Source of the DNA: Candidatus Aenigmatarchaeota archaeon
GTDB taxonomy: Archaea; Aenigmatarchaeota; Aenigmatarchaeia; Aenigmatarchaeales; JAHLMR01
DNA length: 29,485 nt
Direction: 5' to 3'
Assembly (NCBI GenBank): GCA_018920255.1
Contig: JAHLMR010000007.1
Location: 1 to 29,485 of the forward strand
Part shown: in pieces, positions 1-29,485 of the stretch
How the letters are laid out: each line of letters begins with the position of its first letter
Position numbering within the stretch: the stretch's first letter is position 1
Notes under the pieces: generated by a model
Seen by the model: the letters and a program-made list of their open reading frames with translations, nothing else
What the model was told of the DNA's origin: nothing
Databases searched by the model: none
Translations under genes and position numbers: made by a program

Positions 1-534
1 GGAGAATAGGTAGAAGTAAAATATTGATATAGTAAGTATAAAGATATGATAAAGATAATAGCAACTAATATTGGTGGAAAAGCAAATATAGAAAAAATTA
101 ATGCAATTCCAGCAATACTTACTAATCCTAAAAGAATTTCTTGCCAGTGATTTTGAACTGCTCTTAAAATAGCAGAGAAAAAGTTTGCTGAAGCTTCTAA
201 TAGTTTTAAACCTGCTTCAATAAACTTTCCTTGAGAAATTAAATAAAATATAGAAGATATTGTATTAAATCCATCGTTAAATGATTTTTTAAGAAATTTT
301 AAAAGACCAGATAAAGCATCACCATTAGAATTTCCCTTAGTATTTTTATTATAGTAATATATAGCACCAAAGCCTGCTCCAAAACTAATTACAGAACTTA
401 TAATTTTATCAAAAGAAGTTGCTTGTCCGGAGATTGGATTAAAAGGTACTGCAAATCCGGGTAGAGAAAAAGATAGTATAGATAAAAAAATAAAAAGAAA
501 TTGACGTTTAAGGAGTTTATTTATTACTTTCATT
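1..534 (-). CDS. Hypothetical membrane/secreted protein, 5' part only (runs off the left edge)
   Basis: I translated the minus strand by hand from ATG at 534: MKVINKLLKRQFLFIFLSILSFSLPGFAVPFNPISGQ... The frame stays open to position 1. It has a hydrophobic N-terminus and a C-terminal hydrophobic stretch. It is absent from the ORF track because it is truncated. Confidence 0.6.
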
Positions 535-646
535 ATAAATAATTTAATTTTATTTATATTTAAAACTTGAAAAATAAAATAAATTTTTTATTGATATGTA
601 ATAAGTTTCTAAATTTGTGAATTTAAAATTGGTGTCGGGGGCGGGG

Positions 647-758
647 ATTTCTCTGCAACTTCTTCGAAGCTTCTTTTTCAAAAAAAGAAGCTTCAGCAAG
701 AAAAACTGTCTTTCTTGATGCAACTTCTTTTTTAAAGAAGTTGCAAAGAAGGTTCTTC
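647..758 (-). other. T-loop intervening sequence of tRNA(CAU), ~112 nt, putative 59/60-type intron (ends +/-2 nt)
   Basis: Lies between GCGGG-TTCAAA and C-CCCGC. It consists of stacked hairpins (GCAACTTCTTT/AAAGAAGTTGC, CAAGAAA/TTTCTTG, GAAGCTTCTTTTT/AAAAAGAAGCTTC). Confidence 0.7.
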
Positions 759-780
759 TTTGAACCCGCGACCTTCAGAT

Positions 781-816
781 ATCTCATTGATTTATTCTCG
801 AAACTCATAAATCTAT
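781..816 (-). other. Canonical 37/38 intron of tRNA(CAU), 36 nt
   Basis: CTCA (nt 32-35) pairs with TGAG just upstream of a 3-nt bulge ATA that precedes TCTGA. An inner helix GATTTAT/ATAAATC completes a bulge-helix-bulge-like fold with both cuts after the second bulge nucleotide. Confidence 0.75.
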
Positions 817-832
817 TATGAGTCTGACGCTC

Positions 833-847
833 TTTCCTGCAATAATG
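833..847 (-). other. Extra ~14-15 nt in the D-loop of tRNA(CAU), candidate micro-intron
   Basis: 24 nt (AGCCTGGTACATTATTGCAGGAAA) lie between D-stem GCTC and GAGC, where 8-11 are expected. Boundaries are not resolved. Confidence 0.4.
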
Positions 848-895
848 TACCAGGCTGAGCCACCCCGACTTTAAAAAAATAATAAAAATTAGAAT

Positions 896-1615
896 TTATA
901 AATTAAAATATTTAAGTGCATCATATATATTATTCACTGCAATTACTTGTATACCTTCTATTACAATATCTTTAATATTTTTCTTTTCATATCTTTTTTC
1001 ACAAATTTCATAACCATTTTGATTTATACATTTTTCAACTGGTGTATAAATATCTTGTTTAAAATTTTCTTCTGGAATTAGAAATATACTAACTCCTTTA
1101 CTTTTTGCTGCTTTAATTTTTTCTAAAATTCCTCCAACTTCTCCTATACTTCCATCTTTTTCTATTGTTCCGGTAATTATAATGCTTTGATTAATAGATT
1201 TGTTTTTTAATGCTGCTATTGTTGCTATTGTAATTGCTGCACCTGCAGAAGATCCTCCTACTAATGTAGCATTATCTGTTTTTATTGTATAGATAATATC
1301 AATATTATTAGTATTTATTCTAGTAATTTCTTCTGCTATTTTTTTAGCTGTTTGAATAGAATCCTGAGTATCAACCCAAAATTTTATTTTATCTATATTA
1401 GTAAGAATTTTTCCAGAACCCGGTTGTATCTCAACTATTAGTTCAGTTAGCACACCTTTATTGTTTTCATCTACTGCAGGTAAATACATTTTTACATATG
1501 AAGAATTTATTTGGGTTTCCTCATAAGAAATTTGATTTTGAAAATAAAAAAATAATAAAAAATATGTTAAAAATATGAAAATTAATATTAAAATAAAATA
1601 TTTAGTATTTTTCAT
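896..1615 (-). CDS. Membrane-anchored Lon-type (S16) peptidase domain protein without an AAA+ module
   Basis: Contains GGSSAGAAITIATIAAL (catalytic Ser motif) and GGILEKIKAAKSKGVSIFLIPEEN (catalytic Lys region), plus an N-terminal TM helix. I moved the start to the MKNTKYF Met at 1615, because the longer ORF (to 1684) overlaps the upstream small gene. Confidence 0.75.
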   Translation of the reverse strand: MKNTKYFILILIFIFLTYFLLFFYFQNQISYEETQINSSYVKMYLPAVDENNKGVLTELIVEIQPGSGKILTNIDKIKFWVDTQDSIQTAKKIAEEITRINTNNIDIIYTIKTDNATLVGGSSAGAAITIATIAALKNKSINQSIIITGTIEKDGSIGEVGGILEKIKAAKSKGVSIFLIPEENFKQDIYTPVEKCINQNGYEICEKRYEKKNIKDIVIEGIQVIAVNNIYDALKYFNL

Positions 1616-1640
1616 AATCTTATAAATAATTTGATAGTAT

Positions 1641-1793
1641 TTATTTTTTTGCTTTACCGAGAATTCTAAAAACTTTTGTTCCACATGTAGGACAAACTCC
1701 TTGAATAGCCTTTAATCCATTTTTCATTTCAACTTCTCTTGCATCCTTTATTTCAACTGTTTTTTTACATTTCATACATCTACCTTCTGTCAT
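1641..1793 (-). CDS. Small zinc-ribbon protein, 50 aa (DUF5679-like)
   Basis: Hand translation: MTEGRCMKCKKTVEIKDAREVEMKNGLKAIQGVCPTCGTKVFRILGKAKK*. It has CxxC...CxxC, is 51 codons long, and falls below the ORF-track cutoff. Confidence 0.7.
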   Translation of the reverse strand: MTEGRCMKCKKTVEIKDAREVEMKNGLKAIQGVCPTCGTKVFRILGKAKK

Positions 1794-1862
1794 AAATAAC
1801 ACCTCTTTAAATAATATTTAAATAATAATAAAAATATTAAGTTATTAAAGATTGTGGTTTAT

Positions 1863-2285
1863 ATGAGAGGTATATCACCTTTAATAGCTTCAATTTTACT
1901 TATAGCCTTAACAATGACAATTGCTGTAATTCTTGCAAATTGGGCTACGGGAATAACACAACAAACATTAGCTACTACTCAAAGATGTATTGGTGCAAGA
2001 CTAGAATATACAACAGCAGATTATCCCAAATGGAATCCTTCTGATGGAAGCATAGTAGCAGTTATAACATCTTATGGGGCAACAATGGGAAAATTTAAGT
2101 TTGAAATACTTTTAACAAACGATACAATTTTAGTTTTTCCTGATAAAACTAATCTTATATTAGCATCTGGAAGTACTGGTACAGTTATGAGCGATCCAAT
2201 ATTAGTTTCAAGAGATAATATTAGAATGGTAAGAATAACTTCAAATTGTACAGATGTAAAAACAACATGGGAATCATTAAAATAA
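1863..2285 (+). CDS. Archaeal type IV pilin-like protein (class III signal peptide)
   Basis: MRG|ISPLIASILLIALTMTIAVILANW matches the archaeal pilin N-terminal consensus (K/R-G cleavage site followed by a hydrophobic helix). The ATG at 1863 is preferred over the GTG at 1854. Confidence 0.75.
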   Translation: MRGISPLIASILLIALTMTIAVILANWATGITQQTLATTQRCIGARLEYTTADYPKWNPSDGSIVAVITSYGATMGKFKFEILLTNDTILVFPDKTNLILASGSTGTVMSDPILVSRDNIRMVRITSNCTDVKTTWESLK

Positions 2286-2286
2286 A

Positions 2287-2934
2287 TTACCAGCATTTTA
2301 TATAATTATTTAAAATTTCTATATTTACTGGCTCATAAAAAACATATTTTTCATCTAATATATATGCTGGAATTGAAGTAATATTATAATTTGTGAGAAG
2401 GATATCTATACTTGTAAGATTTAAATCTGTTGGTAAAGTTATGTATACTGTTTTAATCCCACATCTTTGTTTAAAATCAAAAAGCAATACATCCAAAATT
2501 TTTTGTTTTTCTGTTTTGTTATAATATGAATAAAAATAAATAACAGTTGAAAGTTTATCAGCACATAAATTTTTAAGTTTTAATGTATTTTTTAAAAGCT
2601 GAAGATCTAATAATGCATAATTTTGTTTTTCTAATAAAATTTCATTTGTTAATTTATTTGCAGTATCATAAAGTTCAATTTTTTTTCCAAAAAAATATAT
2701 TTTATCAGCTAAAATCCTATTTTGTTCTATTAAATAATCGCATTTTTCAGAAGTAGAAGCATTTATATACTCTTCAAAAAATTTTGCATCATTCCATAAA
2801 ATATTTATGTATAAATTTTCATTTTTTATTTCATTTAATCTTATAACTTCAGAGAGGTATCCAATCAAAAAGAAGGTAAAAATTATTATAAAAAAAATTA
2901 TTAATGTTTTTCCTATTAGGTTTTTTAGTTTCAT
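2287..2934 (-). CDS. Hypothetical N-terminally anchored protein, coupled to the GT2 gene
   Basis: The ATG lies 2 nt after the GT2 stop (TAGTTATG). There is one N-terminal TM helix and no motif I recognise. Confidence 0.6.
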   Translation of the reverse strand: MKLKNLIGKTLIIFFIIIFTFFLIGYLSEVIRLNEIKNENLYINILWNDAKFFEEYINASTSEKCDYLIEQNRILADKIYFFGKKIELYDTANKLTNEILLEKQNYALLDLQLLKNTLKLKNLCADKLSTVIYFYSYYNKTEKQKILDVLLFDFKQRCGIKTVYITLPTDLNLTSIDILLTNYNITSIPAYILDEKYVFYEPVNIEILNNYIKCW

Positions 2935-2936
2935 AA

Positions 2937-4160
2937 CTACCACGAATATGATTTTGTTAAAAACTTTATTGTTGAATGAATATAATTTAATGGTGTTAAG
3001 AATATATAAATTGTTAAAAATATTATTAAAATGAAAAAATTATCTTTAATTTTTATTTTTAAATTTATTTTATGAAAGCTTAACCATATCCATAAAAAAG
3101 ATGAAAATATAGAAAAAATACTTAAAATTATAAAAATATTAGGCAAAAGTAAGCTATCAAAATTCAGAATATTTAATAAGTTTACACCATAAAAAGATGA
3201 TGAAAATATAATAAGAATATCATAAAGCCTTGTTAAAATTAAATAAACTGTTAATATAAGCCCCAAAATTGTGAAAAAATATGCAGATATAAATAATGGA
3301 ATAACAAAACAACCAAATCCACTATATTTAGTATTAAATAACATATCTATATGTTTTATTGTTGTTTGCATTCCACCAATATTCCATCTTATTCTTTGAT
3401 GCCACCATTGTTTAAATGTTTCAGGAACAGAAGTTAAAATTTTTATTGGGACTGACATTTTTATTTTATATCCATGTCTTAAAATTCTCCATGCAATTTC
3501 TATATCTTCAGTCATATTATTTTTATCAAAACCACCTATTTCTTTTAATACTTTTTTTCTATAAAGAGCAAATGGTCCTGGAGTTACATATATTGCATTT
3601 AAATTTTCTAAAATTTTTCTACTTAGAATATATAAGATATATTCAATACTTTGGAGTTTTTCTATTATATTTTTTGGCCTATCAACAAAAATAGAAACTG
3701 TTACTGCAGCAACATCTTTATCTTCAAAAAAACCAATAGATTTTAGTAATGCATCTTTTGAAGGATATGTATCAGCATCTATAGTAACAATTATCTCTCC
3801 CTTAGCTTTTTTTAATCCATAATTTAATGCATCTGCTTTTCCTCCATTTTTCTTAGAAAAAACTTTAATTCCTTTTATTTTTTTTAAAATTTCTAAAGAA
3901 TTATCTGTTGAACCATCATTTATAACTATAATTTCAAATTTTTTAGGATATTTTAATTTTTTAACATATTCTATAGTTTTTTTAATACATTTTTCTTTAT
4001 TATAAACAGGTATTAAAATACTTACAGAAGGGAAACTTTTTGGCTTAGAATATGAAACTATATTTTTTCTTGAAATATAAAATAGATTAAAGAAAAAAAT
4101 CATGAAAAAAATACTTGAAATAATTAAAAACAAAAATATCCAATCTAATAAATACATCAT
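2937..4160 (-). CDS. Processive family-2 glycosyltransferase (PgaC/IcaA/NodC/chitin-synthase-like), integral membrane
   Basis: Motifs INDGSTD, DADT, TEDIE and QRIRW (the D,D,D,QxxRW signature), with N- and C-terminal TM helices. Confidence 0.8.
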   Translation of the reverse strand: MMYLLDWIFLFLIISSIFFMIFFFNLFYISRKNIVSYSKPKSFPSVSILIPVYNKEKCIKKTIEYVKKLKYPKKFEIIVINDGSTDNSLEILKKIKGIKVFSKKNGGKADALNYGLKKAKGEIIVTIDADTYPSKDALLKSIGFFEDKDVAAVTVSIFVDRPKNIIEKLQSIEYILYILSRKILENLNAIYVTPGPFALYRKKVLKEIGGFDKNNMTEDIEIAWRILRHGYKIKMSVPIKILTSVPETFKQWWHQRIRWNIGGMQTTIKHIDMLFNTKYSGFGCFVIPLFISAYFFTILGLILTVYLILTRLYDILIIFSSSFYGVNLLNILNFDSLLLPNIFIILSIFSIFSSFLWIWLSFHKINLKIKIKDNFFILIIFLTIYIFLTPLNYIHSTIKFLTKSYSW

Positions 4161-4180
4161 AATTAATACCTTAAGAAAAA

Positions 4181-4213
4181 ATTAAATAAAAACCTGATGG
4201 AAAAACCATCAGG
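4181..4213 (-). terminator. Hairpin plus T-tract downstream of the S-layer gene
   Basis: CCTGATGG-5 nt-CCATCAGG (8 bp stem, 4193-4213), followed on the minus strand by TTTTTATTTAATTTTTT. Confidence 0.55.
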
Positions 4214-4225
4214 CTAATTTAAATT

Positions 4226-6364
4226 CTATTGTACAACTACTGTTTGGAAGTTTTCTCCAGTTACTTTTGCTGAACTGGATGTTATGCTTGCAAGTTTTGT
4301 TCCATCTTGTACTACACGTGCTGCAAGCATTGTATCTTGTGCGCGTGTTCCAGCAATAATTAAAGCTGTCTTTCCTGATGTAAATGCATCTTTAACAACT
4401 TTAATTATTCCAAAGTTTTCTGCTGGCCAGTTTTCACATGTGTAATCAAACTTTCCTGCTGTTGCTAAATCTGCAACTAAGCTGTTTACACATGGACCTC
4501 CTACTAATACTAAATCATAGCCAGATTTATCACTTGCTGAAACTTCGCTGTCAAGTTTAACTACATTTGATGTTATTGGTACTGCTTCTTTATAAGTTGT
4601 TCCTCCAGCAGCAGATGTTTGTATTCCTAATCCAAATTTTCCTTTTACTTGTTGTGCTGGATATTTTATTACAACTTTATTGTTTCCAGCATTTGTTTTT
4701 ACATTAACTAATGTTATTCCAAAATCTGATACGATGTCATGTTCCCATGTTCCAACTTCCGCTGGATTGCCTGCTGTATTATCAAATTTTACATCTCCTG
4801 TTTCTGCATCATCACTAGTTCCTAATCTTATTTTTTTGTCAGCGCTATTATAGTTATAATATGCTTCCCAAGCATTATTTGTTTTTGTACCGAATAGTTT
4901 AGGATGTGTGTTATTTGTATAATTTATTGTATCTGTTGTTTGATCATATGTTAAGCTAGCAATGGTAACCCCTGATGCTCCAGATGCATCTTTCCATTCT
5001 GTTGCATTTACATATCTTGAAGATTTTGAATCATAGTATACAACCATTATATGCTTGTCTGATGTTGTTTTATTAATTAACATATATACATCTTTTTGAT
5101 AACCTTCAACACCATTTATGTTAAATATTGGAACATCTGAGGATAATTTTATTGCAGCTACTTCACTTGATGGTACTAAAATACCATATCCAGATGATGC
5201 TGTACTATTATATACTGTAAATCCAGAAACCGGTGAAATTGTTATTGTTGCATATTTGTTTACTGTAAATCCTTCAAATACAAATCCTGTATAATCTTCA
5301 GGGGTCATTAATTTTTCTCCTGATTTTAGATAAAATGTATTTCCATCTTTATCAGTACCACTGAATTTTACTCCTATGTAATCACTTGTACCCCATTTAT
5401 TTGTATTAGCAAAGCTTATATCCCATTGCCATGATTGATCATTTTCAGTGTATAAATCTCCAGAATTTATTGTTTTTTCAATATCTGACCCAACCGCTGC
5501 AAAAATCTCTGCTTTTGCTACTCCATATACTTGAAATTCATATGCATTTTGTAAATATATTTTTAGATTTCCATTATCAAATTCTTCTGTTGAGCCTTTT
5601 GTTATAATCTTTTGATCAACTAGTGATCCTCCTTTATAAACTGCTATTTCAGCCTGTGTTGAACTTCCCATTATAAATTTTATTTCATAATCTCCAACTG
5701 TTAAGCTTCTTGTTGCATCAATTGTTCCTTTAGTTCCTTTTAATACAGTTATTGAACTACCACCGATTCTTGTTAACAAATAGTCTTTACCTAATATTTT
5801 TATTGAAAGAGGTTTTGTTGCGCTTAATCCACTTAAATCAACTGTTTGAGTTGATATTATTCTATATTCAAATCCGCCTAAATCTTTTGCAACAACTGTT
5901 CCATTATAGATATCTTTATTATTATCTAATGTCATACCTGTACCTAATACTATTTTTTCTTGTAGTGTTGTTTTGTTTCCACCAAAGTTTATATCAAATT
6001 CTTTTAAAGATGGTATTGAAACACTACTAAATTGTGTTGTTCCAAATGCATTATCTATATCTCCGCCAAATTCTACTTCTCTTTCTGGTCCATCAACTTT
6101 AGCTAATCCTGTTCCTGCAACAGATTTTTCTATTGTTGCTTTTCCTGCTAACATTACTGCAACATTTATTGCTCCTGCTACATCTTCTGCTTTTGCATTT
6201 GCTCCAACTACGAATAATGGAAAGCTTACTGTACTATCTGTTACTGATACTAAATCACTGATTTTATTTACTTGAGTTATAGTTGCTGCCATTACAGGTG
6301 CTGCTACTGTTAATCCTGTCATTAAAGCAGATCCTGCTATTGCAGCTAATTTTCTAAATTGCAT
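4226..6364 (-). CDS. S-layer (surface layer) protein precursor
   Basis: Signal peptide MQFRKLAAIAGSALMTGLTVAAPVMA|A and a T/S/G/N/V-rich body. The C-terminal block DLVLVGGPCVNSLVADLA...ALIIAGTRAQDT resembles euryarchaeal S-layer C-termini. There is a strong GGAGG SD and a structured leader. Confidence 0.75.
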   Translation of the reverse strand: MQFRKLAAIAGSALMTGLTVAAPVMAATITQVNKISDLVSVTDSTVSFPLFVVGANAKAEDVAGAINVAVMLAGKATIEKSVAGTGLAKVDGPEREVEFGGDIDNAFGTTQFSSVSIPSLKEFDINFGGNKTTLQEKIVLGTGMTLDNNKDIYNGTVVAKDLGGFEYRIISTQTVDLSGLSATKPLSIKILGKDYLLTRIGGSSITVLKGTKGTIDATRSLTVGDYEIKFIMGSSTQAEIAVYKGGSLVDQKIITKGSTEEFDNGNLKIYLQNAYEFQVYGVAKAEIFAAVGSDIEKTINSGDLYTENDQSWQWDISFANTNKWGTSDYIGVKFSGTDKDGNTFYLKSGEKLMTPEDYTGFVFEGFTVNKYATITISPVSGFTVYNSTASSGYGILVPSSEVAAIKLSSDVPIFNINGVEGYQKDVYMLINKTTSDKHIMVVYYDSKSSRYVNATEWKDASGASGVTIASLTYDQTTDTINYTNNTHPKLFGTKTNNAWEAYYNYNSADKKIRLGTSDDAETGDVKFDNTAGNPAEVGTWEHDIVSDFGITLVNVKTNAGNNKVVIKYPAQQVKGKFGLGIQTSAAGGTTYKEAVPITSNVVKLDSEVSASDKSGYDLVLVGGPCVNSLVADLATAGKFDYTCENWPAENFGIIKVVKDAFTSGKTALIIAGTRAQDTMLAARVVQDGTKLASITSSSAKVTGENFQTVVVQ

Positions 6365-6374
6365 TTATTTCATT

Positions 6375-6440
6375 CCTCCTTTTTATTTTTTGTGCGGTGA
6401 ATGCACAAAAATATAGAGTGCTAACTTTTTGTAGCACTCT
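6375..6440 (-). promoter_or_regulatory. Structured 5' leader of the S-layer gene with SD
   Basis: AGGAGG (6375-6380) lies ~10 nt upstream of the ATG. Hairpin TGTGC-7-GCACA spans 6391-6407 and hairpin AGAGTGCTA-8-TAGCACTCT (9 bp) spans 6415-6440. A possible TATA (TTATAT) sits near 6461-6468. Confidence 0.5.
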
Positions 6441-6617
6441 TTTCATATTAAAATATTATGATATAAGGGGTTATTAAATTTTCTTTAAACTGTTTCTATA
6501 TTGTTTTTTATATTAAAAATATTATTTTTTAAATTAAAAATAAATTATATAAATGCTTTAAAAAGTTTATAATGGTGTTTTATAACTTATTTTTTAATAA
6601 AAAGTAATTTAAATATA

Positions 6618-7505
6618 TTATTTTTTTGAAAATTCTTTAACAACATAAATCCTGTTAGAACGTCCAATTCTTTCTAATCTTATTATTCCTCTCTCACTTA
6701 AATTCTTTAAAACCTTAGAAACTTTTGCTTTAGAAAATTTACTTTCTCTAACGATTACTTTTTGATTAACACCATCTCCATGTTTTAATATTAATTCCAT
6801 TATTAATTTTTCATCTGATTTTAAAATTGGGAGAAATATTTGTACTCCAAGTTTTTTTCTAAACCTAAAAATTAAAATAATTATTAAAATTGAAACAGTA
6901 GCTATTATAATTGTAATTAATGGAATTTCTGTTTTTTCTTTTATTAAAGATTCATAAAATATTTGGAATGATAAAAGTTCACCTAATGGTAAATTGTTTT
7001 TTTGCCAATAAACAAAAATTTTTCTTCCATCACTTGCAATATTTCCATATGTTGGAATTATTGATTCTCTATCAGAAATTATTGCTGTTCCTTCAGGTAA
7101 ATATACTTTATATAAAAATGAATTTATTGTATCATAAACAATGAATTCTTTTTTAAATGAAAAAATATTATTTTCTTTTTTTATATTTGAGGAAATAAAA
7201 TTAATTTTTAAACTTCTGTTTGATTCAGATGCTAATTTTGTATCACAAATCAATAAATTTCTATCAGCTGATTTAGATAATTCACAAGATGCAGGAAAAT
7301 TAGAAGAATAAGAAAAGTTTTTAATATCGAATAAAAATGAAATTTTTACTTGGGATGTTTCATTTGGTTCTATTGTCATTATAATATTATCAGTTATCAA
7401 ATTATCATAAATTATTGATTCTTCACCAAAATAAATTATTTTAGAAAATGATGCCTGAGAAAATAAAAAAATAAATAATAGTATAGTAATTAAATATCTA
7501 TTCAT
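6618..7505 (-). CDS. Single-pass membrane protein with extracytoplasmic domain and C-terminal winged-helix DNA-binding domain
   Basis: Signal/anchor MNRYLITILLFIFLFSQASF, a TM helix IPLITIIIATVSILIIILIF, then DEKLIMELILKHGDGVNQKVIVRESKFSKAKVSKVLKNLSERGIIRLERIGRSNRIYV (MarR/TrmB-like wHTH). Confidence 0.65.
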   Translation of the reverse strand: MNRYLITILLFIFLFSQASFSKIIYFGEESIIYDNLITDNIIMTIEPNETSQVKISFLFDIKNFSYSSNFPASCELSKSADRNLLICDTKLASESNRSLKINFISSNIKKENNIFSFKKEFIVYDTINSFLYKVYLPEGTAIISDRESIIPTYGNIASDGRKIFVYWQKNNLPLGELLSFQIFYESLIKEKTEIPLITIIIATVSILIIILIFRFRKKLGVQIFLPILKSDEKLIMELILKHGDGVNQKVIVRESKFSKAKVSKVLKNLSERGIIRLERIGRSNRIYVVKEFSKK

Positions 7506-7948
7506 TTTTTCTCACTTTTTGGATTTACAAATACGATTCCACCTATTCCAGCTGCAGCAAATTGATGCATAATACCTGCAACTGAATTTAAAACTGTTTG
7601 TGCAGCATTTATATTTATTTTTAATTCTTTTGGTTCTATAATTTCTATTGCAGACGGACCGTATACTATTATTAAATTAATAGCGGTTTCAAAATTTTTT
7701 ACAATACATGTTATTTCAAGTGTAGATGACCAAGCTTCGTTTATCCCTTTCATTGGATTTAAAACTTTACTTGATTCTCCGAATTTTTTTGAATAAATCT
7801 TAACTCCTTGTTCCTTTTCAAATTTTTCAAAAAGTGAGTTTAATGAATTTTCTGCTGTTTCTTTATTAATAGCTAAAACTTCAAAAAATATATTTAGCTT
7901 TATCCAACCTTCCTTTATTTTTTCCTTAACTTCTTCTTCAGATATCAT
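7502..7948 (-). CDS. Hypothetical protein
   Basis: 148-aa ORF whose stop overlaps the next start (ATGA). No motif recognised. Confidence 0.55.
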   Translation of the reverse strand: MISEEEVKEKIKEGWIKLNIFFEVLAINKETAENSLNSLFEKFEKEQGVKIYSKKFGESSKVLNPMKGINEAWSSTLEITCIVKNFETAINLIIVYGPSAIEIIEPKELKININAAQTVLNSVAGIMHQFAAAGIGGIVFVNPKSEKK

Positions 7949-8032
7949 TAAAATCCCTTAGTTAATATTTTAATTTTTTATTTTAAAAAGATTAAATATA
8001 TTAAATAATATGCCCCAGTAGCTCAGTTGGTA

Positions 8033-8045
8033 CAAATGCAAAAAA
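8033..8045 (+). other. ~12-13 nt extra segment in the D-loop of tRNA-Thr, candidate micro-intron
   Basis: The D-loop is AGTTGGTACAAATGCAAAAAA (21 nt). It shares GGTACA..TGCA..AAAGAGC with the D-loop insertion of tRNA(CAU). Confidence 0.4.
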
Positions 8046-8083
8046 GAGCGGCTGCCTCGTAAGCAGCAGGTCGGGAGTTCAAA

Positions 8084-8107
8084 GCAGCTTTTAAAAAATG
8101 AGTAAAA
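8084..8107 (+). other. ~24 nt T-loop insertion of tRNA-Thr (putative intron, ends approximate)
   Basis: TTCAAA|GCAGCTTTTAAAAAATGAGTAAAA|A-CTCCC. Same entry point (after TTCAAA, starts with G) as the long elements. Confidence 0.55.
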
Positions 8108-8138
8108 ACTCCCCTGGGGCTCCAAAGAGGTGCTTAAA

Positions 8139-8447
8139 ATGCCGGAATACATATGTTTTGTGAAAAAGAATAATGTAAAAAAAGCTGAAGAAAAATTAAG
8201 AAAGGATTTTGATATTGCAGCAAAGCAATCAATAACAATTCGTGATAACATATCATTAGGAATAAAAATTCAAGAAGAAGGAAGTTTCTTTTATATTCGT
8301 GGTACTGAAGAGGGTATATTAAGATGTAAAGAACTTATTAAAGAATTTGTGTTTGAGTTAAAAAATGAAATTTTAAATGAAGCAAAAAACAAAATATTAG
8401 AGGAAGAAGAAAAGGCAACAACAGGATTTGGAGGAATATTTGGGTAG
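8139..8447 (+). CDS. Small hypothetical protein with ribosomal-stalk-like acidic C-terminal tail
   Basis: GAGGTG SD then ATG at 8139. Sequence runs MPEYICFV...EEEEKATTGFGGIFG*. See findings. Confidence 0.6.
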   Translation: MPEYICFVKKNNVKKAEEKLRKDFDIAAKQSITIRDNISLGIKIQEEGSFFYIRGTEEGILRCKELIKEFVFELKNEILNEAKNKILEEEEKATTGFGGIFG

Positions 8448-8457
8448 AGGTGAAATT

Positions 8458-8715
8458 ATGACAGCAAAAGTTGCATTATTTACTATAGGCGCAACAAGAC
8501 AAACAATAGAAAATACAATTGATAAATTAGTTAAAGTAAATGGATATGTAGGAAAATATAATAATATACAAAGATTATTAGAAGATGCTAGATTAGGAAA
8601 AATGAGTCATGTAGTAATTAGCCACCCAGATGCATTAGATAATGTAACAGTAAAACAATTAAAAGAATTAAATATTATTATAATCACATTTAAAGAATTA
8701 GATAGAATTTTATAA
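8458..8715 (+). CDS. Hypothetical protein (85 aa)
   Basis: GAGGTGA SD 5 nt upstream of ATG 8458; MTAKVALFTIGATRQ... No secure motif. Confidence 0.5.
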   Translation: MTAKVALFTIGATRQTIENTIDKLVKVNGYVGKYNNIQRLLEDARLGKMSHVVISHPDALDNVTVKQLKELNIIIITFKELDRIL

Positions 8716-8716
8716 A

Positions 8717-8874
8717 GCGCCATTGGTCTAGTGGTAGGATAGGAGCTTCCCAAGCTCTTGGCCTGGGTTCAAAGAACCTTCTTTCTTAAAGAAAGAAGGT
8801 TCATCAAGAAAGACAAATTTTCTTGATGCAACTTCTTTTTTAAAGAAGTTGCGGGATTCCCAGATGGCGCACCA
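8717..8874 (+). tRNA. tRNA-Gly(CCC) with 84-nt T-loop insertion, CCA encoded
   Basis: GCGCCAT-TG-GTCT-AGTGGTA-GGAT-A-GGAGC-TTCCCAA-GCTCT-TGGC-CTGGG-TTCAAA[84 nt]T-CCCAG-ATGGCGC-A-CCA. Confidence 0.85.
8774..8857 (+). other. T-loop intervening sequence of tRNA-Gly(CCC), 84 nt, three hairpin modules
   Basis: Modules: GAACCTTCTTTC-TTAAA-GAAAGAAGGTTC; ATCAAGAAA-GACAAA-TTTTCTTGAT; GCAACTTCTTT-TTT-AAAGAAGTTGC. It ends with GGG-AT before the 3' exon. Confidence 0.7.
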
Positions 8875-8877
8875 TTA

Positions 8878-9798
8878 ATGTTTATATTTAGATTTTTAAA
8901 TTATTTTATTATGAATAAAAGAGAGTTATTTTTATCAGATTTAGCATTAAAACTTTTTGGAAAATGTGTTGAAAAAAATAAAAAAATATTTCAAAATTTT
9001 CGTGCTGCAATTGTTTCATCTGGAATAGAAATTCTTTCAGTAACATATATTTCATGTATGCTTTTATATCTTTGTATAGCTCCATTTATTTCTTTAATTT
9101 TTTCAACGTTTATAATTTTTGTATTAAAATTTATAATAATAAATTGGTTAGTTGATATTTTAATTTACATACTTATATTTGAAATTTTAACATTTTTGAT
9201 ATTTTTTAGTTACCCATATATAAAAATGTCAAATAACACTGCAGAAATAGATAGCAATCTTCCATTTGCTTTAATACATATGCAAACAATTGCTGAAAGT
9301 GGAGCACCACCTATTGTTATTTTTAAACTTTTATCAAACTTTAAGGAATATGGTTATCTTTCTAAAGAATTTCAAAAAATTTCAAGAAATATAGAAATGT
9401 TTGGAATGGATAATATCTCAGCTATAAGAGATGTAATGTTAAAAACTCCATCATCGAATCTTAAAGATATTTTATCTGGAATGATTACAACTATTCAATC
9501 TGGAGGAAAGCTTTCACAATATATTTCTGAAAGAGCTGAACAAATGTTATTTGAATATAAACTCTCAAGAAGAAAATATGAAGAGACACTTACTGCATAT
9601 GCAGATATTTATACTGTAGTATTAATAGCTGCTCCACTTATGCTTGTTATAGTATTAACTATTATTGCAACTATAGGAGGAAATGTTTTTGGTATTCCCC
9701 CAAATTTGCTTATTATAATAAGTGTTTATGGAATAGTTCCATCATTAAATTTAATATTTTTAATTTTTTTACTTATTACTCAACCTAAAGGTGGATAA
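8878..9798 (+). CDS. FlaJ/TadC/PilC-like type IV filament platform membrane protein (T2SS-F domain), part 1
   Basis: LPFALIHMQTIAESGAPPIVIFKLLSN plus multiple TM helices. The true start may be MNKRELF at 8911. Confidence 0.7.
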   Translation: MFIFRFLNYFIMNKRELFLSDLALKLFGKCVEKNKKIFQNFRAAIVSSGIEILSVTYISCMLLYLCIAPFISLIFSTFIIFVLKFIIINWLVDILIYILIFEILTFLIFFSYPYIKMSNNTAEIDSNLPFALIHMQTIAESGAPPIVIFKLLSNFKEYGYLSKEFQKISRNIEMFGMDNISAIRDVMLKTPSSNLKDILSGMITTIQSGGKLSQYISERAEQMLFEYKLSRRKYEETLTAYADIYTVVLIAAPLMLVIVLTIIATIGGNVFGIPPNLLIIISVYGIVPSLNLIFLIFLLITQPKGG

Positions 9799-9801
9799 AA
9801 A

Positions 9802-10572
9802 ATGAATAAACTATATATAATAACAAGTATAATAGGGTGTATAATTTTTTCTATAAATGTAATTTATTTTTTAAATTATCAAAAAATTTTTACTATAATA
9901 AACATTATTGCAATTTTAATTTTATTTGGAATTCCAATATTTTCAAAATATTATAGTTTTTTAAAAGTAAAAAATATAGAAAAATATTTTCCTCTTTGGT
10001 TAGGTGATGTTTCACGAAATATTAGAAGCGGTATGACTCTTTCTCAAGCAATAGTAAAAACAAAAGAAAACAGATATGGAAATTTTTCAAAAATTTTAAA
10101 ACACGCAGCAATACAAATTGACTGGGGTGTTTCCTTTTCAAAAATTTTAGAAGAAATTAAAATAAAATGTAAAAGTGAAGTTATCTCTCAGGCGCTTTTA
10201 ACTATAGAGGAAGCATATAAAAGTGGTGGTAAAATAGCAGAAACTTTAGAAAGGGTTGAAAAAAATATTAATGAAATTAACAAACTTAAAGAAGAAAGAT
10301 ACTCAACAATATATTCACAAGTAATAACTGGCTATATAATTTTTATTATATTTTTAGTTGTAATTTATATAATGAAAACGCAATTATTACCAATGCTTTC
10401 AAATCTTTCATCTGAAACAAACATTTCTAACTATATTATACACCTCACAATTATTCAGGCAGTTTTTTCAGGAATAATTATTGGAAAACTATCAGAAGGT
10501 AAAATTATTTCTGGTTTAAAGCACAGTCTTATTTTATTTATCATGAGCTATGGAATTTTTGGATTATTATGA
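9802..10572 (+). CDS. FlaJ/TadC/PilC-like platform membrane protein (T2SS-F domain), part 2
   Basis: RSGMTLSQAIVKT...TIEEAYKSGGKIAETLERV plus TM helices. It starts 3 nt after the previous gene. Confidence 0.65.
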   Translation: MNKLYIITSIIGCIIFSINVIYFLNYQKIFTIINIIAILILFGIPIFSKYYSFLKVKNIEKYFPLWLGDVSRNIRSGMTLSQAIVKTKENRYGNFSKILKHAAIQIDWGVSFSKILEEIKIKCKSEVISQALLTIEEAYKSGGKIAETLERVEKNINEINKLKEERYSTIYSQVITGYIIFIIFLVVIYIMKTQLLPMLSNLSSETNISNYIIHLTIIQAVFSGIIIGKLSEGKIISGLKHSLILFIMSYGIFGLL

Positions 10573-10605
10573 TAATTTAAATAAAAGAAATTTATAATTT
10601 TTATT

Positions 10606-11013
10606 ATGCGTGGAATAAATATTTTAGTTTCACATACATTATATTTAGCAATTTCATTTGGTCTTTTATCAGCATTATTTGGAGCATATATTTATACAAC
10701 ATATAATTGGGAAAACAATTTAAAAAATGAAGAATTAAAAGAAGTTGCATATTCTATAAAATCTCAAATATCTGACTTATCAACATATTATTTTGATAAT
10801 TTTACAATTGAAAAAAGATTGAATATAAAAAATTATATTGGAAATAAACAATATAAAATAGAATTTAAGAATAAGACAATAAAAATTTCTCAAGATGATA
10901 ATTTTGTAGAAGTAAATGTTTCTAATGATTTTGAATTAACTGGTGTTGCTTTTGCTCCAGCAAAGATAATTTATAAGTTTCCTGAAAAAACAATAGAAAT
11001 AAAAGGTGTATGA
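10606..11013 (+). CDS. Putative pilin-like protein
   Basis: MRG|INILVSHTLYLAISFGLLSALFGAYIY resembles a class III signal peptide. Confidence 0.5.
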   Translation: MRGINILVSHTLYLAISFGLLSALFGAYIYTTYNWENNLKNEELKEVAYSIKSQISDLSTYYFDNFTIEKRLNIKNYIGNKQYKIEFKNKTIKISQDDNFVEVNVSNDFELTGVAFAPAKIIYKFPEKTIEIKGV

Positions 11014-11695
11014 TTTGACAGATATTGATTATATTGTTTCATTTGCAGTATTTTTATCAGTGTTTATTGTATTTTTTTCTATTTTAGGAAATTTACTTGA
11101 AGCAAGATCAGATTTTACAAAAGATAAATTAATAGAAAATGAACTTAACATAATTTCAAATAATCTTAAACAAACTTCATTATTTAATAATGTTTATTAT
11201 GCAAAAATAAGATTAGCAGAAATTGGTAGTTTTCAACATAATGAAAATTTAAGTTTAAAAATTGATTTTAATATTTTTCCAGAAAATTTAAAGGTTTATG
11301 ATAACAAATTTTCTATAGTTCCGTTTGTATATGAAAATAATATATTAAATATTTCTAATAATTTTTTAGAAAATGAAGAAAAATATTATTTTTTAATTTG
11401 GACAAACGATGCTAAAATAAATAATTTTGAATGTTTAGATTGTAAAGATAAATTTATAACTTCAAGCATAATTTTTTCTGATTATTGTTTTTTAAGGGTT
11501 GCAAATTTTGAAAGTTTTAATTATACAAAAATAAAAAATGAGTTAAATATAGATCATAACTTTAACTTATTAGTAGACAATAAAAAATATGGACCAGAAA
11601 CATATAAAATACAACACTATGGATATCTTAATATTTTTTATTTAAATGAAAATTATGAAATTGAAAATAAAATAATAAAAATAGGTGTTTGGTAA
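11006..11695 (+). CDS. Hypothetical N-terminally anchored protein in the pilus operon
   Basis: The GTG/TTG start overlaps the upstream stop. N-terminal hydrophobic helix IVSFAVFLSVFIVFFSIL. Confidence 0.5.
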   Translation: MYDLTDIDYIVSFAVFLSVFIVFFSILGNLLEARSDFTKDKLIENELNIISNNLKQTSLFNNVYYAKIRLAEIGSFQHNENLSLKIDFNIFPENLKVYDNKFSIVPFVYENNILNISNNFLENEEKYYFLIWTNDAKINNFECLDCKDKFITSSIIFSDYCFLRVANFESFNYTKIKNELNIDHNFNLLVDNKKYGPETYKIQHYGYLNIFYLNENYEIENKIIKIGVW

Positions 11696-12033
11696 TGCAT
11701 TTTAGTTTAGAAACATTTATTTCAGTTGCAATTTTACTTACTTTTATAGTATATATTTATCAACCGCCTGTATGGCAACCTGAAAATGAAATTGAATCTG
11801 TTTTAATATGTATTAAAAATTTAGATTTACAAGGAAAAATAAGAGAAAATGTTTTAAATGAAAATTATGAAGAAATAAAAAAGAATATTCTATTATGTGT
11901 AAAAACTGGTATTGATATTGATTTAAAGATAAACTCTGAATGTAATGGAGAAAAGAAAATTACATATTATATTTATGGAAACAATGAAATTGTTTTACCA
12001 AAAAGTATAAATGTTTGTATAAGAAAATTATAG
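11695..12033 (+). CDS. Putative small pilin-like protein
   Basis: TAATG stop-start overlap. MHFSLETFISVAILLTFIVYIY is a prepilin-like N-terminus. Confidence 0.5.
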   Translation: MHFSLETFISVAILLTFIVYIYQPPVWQPENEIESVLICIKNLDLQGKIRENVLNENYEEIKKNILLCVKTGIDIDLKINSECNGEKKITYYIYGNNEIVLPKSINVCIRKL

Positions 12034-12041
12034 GTGAAAAA

Positions 12042-12602
12042 ATGAAAGCACAAATATTTATGACATTTACAACACTTTTTATTGTTTTTACTCTTATATT
12101 ATATATAAATTGGTTTAATGAAATTTATATTCCAGAAAAATCTCTTAATAAATTTTATATTGAAAATTTTAAGACAGAAATTTATAATTTAGTTGAAACC
12201 TCAATTTTAAATTCAAAGGTTGAAGAAAATGTAAATAAATTTTTAATTTTTATTTTAAATGACATACAAAGAAATAAAATAAAAATTAATGCTGTTTATT
12301 GTTTTGTAAATGAAACTGATATAACAGTAGGAAATTTTTTAGAAAAATCTGAAAATTTTAGTATAAAAATTTATGATAATTTTGGTGAAAGAATTCATGA
12401 TTTTGGATATATAGAAAATTTTTCATCAAAATCTAAAAGTATAACACCAAATGGAAATTATATTATAAATGTATTATACAATAATGAAAGTTTTAATTTT
12501 TCTGGTAGTGAAAACGAAATTGTTTTTAGTATAAAAATTTATGAAAGCTCAATGTATGAGCAAGGAAGTCTAATATTAAATGTTAAAAGATATAAAAAGT
12601 AA
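12042..12602 (+). CDS. Putative pilin-like protein
   Basis: AGGTGA SD followed by ATG at 12042. MKA|QIFMTFTTLFIVFTLILYI fits the K-A/G cleavage pattern. Confidence 0.5.
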   Translation: MKAQIFMTFTTLFIVFTLILYINWFNEIYIPEKSLNKFYIENFKTEIYNLVETSILNSKVEENVNKFLIFILNDIQRNKIKINAVYCFVNETDITVGNFLEKSENFSIKIYDNFGERIHDFGYIENFSSKSKSITPNGNYIINVLYNNESFNFSGSENEIVFSIKIYESSMYEQGSLILNVKRYKK

Positions 12603-12634
12603 ATTTTTTAAGTATTGCATTTAAGGTATAATTT

Positions 12635-13198
12635 ATGAAAAAAATATTGATTTTATTTATAATAATTGTAATTTTTATAGGAGGGTGTGTTAATAATAGT
12701 GAAGATAGATTTCACAAATATTTAGATAATAATAAACTTACCTTTAGATCTGATTTAAAAGAAGCAGAAAAAATACCTATATTTATAAATGAAACTAGTT
12801 GTAAATATTTTCTTTATCCTGAAATACAATATACATATATTAATATAGCATTTATACCAAATGAAACTGAAAATTCATTTTATGCAGTAACAGGTAGTGA
12901 AATTGGAAAATATGTAATAATTTATAGATATTTTTATAATTTTACTCCAGAAATAAAAGTTGTACAAGTAAACTCTTCAAAGGAAGCTGCAAATTTAGTT
13001 GACTCTGAAAATATAGTAATTCTGCTTTTAGGACCATCACAAACAAATAGAACTGGAGTCTCATTTTATAATAATTTTGTTATAATAGAAGGTAAAGATT
13101 TAAGTGAAACTAATAGAACATGGACTGATTTGGATTTAGCATTTGATAAATTTTTACTTTGTGTTCTTGAAGAAGCAAATAAATATATTAAGAAATAA
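12635..13198 (+). CDS. Putative lipoprotein/secreted protein
   Basis: MKKILILFIIIVIFIGGC is a lipobox-like signal. No other motif. Confidence 0.55.
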   Translation: MKKILILFIIIVIFIGGCVNNSEDRFHKYLDNNKLTFRSDLKEAEKIPIFINETSCKYFLYPEIQYTYINIAFIPNETENSFYAVTGSEIGKYVIIYRYFYNFTPEIKVVQVNSSKEAANLVDSENIVILLLGPSQTNRTGVSFYNNFVIIEGKDLSETNRTWTDLDLAFDKFLLCVLEEANKYIKK

Positions 13199-14312
13199 TA
13201 TATGAAAGAACAACAGAAGCATATGAACCAGGAGGTAAAATAAAACTTATTTTTGCTTTTAATTTTCCTTTGTTTATTTCATCTTCAGAAATTTCTATAA
13301 TTTTTAATTCTTTTGGAATCAATAAAATATTTCTTTCAGAACCCGTACATGCAAGTTCTGGCATGGATTTCATTTTAAAATCTTCTAATTTTATATTATT
13401 TTTTTCTAATTCTTTTATTAATTCATAATGAAATAAATTATCTTTATTTAATATTGTGTTATACCCTGGGAGAGGAAGTTTATCATTTATTTTTGCATTT
13501 TTCCATATTCTACTAACAACATTATTCCATATTTCTGATTGGACAGCATTAATAAATATCTTTCTTAATCTTTTTGGTATTCTTCTTAATGCTCCTGCAA
13601 AATCATTTTTATTTTTCATAAGATAATCTAACATGGACCTTTCCCATTTTAATCTTTTAGGAAATAATTTTAAAGAATCTGAAAAATTTTTTTGCTCCCA
13701 ATTTTTAGCTAACCAATTTCTTGCTTTTTTTGCATCTTCAGGTTCATTTTCAAAAACTTTTGTTAAATATATTTTTACTGCATTTTCAAAATCTGATTTA
13801 AGCATAGCTTTTCCAACTTCTGCTGTTATTGGTCTTACTTCTCCAAATCTTTGTGGTCCAAAAAAATTTGGAATTCCTTTTTCAAGATTCTTAAAAATAC
13901 TAATTAGTTTTCTTTCTAATTCGTTTTTTTCATCTTTTATATCTCTTATAGTAATAATAAACTTATTTCCTTTAATCATTCCTAAATTTAATCTTTCCGA
14001 GCTTTGTTTGTAAAATGTTATTTTCATATCTTTTAATTTTAAATTTTCAAGTTGTTCTTTAGAAACTTTCCAAACAGAAACAAATTGTTTTGTTACAGCT
14101 CTTTTATCTTTCGTTCCTGCTATTCCAAATCTCTTTTTACTGACTTTAAGAGCTTTAGCTATTCTTAAAATTGCTTGTGTTGTCTCCCAATTAAATTTTT
14201 CTAATATAAAAATTGAATATTCTCCATTTTTATCTTCTTTTATATCCATTGGTATTTCTTCAACATAAAAATCTTCTATTCTTTGTCTTAATTTTCCATT
14301 TATTTTTTCCAT
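13188..14312 (-). CDS. truD: tRNA pseudouridine synthase TruD/Pus7 family
   Basis: FGIAGTKDKRAVTKQ is the TruD catalytic Asp motif; size and layout fit. Confidence 0.8.
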   Translation of the reverse strand: MEKINGKLRQRIEDFYVEEIPMDIKEDKNGEYSIFILEKFNWETTQAILRIAKALKVSKKRFGIAGTKDKRAVTKQFVSVWKVSKEQLENLKLKDMKITFYKQSSERLNLGMIKGNKFIITIRDIKDEKNELERKLISIFKNLEKGIPNFFGPQRFGEVRPITAEVGKAMLKSDFENAVKIYLTKVFENEPEDAKKARNWLAKNWEQKNFSDSLKLFPKRLKWERSMLDYLMKNKNDFAGALRRIPKRLRKIFINAVQSEIWNNVVSRIWKNAKINDKLPLPGYNTILNKDNLFHYELIKELEKNNIKLEDFKMKSMPELACTGSERNILLIPKELKIIEISEDEINKGKLKAKISFILPPGSYASVVLSYIIS

Positions 14313-15106
14313 TATAGCTCAACCATACTTACTGTAAGACAATCTCTTATTCCTAACGCAAGTCCTAAAATTAGAATGATAAATTTTAAAAAATTTTTAA
14401 AGTTTTGATTATCTGCATATTTATCTATTAGTAAAAGAGATAACCAAACAACTATTAGCTTAAGTGGAAACATTATCCATGCCCCAAAATTTGAAATAAG
14501 AAAAGAAGGTAAAACATGCTGTTCATAGTATCCAAAATAGGTAAGTGCGGTATAAGTTGAAGATGCATCAAAAAGGTGTGCGAAAATTATTGATGCATTT
14601 ATTTTTGATAATAAATTTAACTTTAAAAGAAAAAGAATAAAAATCAAACAAAACATTGAAAATAAAAAAACATAATAAAGACTTAGTGGATTTGTAATTT
14701 TTGTAATTGATAGATTGTAAAAACAAAATATTAAACCTGTTCCAAATAAAATTTTATAGTATTTTATTTTAAATTTTTTTTCAGTTAAAATGGAAATTAA
14801 AAATGTTATAAAAACTAATATAAAAATTATAAAATATATTGGTGGACTACACCACCACCAAGCATTATTTGAATATATACCAGCCCCATGATCTTTTAAT
14901 GCTCTTGTCCAACCACCATATATTATAAATGGAATAAAACCTATGAAAAAATATTTATCTATTTTTATTTTTAATTTATTTATTACTTTATAAATTCCTA
15001 GTGCAAAAATACAGAGAATTAAACCATATAATAAAGTTGCTTCTAAAGTATAGTAGTGACATAGAGGATTAATAAATTTTTCATATATATAAGAATTTAT
15101 ATCCAT
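14312..15106 (-). CDS. Multi-pass membrane protein (possibly DUF63-like)
   Basis: About 7 hydrophobic segments. The family assignment is from memory only. Confidence 0.5.
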   Translation of the reverse strand: MDINSYIYEKFINPLCHYYTLEATLLYGLILCIFALGIYKVINKLKIKIDKYFFIGFIPFIIYGGWTRALKDHGAGIYSNNAWWWCSPPIYFIIFILVFITFLISILTEKKFKIKYYKILFGTGLIFCFYNLSITKITNPLSLYYVFLFSMFCLIFILFLLKLNLLSKINASIIFAHLFDASSTYTALTYFGYYEQHVLPSFLISNFGAWIMFPLKLIVVWLSLLLIDKYADNQNFKNFLKFIILILGLALGIRDCLTVSMVEL

Positions 15107-15111
15107 TTAAA

Positions 15112-15450
15112 TCACAAAAGTTTTAAATTTCCTGTTATTTCATCTATTTTTTCATCTTCATCTGGTCCTAATCCTAATGCTGTTATTGTACCTGGTTCTA
15201 TTTGAGTTAATCCTTTATCTATTATAATTTCTGATGGTATTTTTTTATTTTCTGCAAGTTTTTTTAAAATTAAAATTTCGTTTTCAGAGCTAACCTTTAC
15301 AACAACTTTTTTCATTCCTTCATTTATCCACTTCTCTCTTTTTTTCTTATCTGATTTAAGAAAAGCAGCTAAACTTGCGTGTGCTGCTTGACTACATAAC
15401 TTTCCTTTTCCCATTTTTAAATCTGTTCTTATAACTATCACTTGTTTCAT
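15112..15450 (-). CDS. pth2: Peptidyl-tRNA hydrolase, archaeal type (Pth2)
   Basis: MKQVIVIRTDLKMGKGKLCSQAAHASLAAF. I moved the start to the internal Met. Confidence 0.88.
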   Translation of the reverse strand: MKQVIVIRTDLKMGKGKLCSQAAHASLAAFLKSDKKKREKWINEGMKKVVVKVSSENEILILKKLAENKKIPSEIIIDKGLTQIEPGTITALGLGPDEDEKIDEITGNLKLL

Positions 15451-15455
15451 TTTTA

Positions 15456-16013
15456 TCACAAAAGCTTTTTGATTGCAATATAAAATCTTTCTATAAAGCA
15501 ATAAAAACTTATTATCGTTACTGCTATTGCAGCATAATAAATATAATTAAACAATAATCCAAAAATAAAAATAGTTAATCTTATTCCTCTCCAACTTATT
15601 TTTTCTCCTATATTTGTTTTTAATAAAAATTCTAATACTGCACTCTCATAACTTGAAATTAAAACAAGTGATAAAAGTACAATTCCTAATAAAATATCAA
15701 CATATCCAGTTAATATAATAGAACCGATTAAAAGAGTGTCAGAAATTCTATCTGAAAATCTATCAAAAAAAACTCCAAAGTTTGTTGTACATTTTTTTAT
15801 TTTTGCTAATGAACCATCTAAAATATCAAAAAAACCAGATAATAAAACAAATAATGCTGCTATTTGGAGATTTTTATTTAAAATAAATAAAGAAGCTATT
15901 AACATTAAAACTATACTAAAAAGAGTTATAAATTTTGGAGATATGTTTATTTTTTTTACAATTTTTATAATGACTTTTCTCTCAAAATTTTCTTTTATAT
16001 TTGAAAGCAGCAT
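15456..16013 (-). CDS. CDP-alcohol phosphatidyltransferase family protein (archaetidyl headgroup synthase type)
   Basis: DILDGSLAKIKKCTTNFGVFFDRFSD matches Dx2DGx2A(R/K)x8Gx3Dx3D. Multi-TM. Confidence 0.8.
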   Translation of the reverse strand: MLLSNIKENFERKVIIKIVKKINISPKFITLFSIVLMLIASLFILNKNLQIAALFVLLSGFFDILDGSLAKIKKCTTNFGVFFDRFSDRISDTLLIGSIILTGYVDILLGIVLLSLVLISSYESAVLEFLLKTNIGEKISWRGIRLTIFIFGLLFNYIYYAAIAVTIISFYCFIERFYIAIKKLL

Positions 16014-16065
16014 AAATTAATTTAAACCGTATGAATTTAAAAAGATAAAAAATATATGAGAAAAT

Positions 16066-16566
16066 ATGATAGATTTATCCTCAATTTTTGCTTTAATAAC
16101 ATCATTTTCTATTAGTTTAGGGTATTTAGGTGCATTTATTTTAGGTTTTTTTAGTAGTTTCACTCTTTTTATACCATCTCCAACATTTATAGGAGTTTTT
16201 ACTCTTGCTGCTTTAGGAACCTATAATCCGCTTTTATTAGGAATTTTTGGTGGATTAGGTGCAACAATAGGAGAATTAATAGGGTTTGTAGTTGGTGTTG
16301 GGAGTAAAAAAATTTTAATAAAAAAATATGAAAAGGAATTAATTGATATTGAAAGAAAATTTCAAAAATATGGTGGGTTTATAATAATTTTTATTTTTTC
16401 TGCAACCCCATTACCATTTGATTTGGTTGGTATTTTTTGCGGAAGTATAGGATATCCATTTAAAAAATTCTTTTTAGCAACATTTTTTGGAAAATTAATA
16501 AAATATATATTTATTGCTTATGCTGGTTTTTATGGTATGCATTGGTTAGTTTCATATCTATTTTAA
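16066..16566 (+). CDS. DedA/VTT (SNARE-associated) family membrane protein
   Basis: Multi-TM; the motif region SATPLPFDLVGIFCGSIGYPFKKF resembles the VTT domain. Confidence 0.5.
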   Translation: MIDLSSIFALITSFSISLGYLGAFILGFFSSFTLFIPSPTFIGVFTLAALGTYNPLLLGIFGGLGATIGELIGFVVGVGSKKILIKKYEKELIDIERKFQKYGGFIIIFIFSATPLPFDLVGIFCGSIGYPFKKFFLATFFGKLIKYIFIAYAGFYGMHWLVSYLF

Positions 16567-17256
16567 TAATTCTTCTTTTCTTTTTTTAGAAAAAAACCAG
16601 TTCACAGATCTCCATATTTTTTTATAATAAACTTCTATTAAAATTTTTCTTTTAGCTTCTCTTCCAAAAACCTTTACTTTTCCATTTTTTATTTCTGAAA
16701 TTGGATCATTATTACAAATTATACCAGCCGCTCCTAAGGTAAGAATAGAATGAGAATCGCTTCCAGCTACCATTGGAATAGAATATTTAATTGCAAGTTC
16801 TTTTGCTGAATTGTTTTGAAATTTTAAAGCAGAACATGCATTAAGTACTTCTATTGCATCAGCAAATATTGCTTTTTTCATTAAACATTCTCTTAAAATA
16901 AATTTTGCAAACGGATGTGGGGCAATTGCTATTCCACCTTGAGAATGTATTTCATCTATAGAATCCTTAAGAGACATATAAGGTTTTATTTCTTTATGTA
17001 AACCTATTCCTAATAAATCACCAGATGCTGTTTTTATTTCTTCACCTATTATTACATTAAAATTTGGATATTTTTTCTTTGCATAATTTTTTGCTTTTAA
17101 TGCCCCCTTAATTGTATTATGGTCTGTAATTGCTATTCCGTTTAATCCTTTTTTTACTGCGGCATCTACAATTTCTTCAGGCGTGTTTAAAGCATCATAG
17201 CCCCAAAAAGCCACTTTACTATAAATTGTATGAACATGTAAGTCGTATTTTTTCAA
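16558..17256 (-). CDS. PHP-domain metal-dependent phosphoesterase
   Basis: YDLHVHTIYS...GIAITDHNT...APHP...GSDSH are the His/Asp clusters of the PHP fold. Confidence 0.75.
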   Translation of the reverse strand: MKKYDLHVHTIYSKVAFWGYDALNTPEEIVDAAVKKGLNGIAITDHNTIKGALKAKNYAKKKYPNFNVIIGEEIKTASGDLLGIGLHKEIKPYMSLKDSIDEIHSQGGIAIAPHPFAKFILRECLMKKAIFADAIEVLNACSALKFQNNSAKELAIKYSIPMVAGSDSHSILTLGAAGIICNNDPISEIKNGKVKVFGREAKRKILIEVYYKKIWRSVNWFFSKKRKEELLK

Positions 17257-17260
17257 AATA

Positions 17261-17800
17261 TCACCAGGGAACTGATTTCAGTTTAATTAAATAGCTTATA
17301 ATATTTGTTATTCTATGAACTATTATTGTAAAAATTATCATAAATAAAAACATAATTACTGTAATTTTAAAAAATAATAAGCCTATCATTGTTGCAGATA
17401 AAATAAAATTTGTTTGATCTAAAATTGGTGCATCAGCGCCTCTTTCAAGACTAATTCTTCTTTTTATAAAGCTTCCAATTAAATCTCCTGATAAAGCACT
17501 AAAAGACAATATTAATGCATTTAACGGGTTTATGTAAGGAAGTTCAAAACCATAATAAATTGCTATTGAATTAAATTTAGGGTATAAAATCCACAATATT
17601 CCACCATAAAAAATTCCTGCAAGAATTCCTATTATAAATCCCTCTATTGTTTTTCCATCACCAAATATTCTTTTCCCATCACTCCAAGTTTTTTTAAAAT
17701 CTATAGGTACTTTTCCTTTTACTAAAACGGGAAAACCATTAGCAGCATATAATGGAATTAATAACCACAATGCTTTTATTATTTCATATAATATATCCAA
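17261..17800 (-). CDS. carS: CDP-archaeol synthase (CarS, DUF46)
   Basis: LYAANGFPVL...FGDGKTIEGF...SFIKRRISLERGADAPILDQ. The track ORF runs on to 17881 through the tRNA, so I propose the in-frame TTG at 17800 (start uncertain). Confidence 0.75.
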   Translation of the reverse strand: MDILYEIIKALWLLIPLYAANGFPVLVKGKVPIDFKKTWSDGKRIFGDGKTIEGFIIGILAGIFYGGILWILYPKFNSIAIYYGFELPYINPLNALILSFSALSGDLIGSFIKRRISLERGADAPILDQTNFILSATMIGLLFFKITVIMFLFMIIFTIIVHRITNIISYLIKLKSVPW

Positions 17801-17814
17801 ATAAACACCTAATT

Positions 17815-17998
17815 TGGTGCGCCAGCTGGGAATCCCGCAACTTCTTCGAAGCTTCTTTTTCAAAAAAAGAAGCTTCAGCAAGAAAAACTTTTTAAGTTTT
17901 CTTGATGAAACTTCTTTTTCTAAAAGAAGTTTCGAAGCTTCTTCGAACCCAGGTCAGCAGCTTGGAAGGCTGCGGTCCTACCACTAGACTACTGGCGC
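17815..17998 (-). tRNA. tRNA-Gly(UCC) with 110-nt T-loop insertion, CCA encoded
   Basis: GCGCCAG-TA-GTCT-AGTGGTA-GGAC-C-GCAGC-CTTCCAA-GCTGC-TGAC-CTGGG-TTCGAA[110 nt]T-CCCAG-CTGGCGC-A-CCA. Confidence 0.85.
17832..17941 (-). other. T-loop intervening sequence of tRNA-Gly(UCC), 110 nt
   Basis: T-loop UUCG can pair with the intron-terminal CGGG, followed by a 3-nt bulge AUU, giving a half-BHB at the 3' site. The element shares a 53-nt identical block with the Met/Lys element. Confidence 0.7.
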
Positions 17999-18157
17999 TT
18001 TTGTTAAAAGCGTTAGTATAATTTCAAGAGCAGCAAAACCTGTACAAATTAATACAACATGCTCTGGTTTTAATTTTATTAAACTTTTATCTTCTTCGTA
18101 ATATCTTACAAGACCCCCCATACTTGCTGGGGTTTGTATTTTTAATTTTTCTGCCAT
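17984..18157 (-). CDS. secG: Preprotein translocase subunit Sec61beta/SecG (archaeal)
   Basis: PASMGGLVRYYEED followed by a C-terminal TM helix. Its last 5 codons and stop overlap the 5' end of tRNA-Gly(UCC). Confidence 0.8.
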   Translation of the reverse strand: MAEKLKIQTPASMGGLVRYYEEDKSLIKLKPEHVVLICTGFAALEIILTLLTKAPVV

Positions 18158-18199
18158 ATTAATCAATTTAATTTTATATTTTTTTAACTTTTTAAATAT

Positions 18200-18985
18200 T
18201 TATTTTATTATAAAATAATCTACAAGTTTTCCTTTCTCATCTCTTAAATATACAATATCATAATTGTTATTCCAAATAGGAAATCCGGAATTCCAATAAA
18301 AAATATTTTTCGTATTATATCCATAACCAGTATATAAAATTAAAGAAGAATTTGATTCTAAAGAATGATTAAAAATAAAAGTATTCCATGCTGAATCATG
18401 AATTTTCCATTTTGAAATATTACAAGAAAAATTACATAAGTTTTTTATTTCAACATATTCATCATTTAATGAATTTTTTTCAATAGCATTTATTTTTAAA
18501 ATTTTTATACAATTTTTACATGGATTTTCTGATTTTTCGCATAAACCTATATTTTCTTTTATACAATCTTTAAATGCATTTTCAAAATCAAAAGTATATT
18601 TAAAATTACTATTTAATATATAAGGTAAAGCAAGTCCGTTTTTAATCATTTCTTTATTTACATTTGTATTATTAAGAAAAATAATTCTTAATAACCTTCC
18701 ATATTTATCTTTATTATCTTTGATTTTTTCTAATAAAACATATTTATTAAGAACTAAATATTTCAATTCTTCCTTTGCTTTTTCATAGTATTTATCTCCG
18801 TTTTCTGGAGCATTAATTCCTAAAAGTCTTACTTTTTCTCCTGTTTCAATTTCTATTGTATCACCATCGATAACATTAATAACAAAGGCTATTTGTTTTT
18901 CCTTATTAAATGTAAAAAATATAACTATACTTAAAATAGAAATAAAAATAATTAATAAAATAATACGCTCTCTTGTAAATTTCAA
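18200..18985 (-). CDS. Membrane-anchored/secreted staphylococcal-nuclease (SNase) domain fused to a lamin-tail-like domain
   Basis: VIDGDTIEIETGEKVRLLGINAPE...YGRLLRIIF...NKEMIKNGLA (SNase). C-terminal NDEYVEIKNLCNFSCNISKWKIHD resembles LTD. A TTG start after GAGGT is proposed at 18985; the track start is 19030. Confidence 0.7.
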   Translation of the reverse strand: MKFTRERIILLIIFISILSIVIFFTFNKEKQIAFVINVIDGDTIEIETGEKVRLLGINAPENGDKYYEKAKEELKYLVLNKYVLLEKIKDNKDKYGRLLRIIFLNNTNVNKEMIKNGLALPYILNSNFKYTFDFENAFKDCIKENIGLCEKSENPCKNCIKILKINAIEKNSLNDEYVEIKNLCNFSCNISKWKIHDSAWNTFIFNHSLESNSSLILYTGYGYNTKNIFYWNSGFPIWNNNYDIVYLRDEKGKLVDYFIIK

Positions 18986-18989
18986 AAAA

Positions 18990-19184
18990 TCAAACCTCAG
19001 CTGCAACTGATATCCAAAACATTCCTGCAACCAAAATTAATACAAAAGCAATTATATATGCTATTGATACTGATAATAAATCTGTTCCTAATTCAGAAGG
19101 ATTTATATTTCCTGCTATTAAAATTCCTAAAAAAAGACATATTCCACCAATTATCCAAAAACTTATTTCTTTTGCTGTTACCAT
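18990..19184 (-). CDS. Small two-TM membrane protein
   Basis: 64 aa with two hydrophobic helices. No motif. Confidence 0.45.
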   Translation of the reverse strand: MVTAKEISFWIIGGICLFLGILIAGNINPSELGTDLLSVSIAYIIAFVLILVAGMFWISVAAEV

Positions 19185-19227
19185 AAAAATATTTTAATGT
19201 ATTTAATATTTAAAACTTTCTAAATTT

Positions 19228-20061
19228 TCATAACAGAATTTTTTTAAAAATTTCAATTGTATCAACTGGCTCATATTTTAAATCTTTAATGGTTTTTTGT
19301 ATGTTATAATTTCTATCTTCAAAAAATGCAGAAATTGTTTCTTGGGTTATTGGAGGTTCTATATTAATAAAATTACTTAAATTCTTTATTAGAGCAAATA
19401 TTTTTTTAATAAGCTCTATATCCTTTTTTGTAAAATAAATGATTTTATATTTATCTTTTAATGTATTAGCAAGATTTTGAAATAAAAATGAATTTTTATC
19501 TGCTACATAATATATCTCAGAGTTTCCATGAAATATTGAGAGATATATTGCTTCTACTACTTTTTTAAGATAAACCAAATGAAGGTTTAAATCTTTAATT
19601 ATAGGTAAAATTTTAAATTTTTTTATAAGTTTAAGTCTATTTTCATCATATACTGGTGCAATCCTTAATATTGGTATTTTAATGTTTTTTTGAAAATCAA
19701 AGGCTATTTTTTCTGCTTCTTTTTTACTCTTGGAATATAATGTTTCTGTTTTTTCTGTTACTGCAACAGAACTAATATAAATAACTCTTTCAATTCCTTC
19801 CTCTTCAGCAACCTTTAAAATATTATAAGTACCATTAACATTTATATTTTTTATTTTTTTGTAGTCTCCACTATATTTTTTTAATGCTGCTAAATGAATT
19901 ACAACATCAGAATTTTTTATTGTTTTTTTAATGTGTGATGTATTAGTAATATCATAACCTAAGGATTTTGAAAACATTATAACTTTATGACCTTTATTAT
20001 TAAGATATTTTACAACTTCTTTTCCTATATAACCTGTTGCTCCAGTAACAAAAACCCTCAT
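19228..20061 (-). CDS. NAD-dependent epimerase/dehydratase (SDR) family protein
   Basis: MRVFVTGATGYIGKEVV is a Rossmann GxxGxxG; YSKSK fits YxxxK. Confidence 0.8.
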   Translation of the reverse strand: MRVFVTGATGYIGKEVVKYLNNKGHKVIMFSKSLGYDITNTSHIKKTIKNSDVVIHLAALKKYSGDYKKIKNINVNGTYNILKVAEEEGIERVIYISSVAVTEKTETLYSKSKKEAEKIAFDFQKNIKIPILRIAPVYDENRLKLIKKFKILPIIKDLNLHLVYLKKVVEAIYLSIFHGNSEIYYVADKNSFLFQNLANTLKDKYKIIYFTKKDIELIKKIFALIKNLSNFINIEPPITQETISAFFEDRNYNIQKTIKDLKYEPVDTIEIFKKILL

Positions 20062-20072
20062 AAAAATCTCTT

Positions 20073-20259
20073 TGGTGGGCCCAACGGGATTCTCTGCAAC
20101 TTCTTCGAAGCTTCTTTTTCAAAAAAAGAAGCTTCAGCAAGAAAAACTGTCTTTCTTGATGCAACTTCTTTTTTAAAGAAGTTGCAAAGAAGGTTCTTCT
20201 TTGAACCCGCGACCTTCCGCTTAAGAGGCGGTTGCTCTACCAGACTGAGCTATGGACCC
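20073..20259 (-). tRNA. tRNA-Lys(CUU) with 110-nt T-loop insertion, CCA encoded
   Basis: GGGTCCA-TA-GCTC-AGTCTGGTA-GAGC-A-ACCGC-CTCTTAA-GCGGA-AGGTC-GCGGG-TTCAAA[110 nt]T-CCCGT-TGGGCCC-A-CCA. One A27/A43 mismatch and two G:U pairs. Confidence 0.85.
20090..20199 (-). other. T-loop intervening sequence of tRNA-Lys, 110 nt, identical to the tRNA(CAU) copy
   Basis: 20092-20216 equals 651-775 base for base in my manual alignment. Confidence 0.75.
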
Positions 20260-20298
20260 TTAAAAAATAAAGAGAATCAAAAATTTTTAAAATCTTCT

Positions 20299-20487
20299 TT
20301 ATTTTTTTCTATTTCCCTTTCCTAAAATTTCTTTCCAAGCCCATCTAAAAGAACGTAATCTTTTATTTGGATAACCGCATGCAGCACATTTCTTTTTTTG
20401 AATGTGATACGAATTTCTTCCACATCTTCTACATCTTATATGAGTTATTTTATTGTGTTTACCAAAACTTGGAGTTCCCTTAGTCAA
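20299..20487 (-). CDS. rpl37e: 50S ribosomal protein L37e (eL37)
   Basis: [40 protein letters not shown]. Confidence 0.95.
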
Positions 20488-20501
20488 TTATAACACCGTT
20501 C

Positions 20502-20720
20502 CTATAAAATTGGAGCAATATAAATTATTGTATCTCCTCGAACAAGCATACTTCCAAATTTTACTACTTTATCATCTTTTCTTTCTTCTCCTTCTTCTAT
20601 CCAAATATTTAAATGTAAGTCAAATGCTTGTAAAATTCCTGTAACTTCAACTCCATTTTTTAATTTTATAAATATTCTTTTTCCCTTTGATTTTTCTAAA
20701 ATATCTATTGGTCTTGGCAT
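20502..20720 (-). CDS. Sm-like (LSm/SmAP) RNA-binding protein
   Basis: Sm1/Sm2 pattern IFIKLKNGVEVTGILQAFDLHLNI...LVRGDTIIYI. The eL37 neighbour is a conserved pairing. Confidence 0.9.
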   Translation of the reverse strand: MPRPIDILEKSKGKRIFIKLKNGVEVTGILQAFDLHLNIWIEEGEERKDDKVVKFGSMLVRGDTIIYIAPIL

Positions 20721-20801
20721 TTTATCACAAAATTTATAGTAATTGGAATATATTTAAATCTATAGGAATCTTTAAAAAGATTACAAAATTACATATAAAA
20801 T

Positions 20802-21017
20802 ATGTCTGAAAAGAAAATTGTTATTGAAAATAAAGATGAATATACAAGATTTGAGAAAACAAGAATAATTGGTGCAAGGGCACATCAAATTGCAGCAGGG
20901 GCTCCTATATTTATTAAAACAAATGAAACAGATCCAATTAAAATAGCACAAGCTGAATTTGAAGCGGGAGTAATTCCCATTGTTGTAAGAAGAAAATTAC
21001 CAGCAAAAAAAGAATAA
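20802..21017 (+). CDS. rpoK: DNA-directed RNA polymerase subunit K (Rpo6/RpoK)
   Basis: YTRFEKTRIIGARAHQIAAGAP. Confidence 0.88.
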   Translation: MSEKKIVIENKDEYTRFEKTRIIGARAHQIAAGAPIFIKTNETDPIKIAQAEFEAGVIPIVVRRKLPAKKE

Positions 21018-21167
21018 CTAATTTTTTCTCTTATATTTTTCATATTTTAATTCTTTTTCTAAAGAAAACTTAGGTGGGTGTGGAGTTATTGTTTTTTCTT
21101 TACAAATATTACAATATTCCATTAAAGTATATTTACCGCACTTTTTACATTTTTTTATACTAAGCAT
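21018..21167 (-). CDS. nop10: Ribosome biogenesis protein Nop10 (H/ACA RNP)
   Basis: Hand translation: MLSIKKCKKCGKYTLMEYCNICKEKTITPHPPKFSLEKELKYEKYKRKN*. The start overlaps the aIF2alpha stop (TAATG). Not in the ORF track. Confidence 0.85.
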   Translation of the reverse strand: MLSIKKCKKCGKYTLMEYCNICKEKTITPHPPKFSLEKELKYEKYKRKN

Positions 21168-21934
21168 TATTCAACACGCTCAAATTTTGCTTCCCCGCCA
21201 CTTTTTATTACTTTATTAACAATTTCTTCAGCAACTGATAATAATTTTCTTTCACCTATTTTTTTGTTTTTTGTTTTAATTGAAATAAGATAGTATGGTG
21301 CAGAAATATATTTTATTTCTACTTCATTAGATACTTCTGATAAAATTTGTTTTATTTTTTCTATTCCATCTGGAGCTATAAAAGAAATTGACAGCTTTCC
21401 TTTTAATTCTATTTCTCTTTTTTCCATAAATTTCTTAGAAATTTCTATTATTTTGTTTAAATATTTATCTTCTATTATTTTTTTCCTCTTTAAAAGTTCT
21501 GGATTTTCAAATATAATTTGAAATCCCTTAAACATTTCACCAAAATTTTCTTCTAGCTTTATTCCTATTTCTTTATATGCATCTTCTGGCTGCATTTTTA
21601 ATTCTTTTGCAATTTCTATAAGAATTTTTTGTGCTTTTTGTTCTCGTTTATATGCTTTCATTTTTTCTTGTGCTTCGTGTTCAGAAACTCTTTTTATACT
21701 TAAATTTATGTTATTATCTTGATCTATAGATAAAACTCTTGCAATAATTTTTTGTTTTTCCTTTAAAATTGTTTTAATGTCTTTTACCCACTTTCTAGAA
21801 ACTTCAGAAATATGAATCATTCCAGTTTTCCCTGGATACTCATCTAATTCAACAATTACAGAAAATGGATTTATTTTTATTACTGTGCCTACAACAACTT
21901 CGAAAACTTGAGGTAATTCTTTTTTCTTTATCAT
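21167..21934 (-). CDS. eif2a: Translation initiation factor 2 subunit alpha (aIF2alpha)
   Basis: S1 domain VVGTVIKINPFSVIVELDEYPGKTGMIHISEVSRKWVKDI. I moved the start to MIKKKELPQ so it does not overlap eS27. Confidence 0.9.
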   Translation of the reverse strand: MIKKKELPQVFEVVVGTVIKINPFSVIVELDEYPGKTGMIHISEVSRKWVKDIKTILKEKQKIIARVLSIDQDNNINLSIKRVSEHEAQEKMKAYKREQKAQKILIEIAKELKMQPEDAYKEIGIKLEENFGEMFKGFQIIFENPELLKRKKIIEDKYLNKIIEISKKFMEKREIELKGKLSISFIAPDGIEKIKQILSEVSNEVEIKYISAPYYLISIKTKNKKIGERKLLSVAEEIVNKVIKSGGEAKFERVE

Positions 21935-21971
21935 GATTAAAATATATGTAGAAATAGTTTTTAATATTATC

Positions 21972-22157
21972 TTATTCAAAAGTTTTCAATACTTTAGCTT
22001 TTATTTTTGCCTTTCCACCAAAATTTTCTGCTAATTCTGCACCACAAACTAAACAAAAAACTTTCATAGCTGGTTTATTGAAAATAATTTGTTCATTTTT
22101 GCATTTACTACAAATAACTTTTAAAAATTTAGATTTTGGCTGTAAAATAGTTCGCAT
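21972..22157 (-). CDS. rps27e: 30S ribosomal protein S27e (eS27)
   Basis: [32 protein letters not shown] zinc ribbon. Confidence 0.92.
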
Positions 22158-22159
22158 AA

Positions 22160-22447
22160 CTATTCCTTCTTTAATTCAAATTTTTTAATTCTAAAACCTT
22201 TTCCAATTGTTAATTCTTTTCCACATTCTTTACATTTATATCTTAAATCTAATTTTTTTGTTGGCTTTGCTCTCTCTTTTGGATTTGGTCTAGGAAAGCT
22301 TCCAAATCCTTTCATTTTTCTTTTAAATCTTCTTTGTCCACTAGCTAAAGTTCTTTTTTTCTTTCCACCACTAACTTTTTTAACTTCAACTTCTGTATGT
22401 TTTTTACAAATTGGACAATATCTTCTTTGAATTTTTGGAATATTCAT
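22160..22447 (-). CDS. rpl44e: 50S ribosomal protein L44e (eL42)
   Basis: [17 protein letters not shown]...[13 protein letters not shown]...CKECGK. Confidence 0.92.
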
Positions 22448-22486
22448 AATTATTTTAACTGAATGTAATATATTTAAATTTAATTT

Positions 22487-23776
22487 TTATGGTTCAGTTC
22501 TTTCAATTGTTCTAGGAAATGCTATTGCATCTTTAATAGTTGGTACGCCTGTAAACCACATTACAACTCTATCTACTCCTAAACCAAAACCAGCATGAGG
22601 TACACTACCATATCTTCTTAAATCAAAATACCATTCATAATTTCTAGGATCATCTTTTTGTTCTATTAAAGCTTTTTTCATTTCATCAATATTTAAATCT
22701 CTTTCTGAACCACCAATAATTTCAAAACCAACTTCTGGAGCTAATATATCTAAACATCTTGCCAATTCTGGATTTTTTTGATCTCTTGGTTTATAAAATG
22801 CCATTACTTTTTTCGGATAATGTGTTACAATTACTGGTTTATTAAAATGTGCTGTTATTTGTTTTTCCTCTATAGACCTTAAATCTTTTCCAAATTTTAC
22901 TTCTATCCCATCTCTTTTAAGAATCTCTAATGCTTCTGTATATGTAATTCTTGGAAATGGTGGTACAATATTTTCTAGTATTTTATAATCTCTTCCAAGC
23001 TCTTTTAATTCTTTTTTATTGTTTTCAAGTACAGACTGAGCTAAATATGAGACTAAATTTTCACAAAGTTTTGCTAAACCATCTAAATCCATCCAAGCAG
23101 CCTCTGCTTCACAATGCCAGTATTCTGTTAAATGTCTTGCTGTTTTTGATTTTTCTGCACGAAAAGATGGTCCTAAAGTATATACCTTTTCTAATCCGTA
23201 AATTAAAGCCTCAAGATAAAATTGTGCTGTTTGAGAAAGTCTTAATTTTTCTTTGCCAAAATAGTCAACTTCAAACATTTCCAAACCAGACTCTGAAGTT
23301 TTTACAAAAAATGGTGCTTGTACATAATAGTATCCTTCCTTTTTAAAAAATTCATGAATTGCATTAAAAATTGTAGATCTTATTTTCAAAACATTTATCA
23401 TTTTCCAACTTCTTACCCAAAGATGTCTAACATCTAAAAGAAATTCTTCACTTATATCTTTAGAAATTGGAAAATTTTGAGATTGTCCGATTATTTGTAA
23501 TTTTTCAACTTCAATTTCTCTTCCTCCGGGTGCTCGATTGTCTTTTCTTACAAAACCATAAACATATAAACTTGTTTCAATACCCATTTTGTCTGCAATA
23601 TTAAAAAAATCTTTATTCTTTTTTACAACACACTGAATACGTTCAGAACTATCTCTTAAAATAAAAAATATATTTTCTTTTGAAGATCTGTGTCTATATA
23701 CCCAACCTCTTACCCAAACATTTTTTTCATCATATTTTCCATCAAGAATATCTGAAATTTTAATAAATTCTTCCAT
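22487..23776 (-). CDS. asnS: Asparaginyl-tRNA synthetase
   Basis: FRAEKSKTARHLTEYWHCEAEAAW, YEWYFDLRRYGSVPHAGFGLGVDR and FPRT closely match archaeal AsnRS rather than AspRS class II motifs. Confidence 0.88.
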   Translation of the reverse strand: MEEFIKISDILDGKYDEKNVWVRGWVYRHRSSKENIFFILRDSSERIQCVVKKNKDFFNIADKMGIETSLYVYGFVRKDNRAPGGREIEVEKLQIIGQSQNFPISKDISEEFLLDVRHLWVRSWKMINVLKIRSTIFNAIHEFFKKEGYYYVQAPFFVKTSESGLEMFEVDYFGKEKLRLSQTAQFYLEALIYGLEKVYTLGPSFRAEKSKTARHLTEYWHCEAEAAWMDLDGLAKLCENLVSYLAQSVLENNKKELKELGRDYKILENIVPPFPRITYTEALEILKRDGIEVKFGKDLRSIEEKQITAHFNKPVIVTHYPKKVMAFYKPRDQKNPELARCLDILAPEVGFEIIGGSERDLNIDEMKKALIEQKDDPRNYEWYFDLRRYGSVPHAGFGLGVDRVVMWFTGVPTIKDAIAFPRTIERTEP

Positions 23777-24385
23777 TTAATCACCTGTATTTAATATTTT
23801 TGCTAAATTTCTTTTTGAAAGCATTTCAGCTATTTCAATTGGAAGATTAATTCTTTCATTGCATGAATATGGCCCGTACTCTTTTTCGTCAGGACCCAAA
23901 AATCTTGGTATATCTTGTATAATTAAAACTTCACAGTTGTTTTCTAATCTTTTTTCTTCTTTTATTTCAAGAATTTTATTTTTTGCTTCAGAAATTTTTT
24001 CTTCAACTATAGTTGTATAATCAAAAATCCTTCCTCGAATTTGATCTTTATAATTTTTCATAAGAAGTATAAGCTCGTCGAAAAATTTTTGCTCTTCTTC
24101 CGTCATATTTTTTAATGGTAATTCACCTCTAATTGTTCTAAGAGCACCTAATACAATTTTTTTCATTCTTCTATTTATAATATCCTCTAAAAGAAGTTTT
24201 GCATTTTTTACTTCTATTATAGATTCCGGATTTTTAGAATTCTGTTTTTGATTAAACCATAAAGAAACTGATTTATAAAAATCATTAGGAAGTTTTGATA
24301 AAGTTCCTTTTTCATCTTCTTTTTTTTCTTCTCTGTTAATCATTCTTATATATTCATAGGTTATTATTTCAGTCATTTTTATCAC
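23777..24385 (-). CDS. GINS subunit (Gins51/Gins15-like)
   Basis: ITYEYIRMINREEK...LSKLPNDFYKSV...NAKLLLEDIINRRMKKI is a typical Gins51 N-terminal pattern. It sits immediately downstream of the primase, a conserved archaeal pairing. Confidence 0.6.
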   Translation of the reverse strand: MIKMTEIITYEYIRMINREEKKEDEKGTLSKLPNDFYKSVSLWFNQKQNSKNPESIIEVKNAKLLLEDIINRRMKKIVLGALRTIRGELPLKNMTEEEQKFFDELILLMKNYKDQIRGRIFDYTTIVEEKISEAKNKILEIKEEKRLENNCEVLIIQDIPRFLGPDEKEYGPYSCNERINLPIEIAEMLSKRNLAKILNTGD

Positions 24386-25668
24386 TTATTTTTATTCTTT
24401 TTAATAGATTTATTATTTTTCATTTCTTTTAAATAAAGTGAAATTGCATAGTTTACCGGATTTTTTTTACAATTTTCATTTTTTTGACATATTCCTATTG
24501 ATTTATAATATAAATCAGAATCGCAATTTGCTGGCATTAAAACTCTTGATTGTCTTGCATGCCATTTAATTTGAGTTGTTATATATCTTTCTGAAAGTTT
24601 TTGTGTGTTTTTCGAATTCCATTCTAAAAGAATTTTTTCAATATCCTGAATATTCCAACCAACATTTTGTAAAAATGTTATAATTGTAAAAATAGATCTT
24701 TTTTTACCATCTGAAAGACCCTTTAAAATATTTTTTATACAAGGTGGAAAATATTTTTCTGGTATTTTAAATCCTATTTTTATATTTTTTTTCTTTTCTT
24801 CTATCTTTTGTGGTTTAAAAAATCCAGTTTCAGCAGCCCATTTAAATGCTGCATCAATAAGATCATTTGCTTCATCTTTTTTATTAATAAGAAAATCAGC
24901 ATATATTTTTGGTTTTTTAAAATCAGCCCATTCTATATTAAAGTTTTTTATATCTGATATTTTTATTGGAATTGAAATTTTCCATGTTTTTTCATTAAAT
25001 GAGTAAGGCATTCTAAACAAATGCCTTACTCCCCAATTTTTTTCTATTTCAACAAATTCATAAGGTGATAATTCTTTTAAAGATGGTATAAGATTTATTA
25101 AAGAGCTATAGCCGCCTTCTAATGCAACAAGTCTTTCAAGTAAGCGATCTTTAATTTTTTCACTTATAAAAGAAGAAATTAATCTTGGGAGATTTGGATA
25201 AAATTCTGAAATTGATTTACCATTTATTTTTTCTGGAAATGCGTTAGAAGCTATTGCAATATGAAAACCCCTTCTTCCACTAAACTTAATAGTTGGAGAT
25301 ATTGAATACTGTTTAAGAAACTCGCATACTTCAATTGCACATTCTTTAGAATGTTCTAATTTAACTTTAGAATCAATATCTATTATCAAATCAAACCCAC
25401 AACGAAGTTTATTTAATTCTAATTCATTTGACGTTATACTCATTGGTTGTGACCAATGCTCAACAGAACAATGGAATGCAACTGCTCCTTTCTCTACTCT
25501 TTCAACAATATCTCTAGAGTATAATAAAATATCTGGTCTTTTTAAATAAATACCATCTGATGTTACAGAAACAACTTCTCTATTTTTTGAAAAAGAAAGA
25601 ATTTTTTCTTGAATAATCTTATTTGAATAGTAATTTAGAATTTCTTCTTTAGATAAGCTTTCTACCAT
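24382..25668 (-). CDS. DNA primase, fused PriS catalytic domain + PriL C-terminal Fe-S domain
   Basis: AEP motifs FDLIIDIDSK, SGRRGFHI and FRMPYSFNEKT. C-terminal YFPPCIKNILKGLSDGKKRSIFTIITFLQNVGW plus Cys in ANC, GIC and ENC resembles PriL-CTD. Confidence 0.8.
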   Translation of the reverse strand: MVESLSKEEILNYYSNKIIQEKILSFSKNREVVSVTSDGIYLKRPDILLYSRDIVERVEKGAVAFHCSVEHWSQPMSITSNELELNKLRCGFDLIIDIDSKVKLEHSKECAIEVCEFLKQYSISPTIKFSGRRGFHIAIASNAFPEKINGKSISEFYPNLPRLISSFISEKIKDRLLERLVALEGGYSSLINLIPSLKELSPYEFVEIEKNWGVRHLFRMPYSFNEKTWKISIPIKISDIKNFNIEWADFKKPKIYADFLINKKDEANDLIDAAFKWAAETGFFKPQKIEEKKKNIKIGFKIPEKYFPPCIKNILKGLSDGKKRSIFTIITFLQNVGWNIQDIEKILLEWNSKNTQKLSERYITTQIKWHARQSRVLMPANCDSDLYYKSIGICQKNENCKKNPVNYAISLYLKEMKNNKSIKKNKNK

Positions 25669-25719
25669 ATACGTAAAATATCTGTAAAATTTAAAAAGAT
25701 TGAAATATCTTGAAATACT

Positions 25720-26664
25720 ATGAAAAGAGAAGATATTTTAAAGGAAGAGGTAAAAGATTATAGAGTTTTAGAAATAAAAAATGTTTCAGAAATTTCAAAA
25801 AAAATGTTAGAATCTGGGGGTTTTACTGCAAAATCCTTTGGTAAAGCTGTTGATATTTTAACAGATATGTTTAAATCAGATTGTATAAAATTTCTTTCTT
25901 TTCCTGGTTGTATAGTTTCTACAGGACTGCGTGGAGTAATTGCAGAATTAATAGAAAATGGGTTTGTAGATGTTATTATTACTACATGTGGAACATTAGA
26001 TCATGATCTTGCTAGAGCATGGGGAGGAAAATATTGGCATGGAAGTTTTGAATATGATGATGCTTCCTTAAAGGATATTGAAATTAACAGATTAGGAAAT
26101 ATACTTGTTCCAAATGAAAGTTACGGAATTATTATAGAAGAAAAAATGAAAGAAATTTTAACAAAAATTTTTAAGGAAAAAAATATTTGGTCTGGTTTTG
26201 AATTAATACAAAAAATTGGAGAAACTCTTAATGATAAAAATTCAATATTATATCAGTGTGCAAAAAGAAAAATACCTATTTTTGTACCAGGAATAACGGA
26301 TGGAGCGTTTGGTACTAATCTTGTTTGGTTTTCTCAAGAAAATGACTTTAAATTAGATCTTTTGGAAGATGAAAAGGAACTTGCAAAAATTTCATTTACA
26401 AAGAAAAAAACTGGAGCATTAATGATAGGTGGAGGAATTTCCAAGCATCATACTATATGGTGGAATCAATTTAAAGGTGGTCTTGATTTTGCTGTTTACA
26501 TAACTACGGCAACTCAATACGATGGCTCTTTAAGTGGAGCAAGACTTGAAGAAGCTATAAGTTGGGGTAAAATTTCAAAAAATGCAAAATATACAACAAT
26601 AGATGGAGATGCAACATTAATTCTTCCATTTTTATTAAAAGCTGTTTATGAAAGAATATTATAA
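25720..26664 (+). CDS. dys: Deoxyhypusine synthase
   Basis: STGLRGVIAELIENGFVDVIITTCGTLDHDL...GGGISKHH...ISWGK. Confidence 0.85.
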   Translation: MKREDILKEEVKDYRVLEIKNVSEISKKMLESGGFTAKSFGKAVDILTDMFKSDCIKFLSFPGCIVSTGLRGVIAELIENGFVDVIITTCGTLDHDLARAWGGKYWHGSFEYDDASLKDIEINRLGNILVPNESYGIIIEEKMKEILTKIFKEKNIWSGFELIQKIGETLNDKNSILYQCAKRKIPIFVPGITDGAFGTNLVWFSQENDFKLDLLEDEKELAKISFTKKKTGALMIGGGISKHHTIWWNQFKGGLDFAVYITTATQYDGSLSGARLEEAISWGKISKNAKYTTIDGDATLILPFLLKAVYERIL

Positions 26665-26666
26665 TT

Positions 26667-27416
26667 TTATTCTTCGCTTACACGCGGAGCCAATATAAAC
26701 GATAAATGTATGTTTGGATTAGAGAATTCTAATTTTATAGGATAATCTGTTCCAAAACTTATTTTTGCTATTTCTGAAAGTTTAGATGCTTTAATTATTT
26801 TTTTCAAATAGTCTAATGGGTATCTTGATTTTACTGTTTCTCTAATATTATTTATAGTTAAATTCTCTCCTGCATTTACTTTTATTTCAACTTTACTTCC
26901 ATCGCCTTCTGCTTTTAATATGAATTTATCCTTTTGTAATTCAAATAACATAGAATCAGCTATTATATCACCATCCGAAATACCTTGTTCAAGTATTTCT
27001 GATTTTATATCTGCAGTAGAAGGAAATTCTAATCCAGTTATTTGACTTGTTTCTTCAGAAGAAATATCTAATATGGGTATTGCAAATGTTCTTGTTGACT
27101 TTCCTTCTGAATAAAGTTCTAATCTTTGTTCTTCTTCATTAAACTTTAAAGTAAGAATATCTGAAGGATCTATCCTTTTCAAAATTGTAAGAAAGTTAAT
27201 TATATTTAATCCTATATCTAAATCACCAGAATAGTTATATTCTGCAAACGCATTAGAAAATATTTTAAAATCAACAAGAGTAACCATAGCTCTATCTGTT
27301 GCAGTTAATTCTATACCACTGCTTCTAATTTTTAAAACACCCTCATCTATTAATTGAGCGATTGTTTCTATAGAATCACGAAATGCTTTAATATCAGTTA
27401 ACTTTGCTGAAAACAT
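26667..27416 (-). CDS. pcn: DNA polymerase sliding clamp (PCNA)
   Basis: MFSAKLTDIKAFRDSIETIAQLIDEGVLKIRSSGIELTATDRAMVTLVDF; 249 aa. Confidence 0.9.
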   Translation of the reverse strand: MFSAKLTDIKAFRDSIETIAQLIDEGVLKIRSSGIELTATDRAMVTLVDFKIFSNAFAEYNYSGDLDIGLNIINFLTILKRIDPSDILTLKFNEEEQRLELYSEGKSTRTFAIPILDISSEETSQITGLEFPSTADIKSEILEQGISDGDIIADSMLFELQKDKFILKAEGDGSKVEIKVNAGENLTINNIRETVKSRYPLDYLKKIIKASKLSEIAKISFGTDYPIKLEFSNPNIHLSFILAPRVSEE

Positions 27417-27458
27417 ACAACCACCTCTATTTAATTTTAATTAATAAAATATTTAAAT

Positions 27459-27770
27459 TCAAAATTTTATTGTATTTTCTCTTATTTTTCTATTCAATTC
27501 AATATCAAAATTATTTATTTCTTGTACACAACAACCAAAGCATTTTTCTCCTATAACATCTGCAATTACTTTAACTCTTTGCCCAGAATTTATGTATGAT
27601 AATTTATCTTCTGAATCAAATAATACTTCAACTATTCCAGTACCATCATCTAAAAAAAATGAACTTTTATTTAAATTAACTATTGTTCCTAAAAGTCTCA
27701 CTCTTCCATTTTTTGGTAATTCAGAAATTTTAGAATCATTAAAATGGGCTGTTTTTTTAATAAATGGCAT
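27459..27770 (-). CDS. OB-fold protein (RPA32/Stn1-like nucleic-acid-binding fold)
   Basis: VRLLGTIVNLNKSSFFLDDGTGIVEVLF is the characteristic OB pattern. Its function is inferred. Confidence 0.5.
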   Translation of the reverse strand: MPFIKKTAHFNDSKISELPKNGRVRLLGTIVNLNKSSFFLDDGTGIVEVLFDSEDKLSYINSGQRVKVIADVIGEKCFGCCVQEINNFDIELNRKIRENTIKF

Positions 27771-27852
27771 ATTAAATTTTTATATTAATGAAATTAATAA
27801 AGATTTTGTTTTATAAAAAATTTTAAATATCCTAAAAAAATAATTAAAAAAT

Positions 27853-28131
27853 ATGTTTGGAAAAATTGAATCAATAATAAAAGAAAAAAATTTGAAATTA
27901 TCTGATTGTGATTATCATACAATGAGAAGCTTAGAGAACGGCGGAAAAATTAGAGCTTTGGTTTTAAAGGGTGAAAAAATAGCTCATGTTGAATATATTT
28001 GTCCAAATTGTAAAAATTATGAATATAAAACAATAGAGTGGAAACAAGTTTCTAAAGGTGCAAAATATAGATTTACTGTAGATTGTGGAAAATGTGGTTT
28101 TAAAATTAAAGTTGAAAAGCTGAAAAAATAG
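27853..28131 (+). CDS. Zinc-ribbon protein, hypothetical
   Basis: CPNCKN...CGKCG, 92 aa. Confidence 0.5.
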   Translation: MFGKIESIIKEKNLKLSDCDYHTMRSLENGGKIRALVLKGEKIAHVEYICPNCKNYEYKTIEWKQVSKGAKYRFTVDCGKCGFKIKVEKLKK

Positions 28132-28155
28132 ATTAAGTAGATATTAGATTCCTAT

Positions 28156-28222
28156 TTTACATTTTTAACTTCAGTAAATACTAATTCTCTGTCTTTTGTT
28201 TTTGAAATAATATCGAATTTTA
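28156..28222 (-). pseudogene. Decayed fragment of the PD-(D/E)xK-like gene found at 29129-29485
   Basis: 67 nt with 4 mismatches versus 29349-29415. It translates as KFDIISKTKDRELVFTEVKNVK and is bounded by stops on both sides. Confidence 0.7.
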
Positions 28223-28277
28223 GGACCTATTGAAATGAAGTTTTCTTTGTTTCACATATCTATTATTATTTTTCCGT

Positions 28278-29126
28278 TCAGATTAAATATTCTTTTACAT
28301 TCCATAATGTTTTATATTCTTCTAAACTTTTGAAAAATTCTTCTTTATTTTCAGCTAAAGCACTTACTATTAAATTATAAAACAAATAATCACGATATTT
28401 TTTGTATTTCTCTTTTTGAGCTTTAGTTAATTTTTTCTTATCTAAAGGAAAATGTAAAAGAAAGAATATACCTCCATCATCAAATACTTCTTTCTTAAGT
28501 GCAGGGGCATTTTTTACTTCTTGAGGTAAAATTTCTAAAAATTTTGGACCGAAAATGTAAAACGGTGAATTAAATGCTGCTATTATCCAACCATCAATTA
28601 CTTTATTGAAATCTGTTTCTTTGGGTAATCTTTTATGTTTTAAAATAAAATCCCAAACAGTTATTGCACTTGTTGCATCTTCATCTTCTAAAATACTATA
28701 AATAGAATAAACTAATGAAGGACGAACAAGTAAATATAAATCTTTAACAAAATTAATAATTAATTTTTGATTTTTAATTGATTTAATCTCTCCATCTGTG
28801 GAGAAAGCTATCATGTCCCATTCTATTTTTTTTCTGTCTTTATTTACATCTTTAGGGAAAAAAGAAATACCAACCAAACTGCTAAATACTTTAAAATCTA
28901 AATATAAATTAAATAAATCTCTTTTTTTACATCTTTCGCTCCAACGTTTTATTGCTTCATCTAATGTGTAATCAACATAATCAAGATTTTCATTTTCATA
29001 TTTAGTTAAAAACTTTCCATTATATTTTTTAATAATCAAATCAGCTACTTTTTTAAGTACTTCTTCTGTTATTGGTATTGTTTGTTCGAAACATACAACT
29101 AAACGTTTTTCTTTTGAAATTGACAT
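28278..29126 (-). CDS. Hypothetical protein (282 aa), no recognisable motif
   Basis: Long ORF. The ATG at 29126 lies 2 nt after the upstream stop (TGAATATG); the track start TTG is at 29132. Confidence 0.6.
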   Translation of the reverse strand: MSISKEKRLVVCFEQTIPITEEVLKKVADLIIKKYNGKFLTKYENENLDYVDYTLDEAIKRWSERCKKRDLFNLYLDFKVFSSLVGISFFPKDVNKDRKKIEWDMIAFSTDGEIKSIKNQKLIINFVKDLYLLVRPSLVYSIYSILEDEDATSAITVWDFILKHKRLPKETDFNKVIDGWIIAAFNSPFYIFGPKFLEILPQEVKNAPALKKEVFDDGGIFFLLHFPLDKKKLTKAQKEKYKKYRDYLFYNLIVSALAENKEEFFKSLEEYKTLWNVKEYLI

Positions 29127-29128
29127 AT

Positions 29129-29485
29129 TCAATCAACCTTATCTATTACTATTATATCAATATTATATATTGATTTAAATTCTTCTAATTTATTTAAAAT
29201 AGTTTTTGGTATTTTTTCATGTGATATAAATCTATATTTAATTTTTTGATTAATTTCAATGTTTTTAAGAAAAATAAGATGTGATTTTATTTGTTTTATT
29301 ATTTCTTTGAAATCTTTAGTTTCGGAATTTTCATAAATTTTTTCCCAATTTACATTTTTAACTTCAGTAAATACTAATTCTCCATCTTTTGTTTCTGAAA
29401 TAATATCGAATTCTATGTTTTCTGTTTCTTTTTCTCTAATTCTTTTAATCTCTTTAATAGCATTTTCATTTATTTTAATATTTTT
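29129..29485 (-). CDS. C-terminal part of a PD-(D/E)xK-like nuclease-fold protein (possibly DUF234-type), 5' end outside the window
   Basis: I translated 118 codons plus stop by hand, in frame to the window edge. The core is EFDIISETKDGELVFTEVKNVNW (D...E-x-K). Confidence 0.55.
   Translation of the reverse strand, partial: KNIKINENAIKEIKRIREKETENIEFDIISETKDGELVFTEVKNVNWEKIYENSETKDFKEIIKQIKSHLIFLKNIEINQKIKYRFISHEKIPKTILNKLEEFKSIYNIDIIVIDKVD
29349..29415 (-). repeat. Direct repeat partner of 28156-28222
   Basis: 63/67 identical in a manual alignment. The two copies are 1193 bp apart and bracket the 282-aa gene. Confidence 0.8.

Follow-up and report, generated by a model that had tools for sequence, protein, structure and literature searches.

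A modular hairpin family of putative introns interrupts the T-loops of tRNA genes in a Candidatus Aenigmatarchaeota genome

Both the type of intron considered here and its position between tRNA nucleotides 59 and 60 are already known in archaea, and the listed archaeal intron sites include 59/60 and 20/21 (PMC4090602). In ARMAN-2 (Candidatus Micrarchaeum, DPANN), pre-tRNA-Cys(GCA) is interrupted at 59/60 by an intron of 13 nt whose relaxed hBH (BHL) motif is cut in vitro by the organism's own EndA, and tRNA-Pro(GGG) has T-loop introns at 53/54 and 59/60 (Fujishima et al. 2011, PMC3239211; Hirata et al. 2012, PMC3488258). The original prediction for the DNA analysed here placed T-loop sites mainly in Thermoproteales, which is at odds with the in vitro cleavage of the DPANN ARMAN-2 intron published in 2011 (PMC3239211). 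Its statement that relaxed substrates need α2β2 or ε2 endonucleases was also too narrow, since DPANN α4 enzymes with an L3 loop have been linked to disrupted tRNAs as well (PMC5829648). Thermoproteales, as summarised in PMC4033280 and PMC4090602, have multiple-intron tRNAs and large-scale intron transposition (Sugahara 2008, Fujishima 2010), and near-identical introns common to several tRNAs are already published for this group.

We analysed a 29,485-nt stretch of DNA (the window) from a metagenome-assembled genome (MAG) of Candidatus Aenigmatarchaeota, a 25%-GC host that is new for such introns and that agrees with the DPANN-like genome originally proposed. Proteins identical to those of this genome bear the name Candidatus Aenigmatarchaeota in NCBI. 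ARAGORN called no tRNA in the raw window, and no tRNA match there reached the Rfam gathering score. At relaxed thresholds, Rfam returned truncated tRNA matches only, at the Lys, Gly-UCC and Thr loci, with no further tRNA fragments in the window; the 5' part of the Lys gene scored 28.9 bits against a cutoff of 29 bits. After in-silico excision of the inserts, ARAGORN called all five genes, as Met(CAU), Thr(CGU), Gly(CCC), Gly(UCC) and Lys(CUU). A split-aware cloverleaf scan of the window found the same five tRNA genes and nothing more, and in BLAST the Lys gene resembled annotated tRNA-Lys genes over query positions 1–60, with the similarity ending at the T-loop. All five loci are tRNA genes interrupted between T-loop positions 59 and 60 (Table 1). 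Excision followed by ARAGORN thus bears out the predicted interruption of five genes at one T-loop position, and the expectation that standard finders would miss them held for ARAGORN and the Rfam tRNA model.

Table 1. Interrupted tRNA genes of the window and their putative introns
Feature	Positions	Strand	Length	Site	Remarks
tRNA(CAU) gene	630–869	-			three introns; CCA encoded; ARAGORN tRNA-Met(cat) only without all three inserts
CAU D-loop intron	834–848	-	15 nt	20/21	ACATTATTGCAGGAA; excision needed for ARAGORN call
CAU canonical intron	781–816	-	36 nt	37/38	strict hBHBh'
CAU T-loop intron	647–758	-	112 nt	59/60	hairpin family
tRNA-Thr(CGU) gene	8012–8124	+			two introns; CCA encoded; ARAGORN call after both excisions
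Thr D-loop intron	8032–8044	+	13 nt	20/21	ACAAATGCAAAAA; H 3/4 bp
Thr T-loop intron	8084–8107	+	24 nt	59/60	h 5/5 bp
tRNA-Gly(CCC) gene	8717–8874	+			CCA encoded; ARAGORN call after excision
Gly-CCC T-loop intron	8774–8857	+	84 nt	59/60	h 5/5, H 3/4 bp
tRNA-Gly(UCC) gene	17815–17998	-			CCA encoded; ARAGORN call after excision
Gly-UCC T-loop intron	17832–17941	-	110 nt	59/60	mosaic family member
tRNA-Lys(CUU) gene	20073–20259	-			CCA encoded; ARAGORN call after excision; 5' exon matches annotated tRNA-Lys
Lys T-loop intron	20090–20199	-	110 nt	59/60	h 5/5, H 3/4 bp

As had been described from the letters, each T-loop insert adds 24–112 nt, starts with G after TTCRAA and leaves a 7-nt loop upon excision. 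Not all stems are perfect, as had been claimed, since the Lys gene has an A27×A43 mismatch and G·U pairs. The picture of one insertion per gene was right for the T-loop inserts and missed three more introns, at 20/21 in the CAU and Thr genes and at 37/38 in the CAU gene. The cloverleaf scan agrees with the ARAGORN call of tRNA(CAU), which is of the elongator-Met or Ile2 type (G1-C72, not initiator-like). Its D-loop intron has a central helix H of 4/4 bp (CCUG/CAGG), two bulges of 3 nt each and an inner 2 bp with a tetraloop. The related D-loop intron of the Thr gene has to be removed before ARAGORN calls that gene. The presence in the same genes of D-loop introns with a 3–4 bp H suggests that the organism handles non-canonical sites.

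The Lys junction is ambiguous by sequence, with sites 57/58, 58/59 and 59/60 yielding an identical product, and ARAGORN tolerates junction shifts of ~2 nt. The 59/60 site is the sole register that combines a 7-nt loop in all five genes with a 3' cut inside a 3-nt bulge beside the T-stem. In strict register, the exonic helix h has 5/5 bp in every T-loop insert and H has 3–4 bp in four of the five (3/4 bp in the CAU insert); all five have the 3-nt 3' bulge and lack a stacked intronic helix h'. In contrast, the CAU 37/38 intron has an H of 4/4 bp (CUCA/UGAG), an exonic helix of 5/5 bp and an intronic helix. The Thr T-loop intron has an H of just 2/4 bp, and its constrained fold is weak. By direct reading, a 6-nt bulge at this site would allow UUCA/UGAG to form 4 bp.

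At a fixed register, a 3-bp H would arise by chance with a probability of ~0.06, and the Met and Lys introns reach 3 bp each in a different register. Unconstrained folding of the Gly-UCC T-arm with its intron gave the T-stem, a 3-nt bulge and a 4-bp H. Imposing the motif on the other long introns costs 1.8–4.9 kcal/mol; at minimum energy, the Met and Lys introns favour a long-range helix of 16 bp in competition with H, and H of both Gly genes contains many G·U pairs. The 5' splice site of the T-loop introns lies outside any defined 3-nt bulge. From these pairings, we infer that the inserts in the T-loop conform to the relaxed hBH (BHL) motif of archaeal introns, which supports the prediction of archaeal tRNA introns at a non-canonical T-loop site. 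Because the motif is relaxed, a broad-specificity endonuclease would be expected, as the original prediction had it.

Judged from sequence, the inserts are probably endonuclease-spliced archaeal tRNA introns, five at 59/60, two at 20/21 and one at 37/38. At 59/60, the T-stem of the pre-tRNA (49-53/61-65) would form and serve as h, and U54-U55-C56(-R57) would pair with four purine-rich nucleotides of the intron, at -3 to -6, to give H. Intron nucleotides -2 and -1 together with N60 would make up the 3-nt bulge that holds the 3' cut, while the 5' cut would fall two nucleotides 3' of H, between A58-A59 and G+1, within a loop or a junction of several helices. Such a geometry would resemble that of the anticodon arm at 37/38, where a 5-bp stem is likewise combined with a cut between loop nucleotides six and seven. 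Both sites would be cleaved by the splicing endonuclease EndA, and the ligase RtcB would join A59 to N60, probably circularising the intron. No EndA or RtcB gene was found in the ~37 kb of genome examined.

A 5' site without a canonical bulge, the weak H of the Thr gene and the strong structure of the long introns (fold z-scores of -5.5 to -7.4) could also suit removal without a BHB endonuclease, whether by self-cleavage or self-splicing, or by other RNases that would leave a nicked or split tRNA. We regard such removal as very unlikely. No ribozyme or group I/II family was matched, even at E ≤ 5, the sole Rfam matches being spurious miRNA-like hairpins far below threshold, and group I or II introns would not fit into 24–112 nt. 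What is conserved is instead an hBH-type 3' module adjoining the T-stem, the same genes hold ordinary BHB introns, and EndA cleavage of a 59/60 hBH intron has been experimentally verified elsewhere (PMC3239211). That the inserts are retained in mature tRNA as an expanded T-arm is barely credible, as 24 to 112 nt of differing sequence could not all be tolerated and the corresponding genes of relatives have normal loops. The T-loop/D-loop elbow depends on a T-loop of 7 nt, as does binding by EF-1α and the ribosome.

The T-loop inserts of the CAU, Gly-CCC, Gly-UCC and Lys genes are one recently multiplied, modular hairpin family of 84–112 nt, and a family of this kind that hides tRNA genes from standard finders is new. 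Its unit hairpin reads G-N-A-N-CUUCUUU...AAAGAAG-N-U-N-C and its second hairpin CAAGAAA...UUUCUUG; in all four variants of the hairpin unit, both variable positions are paired. Each of the four introns ends in AAGAAGUUGC followed by RGRR and two nucleotides. The CAU and Lys copies are 100% identical over their first 110 nt, and the identical block measures 128 nt (20090–20217 = 649–776, 100%). The Gly-CCC intron consists of three abutting perfect hairpins and then GGGAU (minimum-energy fold, family alignment); the Gly-UCC intron has the same GGGAU 3' end and has ~50 identical nt in common with the Met/Lys copies, and the family alignment is modular and mosaic. The Thr T-loop insert does not clearly resemble the family, so the proposal of one site-specific intron family stands for four of the five inserts. 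Searches found the hairpin family in no second species. As the exon half of the 59/60 motif is the invariant T-loop, one intron could be spliceable from any tRNA, which would explain identical or mosaic copies in the Met, Lys and both Gly genes. Their spread may have taken place at the DNA level, for example by gene conversion or transposition.

In the Met and Lys copies, 16-nt inverted repeats (TTCTTTGCAACTTCTT / AAGAAGTTGCAGAGAA) lie near the termini, and the element is multi-copy, breaks short-read assemblies and is missing from relatives, all of which would suit MITE- or REP-like transposons or palindromic repeats sitting in pseudogenes, with functional copies elsewhere. However, all five tRNAs in ~30 kb are interrupted at the exact same nucleotide, their stems are intact and the gene sequences do not vary between strains, while the ~37 kb of genome examined contains no uninterrupted copy of the five isoacceptors. 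The inserts also carry sequence that pairs with U54-C56 beside a 3-nt bulge, and a consistent target-site duplication is absent. We therefore consider unspliced mobile elements highly improbable. An origin as mobile DNA is itself compatible with spliced introns; only the 'not spliced' part is a rival.

Between strain contigs, the tRNA genes and their introns show 100% identity, against differences of 0.04–0.9% elsewhere. Short-read contigs end inside the repeats, as might be seen with an assembly or binning artefact, but contigs of three NCBI MAG assemblies (GCA_038998125.1, GCA_038998315.1 and GCA_038999525.1) carry the interrupted genes with identical sequence and Logan contigs from two sequencing runs break within the inserts, which leaves an artefact with next to no probability. 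We compared the genes with those of the nearest sampled relatives, which have 57–61% protein identity and conserved synteny. None of the T-loop or D-loop inserts was found in the corresponding tRNA-Gly and tRNA-Thr genes of these relatives. In relative L022, the tRNA-Thr orthologue (4951–5032) has the same acceptor and T stems, an intact T-loop and an intact D-loop (AGTTGGTA, no insert), and the uninterrupted tRNA-Gly orthologue (5624–5695) has the T-loop TTCAAAT, which is the loop predicted for Gly-CCC. Relatives L017 and L018 have a syntenic Sec61beta - tRNA-Gly - CarS locus with an uninterrupted tRNA-Gly (compare Gly-UCC). The intact T-loops in relatives suggest that the gain was recent and species-level, a new finding for such introns, and not lineage-wide as had been proposed. 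These observations concern five tRNA genes and the ~37 kb of the genome that was reached.

Like canonical 37/38 BHB introns, the T-loop introns adjoin a 5-bp stem; the predicted cut follows nucleotide six of the 7-nt loop, and four exon nucleotides would pair with intron positions -3 to -6. Unlike the canonical introns, they lack the second 3-nt bulge and h'. At 37/38 the anticodon is part of the exon half of H, so that each intron must suit its own tRNA, whereas at 59/60 that half is the invariant UUCR. Split and permuted tRNA genes (Nanoarchaeum equitans, Caldivirga, Thermofilum) are likewise disrupted and processed at BHB-like junctions, and both kinds occur in small or thermophilic archaeal genomes; the exons here are contiguous, collinear and on one strand, with no separate halves or permutation.

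In Thermoproteales as in the genome described here, a single tRNA gene can carry as many as three introns, non-canonical sites such as 20/21 and 59/60 are used, unrelated isoacceptors share introns that are nearly identical, and the gain appears recent and lineage-specific. In Thermoproteales, family introns occur at many positions, while here the family is confined to the T-loop site. Thermoproteales hosts are crenarchaea and the host here is a 25%-GC DPANN genome. The transposed introns of Thermoproteales are short, whereas those described here are long and modular.

Compared with the 13-nt intron of ARMAN-2, four of the five T-loop introns here are longer, at 84–112 nt with three hairpins, and these four belong to a single sequence family of which different tRNAs carry identical copies. 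The host phylum, Aenigmatarchaeota, also differs. What the two systems have in common is a DPANN host with many disrupted tRNA genes, the 59/60 site, a relaxed hBH (BHL) motif with the T-stem as exonic helix, and removal by a broad-specificity EndA, as demonstrated in vitro for ARMAN-2 and expected here.

The five tRNA genes escape standard finders, as the original prediction had anticipated. ARAGORN called none of them in the raw window and all five once the inserts were excised in silico. Rfam reported no tRNA at gathering scores, and at E<=5 it returned truncated tRNA matches at the Lys, Gly(UCC) and Thr loci only, with no further tRNA fragment in the window. A custom cloverleaf scanner that permits inserts in the D-, anticodon- and T-loops found the same five genes and nothing more. 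By BLAST, similarity of the tRNA-Lys gene to annotated tRNA-Lys genes ends at the T-loop, and phage and plasmid collections gave a match to the 5' exon only. With all five genes invisible to ARAGORN and to the Rfam tRNA model, MAGs of this lineage could appear to lack many tRNAs; incomplete tRNA sets in DPANN have been ascribed to undetected disrupted genes (PMC5829648). Sub-threshold Rfam matches to miRNA-like hairpins at E<=5, together with a PyrR match on the antisense strand, were rejected as chance.

Excision of the T-loop insert was sufficient for an ARAGORN call of Gly(CCC), Gly(UCC) and Lys(CUU). For tRNA(CAU), hereafter Met, two more inserts had to be taken out, one of 15 nt in the D-loop and one of 36 nt in the anticodon loop, and for Thr one more, of 13 nt in the D-loop. 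The five genes therefore carry eight introns. All five T-loop inserts that had been proposed are present, and three introns, two in Met and one in Thr, had been missed.

Positions of tRNA genes, introns and neighboring features. H values for the T-loop inserts are base pairs at 59/60 in the strict register.
Feature	Sequence	Position (strand)	Details
tRNA(CAU), Met	window	630..869 (-)	T-loop insert 112 nt; H 3/4 bp
tRNA-Thr(CGU)	window	8012..8124 (+)	T-loop insert 24 nt; H 2/4 bp (weakest case)
tRNA-Gly(CCC)	window	8717..8874 (+)	T-loop insert 84 nt; H 3/4 bp
tRNA-Gly(UCC)	window	17815..17998 (-)	T-loop insert 110 nt; H 4/4 bp, two G.U pairs
tRNA-Lys(CUU)	window	20073..20259 (-)	T-loop insert 110 nt; H 3/4 bp
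Met 37/38 intron	window		strict hBHBh'; H CUCA/UGAG, 4/4 bp; exonic helix 5/5 bp; intronic helix present
Met D-loop intron	window	834-848	ACATTATTGCAGGAA; H 4/4 bp (CCUG/CAGG)
Thr D-loop intron	window	8032-8044	ACAAATGCAAAAA; H 3/4 bp
Identical Met/Lys block	window	20090-20217 vs 649-776	128 nt
Logan contig ends (L003, L015, L021)	window	~747, 8823, 17862, 20188	inside T-loop introns
ORF antisense through tRNA-Lys	window	19987-20325 (+)	112 aa, spurious
Mechanical CarS ORF	window	17801-17881 (-)	reaches into tRNA-Gly(UCC)
Fused PriS-PriL primase	window	24382-25668 (-)	one 428-aa ORF
Direct repeat, first copy	window	1-503	plus 590 nt upstream in L019
Direct repeat, second copy	L001	14070-15163
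Short repeat	window	28149-28222 / 29342-29415
tRNA-Thr(CGU) of a relative	L022	4951-5032
tRNA of a farther relative	L013 / L014	8653-8768	43-nt intron at 37/38

In every one of the five genes, the T-loop insert follows TTCRAA (positions 54-59) and begins with G, and a single nucleotide separates its end from the 3' half of the T-stem. Excision leaves a standard cloverleaf with a 7-nt T-loop. This placement, a G directly after TTCRAA and a 7-nt loop restored by removal, had been claimed from the sequence and holds throughout. ARAGORN does not settle the junction, since shifts of ~2 nt leave its calls intact, and sequence redundancy in tRNA-Lys makes junctions 57/58, 58/59 and 59/60 give one identical product. 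The sole register that fits all five genes and gives Gly(CCC) the T-loop TTCAAAT, which is the loop of uninterrupted tRNA-Gly genes in relatives, is 59/60. The other registers, 56/57 to 58/59, were checked by hand as BHB candidates and rejected, with no H helix in any. Position 59/60 in the T-arm is the exact geometric counterpart of 37/38 in the anticodon arm: both have a 5-bp stem and a cut after nucleotide six of a 7-nt loop.

We scored each intron in a strict bulge-helix-bulge register, hBHBh', where h is the exonic helix, H the central helix and h' the intronic helix. With the T-stem as h, all five T-loop introns show 5/5 bp stacked on the bulge, and the 3-nt bulge carrying the 3' cut reads AU↓C, AA↓U, AU↓U, AU↓U and AA↓A. 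The predicted partners in H are U54-U55-C56(-R57) on the exon side and positions -3 to -6 of the intron, giving 3-4 bp in four of the five introns; the chance expectation for a 3-bp H in a fixed register is ~6%. A two-nucleotide difference between the 3' ends of Met and Lys puts their H in different registers. For Thr, direct reading of the sequence would give 4 bp (UUCA/UGAG) if the bulge were 6 nt. A stacked h' or second 3-nt bulge is absent from all five 59/60 introns in the strict register, and the 5' cut (A59↓G+1) falls within a loop or multi-helix junction. When the T-arm and intron are folded without constraint, only Gly(UCC) yields the T-stem, the bulge and the 4-bp H; for the remaining long introns, a fold with the motif lies 1.8-4.9 kcal/mol above the optimum, which in Met and Lys is a competing 16-bp long-range helix. 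On these predicted pairings, the T-loop introns are of the relaxed hBH (BHL) type. The Met D-loop intron approximately shows the second bulge and h' of the strict form.

It is likely that the inserts are hBH-type introns spliced by EndA and RtcB. Gene anatomy and evolutionary pattern are shown directly, while the pairing scheme that we propose at 59/60 is drawn from the sequence, with support from ARMAN-2, the sole experimental precedent for EndA excision at this type of site (PMC3239211). Next to splicing by EndA and RtcB, removal of the inserts by some other activity is much less likely, as is their retention in the mature tRNA. The endonuclease would be expected to have broad substrate specificity, as (alpha-beta)2, epsilon2 or alpha4 with an L3 loop. 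Neither EndA nor RtcB was found in the ~37 kb of genome covered, and no tRNA_int_endo gene is present in the window or among the genes with Pfam annotation on the strain contigs. A C/D-box RNA within an intron was considered and rejected by eye, CUGA being present and RUGAUGA absent from the sense strand. Several reading frames stay open through the introns, and spurious or mechanical ORFs run into tRNA-Lys and tRNA-Gly(UCC).

The four long T-loop introns form one family. Met and Lys have the same 110 nt of insert, within an identical block that also takes in 18 nt of 5' exon (GAAGGTCGCGGGTTCAAA). The closing pair of the T-stem is a G49.U65 wobble in tRNA-Lys and G49-C65 in Met; the wobble may be the footprint of an exon flank co-converted along with the intron. 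Gly(UCC) shares a ~50-nt block identical to Met and Lys, yet its 3' end is GGGAU as in Gly(CCC), making it a mosaic. Gly(CCC) also has modules in common with the other members by alignment. Near-identical introns occur in tRNAs of different amino-acid identity. A hairpin unit, G-N-A-N-CUUCUUU...AAAGAAG-N-U-N-C, occurs in the long introns in four variants, and both variable positions always change together with a complementary change in the opposite arm; a second hairpin is CAAGAAA...UUUCUUG. Since hairpin 1 of Met and Lys equals hairpin 3 of Gly(CCC), whole modules have been shuffled. The 3' module of all four long introns, AAGAAGUUGC followed by RGRR and two final nucleotides, adjoins the T-stem and is the conserved part of the family. 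The Thr T-loop insert has no clear kinship with it. The two D-loop introns resemble each other (common pattern ACA..AUUGCA..AA) and may constitute a second small intron family, at 20/21, judging from this shared pattern.

Inverted repeats in the Met and Lys copies are also what a MITE-like element would bring, in which case these loci would be pseudogenes. However, the same repeats double as an RNA helix, no consistent target-site duplication surrounds the five inserts, and family sequences in the window sit, in every copy, in T-loops only. We regard pseudogenes created by a MITE-like element as much less likely than introns.

The window has a G+C content of 25% and encodes an ordinary archaeal core: CDP-archaeol synthase, aIF2-alpha, AspRS, PCNA, deoxyhypusine synthase, TruD, an S-layer protein and a fused PriS-PriL primase, whose ORF matches the family of the small subunit as well as that of the large one. 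Proteins identical to its ORFs carry the name Candidatus Aenigmatarchaeota in NCBI, bearing out the DPANN-like assignment made at the outset. Their contigs belong to MAG assemblies GCA_038998125.1, GCA_038998315.1 and GCA_038999525.1 and to Logan contigs from two sequencing runs. The organism is present in runs SRR27170999 and SRR30574052. Amino-acid composition did not discriminate same-genome paralogues among the protein matches. An imperfect direct repeat of ~1.1 kb (81-98% identity) links the start of the window with locus L001, such that the C-terminus of a 374-aa ORF beside tRNA(CAU) reappears as the N-terminus of a 367-aa ORF lying ~0.9 kb past the window's other end, directly ahead of DNA ligase. 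Contig JAVZHM010000005.1 begins within this repeat, and a short repeat akin to it is found near the window's end.

The strain contigs of all three MAG assemblies carry the interrupted genes without a single base difference, so the inserts are not assembly artefacts, an explanation that is much less likely than genuine introns. Across strain contigs of the species, all five genes and their introns are 100% identical, versus 0.04-0.9% divergence elsewhere; at the outside divergence, the introns by themselves should show ~3 differences. Read from sequence comparison, this is a weak hint of constraint or homogenisation. Three Logan contigs of SRR27170999 start or end inside T-loop introns, as dispersed repeats that break short-read assemblies would.

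In the closest relatives found, proteins are 57-61% identical and the gene order is conserved. Two of them (L017 and L018) have an uninterrupted tRNA-Gly in the order Sec61beta - tRNA-Gly - CarS. In a third (L022), the order is MJ0538-like - tRNA-Thr(CGU) - two small ORFs - tRNA-Gly(CCC) - T2SSF, with an intact Gly gene. The tRNA-Thr(CGU) of L022 has the acceptor and T stems of the window's gene and normal D- and T-loops. Its sole intron, a very short one of BHL type, lies at 37/38, has 10 nt (UAUGCGGGCA) and gives an H of 4 bp (CUCG/CGGG). By contrast, tRNA-Thr of the window is interrupted in the D- and T-loops and has no 37/38 intron. Since the corresponding genes of relatives are without T- or D-loop inserts, both kinds of intron are recent gains in this species. 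The lineage-wide intron family originally proposed is contradicted by the intact T-loops of tRNA-Gly in L017 and L018 and of tRNA-Thr and tRNA-Gly in L022. Farther Aenigmatarchaeota (L009, L011, L013 and L014; CarS 49-56% identical) offered one tRNA only, with a normal T-loop and, as a separate feature, a 43-nt intron at 37/38.

Intron DNA patterns had no matches in GTDB species genomes, JGI metagenomes or IMG/VR. When the pattern was loosened and anchored on the T-arm, 23 matches turned up in metagenomes; they were rejected as chance since all lay inside coding sequence and had no T-stem partner. Concatenated open-frame translations of the introns, used to reach family copies through spurious ORFs, matched nothing in the protein database, and a search of GTDB genomes with aIF2-alpha gave no close relative.

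At 59/60 the exon half of H would be the invariant UUCR, while at 37/38 it includes the anticodon. Because this half is invariant, one intron sequence could be spliced from any tRNA, a suggestion that goes beyond the literature compared here. Such spliceability would account for one family at the same nucleotide in Met, Lys and both Gly genes, and suggests a simple reason for the T-loop as a permissive landing site. More tentatively, and with less than even confidence, the hairpin family might be an actively spreading, T-loop-specific "portable" intron, possibly present in most tRNAs of this genome. The intron would bring its own motif half (AAGAAGUUGC-RGRR-NN), with the universally conserved U54-U55-C56-R57 as the exon half, and so could colonise any tRNA gene at 59/60. 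On that view the copies, some identical and some mosaic, would be traces of very recent events at the DNA level, for example gene conversion or retro-insertion. If true, this would be a natural system for how archaeal tRNA introns move, and could serve to test whether disrupted T-arms keep viruses and plasmids from integrating.

Copies that are 100% identical or mosaic, at one site and missing from the nearest relatives, present a very recent snapshot of intron gain. The case may be useful as a young, single-site proliferation of tRNA introns and carries practical weight for tRNA annotation of DPANN MAGs; no new biochemistry is implied. Archaeal intron positions listed to date include 20/21 and 59/60, and the route by which such introns spread is still unknown (PMC4090602). 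In DPANN, a higher number of disrupted tRNA genes goes with alpha4 EndAs that carry an L3 loop (PMC5829648). In ARMAN-2 (DPANN), tRNA-Cys is interrupted at 59/60 by a 13-nt intron of the relaxed hBH (BHL) motif, which the epsilon2 EndA of this archaeon cuts in vitro; a tRNA-Pro of ARMAN-2 carries two introns in the T-loop, and disrupted genes make up 56% of its tRNA genes (PMC3239211, PMC3488258). The T-loop introns of the window lie at the site of that tRNA-Cys intron, and their predicted motif is of the same class. In Thermoproteales, near-identical introns in different tRNAs have been read as transposition by an unknown mechanism (PMC4033280, PMC4090602), and the window family likewise has near-identical copies across tRNAs. 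Given these precedents, the kind of element, the site, the motif class and the tendency to spread are all known already. What is specific here is the phylum, the presence at one site in 5/5 sampled genes, the length and modular hairpins of the family, its fully identical copies and its absence from the nearest relatives.

Follow-up and report, generated by a model that had tools for sequence, protein, structure and literature searches.

The window analysed here comprises 29,485 nt of contig JAHLMR010000007.1 from an uncultivated Aenigmatarchaeota (DPANN) archaeon whose genome has a GC content of ~25 %. On its reverse strand lies a 240-nt locus in which the pieces of a tRNA(CAU) are separated by three inserts. 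Does this locus encode a tRNA at all, how could the inserts be removed, and where does the longest of them, a 112-nt element within the T-loop, come from? We consider it probable (roughly 85 %), judging from sequence comparisons, that it is a functional elongator-type tRNA(CAU) gene with three protein-spliced introns, the T-loop intron being a member of a family that has spread between tRNAs.

The interrupted tRNA(CAU) gene

The four exons and the three predicted introns are arranged as follows.

630..869, minus strand: interrupted tRNA(CAU) gene, probably of the elongator-Met type; 240 nt, encoded CCA included
849..869, minus strand: exon 1, with the acceptor 5' strand, the D-stem 5' strand and the D-loop to U20; GUCGGGGUGGCUCAGCCUGGU
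834..848, minus strand: intron 1, 15 nt, D-loop 20/21; ACAUUAUUGCAGGAA; relaxed hBH / bulge-helix-loop
817..833, minus strand: exon 2, with A21, the D-stem 3' strand, the anticodon stem 5' strand and the anticodon loop (CAU) to A37
781..816, minus strand: intron 2, 36 nt, canonical 37/38; AUAGAUUUAUGAGUUUCGAGAAUAAAUCAAUGAGAU; near-strict hBHBh'
759..780, minus strand: exon 3, with A38, the anticodon stem 3' strand, the variable loop, the T-stem 5' strand and the T-loop from U54 to A59
647..758, minus strand: intron 3, 112 nt, T-loop 59/60; relaxed hBH
630..646, minus strand: exon 4, with C60, the T-stem 3' strand, the acceptor 3' strand, the discriminator A and CCA

Removal of 15 + 36 + 112 nt leaves a 77-nt product which ARAGORN reads as tRNA-Met(cat) with a flawless cloverleaf. 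The initial annotation had arrived at much the same gene, and its description holds on the reverse complement of 630..869: a 240-nt gene for a mature tRNA of about 76 nt (77 nt with CCA included), a D-loop region of 24 nt (found between GCUC and GAGC), a 36-nt segment at 37/38 that folds as a bulge-helix-bulge with the geometry described there, and a T-loop element of ~112 nt (T-loop and insert together measure 119 nt, which leaves 112 nt for the insert). Its view that this is a real spliced gene and not debris is likewise borne out, to the extent that the cloverleaf obtained after excision and the orthologues can indicate it.

In the raw window, neither ARAGORN nor Rfam (at the gathering threshold and also at E<=10) reports a single tRNA; a custom detector finds five interrupted tRNA genes in the window, with zero false positives. 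Since these five genes escape both programs, annotation of genomes from this lineage will suffer: tRNAs will seem scarce, false ORFs will be predicted over the genes (e.g., 623..808 and 19987..20325), and tRNA-based quality scores of MAGs will be skewed. The same interrupted genes recur in independently made assemblies, both NCBI MAGs and one Logan SRA assembly. Strain-to-strain differences are concentrated in two hotspots, so that the identity of introns between strains is no evidence of selection. The ends of the window adjoin in one 48-kb record, which raised the idea of a ~30-kb circular molecule; this was rejected, as the record runs on into genes for DNA ligase, Hjc and Cdc45.

The 21-mer of exon 1 recurs identically at the start of 120 orthologous tRNA-Met genes from metagenomes. 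In the nearest relative, L071, the acceptor, D and T stems of tRNA-Met are identical to those of the window gene and three pairs of the anticodon stem have undergone compensatory changes; the contigs of this relative that flank DRG carry no tRNAs. The resemblance of the locus to an interrupted tRNA gene is far beyond chance, and the data support a genuine tRNA(CAU) gene of intact structure, with inserts at 20/21, 37/38 and 59/60. An elongator tRNA-Met is favoured over tRNA-Ile2, as the 5' exon and the 37/38 intron of the gene are widely conserved. In the upstream regions, a conserved promoter motif could not be distinguished from the AT-rich background.

The comparison with orthologous tRNA(CAU) genes, which had been put forward in the initial annotation as a way to see which introns are shared, separates the three inserts: the 37/38 intron is shared, the D-loop insert is not, and L071 has a short intron at 59/60. 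At 37/38, the anticodon stem (5 bp) forms the outer helix h, CUCA/UGAG (4 bp) the central helix H with bulges UAA and AUA, and the inner helix h' consists of a U-A pair, one A.A mismatch and GAUUUAU/AUAAAUC, 8 bp in all. The strict hBHBh' form was found, with this one mismatch in h', in the Met 37/38 intron and in the 37/38 intron of tRNA-His, and is absent at the D-loop and T-loop introns. An intron with a strict BHB occupies 37/38 in 115/115 tRNA-Met orthologues recovered, with homologues of the window copy (..UUAUGAGUKUCGAG..UGAGAKA) in L071, L128 and L180. The conserved canonical intron of archaeal elongator tRNA-Met has the same strict BHB at this position; this part of the gene is ordinary, and the intron would be old and common to the clade.

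In comparison, the D-loop insert occurs in 0/115 orthologous tRNA-Met genes. It is absent from L071, the D-loop of which (AGCCUGGUA) corresponds exactly to the predicted spliced product, and the Met D-loop intron is probably a recent gain. Its site at 20/21 can equally be read as 21/22 because an A is repeated, and its structure comprises the D-stem, an AAA bulge, a 4-bp helix CCUG/CAGG and a loop. This type of mini-intron recurs in tRNA-Thr and tRNA-Glu. All three follow one design (D-stem, AAA bulge and a helix of 3-4 bp) in which the 3' segment of each insert co-varies with its own D-loop (CAGG/CCUG, CAAA/GUUG and GCCG/CGGU in Met, Thr and Glu, respectively).

Predicted splice geometry of the T-loop intron

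The 112-nt intron is made up of three perfect hairpins followed by a segment at the 3' end in which the 3' arm of hairpin A is repeated.

720..744, minus strand: hairpin A, within intron 3; GCAACUUCUUU-AAA-AAAGAAGUUGC, 11 bp, perfect
697..717, minus strand: hairpin B, within intron 3; CAAGAAAGACAGUUUUUCUUG
666..694, minus strand: hairpin C, within intron 3; GAAGCUUCUUUUU-UUG-AAAAAGAAGCUUC, 13 bp, perfect

As noted in the initial annotation, a clear helix-bulge is seen at its 3' cut only. In the minimum free energy (MFE) fold, the 5' cut falls in the loop of a small hairpin formed between exon and intron, GGGUUC[AAAGAA]GAACCU, and no defined bulge is found at the 5' cuts of either the D-loop or the T-loop introns. 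The relaxed motif at 59/60 consists of the T-stem, a 3-nt bulge and a helix of 3-4 bp involving the exonic UUCR in 4/5 window tRNA genes, the helix being limited to 2 bp in tRNA-Thr; it is also present in the relatives L071, L131 and L180. The clearest hBH is that of the Gly(UCC) intron (T-stem, AUU bulge, UUCG/CGGG helix), while 3/4 pairs of the central helix are formed in Met, Lys and Gly(CCC) and 2/4 in Thr. In L071, the intron measures only 10 nt and displays a perfect UUCA/UGAA helix with an ACG bulge. Over seven introns, L071 and L131 included, UUCR is paired with the four nucleotides preceding the 3-nt bulge at 23/28 positions (P~1e-5 when compared with random positions within these inserts, ~1e-4 with the six independent introns), and L180 also obeys this rule (UUCA/UGGA). 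Repeats of A or G leave the exact cut positions uncertain by 1-3 nt (e.g., UUCGAAU vs UUCGAUU in Gly).

Left unconstrained, the MFE folds show competition between the intron and the T-stem. When the cloverleaf stems are enforced, the hBH, found at 59/60 in 5/5 window genes, persists at a cost of 0-1.8 kcal/mol over the MFE. An unconstrained BHB scan over all pairs of cut sites was abandoned: it returned dozens of false "strict" motifs because the sequence is rich in GAA and UUC, and it missed the true 37/38 intron because of its single mismatch. It was replaced by tests on cuts that restore the product, combined with positional randomisation. At E<=10, Rfam returned for the inserts only sub-threshold noise from miRNA- and sRNA-like hairpins, and no group I or group II intron. 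By inspection, no copy was found to combine UGAUGA and CUGA as a C/D box pair within one intron.

The T-loop intron family and its possible origin

It escaped the initial annotation that the T-loop element recurs as an intron family, with members at the same site in three further tRNA genes of the window. All five window tRNA genes carry a 59/60 insert, four of which (84-112 nt) form one hairpin family. The other genes are the following.

8012..8124, plus strand: tRNA-Thr(CGU), with a 13-nt D-loop intron (8032..8044) and a 24-nt 59/60 intron (8084..8107)
8717..8874, plus strand: tRNA-Gly(CCC), with an 84-nt 59/60 intron (8774..8857) of the Met-type hairpin family
17815..17998, minus strand: tRNA-Gly(UCC), with a 110-nt 59/60 intron (17832..17941)
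20073..20259, minus strand: tRNA-Lys(CUU), with a 110-nt 59/60 intron (20090..20199) that matches the Met intron exactly

There is no difference between the Met and Lys introns over 110 nt, and those of the two Gly genes are related to them with a mean column identity of 83 %, which makes three distinct long copies. The hairpin modules are shuffled among these copies, one module recurring with its loop complemented. Their stems of 11-13 bp are perfect and devoid of G.U pairs, and three compensatory changes preserve this perfection. Outside the window, the His and Glu tRNA genes of the same organism have normal T-loops and other introns, which rules out the notion of a T-loop intron in every tRNA of this organism. 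In total, ten introns interrupt 7/7 sampled tRNA genes, the hairpin-rich T-loop family being found in 4/7, and excision restores a flawless cloverleaf from all seven exon sets.

In a search with a covariance model (R1), copies were found in tRNA T-loops only and none outside tRNA genes in 262 kb. Neither target-site duplications nor terminal inverted repeats were seen at the family inserts, no transposase or free copy was found in the DNA examined, and there was no similarity to plasmids or phages. At the level of exact patterns, an intron-internal pattern had 0 matches in JGI metagenomes and IMG/VR, and the 53 matches of an exon-intron junction pattern in GTDB representatives were all chance occurrences in unrelated DNA.

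Relatives bracket the gain of these introns. Among 115 tRNA-Met orthologues, only two carry a 59/60 insert; the site is uninterrupted in L128, whose T-loop UUCAAAC is the predicted mature T-loop of the window gene, and L071 combines its 10-nt intron with a homologous 37/38 intron. In other lineages, 59/60 introns of 34 and 87 nt interrupt tRNA-Met. The syntenic tRNA-Lys of relatives L060-L062 has the same T-stem and an uninterrupted 7-nt T-loop. The predicted products match forms that occur uninterrupted for the D-loop (L071), the T-loop (L128) and the Lys T-arm (L060). A 10-nt match, UGCAGAGAAA, between the T-loop introns of the window and L180 is marginal (20/2000 shuffles) and was not used as evidence.

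We propose that the locus is transcribed as a precursor of ~240 nt containing three introns of the bulge-helix-bulge class. In the relaxed hBH, the neighbouring tRNA stem is the outer helix, the predicted 3' cut lies in the 3-nt bulge and the predicted 5' cut in a loop, and in the central helix of 3-4 bp the 3' end of the intron pairs with exon nucleotides that shortly precede the 5' cut. At 59/60, the exonic half of this helix is the T-loop UUCR (nt 54-57); as UUCR is universally conserved, the same intron end should fit any tRNA. Cutting by a broad-specificity splicing endonuclease (EndA), such as the (alpha-beta)2, epsilon2 and L3-loop alpha4 enzymes, and joining of the exons by an RtcB-type ligase would be expected by analogy with ARMAN-2, where a 13-nt 59/60 intron is cleaved in vitro; the genes of ~46 kb of this genome gave no match to PF01974, PF02778 or RtcB. 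The 112-nt intron would then be one copy of a lineage-specific, three-hairpin family with shuffled modules, lodged at 59/60 in at least four tRNA genes. The identity of the Met and Lys copies suggests a recent spread at the DNA level, and the Met site was already taken by a short intron in relatives.

Several other explanations have to be weighed. Chance resemblance or an assembly artefact, for which the only argument is that ARAGORN and Rfam find nothing in the raw sequence, is already refuted by the recovery of the same genes in NCBI MAGs and in the Logan assembly, by the perfect cloverleaves obtained on excision and by the orthologues in 120 metagenome contigs. The T-loop element could also be a MITE/PATE-like mobile palindrome array that inactivates tRNA genes, so that the locus would be a pseudogene with functional copies elsewhere. 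The perfect stems without G.U pairs indeed resemble DNA-level palindromes, and shuffled modules (one with a complemented loop), identical Met and Lys copies and the absence of the family from the relatives and public collections searched all fit such an array. Nevertheless, we find inactivation very improbable. All seven sampled genes are interrupted, both Gly isoacceptors included, yet every cloverleaf is flawless, and DPANN genomes normally have single-copy tRNA genes. The anticodon stem has changed in a compensatory manner relative to L071, the inserts sit only where hBH splicing is documented and keep the 3' end that pairs with UUCR, and just five of the 98 TTCRAA hexamers in the window are occupied, all in T-loops, leaving 93 empty. 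The confinement to tRNA genes within 262 kb and the lack of visible target-site duplications or terminal inverted repeats point the same way. Slightly less probable still is a mature tRNA that keeps the insert as an expansion arm, projecting from the elbow between nt 59 and 60. These two nucleotides lie outside the five-nucleotide T-loop core, and the insert behaves as an independent folding domain once the cloverleaf is enforced. However, such an arm is without precedent, a 110-nt elbow domain would be expected to get in the way of RNase P, the ribosome and other factors that read the elbow, and the T-loops of His and Glu are normal in the same organism. Moreover, the content of the insert varies freely (84, 110, 112 and 24 nt) while the junction rule holds, and the short inserts of L071, L131 and ARMAN-2 show hBH splice geometry, that of ARMAN-2 being cleaved in vitro (PMC3239211).

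A further possibility accepts that the introns are spliced and concerns the origin of the hairpin array, which might be a selfish DNA element. It would have secondarily invaded either a short 59/60 intron that was already there or T-loops competent for splicing, for instance through template switching, gene conversion or a transposase that recognises hairpins, and the intron would have grown by this invasion and not by spread at the RNA level. Taken as a whole, we hold this to be conceivable and rather doubtful. Perfect palindromes, module shuffling and the gain of an identical copy by tRNA-Lys where relatives have no intron argue for it, as do the 10-nt Met intron already present in L071 and the lengths of 34 and 87 nt in other lineages. 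The short 3' end of the window intron, ..GUUGCAGAGAAAUC, also bears some resemblance to that of L071, ..GUUGAAACG, but this likeness is short. On the other hand, neither a transposase nor a free copy was found, the distinct long copies number only three, and the three stem-preserving compensatory changes fit a constraint at the RNA or the DNA level alike. We suggest with similar reserve that the triple-hairpin element of 84-112 nt could be a previously undescribed selfish "intron cassette" of DNA-level palindromes, for which the universal T-loop UUCR would supply one half of the splice helix and so allow movement from one tRNA gene to another. Any tRNA would then be a safe landing site, the lineage would be driven toward record intron density, and the Met series (none, 10, 87, 112 nt) together with the Lys series (none, 110 nt) would be a live snapshot of intron gain and growth.

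Under the preferred reading of a functional gene with three spliced introns, a single organism would combine introns of three histories, namely an old one at 37/38, a mini-intron type gained recently at 20/21 and a long family amplified recently at 59/60, with orthologues bracketing each gain. It would also follow that the conserved exonic UUCR can form half of the splice helix, which we offer as a simple reason for the recurrence of 59/60 introns across archaea.

Relation to known introns and repeats

We take the T-loop family to be similar to MITEs, IS200/IS605-derived PATEs and REP elements in that these are short, non-coding, near-perfect-hairpin repeats with identical copies at several loci. 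It differs from MITEs and PATEs in that all copies detected here lie in tRNA T-loops, in that neither a transposase nor a terminal inverted repeat or target duplication was detected, and in that insertion is confined to a splice-competent site; within the DNA searched, the family does not fit this type of element.

The sites 20/21, 37/38 and 59/60 are all documented for archaeal tRNA introns (PMC4090602), and three introns per gene are the published maximum (PMC3239211, PMC8450103). A close parallel is ARMAN-2 (Ca. Micrarchaeum), in which pre-tRNA-Cys(GCA) has a 13-nt 59/60 intron and pre-tRNA-Pro(GGG) two introns in the T-loop (Fujishima et al. 2011, PMC3239211), and whose broad-specificity EndA cleaves a 59/60 hBH intron in vitro (PMC3239211). 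Both cases concern DPANN archaea, site 59/60, a relaxed hBH with the T-stem as outer helix and several introns per gene. However, the T-loop introns measure 13 nt in ARMAN-2 and 84-112 nt (24 nt in Thr) here, the Met intron being about nine times as long as the experimentally verified one; a three-hairpin sequence family occupies four tRNA genes, the host is an Aenigmatarchaeote, and splicing is in this instance predicted from sequence. DPANN EndAs with an L3 loop are associated with increased disruption of tRNA genes, and "unidentified disrupted tRNA genes" have been suspected in DPANN (Kaneta et al. 2018, PMC5829648). In the Guillardia theta nucleomorph, tRNA genes contain up to three introns, D- and T-arm inserts included; its elongator tRNA-Met likewise has three, with non-canonical ones in the D and T arms, and their excision was confirmed by RT-PCR (PMC4090602). 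In contrast to the present case, this is a eukaryotic nucleomorph, and its inserts measure 3-24 nt, form no repeated family and have no established splice mechanism (PMC4090602).

Multi-intron tRNAs with up to three introns in Thermoproteales, as mentioned in the initial annotation, agree with published work. "Large-scale intron transposition" and multi-intron genes in this order (Sugahara 2008, Fujishima 2010) are reported as summarised in PMC4033280, PMC4090602 and PMC8450103, which also give the record density of 71 introns in 46 genes for P. calidifontis; similar introns occur there in different tRNAs (PMC4033280, PMC4090602). Going by these summaries, the likeness extends to a maximum of three introns per gene, to sites that include 20/21, 37/38 and 59/60, to a comparable density (10 in 7 genes here) and to nearly the same introns in unrelated tRNAs, which imply recent spread at the DNA level. 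In the window, too, highly similar introns are found in tRNA genes of different identity. The Thermoproteales are, however, TACK archaea with introns at many sites, whereas here a DPANN archaeon with an AT-rich genome has all its long copies at 59/60, in the form of palindromic hairpin arrays. Thus the positions, the three-intron maximum, 59/60 hBH cleavage (ARMAN-2) and intron spread (Thermoproteales) were already published, and what is unusual here is the intron family.

Layout of the interrupted tRNA-Met(CAU) gene

Read on the minus strand from 869 to 630, the gene has the layout GUCGGGG-U-G-GCUC-(24-nt D-loop)-GAGC-G-UCAGA-CUCAUA-(36 nt)-A-UCUGA-AGGUC-GCGGG-UUCAAA-(112 nt)-C-CCCGC-CCCCGAC-A-CCA. 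The dimensions reported in the initial annotation (240 nt for the gene, a 24-nt D-loop, a 36-nt segment and a ~112-nt element) are all correct. Excision of 15 + 36 + 112 nt leaves a flawless 77-nt cloverleaf, which ARAGORN identifies as tRNA-Met(cat). In the raw window, neither ARAGORN nor Rfam finds any tRNA, and a permissive Rfam scan of 500..1000 returns only sub-threshold hairpin noise.

Predicted introns of tRNA-Met(CAU)
37/38, 36 nt: anticodon stem of 5 bp; central helix CUCA/UGAG of 4 bp; bulges UAA and AUA; near-strict hBHBh' (the strict bulge-helix-bulge splice motif)
20/21 (D-loop), 15 nt, ACAUUAUUGCAGGAA: D-stem; AAA bulge on the 3' side; 4-bp helix CCUG/CAGG; relaxed hBH (bulge-helix-loop)
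59/60 (T-loop), 112 nt: T-stem as outer helix; 3-nt bulge AUC directly ahead of C60/C61

The bulge-helix-bulge that had been claimed for the 36-nt segment is present in near-strict form, its inner helix consisting of U-A, an A.A mismatch and GAUUUAU/AUAAAUC. The 5' cut of the D-loop intron falls in an 11-nt loop. At 59/60 the central helix is formed by U54-U55-C56-A57 with intron AGAA (3 of 4 pairs), and the 5' cut lies after A59, again in a loop. The intron competes with the T-stem in the free MFE fold; enforcing the acceptor and T stems costs only 0–1.8 kcal/mol above the MFE. The gene is very probably functional and would require three splicing events.

The surrounding window is archaeal, with ~25 % GC, and encodes among others a class III signal-peptide pilin, an S-layer protein, FlaJ-like proteins, PCNA, primase, GINS, LSm and L37e. 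Exact protein look-ups recover it in five NCBI MAGs labelled "Candidatus Aenigmatarchaeota archaeon" (GCA_038998125.1, GCA_038999495.1, GCA_038998315.1, GCA_038999525.1 and GCA_044343185.1) and in the Logan assembly of SRR27170999; a literature search gave no mention of the assemblies carrying it. Strain differences (99–99.98 % identity) cluster in two hotspots, at ~4000-6400 and ~28000-29485. The first coincides with the S-layer protein gene, which accounts for 50 of the 75 differences from L066, another assembly; the exact S-layer sequence encoded in the window is not on record. The second, in the final ~2 kb, accounts for 121 of the 135 differences from the assembly L054 and includes two copies of a 74-nt direct repeat, at 28149 and at 29342, that are 92 % identical. 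A membrane-protein gene on the minus strand (MKVINKLLKRQF...) is represented at positions 1-509 by its 5' part and the region upstream of it. In other assemblies a second, ~98 %-identical copy lies ~916 nt past the window end (L069 6529-7036; L070 1-136), where DNA ligase and Hjc follow it instead of tRNA-Met. Either two paralogous copies border a ~30-kb segment or a rearrangement separates the strains; a circular molecule of ~30 kb was rejected because the 48-kb record in which the two window ends adjoin runs on into DNA ligase, Hjc and Cdc45 genes.

Interrupted tRNA genes and the long T-loop intron family

A scan for GC-rich islands was combined with a purpose-built detector, anchored on T-arm and acceptor, which removes inserts at 59/60 and from the D-loop; each product was confirmed with ARAGORN. 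This yielded exactly five tRNA genes in the window. Following a longer contig of the same organism (L198) added two more.

Sampled tRNA genes and their introns
Met(CAU), 630..869 (-): 15 nt D-loop, 36 nt 37/38, 112 nt T-loop
Thr(CGU), 8012..8124 (+): 13 nt D-loop, 24 nt T-loop
Gly(CCC), 8717..8874 (+): 84 nt T-loop
Gly(UCC), 17815..17998 (-): 110 nt T-loop
Lys(CUU), 20073..20259 (-): 110 nt T-loop
His(GUG), L198: strict 37/38 intron, 19 nt; normal T-loop
Glu(CUC), L198: 11-nt D-loop mini-intron of the Met/Thr design (CGGU/GCCG + AAA bulge); normal T-loop

All seven genes are interrupted, by 10 introns in total (1.43 per gene), and all encode the 3' CCA. The 59/60 insert, present in every window gene, is frequent (5/7) and, given the normal T-loops of His and Glu, not universal. 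Since the exons have 57–62 % GC against ~25 % for the genome, island scanning is an effective route to disrupted RNA genes here. ORFs of 54–112 aa cross the interrupted genes (623-808(-), 17814-17987(+), 19987-20325(+) and 20000-20164(-)), the hairpin array being translated as, e.g., ...FFEASFSKKEASARKTVF...; these are artefacts, which gene callers may label hypothetical proteins.

The four long 59/60 inserts (Met, Lys and both Gly) belong to a single family (mean column identity 83 %), in which Met and Lys have identical copies. The element comprises three perfect hairpins, with stems of at most 13 bp, and a 3' segment in which an arm of one hairpin is repeated. The modules have been shuffled between copies: Gly(CCC) has, as its third hairpin, the hairpin-A stem of Met/Lys with the loop complemented. 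By inspection, homologous hairpins show three compensatory base-pair changes, no mismatches and no G.U pairs. A family covariance model finds copies only within tRNA T-loops (262 kb of this organism and relatives). No match was obtained among plasmids or phages nor, at the exact-pattern level, in GTDB representative genomes, JGI metagenomes or IMG/VR. Sixteen identical nt lie on the 5' side of the Met and Lys copies. Gene conversion via the shared T-arm, template switching at palindromes and a transposase are candidate routes of movement, the perfect palindromes of the stems being a hint of a process at the DNA level.

Orthologues and the age of the introns

The nearest database relative was found via the pilin encoded 1 kb from tRNA-Met (69 % pilin identity, 66 % DRG identity, 40 % GC). 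Its syntenic contig, L071, carries an orthologous tRNA(CAU) with identical acceptor, D and T stems and an anticodon stem three compensatory pairs apart. Its D-loop, AGCCUGGUA, has no insert and is exactly the predicted spliced product of the window gene. The comparison with orthologues proposed in the initial annotation further reveals a homologous 37/38 intron in L071 and, at 59/60, a 10-nt insert in which UUCA/UGAA pairs perfectly ahead of an ACG bulge.

With the 21-nt first exon as query, 120 metagenome loci were recovered; 115 of them hold a complete tRNA-Met gene of elongator type, and these are spread over many lineages of archaea (31–69 % GC). The 37/38 intron occurs in 115/115 and the D-loop insert in none, while 113 have a 7-nt T-loop. 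In the two others 59/60 is interrupted, by 34 nt in L131 (near-strict BHB) and by a GC-rich insert of 87 nt in L180 (53 % GC), the latter locus also having a ~90-nt 37/38 intron of the window's family. L180 adds another lineage in which tRNA-Met carries a long T-loop intron; its 10-nt match (UGCAGAGAAA) to the 3' end of the window's intron is only marginally above chance. In L128, which belongs to the same 37/38-intron family, the T-loop is uninterrupted and reads UUCAAAC, as predicted for the spliced product of the window gene. In more distant relatives, the syntenic tRNA-Lys beside LSm agrees with the window's in its T-stem, and nothing interrupts its T-loop.

The Met 37/38 intron is old and ordinary. 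The mini-intron of the D-loop, whose type is also seen in Thr and Glu, was gained recently. The clade's tRNA-Met already carried an intron at 59/60, a site now occupied in this lineage by one copy of the recently amplified hairpin-array family.

The relatives offered further observations. L071 encodes a tRNA-Trp(CCA) at 737-895(-) with an 87-nt canonical intron, a size typical of Trp introns bearing C/D-box guides. In a relative at 31 % GC, a tRNA mis-called Ser(aga) by ARAGORN (L077 4697-4796(+)) has a 26-nt anticodon-arm insert, probably a non-canonical intron. In Aenigmarchaeota relatives, one product of ~1911–1916 aa matches Rpb2 (RpoB) domains 1–7, Rpb1 (RpoA') domains 1–2 and more (L057 13137-18872; L060 11295-17045; L063 13309-19059; L064 13069-18819), which suggests a fused RNA polymerase B-A' subunit gene.

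Probable splicing mechanism and comparison with known introns

In the seven 59/60 introns of the window, L071 and L131, the 4 nt ahead of the 3-nt bulge beside the T-stem pair with UUCR, the conserved T-loop nt 54–57, at 23/28 positions (P~1e-5 against random positions inside the same GAA-rich inserts; ~1e-4 with the six independent introns only). L180 also obeys this rule (UUCA/UGGA), and in D-loop introns the equivalent segment co-varies with the D-loop sequence of its own gene. The window contains 98 TTCRAA hexamers, and inserts occupy none but the five that lie in T-loops.

A broad-specificity splicing endonuclease, EndA, would cut the strict motif at 37/38 and the relaxed hBH motifs at 20/21 and 59/60, after which the ligase RtcB would join the exons. 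This is most likely the mechanism, judging from geometry and from the ARMAN-2 enzyme, which cleaves a 13-nt hBH intron at 59/60 in vitro (PMC3239211). In DPANN archaea, EndAs carrying an L3 loop have been associated with greater disruption of tRNA genes (PMC5829648). On the exon side the central helix consists of the universal UUCR, so that an intron whose end is a purine-rich tetramer plus three bases could be spliced from any tRNA. A simple rationale follows for why introns recur at 59/60 and why one family has spread across tRNAs.

What distinguishes the present case is the Aenigmatarchaeota lineage, the length of the T-loop family, its modular perfect-hairpin build and its restriction to one site, together with total invisibility to ARAGORN and the Rfam tRNA model and a very high intron density. 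Published values are 0.21 introns per tRNA gene for archaea overall and 0.84 for Thermoproteales, the record being 71 introns in 46 genes (PMC8450103). Three introns per gene, the positions 20/21, 37/38 and 59/60, and relaxed hBH motifs, including a DPANN precedent, have already been published, as has the spread of similar introns between tRNAs in Thermoproteales (PMC3239211, PMC4033280, PMC4090602, PMC8450103). In intron number, positions and motifs, the tRNA(CAU) gene therefore belongs to a known class.

Follow-up and report, generated by a model that had tools for sequence, protein, structure and literature searches.

Short D-loop inserts in an archaeal tRNA-Thr and tRNA-Met are probably minimal protein-spliced introns

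The D-loops of tRNA-Thr(CGU) and tRNA-Met(CAU) in the 29,485-nt stretch of DNA analysed here (the window) carry inserts of 13 and 15 nt that very probably (we put the chance near 85%) are minimal protein-spliced introns located between tRNA positions 20 and 21. This reading is built on the geometry of the splice sites, on excision products that match the D-loops of orthologues, on covariation among related genes and on the presence of the enzyme genes in the same genome. No new mechanism is implied: D-loop introns are of a kind already known, and what we add is a splice-site model, with covariation, for the D-loop class.

The window corresponds to contig 23 of an archaeal assembly of 552 kb (25 contigs, ~25% G+C) and contains archaeal-type genes for an S-layer protein, a fused primase, TruD and deoxyhypusine synthase. 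None of its five tRNAs was detected by ARAGORN or by Rfam at the gathering score, and with a loose E-value Rfam returned from the window just fragments and spurious miRNA and PyrR matches on T-loop hairpins. Since ARAGORN recovered 15 tRNA genes from the whole genome and misread several of them, we wrote a cloverleaf scanner that tolerates inserts in the D-, anticodon- and T-loops and applied it to the window and the genome. The scanner found five tRNAs in the window and ~35 in the genome, at least one insert being present in ~30 of the ~35 genes. Most tRNA genes of the genome encode the 3′ CCA; five (Ala-UGC, initiator Met, Val-CAC, Ser-CGA and Arg-GCG) have CUA after the acceptor stem instead. 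Ile is decoded by UAU, the only two CAU tRNAs found being an initiator and an elongator, and the identical copies of tRNA-Ile(UAU) at two contig ends (contig 13, 3-105; contig 25, 109-7) are probably a single locus divided by the assembler.

tRNA-Thr(CGU) (8012-8124, + strand) encodes its CCA and parses as a cloverleaf with two intervening sequences, one in the D-loop and one in the T-loop. Its acceptor strand occupies 8012-8018, and the D-stem (GCTC at 8021-8024 with GAGC at 8046-8049) closes a D-loop of 21 nt (8025-8045). This loop reads, in order, GUUG, the 5′ bulge GU↓A (G8030 U8031 ↓ A8032, the arrow marking the predicted cut), a 6-nt loop, CAAA and the 3′ bulge AA↓A (A8043 A8044 ↓ A8045). 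The central helix, placed by register fit and covariation, pairs an exon half, GUUG (8026-8029, tRNA positions 15-18), with an intron half, CAAA (8039-8042), at three of four positions, the outermost G15-A being mismatched; UUG/CAA is also contained in the MFE fold of the D-arm, and the inner helix of the intron is a single base pair (C...G). The predicted 13-nt intron, fitted by register and cut at 20/21, spans 8032-8044 on the + strand, and excising it leaves the 8-nt D-loop AGUUGGUA, identical to the D-loop of the uninterrupted Thr(CGU) gene of a relative (L009).

The T-loop of the same gene measures 31 nt and includes a 24-nt insert (8084-8107, + strand, at 59/60 if sited as in other tRNAs). 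With two of four pairs, this insert (region 8078-8108) is the sole poor fit to the 59/60 register among the 16 T-loop inserts of the genome; an alternative UUCA/UGAG helix (UGAG at 8100-8103) has four of four pairs but entails a 6-nt 3′ bulge or a 10-nt T-loop. The first-pass annotation had called it the shortest T-loop insert, which holds within the window but not in the genome, where those of Gly(GCC) and Cys(GCA) are 15 nt. Around the gene, a 93-aa ORF that overlaps it (7970-8251, − strand) is probably spurious, and two small ORFs (105 and 95 aa) without a Pfam match lie in 8130-8715, between tRNA-Thr and tRNA-Gly.

On the opposite strand, the elongator-type tRNA-Met(CAU) (630-869, − strand) parses as a cloverleaf with three intervening sequences, in the D-loop, at 37/38 and in the T-loop. 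The D-stem (860-857 with 832-829) closes a 24-nt D-loop (856-833) that reads CCUG, GU↓A (G850 U849 ↓ A848), an 8-nt loop, CAGG and AA↓A (A835 A834 ↓ A833), followed by the D-stem. The exon half of the central helix, CCUG (851-854, positions 16-18), and its intron half, CAGG (836-839, in the standard register), form four of four Watson-Crick pairs that are present in the MFE and centroid folds alike, and the inner helix of the intron is 2 bp (CA...UG). Register fit places a 15-nt intron, cut at 20/21, at 834-848 of the − strand. Its excision (848-834) leaves the 9-nt D-loop AGCCUGGUA, which is the D-loop of the uninterrupted tRNA-Met in three related genomes (G003, G004 and G006). The other two interruptions are a canonical 36-nt intron at 37/38 (781-816, − strand; CUCA/UGAG with four of four pairs, bulges UA↓A and AU↓A) and a hairpin-rich 112-nt intron at 59/60 (647-758, − strand; UUCA/AGAA with three of four pairs, bulges AA↓G and AU↓C), the latter in a T-loop of 119 nt.

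The identity of this gene as elongator tRNA-Met is supported by the TG-GCTC-AGCCTGGTA-GAGC D-arm shared by Met orthologues of the order; the anticodon-stem strand before CTCATAA is CCAGA in these orthologues and TCAGA here. Across the order (42 genomes), a search for tRNA(CAU) genes sharing the D-stem of tRNA-Met gave 13 further genes, three of which (in G003, G004 and G006) have the exact TG-GCTC-AGCCTGGTA-GAGC arm. Not one of the 13 is interrupted, and the D-loop intron of tRNA-Met is therefore unique to this genome within the order.

Direct reading and the cloverleaf parse thus agree with the first-pass annotation on D-loops of 21 nt in tRNA-Thr and 24 nt in tRNA(CAU). The other three tRNAs of the window have, as also stated there, normal D-loops: 7 nt in tRNA-Gly(CCC) (8717-8874, + strand; 84-nt T-loop intron), 7 nt in tRNA-Gly(UCC) (17815-17998, − strand; 110-nt T-loop intron) and 9 nt in tRNA-Lys(CUU) (20073-20259, − strand; 110-nt T-loop intron). 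The letters GGTACA...TGCA...AAAGAGC, reported as common to both long D-loops, are indeed present in both genes, and most of them are structural: exon G18, G19 and U20, the first A of the intron, the closing C...G, the CA(A/G)(A/G) segment and the AA↓A bulge. The proposal that both inserts enter at the same place also stands, the splice register putting the cut after U20 in each.

How would such inserts be recognized? Bulge-helix-bulge (BHB) sites are cut after the second base of each 3-nt bulge. In the known BHB register, bases −6 to −3 of the 5′ exon pair with bases −6 to −3 of the intron, and for canonical introns the 4-bp central helix takes in positions 32-35, the first two bases of the anticodon among them (PMC4090602). 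As a positive control, the 17 anticodon-loop introns that could be parsed in this genome were read in the same way: in 14 of them positions 32-35 form at least three of the four pairs with bases −6 to −3 of the intron, and nearly all of the introns end in AA↓A. Except in Thr(CGU), the T-loop inserts of the genome obey the same register at 59/60 (UUCA with NGRR, then AA↓U). Both D-loop inserts likewise show a central helix flanked by two 3-nt bulges, with four of four pairs in Met and three of four in Thr. A relaxed BHB in the register of the genome's canonical introns can therefore be drawn for either gene, contrary to the earlier statement that no convincing one could be.

The strict hBHBh′ motif, in which outer helices stack on both bulges, is absent from both sites. 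On the 5′ strand of the two D-arms one or two unpaired bases (A14, G15) separate the D-stem from the central helix; because of this 1-2-nt offset, and because the inner helix has just 1-2 bp, the Thr and Met sites are of the relaxed hBH/BHL type. The folding energies of the D-arms are insignificant against shuffled sequences (z = −0.43 for Thr, −1.14 for Met), although the predicted structure is the MFE structure in each case. We attribute this to helices too short for thermodynamic support and so do not count folding as evidence.

Are these two inserts a peculiarity of the window? The genome-wide survey of D-loop lengths that the first-pass annotation had suggested indicates that they are not, as 9 of the ~35 tRNA genes of the 552-kb assembly have D-loops of 21-38 nt. 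In Thr-CGU, Thr-GGU, Met-CAU, Asn-GUU, Val-UAC, Val-CAC and Glu-CUC, 11-15 extra nt (11 in Glu) lie on the 3′ side of the loop, and in Pro-CGG and Pro-GGG 14 and 29 extra nt, respectively, lie on its 5′ side; the uninterrupted D-loops of Thr-UGU and Pro-UGG provide models of the mature loops. The seven further inserts fit the register with four of four pairs, except for Thr-GGU with three of four, in whose helix (GCUG/CAGA) the U-A of the Thr-CGU paralogue is replaced by C-G. The two Pro introns (Pro(GGG), contig 25, 26134-26235; Pro(CGG), contig 1, 19510-19424) are sited at ~16/17, with a CUAG/CUAG helix and bulges CU↓A or CC↓A and AA↓U. In Pro(GGG), the 29-nt intron contains a perfect 9-bp inner hairpin, making a near-complete motif, and the predicted product AGCUUGGUA is the D-loop of the Pro-UGG gene of the same genome.

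The Pro(GGG) intron starts with ACAAAU, as the Thr introns do. Among the nine D-loop introns, six start with ACA and five of those with ACAAA. Outside the structurally forced letters, the Thr and Met introns have in common the loop ends CA...UG only, and it is possible that the Met intron was copied from a Thr gene.

In all 371 genomes of the class we looked for a pattern blind to pairing, which fixed only U8, a purine at position 9, the D-stem, GTA and AAAGAGC. This pattern gave 14 matches in 12 of the 371 genomes (loci including L157-L168) and none in a reversed control. Twelve of the matches are tRNA-Thr genes that span all three isoacceptors in 10 genomes, this one included; the others are one tRNA-Asn and the tRNA-Met described here. 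The GCUC D-stem of the Thr matches also occurs in Lys, Met, Phe, Asn and Arg tRNAs, yet Thr predominates. Four of four pairs form in the predicted register in 12 of the 14 matches, through 12 different helix sequences, the exceptions being the two Thr genes of the present genome. When the interior of each intron was shuffled, the combined p was ~7e-8, a value that overstates independence because the 14 matches are related genes.

In an alignment of 11 Thr D-arms from 9 genomes, the helix is 95.5% paired and three of its four pairs have changed on both sides; its covariation score is reached in 0 of 500 shuffles. Sliding the partner columns lowers pairing to 24-54%, and to 24-27% for a slide of one column. 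The splice-site helix of these 11 Thr genes has thus been maintained by compensatory changes. Intron loop length and sequence vary freely among the genomes, and the helix and bulges alone are conserved; two genomes (G289 and G292) have an extra 4-bp inner helix directly after the 5′ bulge. D-arm inserts also occur at other sites in genomes of the order (loci L002, L003, L011, L025 and L029): 11 nt at ~22/23 in a Thr(CGU) gene (G027, UGGU/GCCA), 42 nt in a Gly(UCC) gene (G012, GUCU/GGAC), 15 nt in a Gly(CCC) gene (G006), and 31 nt each in a Lys(CUU) gene (G011) and a Trp gene (G023), for which no placement was found in the standard register.

The genome contains two adjacent, overlapping EndA genes coding for 170 and 183 aa (contig 11, 57154-58214; L032:1276-2336). 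The longer product (183 aa) retains the catalytic Tyr and His; it also contains a basic insert, VKPIKRGPKAP, that aligns with a Lys-rich one in the EndA of Nanoarchaeum equitans. Its 170-aa partner is without the catalytic His and, judged by its sequence, would serve as the structural subunit. In both proteins NIRA aligns with the S(V/T)RK of M. jannaschii and N. equitans, which puts Ala at the position of the canonical catalytic Lys. An RtcB ligase is also encoded (E = 5e-178). Relaxed non-canonical sites have been linked to two-subunit EndA and to DPANN EndA with a Lys-rich insert (PMC5829648; PMC3239211), and (αβ)2 and ε2 enzymes are reported to cut relaxed hBH/BHL sites (PMC3239211). The gene content therefore supplies an endonuclease suited to relaxed motifs and an RNA ligase, with the Lys-to-Ala change as a caveat. 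The EndA pair lies ~150 bp from tRNA-Phe and tRNA-Asn.

We propose the following route for the two introns, in which cleavage, ligation and the exact cut sites are predicted from sequence. In the precursor, the four D-loop exon bases ending at G18 would pair with bases −6 to −3 of the intron, counted from the 3′ splice site, and the resulting 4-bp duplex would form the central helix of a relaxed BHB. The 3′ splice site would then lie in a 3-nt bulge (A A ↓ A21) between the central helix and the D-stem, and the 5′ splice site (G19 U20 ↓ A) in the bulge or loop that the helix closes, the inner helix there having only 0-2 bp, as in the hBH or bulge-helix-loop type. The two-subunit EndA of contig 11 would cleave each bulge behind its second base, and ligation of the exons would fall to RtcB, giving a normal D-loop of 8 nt (Thr) or 9 nt (Met) in which G18 and G19 are free. 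The predicted joins are ...AGUUGGU to AGAGC... in Thr and ...AGCCUGGU to AGAGC... in Met.

The first-pass annotation had offered two readings, short relaxed introns or expanded D-loops; the former is backed by the register and by covariation in related genomes, and the latter appears unlikely. If the extra bases were kept, mature tRNAs would carry an expanded D-arm, composed of the D-stem, an internal loop, a second helix of 3-4 bp and a terminal loop, and still translate. Going by the MFE folds, the extra helix might conceivably act as a stable extension of the arm, and a census of Asgard tRNAs holds that some D-arm inserts without a canonical motif may not be introns (bioRxiv 10.64898/2026.10.13.758758). 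Against this, the inserts follow the splice register and the AA↓N 3′ bulge of the genome's own anticodon-loop introns, and their exact removal recreates the D-loops of orthologues. Moreover, the folding of a tRNA requires G18 to pair with the T-loop, and the extra helix sequesters this base; a stem assignment that absorbs the extra bases, regarded beforehand as evidence against introns, exists only insofar as this splice-site helix is counted as that stem. Free variation of the loop together with a kept 4-bp helix and bulges is, finally, the signature of a processing signal and not of a functional arm. On these grounds we find retention quite unlikely. That the inserts, or at least the Thr insert with its mismatched 3-bp helix, stay unremoved and that translation proceeds with 21-24-nt D-loops and a second D-arm helix strikes us as very unlikely, and we know of no earlier description of a tRNA with this architecture.

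Could the introns be real but cut in a different register? Permissive enumeration gives several alternatives with three of four pairs per gene, some of which leave 9- or 10-nt D-loops in Thr; UUGG/CAAA with bulges UA↓C and AA↓A, for example, would take out 12 nt and leave the 9-nt loop AGUUGGUAA. A BHB drawn on one gene is therefore weak evidence, and the case rests instead on the anticodon-loop introns used as a control, on the match of the products to orthologues and on covariation. Among class-wide genes, the GU↓A register is the one that pairs fully in 12 of 14 and collapses when slid by one column, and the 8-nt product it predicts for Thr is a real orthologue D-loop, so that a shifted register seems unlikely. 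A cut at 21/22 is a special case, since an A on both sides of the junction makes its product identical to that of a 20/21 cut; the BHB register places the cut after U20. It is still harder to regard the two genes as decaying pseudogenes with neutral junk in their loops, even though each has two or three interruptions and is missed by ARAGORN and Rfam. All four stems are intact in both genes, ~30 of the ~35 tRNA genes of the genome are interrupted likewise, and an intron at the corresponding site, with compensatory changes, persists in Thr orthologues from other families. In addition, across the genome only the Thr gene presents a CGU anticodon arm in a tRNA context, and only the Met gene a non-initiator CAU arm. 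As each gene is thus alone in providing its anticodon, and the genome is 94.6% complete, both must give working tRNAs, and decay is hardly credible.

Short protein-spliced introns as proposed here have close counterparts. The D-loop intron of Aeropyrum pernix pre-tRNA-Thr2(UGU) is removed in vivo, and also by the purified (αβ)2 EndA alone (Hirata et al. 2011, PMC3241643). By its description, this is likewise a protein-spliced D-loop intron of a tRNA-Thr; however, it is of the BHB type, occupies a non-standard position and comes from a crenarchaeon, with the Crenarchaea-specific loop in its EndA, whereas the present introns are 13-15 nt, almost lack an inner helix and belong to a DPANN-type host. 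In Methanopyrus kandleri, pre-tRNA-Glu(UUC) has a relaxed (HBh′) intron at 20b/21 alongside a canonical one (Kaneta et al. 2018, PMC5829648). That site lies immediately ahead of position 21, where the D-loop ends on its 3′ side, and the 11-nt insert of Glu(CUC) lies at the equivalent spot in our genome. The M. kandleri enzyme, in contrast, cut its Glu intron poorly in vitro, and the intron is a single case there as opposed to nine D-loop introns here.

Candidatus Micrarchaeum (ARMAN-2) offers a parallel in size and motif: its pre-tRNA-Cys(GCA) has a 13-nt hBH (BHL) intron at 59/60 that is cut in vitro (Fujishima et al. 2011, PMC3239211). Host (DPANN), length and a relaxed motif with one splice site in a loop are all shared, but the ARMAN-2 intron is in the T-loop and its enzyme is a three-unit ε2 EndA, as against the D-loop and a two-gene α/β enzyme here. 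The D-arm intervening sequences of Asgard archaea are also short and are left by standard annotators in an "enlarged D-loop" (bioRxiv 10.64898/2026.10.13.758758). They come from another phylum, have a median length of ~22 nt and show canonical motifs in about one third of cases, whereas the 20/21 class described here has clear helix covariation.

What do these introns mean for the tRNA genes of such archaea? Micro-introns of this type can be looked for by a simple rule: a four-base exon segment with G18 as its last base is paired to bases −6 to −3 of the intron, and an AA↓N bulge comes next. Recent Asgard tRNA work left partly open whether short D-arm inserts are spliced through relaxed motifs, and the class-wide 20/21 Thr intron, with its clear covariation, is comparative evidence that they are. 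The Thr and Met inserts are ordinary in themselves but cleanly illustrate why standard tRNA finders overlook such genes. With all five tRNAs of the window invisible to these finders, DPANN genomes would seem poor in tRNAs although they are not.

Follow-up and report, generated by a model that had tools for sequence, protein, structure and literature searches.

One of the nearest known systems comes from ARMAN-2 (Candidatus Micrarchaeum acidiphilum), whose pre-tRNA-Cys is interrupted at position 59/60 by an hBH intron of 13 nt that the epsilon2 endonuclease cuts in vitro (PMC3239211). Nanoarchaeota and Crenarchaeota typically have relaxed splice motifs and introns at 59/60 (PMC4090602), and DPANN endonucleases have a specificity loop that is associated with disrupted tRNA genes (PMC5829648). 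We analyzed a window of 29,485 nt (the whole stretch of DNA under study) from a tiny DPANN archaeon carrying the NCBI label Candidatus Aenigmatarchaeota. As in ARMAN-2, the host belongs to DPANN, the interruptions are at 59/60, the T-stem would be the outer helix of a relaxed motif without a proper inner helix, and canonical and multiple introns coexist. In contrast, the ARMAN-2 intron has 13 nt and no repeat content, whereas the window introns have 84 to 112 nt, contain two copies of a repeat unit each, and are found in every tRNA gene seen. We consider it likely that the four window elements are protein-spliced T-loop 59/60 tRNA introns whose building block is a dispersed REP/MITE-like unit that is probably mobile.

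REP elements and REPIN doublets are mobilized by RAYT transposases and are bacterial and extragenic; we know of no REP that resides inside an essential RNA gene and is removed by splicing. The unit described here shares with REP/REPIN elements (PMC3184786) a short palindrome with a conserved single-stranded flank, an occurrence as singlets or as inverted doublets that fold into larger structures, a frequent location right after stop codons, and patchy, lineage-specific expansions. The archaeal units differ in having no RAYT or IS200-type gene nearby among the families listed. To our knowledge, the transposed-intron families of Thermoproteales are restricted to the genus level and have not been reported outside tRNA genes. 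These introns (Fujishima et al. 2010) are read as a DNA-level gain of unknown mechanism in the account given by PMC4090602. Their hosts belong to the TACK superphylum, whereas the window unit is common to DPANN phyla and is also found in rRNA genes, spacers, and mobile elements. In Caldiarchaeum subterraneum, gain of a tRNA-Thr intron has been linked to a mobile element (PMC3293823). That case likewise involves population-level presence and absence of a tRNA intron attributed to mobile DNA acting on tRNA genes, but the element is 1.8 kb long, encodes a recombinase, and carries tRNA fragments, whereas the inserted DNA here is a noncoding hairpin repeat of 34 to 80 nt. A conceptual parallel is SOS splicing, by which animal mRNAs lose DNA transposons with the help of the recognition factors AKAP17A and CAAP1 (PMC12779559). 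There too, an inverted-repeat mobile element is neutralized in RNA by structure-directed excision and RTCB-type ligation, but SOS splicing is eukaryotic and acts on mRNA, whereas the archaeal bulge-helix-bulge endonuclease pathway is ancient and primarily serves tRNA.

T-loop inserts and their junctions

A total of four tRNA genes (Met, Gly(CCC), Gly(UCC), and Lys) lie in the window, and all four are interrupted between T-loop positions 59 and 60 by an AT-rich insert of 84 nt (Gly(CCC)), 110 nt (Gly(UCC) and Lys), or 112 nt (Met). The genes and their candidate introns are as follows.

8717..8874, plus strand: tRNA-Gly(CCC) gene including its T-loop intron (sequence reading; 74-nt cloverleaf in ARAGORN only without 8774-8857)
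8774..8857, plus strand: T-loop intron of tRNA-Gly(CCC), 84 nt, position 59/60 (best bulge-helix-bulge-like geometry among the positions tried)
17815..17998, minus strand: tRNA-Gly(UCC) gene, with a 110-nt T-loop intron at 17832-17941
20073..20259, minus strand: tRNA-Lys(CUU) gene, with a 110-nt T-loop intron at 20090-20199
630..869, minus strand: tRNA-Met(CAU) gene, with three introns
647-758: T-loop intron of tRNA-Met, 112 nt
781-816: anticodon-loop intron of tRNA-Met, 36 nt
833-847: D-loop intron of tRNA-Met, 15 nt

The inserts have a G+C content of 32 to 34%, versus 57 to 62% in the exons of the two Gly genes and the Lys gene; the value for the Met exons, 48%, still counts the two other introns of that gene. 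ARAGORN found no tRNA in the unspliced window, and all four genes fell under the tRNA threshold of Rfam. In silico excision at 59/60 yielded canonical cloverleafs of 74 to 77 nt in 4/4 cases, each with a 7-nt T-loop and an encoded CCA (ARAGORN), tRNA-Met being recognized only once all three of its introns were deleted. The insertion point is the same nucleotide in all four genes, both Gly isoacceptors included. An independent NCBI assembly (99.2% identical overall) contains the Gly(UCC) and Lys genes without a single difference, and Logan contigs from two further runs span the left end of the window. The organism is present in runs SRR27170999 and SRR30574052. A group I or group II self-splicing intron was rejected, given an insert size of 84 to 112 nt, compared with several hundred nt for that class, and no Rfam match to a group I/II catalytic core in the window at E ≤ 1.

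Among the candidate positions, only 59/60 offers a 5-bp outer helix, three to four central pairs, and 3-nt bulges; this holds for each of the four genes. The search for bulge-helix-bulge motifs proposed in the earlier note recovered the relaxed hBH/HBh' geometry there in 4/4 genes (5-bp T-stem, 3-nt 3' bulge, and 3- to 4-bp helix); the strict hBHBh' motif is absent, a contiguous inner helix being present in 0/4 window genes. The central helix has 4/4 pairs only in Gly(UCC) (UUCG/CGGG) and 3/4 in Gly(CCC), Lys, and Met, with several G-U pairs among them. When forced into this geometry, the Gly(CCC), Gly(UCC), and Lys precursors lie 0.9 to 5.2 kcal/mol above a minimum free energy (MFE) of -71 to -78 kcal/mol, the difference for Gly(CCC) being 3.6 kcal/mol, while unconstrained MFE folds of Lys, Met, and Gly(UCC) contain alternative long-range helices that occupy the 3' splice region. 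The Gly(CCC) intron consists of contiguous hairpins H1-H2-H3, then GGG (predicted to pair with U54-C56), and then the 3' bulge. In Met, Lys, and Gly(UCC), the hairpin is not directly at the splice site because 8 to 14 extra bases intervene. Since A residues repeat at the junction, sequence alone leaves the exact splice position ambiguous. No gene for the splicing endonuclease EndA was found among the 10 ORFs covered in the window.

Given that the junction is a relaxed bulge-helix-bulge (hBH), we regard the inserts as candidate introns, most likely spliced by an endonuclease. In the pre-tRNA, the T-stem would form the outer helix, and U54-U55-C56 (with G57 in Gly(UCC)) would pair with the purine-rich 3' end of the intron to form the central helix. 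The 3' splice site would fall within the 3-nt bulge, the 5' bulge would comprise A58-A59 and the first intron base, and the hairpin beside it would replace the usual inner helix. A broad-specificity splicing endonuclease may then cleave both bulges, with RtcB-type ligation restoring the 7-nt T-loop. The same intron is possible in Met and Lys because the T-loop sequence is identical in all tRNAs.

A hairpin-tail unit of 34 nt

The inserts share a 34-nt unit made up of an 11-bp hairpin (GNANCUUCUUU / AAAGAAGNUNC) and a tail, AUCAAGAAA, with the consensus GAAACUUCUUU-loop-AAAGAAGUUUC-AUCAAGAAA. A covariance model of the unit (R1) identified exactly eight copies in the window, two per intron and convergent (tail to tail). 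The next-best match in the R1 scan of the 29-kb window reached only 11.9 bits, and no unit was found outside the tRNA genes of the window.

8774..8811, plus strand: sense unit (GAACC hairpin and AUCAAGAAA), beginning at the first intron base; R1 51.6 bits, E = 3e-14
8819..8852, minus strand: antisense unit (GCAAC hairpin and tail); R1 58.3 bits, E = 2.5e-16
17898..17933, minus strand: sense unit (GAAAC hairpin), Gly(UCC); R1 56.0 bits
17848..17885, plus strand: unit antisense to tRNA-Gly(UCC) (GAAGC hairpin, tail AGCAAGAAA); R1 49.4 bits
20152..20185, minus strand: sense unit (GCAAC hairpin), Lys; R1 58.3 bits
20107..20144, plus strand: antisense unit (GAAGC hairpin), Lys; R1 49.4 bits
711..744, minus strand: sense unit (GCAAC hairpin), Met; R1 58.3 bits
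666..703, plus strand: antisense unit (GAAGC hairpin), Met; R1 49.4 bits

Because the two tails pair with each other, the core folds as three abutting hairpins. The covariation check suggested in the earlier note was positive: stem pairs 2/28 and 4/26 covary (AU, CG, and GC), and RNAalifold on 10 two-unit introns returned the three hairpins with compensatory changes in 7/24 pairs. Extra half-arms are present at the intron ends in 3/4 window introns (Met, Lys, and Gly(UCC)), and they may plausibly have arisen by nesting, when a two-unit element inserted into the loop of a preexisting hairpin.

The earlier note had described the inserts as mosaics of shuffled hairpin modules, A to D, ending in a tail. 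Modules C and D and the GAAGAAGTTGC tail are present exactly as given and in the orders claimed. Module B corresponds simply to the pairing of the two unit tails with each other, in Gly(CCC) those of units 8819..8852 and 8774..8811; the 3' arm assigned to it, TTTCTTGAT, holds for Gly(CCC) only, the other three inserts having TTTTTCTTGCT. Module A of Gly(CCC) proved to be a longer GAACC hairpin and not AAAGAAG..CTTCTTT. Shuffling itself was not borne out, as R1 places a single hairpin-tail/tail-hairpin layout in all four inserts; the orders A-B-C and A-C-B-D differ because one two-unit architecture carries differing hairpin variants and extra half-arms. Alternative folds do occur as proposed, with the tail pairing with the 5' arm of module C in the MFE structures of Met and Lys. 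A 53-nt block said to be common to Gly(UCC), Met, and Lys was located as an identical sequence at 17837-17889, 655-707, and 20096-20148. The 34-nt block reported at two sites is indeed identical at 711-744, starts at 8819 rather than 8826 at the other site (8819-8852), and also occurs at 20152-20185. Comparison of the Met and Lys inserts gave an identical stretch of 128 nt. With up to one mismatch, AAAGAAGTTGC occurs 16 times versus 1.26 times expected from shuffles, and 0/100 shuffles reached 16.

Several other identities of the unit were discarded. A promoter (BRE/TATA-like TTTCAT or TTTAAT) would make no sense inside introns, and its distance to the start codon varies from 13 to 36 nt; an intrinsic terminator would lack its T-tract. 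As for a CRISPR repeat, there are no arrays, and three tandem copies in L056 differ from one another, only the hairpin-plus-tail layout being alike; cas families are absent from the listed families of neighboring ORFs. UGAUGA occurs at one hairpin junction, but without the D box or K-turn of a C/D-box sRNA. There is no resemblance to an archaeal origin-recognition box or dif site, and no Rfam family matches the unit.

Distribution in other archaea and signs of mobility

A metagenome scan with the 20-mer common to all four introns returned 119 loci with 124 matches. About half of these pattern matches are plain coding coincidences; the upstream complementary arm is present in 63/124, compared with a chance expectation of ~0.1 (our estimate). 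The unit-bearing contigs are archaeal, two being Micrarchaeota, and carry units in anticodon-loop and T-loop introns (positions 37/38 and 59/60), 16S and 23S rRNA, tRNA-adjacent sites, intergenic and operon spacers, and mobile elements. Units number up to six per 14-kb contig, single mobile-element contigs included, and are often arranged as inverted pairs. R1 scores of 50 to 61 bits were reached across units, the compensatory variants GCAAC/GUUGC and GAAGC/GCUUC are present both in the window and elsewhere, and one 34-mer is base-identical at eight loci of differing context and G+C background. Metagenomic introns were placed by an explicit bulge-helix-bulge scan, which replaced ARAGORN runs on ~60,000 in silico deletions that had accepted far too much. 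The hairpin begins 1 to 2 nt past the 5' splice site or ends 7 nt before the 3' one in 12 independent tRNA introns with a strict bulge-helix-bulge. Three scans of a viral collection found real units in two contigs only (L156 and L168), nine other loci of one scan being chance matches. In the genome collection (representatives, source species not included), an exact 40-mer had no match, and a gapped junction pattern gave 34 loci that we rejected: the eight examined, among them every one of the five archaeal loci, matched by coincidence within coding sequence, and the remainder were bacterial.

Gain or loss is visible among tRNA-Lys(UUU) orthologues of a phylum other than that of the window, where a two-unit intron is present in L086 and absent in three relatives (MCM protein 88, 80, and 76% identical), with identical sequence across the common 5' part. 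About 100 kb of unselected relatives contained zero units. In relatives of the window organism whose AsnRS is 83 and 64% identical, gene neighborhoods are rearranged, units are absent, and the tRNAs found lack T-loop introns; relatives of L070 provided no syntenic 23S gene for an empty-site comparison. Direct repeats of 9 to 11 nt flank 3 of about 60 copies, versus none of at least 7 nt in controls. The 137 ORFs located up to 2.5 kb from units matched 95 families, and the 25 most frequent of these include no recurrent transposase; a factor encoded elsewhere could still act in trans.

The earlier note had likened the elements to REP/MITE-like palindromes more than to ordinary tRNA introns. The likeness to REP/MITE repeats is upheld by the covarying unit, the non-tRNA sites, the inverted pairs, the occasional direct repeats, and the presence or absence between orthologues. 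Like such repeats, the unit has many copies per genome (8 in 29 kb); extragenic copies number zero in the window and are seen elsewhere in spacers, beside tRNAs, and in mobile elements. The contrast with ordinary introns does not stand, since the window copies are all at 59/60 with a T-stem, a 3-nt bulge, and a 3- to 4-bp helix, excision gives perfect tRNAs, and the hairpin abuts a strict bulge-helix-bulge in 12 other introns. Near-identical introns in different tRNAs and positions, as in transposed introns, were found in Met and Lys and, elsewhere, at 37/38 and 59/60. Taken as a dispersed REP/MITE-like repeat common to several DPANN lineages, the unit is probably mobile. We infer from junction geometry that the window elements are spliced, and from the distribution, one orthologous presence/absence case, and three direct-repeat cases that the unit is mobile; the elements would then be a new variant of archaeal tRNA introns with this dispersed repeat as the building block.

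Alternative readings and implications

The GAAG-rich ends of the unit complement C32-U33-U34-N35 and U54-U55-C56, the pyrimidine-rich 5' halves of two tRNA loops, so insertion there would create or keep a cleavable junction, which would explain the persistence of the unit in essential RNA genes. Since other archaea also have the hairpin repeat, in their tRNA introns, rRNA genes, and mobile elements alike, archaeal introns may spread with the 34-nt unit as a vehicle. A further step, which we put forward tentatively and would not bet on, is that the unit is a horizontally spreading, splice-competent mobile cassette that enters the loops of stable RNA genes. Its targets would be the anticodon loop, T-loop, D-loop, and rRNA hairpins; the GAAG-rich ends would pair with loop pyrimidines and the hairpins would give the flanking helices, making the junction instantly cleavable, and archaeal viruses and plasmids may serve as carriers.

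It is also possible, if unlikely in our judgment, that the unit is conserved as a functional RNA module (a protein-binding or processing signal, a 3'-UTR stabilizer, or the core of a stable, possibly circular, excised RNA) that is not mobile and for which introns are merely hosts. The near invariance of the stem core CUUCUU/AAGAAG and the tail CAAGAAA beside a covarying stem base would fit such a module, as would a unit that, by eye, is almost unchanged at an orthologous intergenic site with diverged flanks (L042, L065, L102, and L152). Seven ORFs of 132 to 490 aa have a stop codon that overlaps or directly adjoins the start of a same-strand hairpin (TGAAAC or TAAAC), reminiscent of bacterial REP elements in 3' UTRs; the pattern is confined to this subset, and intergenic units have no overall bias in orientation or distance relative to ORFs (crude ORF calls). 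Such constraint would sit poorly with the patchy distribution (0 units in about 100 kb of unselected relatives versus 8 in the window and as many as 6 in single mobile-element contigs), the differing presence between orthologous tRNA genes, the direct-repeat cases, the identical 34-mers in unrelated contexts and G+C backgrounds, and the lack of an Rfam family. A functional role and mobility are nevertheless not exclusive.

Site-specific MITE insertions that inactivate the tRNA genes, with functional copies elsewhere, would account for the rejection of all four genes by tRNA finders and for units at non-tRNA sites of other genomes, a few with flanking direct repeats. We judge such pseudogenes very unlikely, as 4/4 window tRNA genes (both Gly isoacceptors included) are interrupted at the same nucleotide with T-stem/bulge/helix geometry at every junction, and the exons are intact, G+C rich, and perfectly folding with CCA ends. 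Small DPANN genomes also seldom keep duplicate tRNA genes. Moreover, a second, strain-level assembly has the Gly(UCC) and Lys genes without any change, and cleavage of introns that share this position and relaxed motif has been observed experimentally for another DPANN archaeon (PMC3239211). Convergence of low-complexity sequence, with the window introns related only via local gene conversion, might be suspected from the vocabulary of purine/pyrimidine tracts (GAAG/CTTC) in a genome of 25% G+C, from the coding coincidences that make up about half of the metagenome matches, and from the identity of the Met and Lys introns. The 63 complementary arms (versus ~0.1 expected by our estimate), the archaeal origin of the matches and their concentration at splice sites of tRNA introns, the R1 scores of 50 to 61 bits, and the shared compensatory variants render it extremely improbable. 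That the inserts are retained, in tRNAs that work with a large T-loop expansion or whose halves are processed separately like split tRNAs, is barely conceivable: the elbow contact between T-loop and D-loop and the T54-A58 pair require a 7-nt loop, and the junctions have splice-motif geometry, even if three stacked hairpins could project from the elbow as a compact domain and the rRNA copies L069 and L070 may be unspliced expansion segments.

If repeat-built introns do interrupt T-loops in this way, they may account for part of the "missing" tRNAs of DPANN archaea (PMC5829648; bioRxiv 10.64898/2026.05.13.725050). The repeats also break assemblies, as the two Logan contigs terminate inside the tRNA-Met intron. 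The R1 model and the unit consensus are directly usable for searches, and the unit supplies testable substrates. It links introns at different positions and in different tRNAs and DPANN phyla with rRNA genes and mobile elements, and so offers a concrete, searchable handle on how archaeal tRNA introns arise and move. Should the unit indeed spread horizontally as a splice-competent cassette, it would be the long-sought vehicle of "intron transposition" in archaea and their equivalent of transposon-derived introns.

Repeat units in four interrupted tRNA genes

No tRNA was found in the window by ARAGORN, and the Rfam tRNA model gave only two partial matches there, both below threshold. A total of four tRNA genes were recognised by reading the sequence, each with its T-loop interrupted.

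Interrupted tRNA genes of the window and the introns of tRNA-Met
630-869, minus strand: tRNA-Met(CAU), 112-base insert between G53 and C61
647-758, minus strand: T-loop intron of tRNA-Met, the only one of its three introns with the repeat unit
781-816, minus strand: anticodon-loop intron of tRNA-Met, 36 nt, with a perfect 4-bp central helix (CUCA/UGAG)
833-847, minus strand: D-loop intron of tRNA-Met, 15 nt
8717-8874, plus strand: tRNA-Gly(CCC), 84-base insert between G53 and C61
17815-17998, minus strand: tRNA-Gly(UCC), 110-base insert between G53 and C61
20073-20259, minus strand: tRNA-Lys(CUU), 110-base insert between G53 and C61

G+C content was 32 to 34% for the inserts versus 57 to 62% for the exons of the two Gly genes and the Lys gene; the Met exon value of 48% still counts that gene's two other introns. 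An earlier note had described the inserts as shuffled mosaics of GAAG/CTTC hairpin modules, A to D. The modules, their orders, and the identical blocks it listed are all present, with minor corrections: a 53-nt block recurs at 655-707, 17837-17889, and 20096-20148, and a 34-nt block at 711-744, 8819-8852, and 20152-20185. The Met and Lys inserts have 128 identical bases in common, and AAAGAAGTTGC (≤1 mismatch) occurs 16 times in the window versus 1.26 expected.

Scanning a metagenome collection with AAAGAAGTTKCATCAAGAAA, a 20-mer present in all four inserts, yielded 119 loci. The complementary arm lay just upstream in 63 of 124 matches; the others were plain coding coincidences (e.g., the FabG peptide LAKEVASRN). 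Aligned matches defined a sharply bounded 34-nt unit consisting of an 11-bp hairpin (GNANCUUCUUU / AAAGAAGNUNC), a variable loop, and a tail (AUCAAGAAA). Covariation is seen at stem pairs 2/28 and 4/26 (AU, CG, GC), whereas all other stem positions are invariant. R1, a covariance model built for the unit, recovered exactly eight copies in the window and nothing else above 12 bits. Each insert contains two copies in convergent orientation, tail to tail, and module B is therefore the duplex of both tails, while modules A (in Gly-CCC), C, C′, and D are the hairpin variants GAACC, GCAAC, GAAAC, and GAAGC of a single unit. Rather than shuffled modules, all four inserts show one architecture of three abutting hairpins (H1-H2-H3, with H2 the paired tails), to which half-arms are added at both ends in Met, Lys, and Gly(UCC). 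Palindromy requires no module shuffling: because the units are palindromic, copies appear related by inversion and alternative folds exist, including the predicted pairing of the tail with the 5′ arm of module C, which the minimum-free-energy folds of Met and Lys do use. Although Gly(CCC) is encoded on the opposite strand from Met and Lys, all three carry the 34-nt block on one genomic strand, since the GCAAC unit is antisense in Gly(CCC) and sense in Met and Lys.

The window (~25% G+C) encodes archaeal proteins, including an S-layer protein, deoxyhypusine synthase, TruD, and a fused PriS-PriL primase, the last a single 428-amino-acid open reading frame (ORF; 24382-25668, minus strand) matching both the small and large subunit families. 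Fused PriS-PriL primases are reported for some DPANN archaea. A protein labeled “MAG: Candidatus Aenigmatarchaeota archaeon” at NCBI, encoded on a 48-kb contig of GCA_038998125.1, shows 100% identity to the window's AsnRS; identity between that assembly and the window is 99.2% overall, and the Gly(UCC) and Lys tRNA genes are identical in both. On NCBI contig JAVZIS010000002.1, window bases 1-503 (L001 2895-3396) sit ~916 nt past the window's last base, and the sequence beyond base 503 differs. Since two Logan contigs also stop at window position 747, within the tRNA-Met intron, assemblies seem to be broken or mis-joined by the identical introns of Met and Lys, and the window's left end may reflect either a strain rearrangement or a join made during assembly. 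A 74-nt direct repeat unrelated to the unit (28149-28222 and 29342-29415; 92% identical, 1.2 kb apart) has a third copy-like match in L001 (5558-5628).

Probable splicing of the inserts at position 59/60

Among all junction positions leaving a 7-nt T-loop, 59/60 alone combines the T-stem as outer helix (5 bp) with a 3′ bulge of 3 nt and a central helix, in which U54, U55, and C56 (plus G57 in Gly-UCC) pair with the insert's last purines. A contiguous inner helix was absent at every position tested; the junction motif is the relaxed hBH form. Structurally, the site parallels the canonical one at 37/38, each arm being a 5-bp stem closed by a 7-nt loop. In the three genes tested, imposing the junction geometry on the fold cost 0.9 to 5.2 kcal/mol relative to the minimum free energy, and the constrained fold of Gly(CCC) is a perfect four-way junction whose sole unpaired strand is a 3-nt 5′ bulge. 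In silico removal at 59/60 restored canonical tRNAs in four of four genes, which ARAGORN then detected. Introns at 59/60 are already known (PMC4090602), a 13-nt hBH intron at this position in ARMAN-2 pre-tRNA-Cys is cleaved in vitro (PMC3239211), and the endonucleases of DPANN archaea have a loop that is linked to disrupted tRNA genes (PMC5829648). Taking geometry, fold costs, restored tRNAs, identity in the second assembly, and these precedents together, we infer that the host endonuclease most likely splices the inserts. The earlier comparison with REP/MITE elements suits the units as building blocks, yet the elements themselves are introns, and we consider it likely that they are 59/60 introns that are spliced and built from a dispersed repeat.

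A strict bulge-helix-bulge scan (4/4 central pairs and ≥4 outer pairs) identified 12 independent tRNA introns with the unit. In all 12, the unit hairpin starts 1 to 2 nt past the 5′ splice site or ends 7 nt short of the 3′ site, and it therefore takes the place of the inner helix. Two-unit, three-hairpin introns recur (L058, L063, L086, and L114); RNAalifold recovered all three hairpins, and 7 of 24 pairs showed compensatory changes. In L169, a relative with 83% AsnRS identity, the T-loop of tRNA-Trp(CCA) (3242-3364, minus strand) is uninterrupted and an intron at the canonical position has C-box/D-box-like motifs (GATGATC, CTGA).

Distribution of the unit in archaeal contigs

Contigs with the unit are archaeal, with archaeal LSU, SSU, and SRP RNAs. 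Two of them, L086 and L070, are Micrarchaeota; their MCM and PEP synthase are 66% and 84% identical, respectively, to Micrarchaeota-named proteins. The unit occurs in anticodon-loop introns of at least 13 tRNA genes, in T-loop introns (L064, L089, L099, and a degenerate copy in L086), and, as a diverged copy, in a D-loop intron (L039). It also occurs directly 3′ or 5′ of tRNA genes, in spacers separating protein genes, and in rRNA genes.

Units in archaeal rRNA genes
L069, 9967-10000: unit in a 16S rRNA gene
L070, 9489-9528: unit in a 23S rRNA gene, bordered by the 9-nt direct repeat UCCAUGAAA
L070, 8579-8615: unit in the 23S rRNA gene

The L069 16S gene extends over 2.9 kb, compared with 1.5 kb for the model, and must therefore contain further insertions. 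The rRNA copies may either be spliced out or stay in place as expansion segments. Some contigs hold several copies, the two richest being L110 (six units in 14 kb) and L077 (five in 6.4 kb), where units occupy spacers between short co-oriented genes. The opening bases of the hairpin are often shared with a stop codon (TAAAC or TGAAAC), and the tail is closely followed by a start codon in several of the spacers. Both contigs are probably archaeal viruses or plasmids, given a protein-primed family-B DNA polymerase (L110) and a Zot-like ATPase (L077).

Several further occurrences were observed. L156, a predicted viral IMG/VR contig (15.5 kb) encoding large collagen-like (GPTG-repeat) proteins, has two identical inverted units (113-146, plus strand; 2932-2965, minus strand) 2.8 kb apart, with no transposase-like ORF between them. 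Units at L130 525-559 and L138 1496-1528 adjoin 3′ fragments or partial duplicates of tRNA genes and look like attachment-site scars of integrated elements; the ORF downstream in L130 may, by eye, encode an integrase. In L044, L121, L129, and L154, the unit-like GAACCTTCTTTAAAAAAGAAGTTTCATCAAGAAA lies within the first codons of a conserved ORF (MSEPSLKKKFHQEN...) preceded by a GGAGG ribosome-binding site, either an in-frame insertion or a coincidence. Three nonidentical units stand in tandem, ~90 nt apart, in L056 (505-734, minus strand; a 1.3-kb AT-rich contig); since these repeats differ among themselves, a CRISPR array was ruled out.

Possible mobility of the unit and its proposed fit to tRNA loops

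Four observations speak for mobility. One 34-mer is identical across eight loci differing in context and G+C content, and the distribution is patchy: no unit occurs in the sequence from Aenigmatarchaeota relatives (34 kb), close relatives of L086 (27 kb), or other Micrarchaeota (42 kb). The unit and a GAAG extension lie between direct repeats in L049 (11 nt), L070 (23S; 9 nt), and L138 (10 nt); controls had none of ≥7 nt. In four related Micrarchaeota contigs, tRNA-Lys(UUU) upstream of MCM has an identical shared 5′ part. The L086 gene carries two introns, one of 81 nt with two units at 37/38 and one in the T-loop; L173 and L171 are without an anticodon-loop intron, L171 has a different intron at 59/60, and L172 has neither intron but an insert further 3′. 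Here the entire intron is gained or lost, and with it the GAAG strand pairing with C32-U35. A classical transposon is disfavored by the missing recurrent transposase (none among the 25 commonest families matched by 137 neighboring ORFs) and the absence of direct repeats around most copies. A stronger proposal, in which the unit acts as a splice-competent mobile cassette and itself creates introns, is tentative and, in our view, less likely than not.

The inserts have the position and motif of known 59/60 hBH introns but differ in length and repeat content. Thermoproteales “transposed introns” are likewise near-identical in different tRNAs, whereas here a defined unit is common to several phyla and non-tRNA sites. 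Unit-and-doublet organization and placement after stop codons are also seen in REP/REPIN elements; unlike these, the unit is archaeal, lacks a known mobilizing enzyme, and resides in essential RNA genes. No Rfam family matched the unit, and literature searches by unit sequence and keyword, whose coverage is incomplete so that an earlier description is possible, returned no description. SOS splicing of transposons in animals offers a conceptual parallel (PMC12779559).

One strand of the unit is rich in purines (GAAG, AAGAAG, CAAGAAA), and in tRNAs the 5′ half of both the anticodon loop (C/U32-U33-U34...) and the T-loop (U54-U55-C56) is rich in pyrimidines. An element ending in GAAG or GAA could supply the central-helix strand of a splice motif, and a stable hairpin at its beginning or end the flanking helix; insertions into either loop would then be removable and so would survive. 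The invariance of the T-loop among tRNAs fits the identical introns of Met and Lys.

Follow-up and report, generated by a model that had tools for sequence, protein, structure and literature searches.

Introns in the T-loop of archaeal tRNAs are known from ARMAN-2. Its pre-tRNA-Cys carries a 13-nt hBH intron at position 59/60, which is cleaved in vitro by the organism's own endonuclease, and its tRNA-Pro carries introns at both 53/54 and 59/60 (PMC3239211; PMC5829648). Positions 20/21 and 59/60 are among the listed non-canonical positions of tRNA introns (PMC4090602). Large-scale transposition of tRNA introns has been described in Thermoproteales (Fujishima 2010, Mol Biol Evol 27:2233). As summarised in PMC4090602, it is read as a recent spread of introns at the DNA level, and the requirement for a BHB motif defines the permissible sites. 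The sequence-only reading of the DNA analysed here also referred to this proposal. In yeasts, intergenic gene conversion has been reported among dispersed tRNA genes (Amstutz et al. 1985; Heyer et al. 1986, cited in PMC4090602).

The window, i.e., the whole stretch of 29,485 nt that was analysed, contains four tRNA genes, and all four carry an intron at position 59/60 (Table 1). Like the ARMAN-2 59/60 intron, these introns occur in a DPANN host and at the same T-loop insertion point, and the predicted layout is the same: the T-stem forms the outer helix, the 3' cut falls in a 3-nt bulge, and T-loop bases 54–57 contribute to a short helix. The double arrangement of 53/54 and 59/60 introns seen in ARMAN-2 is repeated in L049, a DPANN relative of the window. 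Unlike the single 13-nt intron of ARMAN-2, the window introns are 84–112 nt long, hairpin-rich, and paralogous in the four tRNA genes; for ARMAN-2 the cleavage was demonstrated in vitro, whereas for the window introns we infer it.

The likeness to Thermoproteales, as they are summarised in PMC4090602, consists in near-identical introns that, within a single genome, are shared by tRNA genes for different amino acids. The differences are that Thermoproteales belong to Crenarchaeota and have introns at many canonical and non-canonical positions, whereas the four tRNA genes sampled here are from a DPANN archaeon and share position 59/60 only. In addition, the window has a zero-divergence pair, a mosaic copy, and a tRNA-Lys site that is already occupied in relatives. 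With the yeast case, to the extent that it is described in the same source, the window would share non-reciprocal short tracts, introns included, that homogenise dispersed tRNA genes. Yeast conversion concerns the same isodecoder in a eukaryote, whereas the exchange in the window would be between tRNAs for different amino acids, with homology mainly in the intron and T-arm. New features are the Aenigmarchaeota (DPANN) lineage, a family confined to one site, a pair without divergence, and the mosaic copy as a mechanistic clue. No description of such a family was found in the literature searched on tRNA introns of Aenigmarchaeota and DPANN. The copying of tRNA introns is extended here from Thermoproteales to DPANN archaea.

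Table 1. Features of the window, 59/60 introns of relatives, and assemblies of the same region
Feature	Location	Strand	Details
tRNA-Met(CAU) gene	630..869	-	240 nt, three introns, encoded CCA; ARAGORN after joining exons
tRNA-Met exons	849-869, 817-833, 759-780, 630-646	-	joined length 77 nt
tRNA-Met T-loop intron (59/60)	647..758	-	112 nt; first 110 nt identical to the tRNA-Lys intron
tRNA-Met canonical intron (37/38)	781..816	-	36 nt; sequence reading; excision needed for the ARAGORN call
tRNA-Met D-loop intron (about 20/21)	834..848	-	15 nt; CCUG/CAGG helix; excision restores the D-loop AGCCUGGUA
Exact repeat, copy 1	649..776	-	in tRNA-Met(CAU); script match
tRNA-Gly(CCC) gene	8717..8874	+	84-nt 59/60 intron at 8774-8857; ARAGORN after excision
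tRNA-Gly(UCC) gene	17815..17998	-	110-nt 59/60 intron at 17832-17941; ARAGORN after excision
tRNA-Lys(CUU) gene	20073..20259	-	187 nt, encoded CCA; exons 20200-20259 and 20073-20089
tRNA-Lys T-loop intron (59/60)	20090..20199	-	110 nt; four hairpins from AAGAAG/CUUCUU motifs
Exact repeat, copy 2	20090..20217	-	in tRNA-Lys(CUU); script match
tRNA-Lys(CUU) of relative L043			48-nt 59/60 intron and anticodon-loop intron; excision scan; unrelated sequence
tRNA-Lys(CUU) of relative L049			13-nt 59/60 intron, 53/54 intron and anticodon-loop intron; unrelated sequence
tRNA-Lys(UUU) of relative L110			31-nt 59/60 intron; excision scan; unrelated sequence
tRNA-Val(UAC) of relative L104			100-nt 59/60 intron; excision scan; unrelated sequence
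GCA_038998125.1	L001, L046		same-region assembly
GCA_038999495.1	L002, L004, L211		same-region assembly
GCA_038998315.1	L003, L210		same-region assembly
GCA_038999525.1	L047, L212		same-region assembly
Logan assembly of SRR27170999	L005, L048		same-region assembly

The GC content of the window is 25%, and it encodes archaeal proteins, among them deoxyhypusine synthase, TruD, an S-layer protein, and a primase in which PriS and PriL are fused. For eIF2-alpha, NCBI has a 100% identical protein from a Candidatus Aenigmatarchaeota archaeon; the next relative has 62% identity and the others have 53% or less. Since the window encodes these markers, the introns sit in archaeal tRNA genes.

In the raw window, neither ARAGORN nor Rfam at the gathering threshold finds a single tRNA. 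Rfam at E<=1 returns partial tRNA matches only, among them one at 20188-20253 in the tRNA-Lys gene, besides chance hairpin matches to miRNA and sRNA models. ARAGORN calls all four tRNAs only once the introns are excised. Excision at 59/60 gives canonical cloverleafs with 7-nt T-loops, called as Lys(ctt), Gly(ccc), Gly(tcc), and Met(cat); the tRNA-Lys is 77 nt long. The restored T-loops are UUCAAAU in Lys and Gly(CCC), UUCAAAC in Met, and UUCGAAU in Gly(UCC). CCA is encoded in all four genes. Because the tRNA genes of the window escape ARAGORN and Rfam at normal thresholds, standard annotation of such MAGs will under-count tRNAs, a gap already suspected in DPANN genomes (PMC5829648).

The tRNA-Met(CAU) gene is the only one of the four listed with three introns. 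Its joined exons are called by ARAGORN as tRNA-Met(cat), with every stem Watson–Crick. The 37/38 intron has the strict hBHBh' form as read from the sequence, with a central helix CUCA/UGAG between 3-nt bulges. Neither this intron nor the D-loop intron is related in sequence to the 59/60 family. The tRNA has a G1–C72 pair, and its anticodon stem is without a run of three G–C pairs. Judged by the traits of archaeal initiator tRNAs, it resembles an elongator rather than an initiator.

The Lys and Met introns are 110 and 112 nt long, and scripted match extension showed that the repeat shared by the two genes is exact over 128 nt. With one 1-nt gap, the match grows to 133 nt (644-776 versus 20086-20217). 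A repeat finder placed this 128-nt repeat as the top family and flagged weaker relatives near 8757-8884 and 17801-17889. The repeat comprises tRNA positions 42–59, i.e., 18 nt of exon, and 110 nt of intron. In both genes, the tRNA sequence breaks off directly behind the T-loop bases TTCAAA. In the tRNA sense, its 5' limit lies at position 41/42, where the anticodon stems of Lys and Met differ, and its 3' limit is set by one additional A in the Met copy. The sequence-only reading had described both limits in this way and had put the identity at about 125 nt without mismatch (651-775 and 20092-20216); the run is real and 3 nt longer than that. It had also taken the two elements for insertions in different tRNA genes, which is correct: both are introns whose excision restores tRNAs, and the region at 20073-20259 is exactly the tRNA-Lys(CUU) gene with its encoded CCA. 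Its description of the surrounding genome as non-repetitive does not hold for the T-loop element, as related copies are present at 8774-8857 and 17832-17941.

The element does not form a simple pair but has four members in the window (Lys, Met, Gly(CCC), and Gly(UCC)), all of them at 59/60 and oriented alike with respect to the tRNA. Its three-block consensus has four matches in the window, with 0.00 expected from shuffles, and these fall exactly in the four tRNA genes. The four introns align clearly: they start with GAA after A59, have a mid-part CATCAAGAAA...TTTCTTG, and end with AAGAAGTTGC, followed by the helix strand. In each of them, AAGAAG/CUUCUU motifs make up a succession of hairpins, and the hairpins of the Lys/Met intron are well formed (z = -5.5 versus shuffles). 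Inspection of the intron by eye revealed no C/D-box motifs and no coding potential. Highly similar introns are present in tRNA genes of different isoacceptor identity. The Lys and Met introns are 100% identical. The 3' 53 nt of the Gly(UCC) intron are identical to the Lys/Met intron, while its 5' half has diverged, and outside the 53-nt run this alignment has no common run longer than 11 nt. The Gly(CCC) intron is homologous and consists of three perfect hairpins in succession; in a four-segment alignment, it is without one hairpin relative to the family.

The zero divergence of the Lys/Met pair implies recent copying between two tRNA genes, as the sequence-only reading had proposed. The other members of the family are only about 60–75% identical over the aligned T-arm plus intron, and for this reason conservation alone is insufficient to explain the Lys/Met identity.

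In the unconstrained minimum-free-energy fold of the T-arm plus intron, Gly(UCC) forms the T-stem and a helix of four contiguous pairs, UUCG/CGGG, while three nucleotides of the 3' strand, AUU, bulge out. Its restored T-loop results if the 3' cut is placed two bases into this bulge and the 5' cut two bases beyond the helix. Possible pairings of the other copies are UUCA with CGGG and a bulge AUU in Gly(CCC) (three pairs and an A–C mismatch), UUCA with AGAG and a bulge AAU in Lys (three pairs and an A–A mismatch), and UUCA with AGAA and a bulge AUC in Met (three pairs and an A–A mismatch). In our reading, the additional A in Met would keep the C56–G pair in register, given the different position 60 of this tRNA. 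The unconstrained folds of Lys and Met favour a rival pairing, GGGUUC with the intron GAACC, over the T-stem. In the consensus fold of the alignment, the T-stem and the pairing of U54-U55-C56 are kept in all three distinct copies, among which no covariation was informative.

The 59/60 introns depart from the strict hBHBh' motif: only on the 3' side is there a clearly defined bulge, whereas an internal or multibranch loop contains the 5' cut, and the central helix has 3–4 bp, with G–U or A–A. They fit the relaxed hBH (BHL) motif, consisting of the T-stem, the bulge AUU, AAU, or AUC, and a helix of U54-U55-C56(-G57) with CGGG, AGAG, or AGAA. In each pre-tRNA, the T-stem would serve as the outer helix, and U54–C56, together with G57 in Gly(UCC), would pair with 3–4 intron bases three nucleotides ahead of position 61. 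The 3-nt bulge would then hold the 3' cut, and the 5' cut would lie two bases beyond the helix, which is a relaxed hBH (bulge-helix-loop) arrangement. The T-arm is the counterpart for the 59/60 intron of what the anticodon arm is for the 37/38 intron. By their pairing and position, the window introns would belong to the relaxed hBH class of archaeal endonuclease-type introns and occupy a non-canonical site that is already known; they are presumably removed in vivo by the archaeal tRNA splicing endonuclease. An EndA gene was not found in the approximately 38 kb of the genome examined. EndAs with the L3 loop occur in several DPANN lineages and are tied to more disruption of tRNA genes (PMC5829648).

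The search for homologues covered 692 kb around the eIF2-alpha genes of 80 DPANN relatives, and no homologue of the intron was found there. A pattern GGTTCRAAGAA..AAGAAGTTGC gave 34 stretches in GTDB species representatives, all of them chance matches in the coding DNA of unrelated organisms, and the source species was not recovered among them. The three-block pattern had no match in JGI metagenomes, and two scans of viral contigs revealed no real homologue. Four relatives have 59/60 introns of unrelated sequence (Table 1), and all four genes become tRNAs upon excision. By sequence reading, UUCA/UGAA pair perfectly next to a 3-nt bulge in tRNA-Val of L104 and tRNA-Lys(UUU) of L110, and the tRNA-Lys(CUU) genes of L043 and L049 have a weaker form of this layout. 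The L043 gene was called tRNA-Leu(taa) by ARAGORN at first; this call was rejected, as the re-spliced gene is tRNA-Lys(ctt).

All three tRNA-Lys genes recovered from the relatives have a 59/60 intron (13, 31, and 48 nt), and there is no intact tRNA-Lys among the 46 tRNAs called by ARAGORN in the relatives' loci. Since every recovered tRNA-Lys gene has such an intron, the occupancy of this site in tRNA-Lys is old. The sequence of the window family is absent from the relatives, though their tRNA-Lys orthologues hold an intron at the same site. Orthologues of Met(CAU), Gly(UCC), and Gly(CCC) were not recovered from the relatives' loci. A synteny search for the orthologous loci showed that the locus of the closest relative, L040 (eIF2-alpha 62%), is without a detectable tRNA and that synteny is lost in L044.

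Further assemblies of the same region were obtained by exact-protein look-up and are 99.0–99.98% identical to the window. Three of them, GCA_038998125.1, GCA_038999495.1, and GCA_038999525.1, contain the Lys and Gly(UCC) genes at 100% identity, with unique flanks each time. For the full Met gene, together with the unique sequence on its two sides, the identity is 100% in GCA_038998315.1 and GCA_038999525.1, and one of these two MAGs also has the Lys locus on a separate contig. An assembly artefact would mean that one of the loci is chimeric or a collapsed repeat. The 128-nt repeat is indeed near the short-read length, and some assemblies break at or inside it (L004 at window position 650, L005 at 747, and L048 at 20188). 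Such breaks at the repeat edges are the expected behaviour of a true two-copy repeat in a short-read assembly graph. Against an artefact, the two loci are found again, between the same unique flanks, in at least three to four independent MAG assemblies that differ elsewhere by up to about 1%. Moreover, the acceptor strands on the two sides of each copy are complementary (GGGUCCA/UGGGCCC in Lys and GUCGGGG/CCCCGAC in Met), and a switch of locus inside the repeat would have left them mispaired. The chimera that the sequence-only reading had named as fatal to it is not borne out. Judged from assemblies rather than raw reads, it is essentially excluded, and the likelihood of an artefact of either kind is negligible.

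The Lys/Met pair consists of 59/60 introns of a species-specific, hairpin-rich family, and its identity is probably due to recent ectopic gene conversion among intron-bearing tRNA genes. Non-reciprocal homologous recombination at the DNA level (concerted evolution) would have taken place between tRNA genes that already bore family members, with the T-arm exon and the common intron blocks providing the homology. The converted tract would be at most 128–133 nt long, from tRNA position 42 to the 3' end of the intron. Homologous DNA exchange is favoured because the identity enters the 5' exon by 18 nt, because the identical tract of the Gly(UCC) mosaic ends inside the intron, and because the tRNA-Lys orthologues have a pre-existing intron at the same site. 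Together, the zero-divergence pair, whose tract ends are defined, the mosaic nature of a third copy, and the occupied orthologous sites point to DNA exchange over insertion at the RNA level. As the tRNA-Lys of relatives already carries unrelated 59/60 introns, replacement or homogenisation, not intron gain, is favoured for tRNA-Lys on this comparison. The sequence-only reading saw here a donor and a recipient caught at zero divergence. The zero divergence stands, although the pair is not a donor and a naive recipient, given the four-member family and the pre-occupied Lys site. Of the mechanisms it listed, gene conversion fits best, and whole-intron transposition or reverse splicing could not yield the Gly(UCC) mosaic.

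The presence of the intron in four of the four window tRNA genes suggests a spread within the lineage; the Met and Gly introns would have been acquired there, and some earlier gains in Met or Gly are likely. Such gains bear on true intron transposition, in which an excised RNA (through reverse splicing, reverse transcription, and recombination) or a DNA copy is inserted at a BHB-capable site and creates the second copy de novo. The identity spans the whole intron, different isoacceptors (Lys, Met, and two Gly) bear the family, and the four occupied tRNAs of the window compare with three 59/60 introns found by scan and by eye beside the 46 ARAGORN-called tRNAs in 692 kb. A lineage-specific spread would need at least some gains in Met or Gly, and the phenomenon, though not its mechanism, is accepted in the literature (PMC4090602). 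As the origin of the Lys/Met identity, transposition is nevertheless unlikely. Insertion of a whole intron cannot yield a mosaic like Gly(UCC), in which the 53-nt tract is confined to the 3' half, nor does it agree with an identity that runs into the 5' exon or with the intron already present in the tRNA-Lys of relatives. Unlike the multi-position families of Thermoproteales, all copies are at a single position, and no reverse transcriptase was seen in the window. It is also rather doubtful that the intron is actively mobile, i.e., self-propagating, homing to T-loop position 59/60, and recently swept through many tRNA genes of the species. The route would be either the reverse action of the splicing endonuclease plus ligase or a palindromic DNA element targeting GTTCRAA. 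If true, this would be the first case of archaeal tRNA-intron mobility caught in progress, with readable breakpoints.

An element of the latter type could be a non-autonomous DNA transposon that targets the T-loop GTTCRAA and is tolerated since it is spliced out as an intron. Like MITEs and palindrome-associated transposable elements (PATEs; non-autonomous IS200/IS605 derivatives), the window element is small, non-coding, hairpin-rich, and multicopy, has inverted-repeat-like ends, and always adjoins a fixed short sequence. Palindromic hairpins follow one another along its body. At its two ends, the Lys/Met element has imperfect inverted repeats, TTCTTTGCAACTTCTT versus TTCTCTGCAACTTCTT (the reverse complement of the 3' end); the inverted match near the ends is 15/16 and non-specific, the whole element being built from the same palindromic motif. 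When aligned to the Lys intron, the Gly(CCC) intron fits the reverse complement (86% over 79 nt) at least as well as the sense strand (81% over 70 nt). An inverted insertion of this intron was considered and rejected, as the likeness stems from the palindromic hairpins. Short direct repeats (AGAA, GA) can be read at the junctions, but they are 2–4 nt of A/G without statistical weight, and there is no convincing target-site duplication. Unlike MITEs and PATEs, the element has junctions that fit an RNA splicing motif, and no transposase domain was seen among the ten ORFs scanned in the window. Every copy is oriented in the same way within its tRNA gene, no copies occur outside tRNA T-loops in about 38 kb of the genome (the window plus 8.5 kb of the population), and there are no homologues in the viral contigs or other genomes searched. 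A transposon of this kind is improbable. Very little probability attaches to an old duplication without recent transfer, in which strong purifying selection for the function of the intron RNA would have prevented divergence. The well-formed hairpins speak in its favour, as does the fact that strains that differ by 0.5–1% elsewhere have zero differences in all four pre-tRNA genes. By our own estimate, only about two intron differences are expected at this strain divergence, and their absence is not significant. The strong divergence of the two Gly copies, one of which lacks a whole hairpin relative to the family, indicates that most of the sequence is not tightly constrained, and none of the other genomes sampled contains the intron.

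In the proposed gene conversion between Lys and Met, the 18 exon bases of the tract comprise the variable loop AGGUC, the T-stem strand GCGGG, and UUCAAA, which are common in archaeal tRNAs; the exon may or may not have been co-converted with the intron. As for the direction, the hints conflict. The A27–A43 position is mispaired in Lys and paired in Met, and the variable loop of Lys equals that of Met (AGGUC) versus ATGCC in the Lys orthologues, which suggests a possible transfer from Met to Lys. The 3' end of the intron, GAGAA(A)AU, resembles the end of the Lys intron of L049, a likeness suggesting that the family may have begun in Lys. The G49–U65 wobble of tRNA-Lys was also considered as a scar of co-conversion from Met and was rejected as ancestral: the tRNA-Lys genes of all three relatives share the GCGGG/CCCGU T-stem.

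None of the four tRNA genes in the window was detected by ARAGORN or by Rfam at the gathering threshold when the whole window was searched. In MAGs of this kind, the tRNA counts are expected to be too low, and the same applies to any estimates of completeness or coding capacity built on them. The gene of tRNA-Met(CAU) contains three introns, and the tRNA-Lys(CUU) gene of a DPANN relative (locus L049), whose eIF2-alpha is 51% identical, also has three. Two of the introns in the L049 gene, at 53/54 and 59/60, form the same adjacent T-loop pair that has been reported in the tRNA-Pro of the DPANN archaeon ARMAN-2. In locus L043 of another DPANN relative, ARAGORN with the intron option called tRNA-Leu(taa) at 5641-5815 (+); this assignment is wrong, since manual splicing yields tRNA-Lys(ctt). 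The anticodon-loop intron of this gene appears to be located at position 36/37 and not at 37/38.

Coordinates of tRNA genes, introns and repeats (L003 and L046, loci of the window region in assemblies GCA_038998315.1 and GCA_038998125.1)
Feature	Coordinates	Strand	Description
tRNA-Met(CAU) gene	window 630-869	-	240 nt, spliced to a 77-nt tRNA; three introns
tRNA-Met D-loop intron	window 834-848	-	15 nt, about position 20/21
tRNA-Met 37/38 intron	window 781-816	-	36 nt, strict BHB
tRNA-Met 59/60 intron	within window 630-869	-	112 nt
tRNA-Lys(CUU) introns, L049	L049 16-216	+	anticodon loop; 53/54, 64 nt; 59/60, 13 nt
Paralogue pair	window 1-533 (-); L003 13652-14750; L046 6529-7563		similarity 97.8% over window 1-509 and 92% over 1.1 kb
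Direct repeat, family D3	window 28149-28222 vs 29342-29415		74 nt, 92% identity; close to window end

When the Gly(CCC) intron (8774-8857) is compared with the intron shared by tRNA-Lys and tRNA-Met, its best match is to the reverse complement of the latter (666-744; 86% over 79 nt), while the match to the sense strand is slightly lower (81% over 70 nt). The two introns share a hairpin that differs only in its loop, TTT versus AAA. The reverse-complement likeness probably just reflects the palindromic build of the modules; alternatively, a module may have been inverted.

The gene at the window start extends past it, and its paralogue lies about 0.9 kb past the opposite end; thus, a segment of about 30 kb is bordered by two direct repeats. 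The paralogue copy in GCA_038998125.1 looks frameshifted, and, by coordinate arithmetic, one MAG contig appears to terminate within a bordering repeat. The D3 repeat probably belongs to paralogous genes of its own.

Among the neighboring genes, a single ORF of 428 aa at 24382-25668 (-) contains both small-subunit and large-subunit domains of DNA primase and encodes a fused PriS/PriL. The NAD-dependent epimerase gene (19228-20061) follows the tRNA-Lys gene in the same orientation, and only 12 nt separate its ATG from the upstream tRNA's encoded CCA end (20061-20073).
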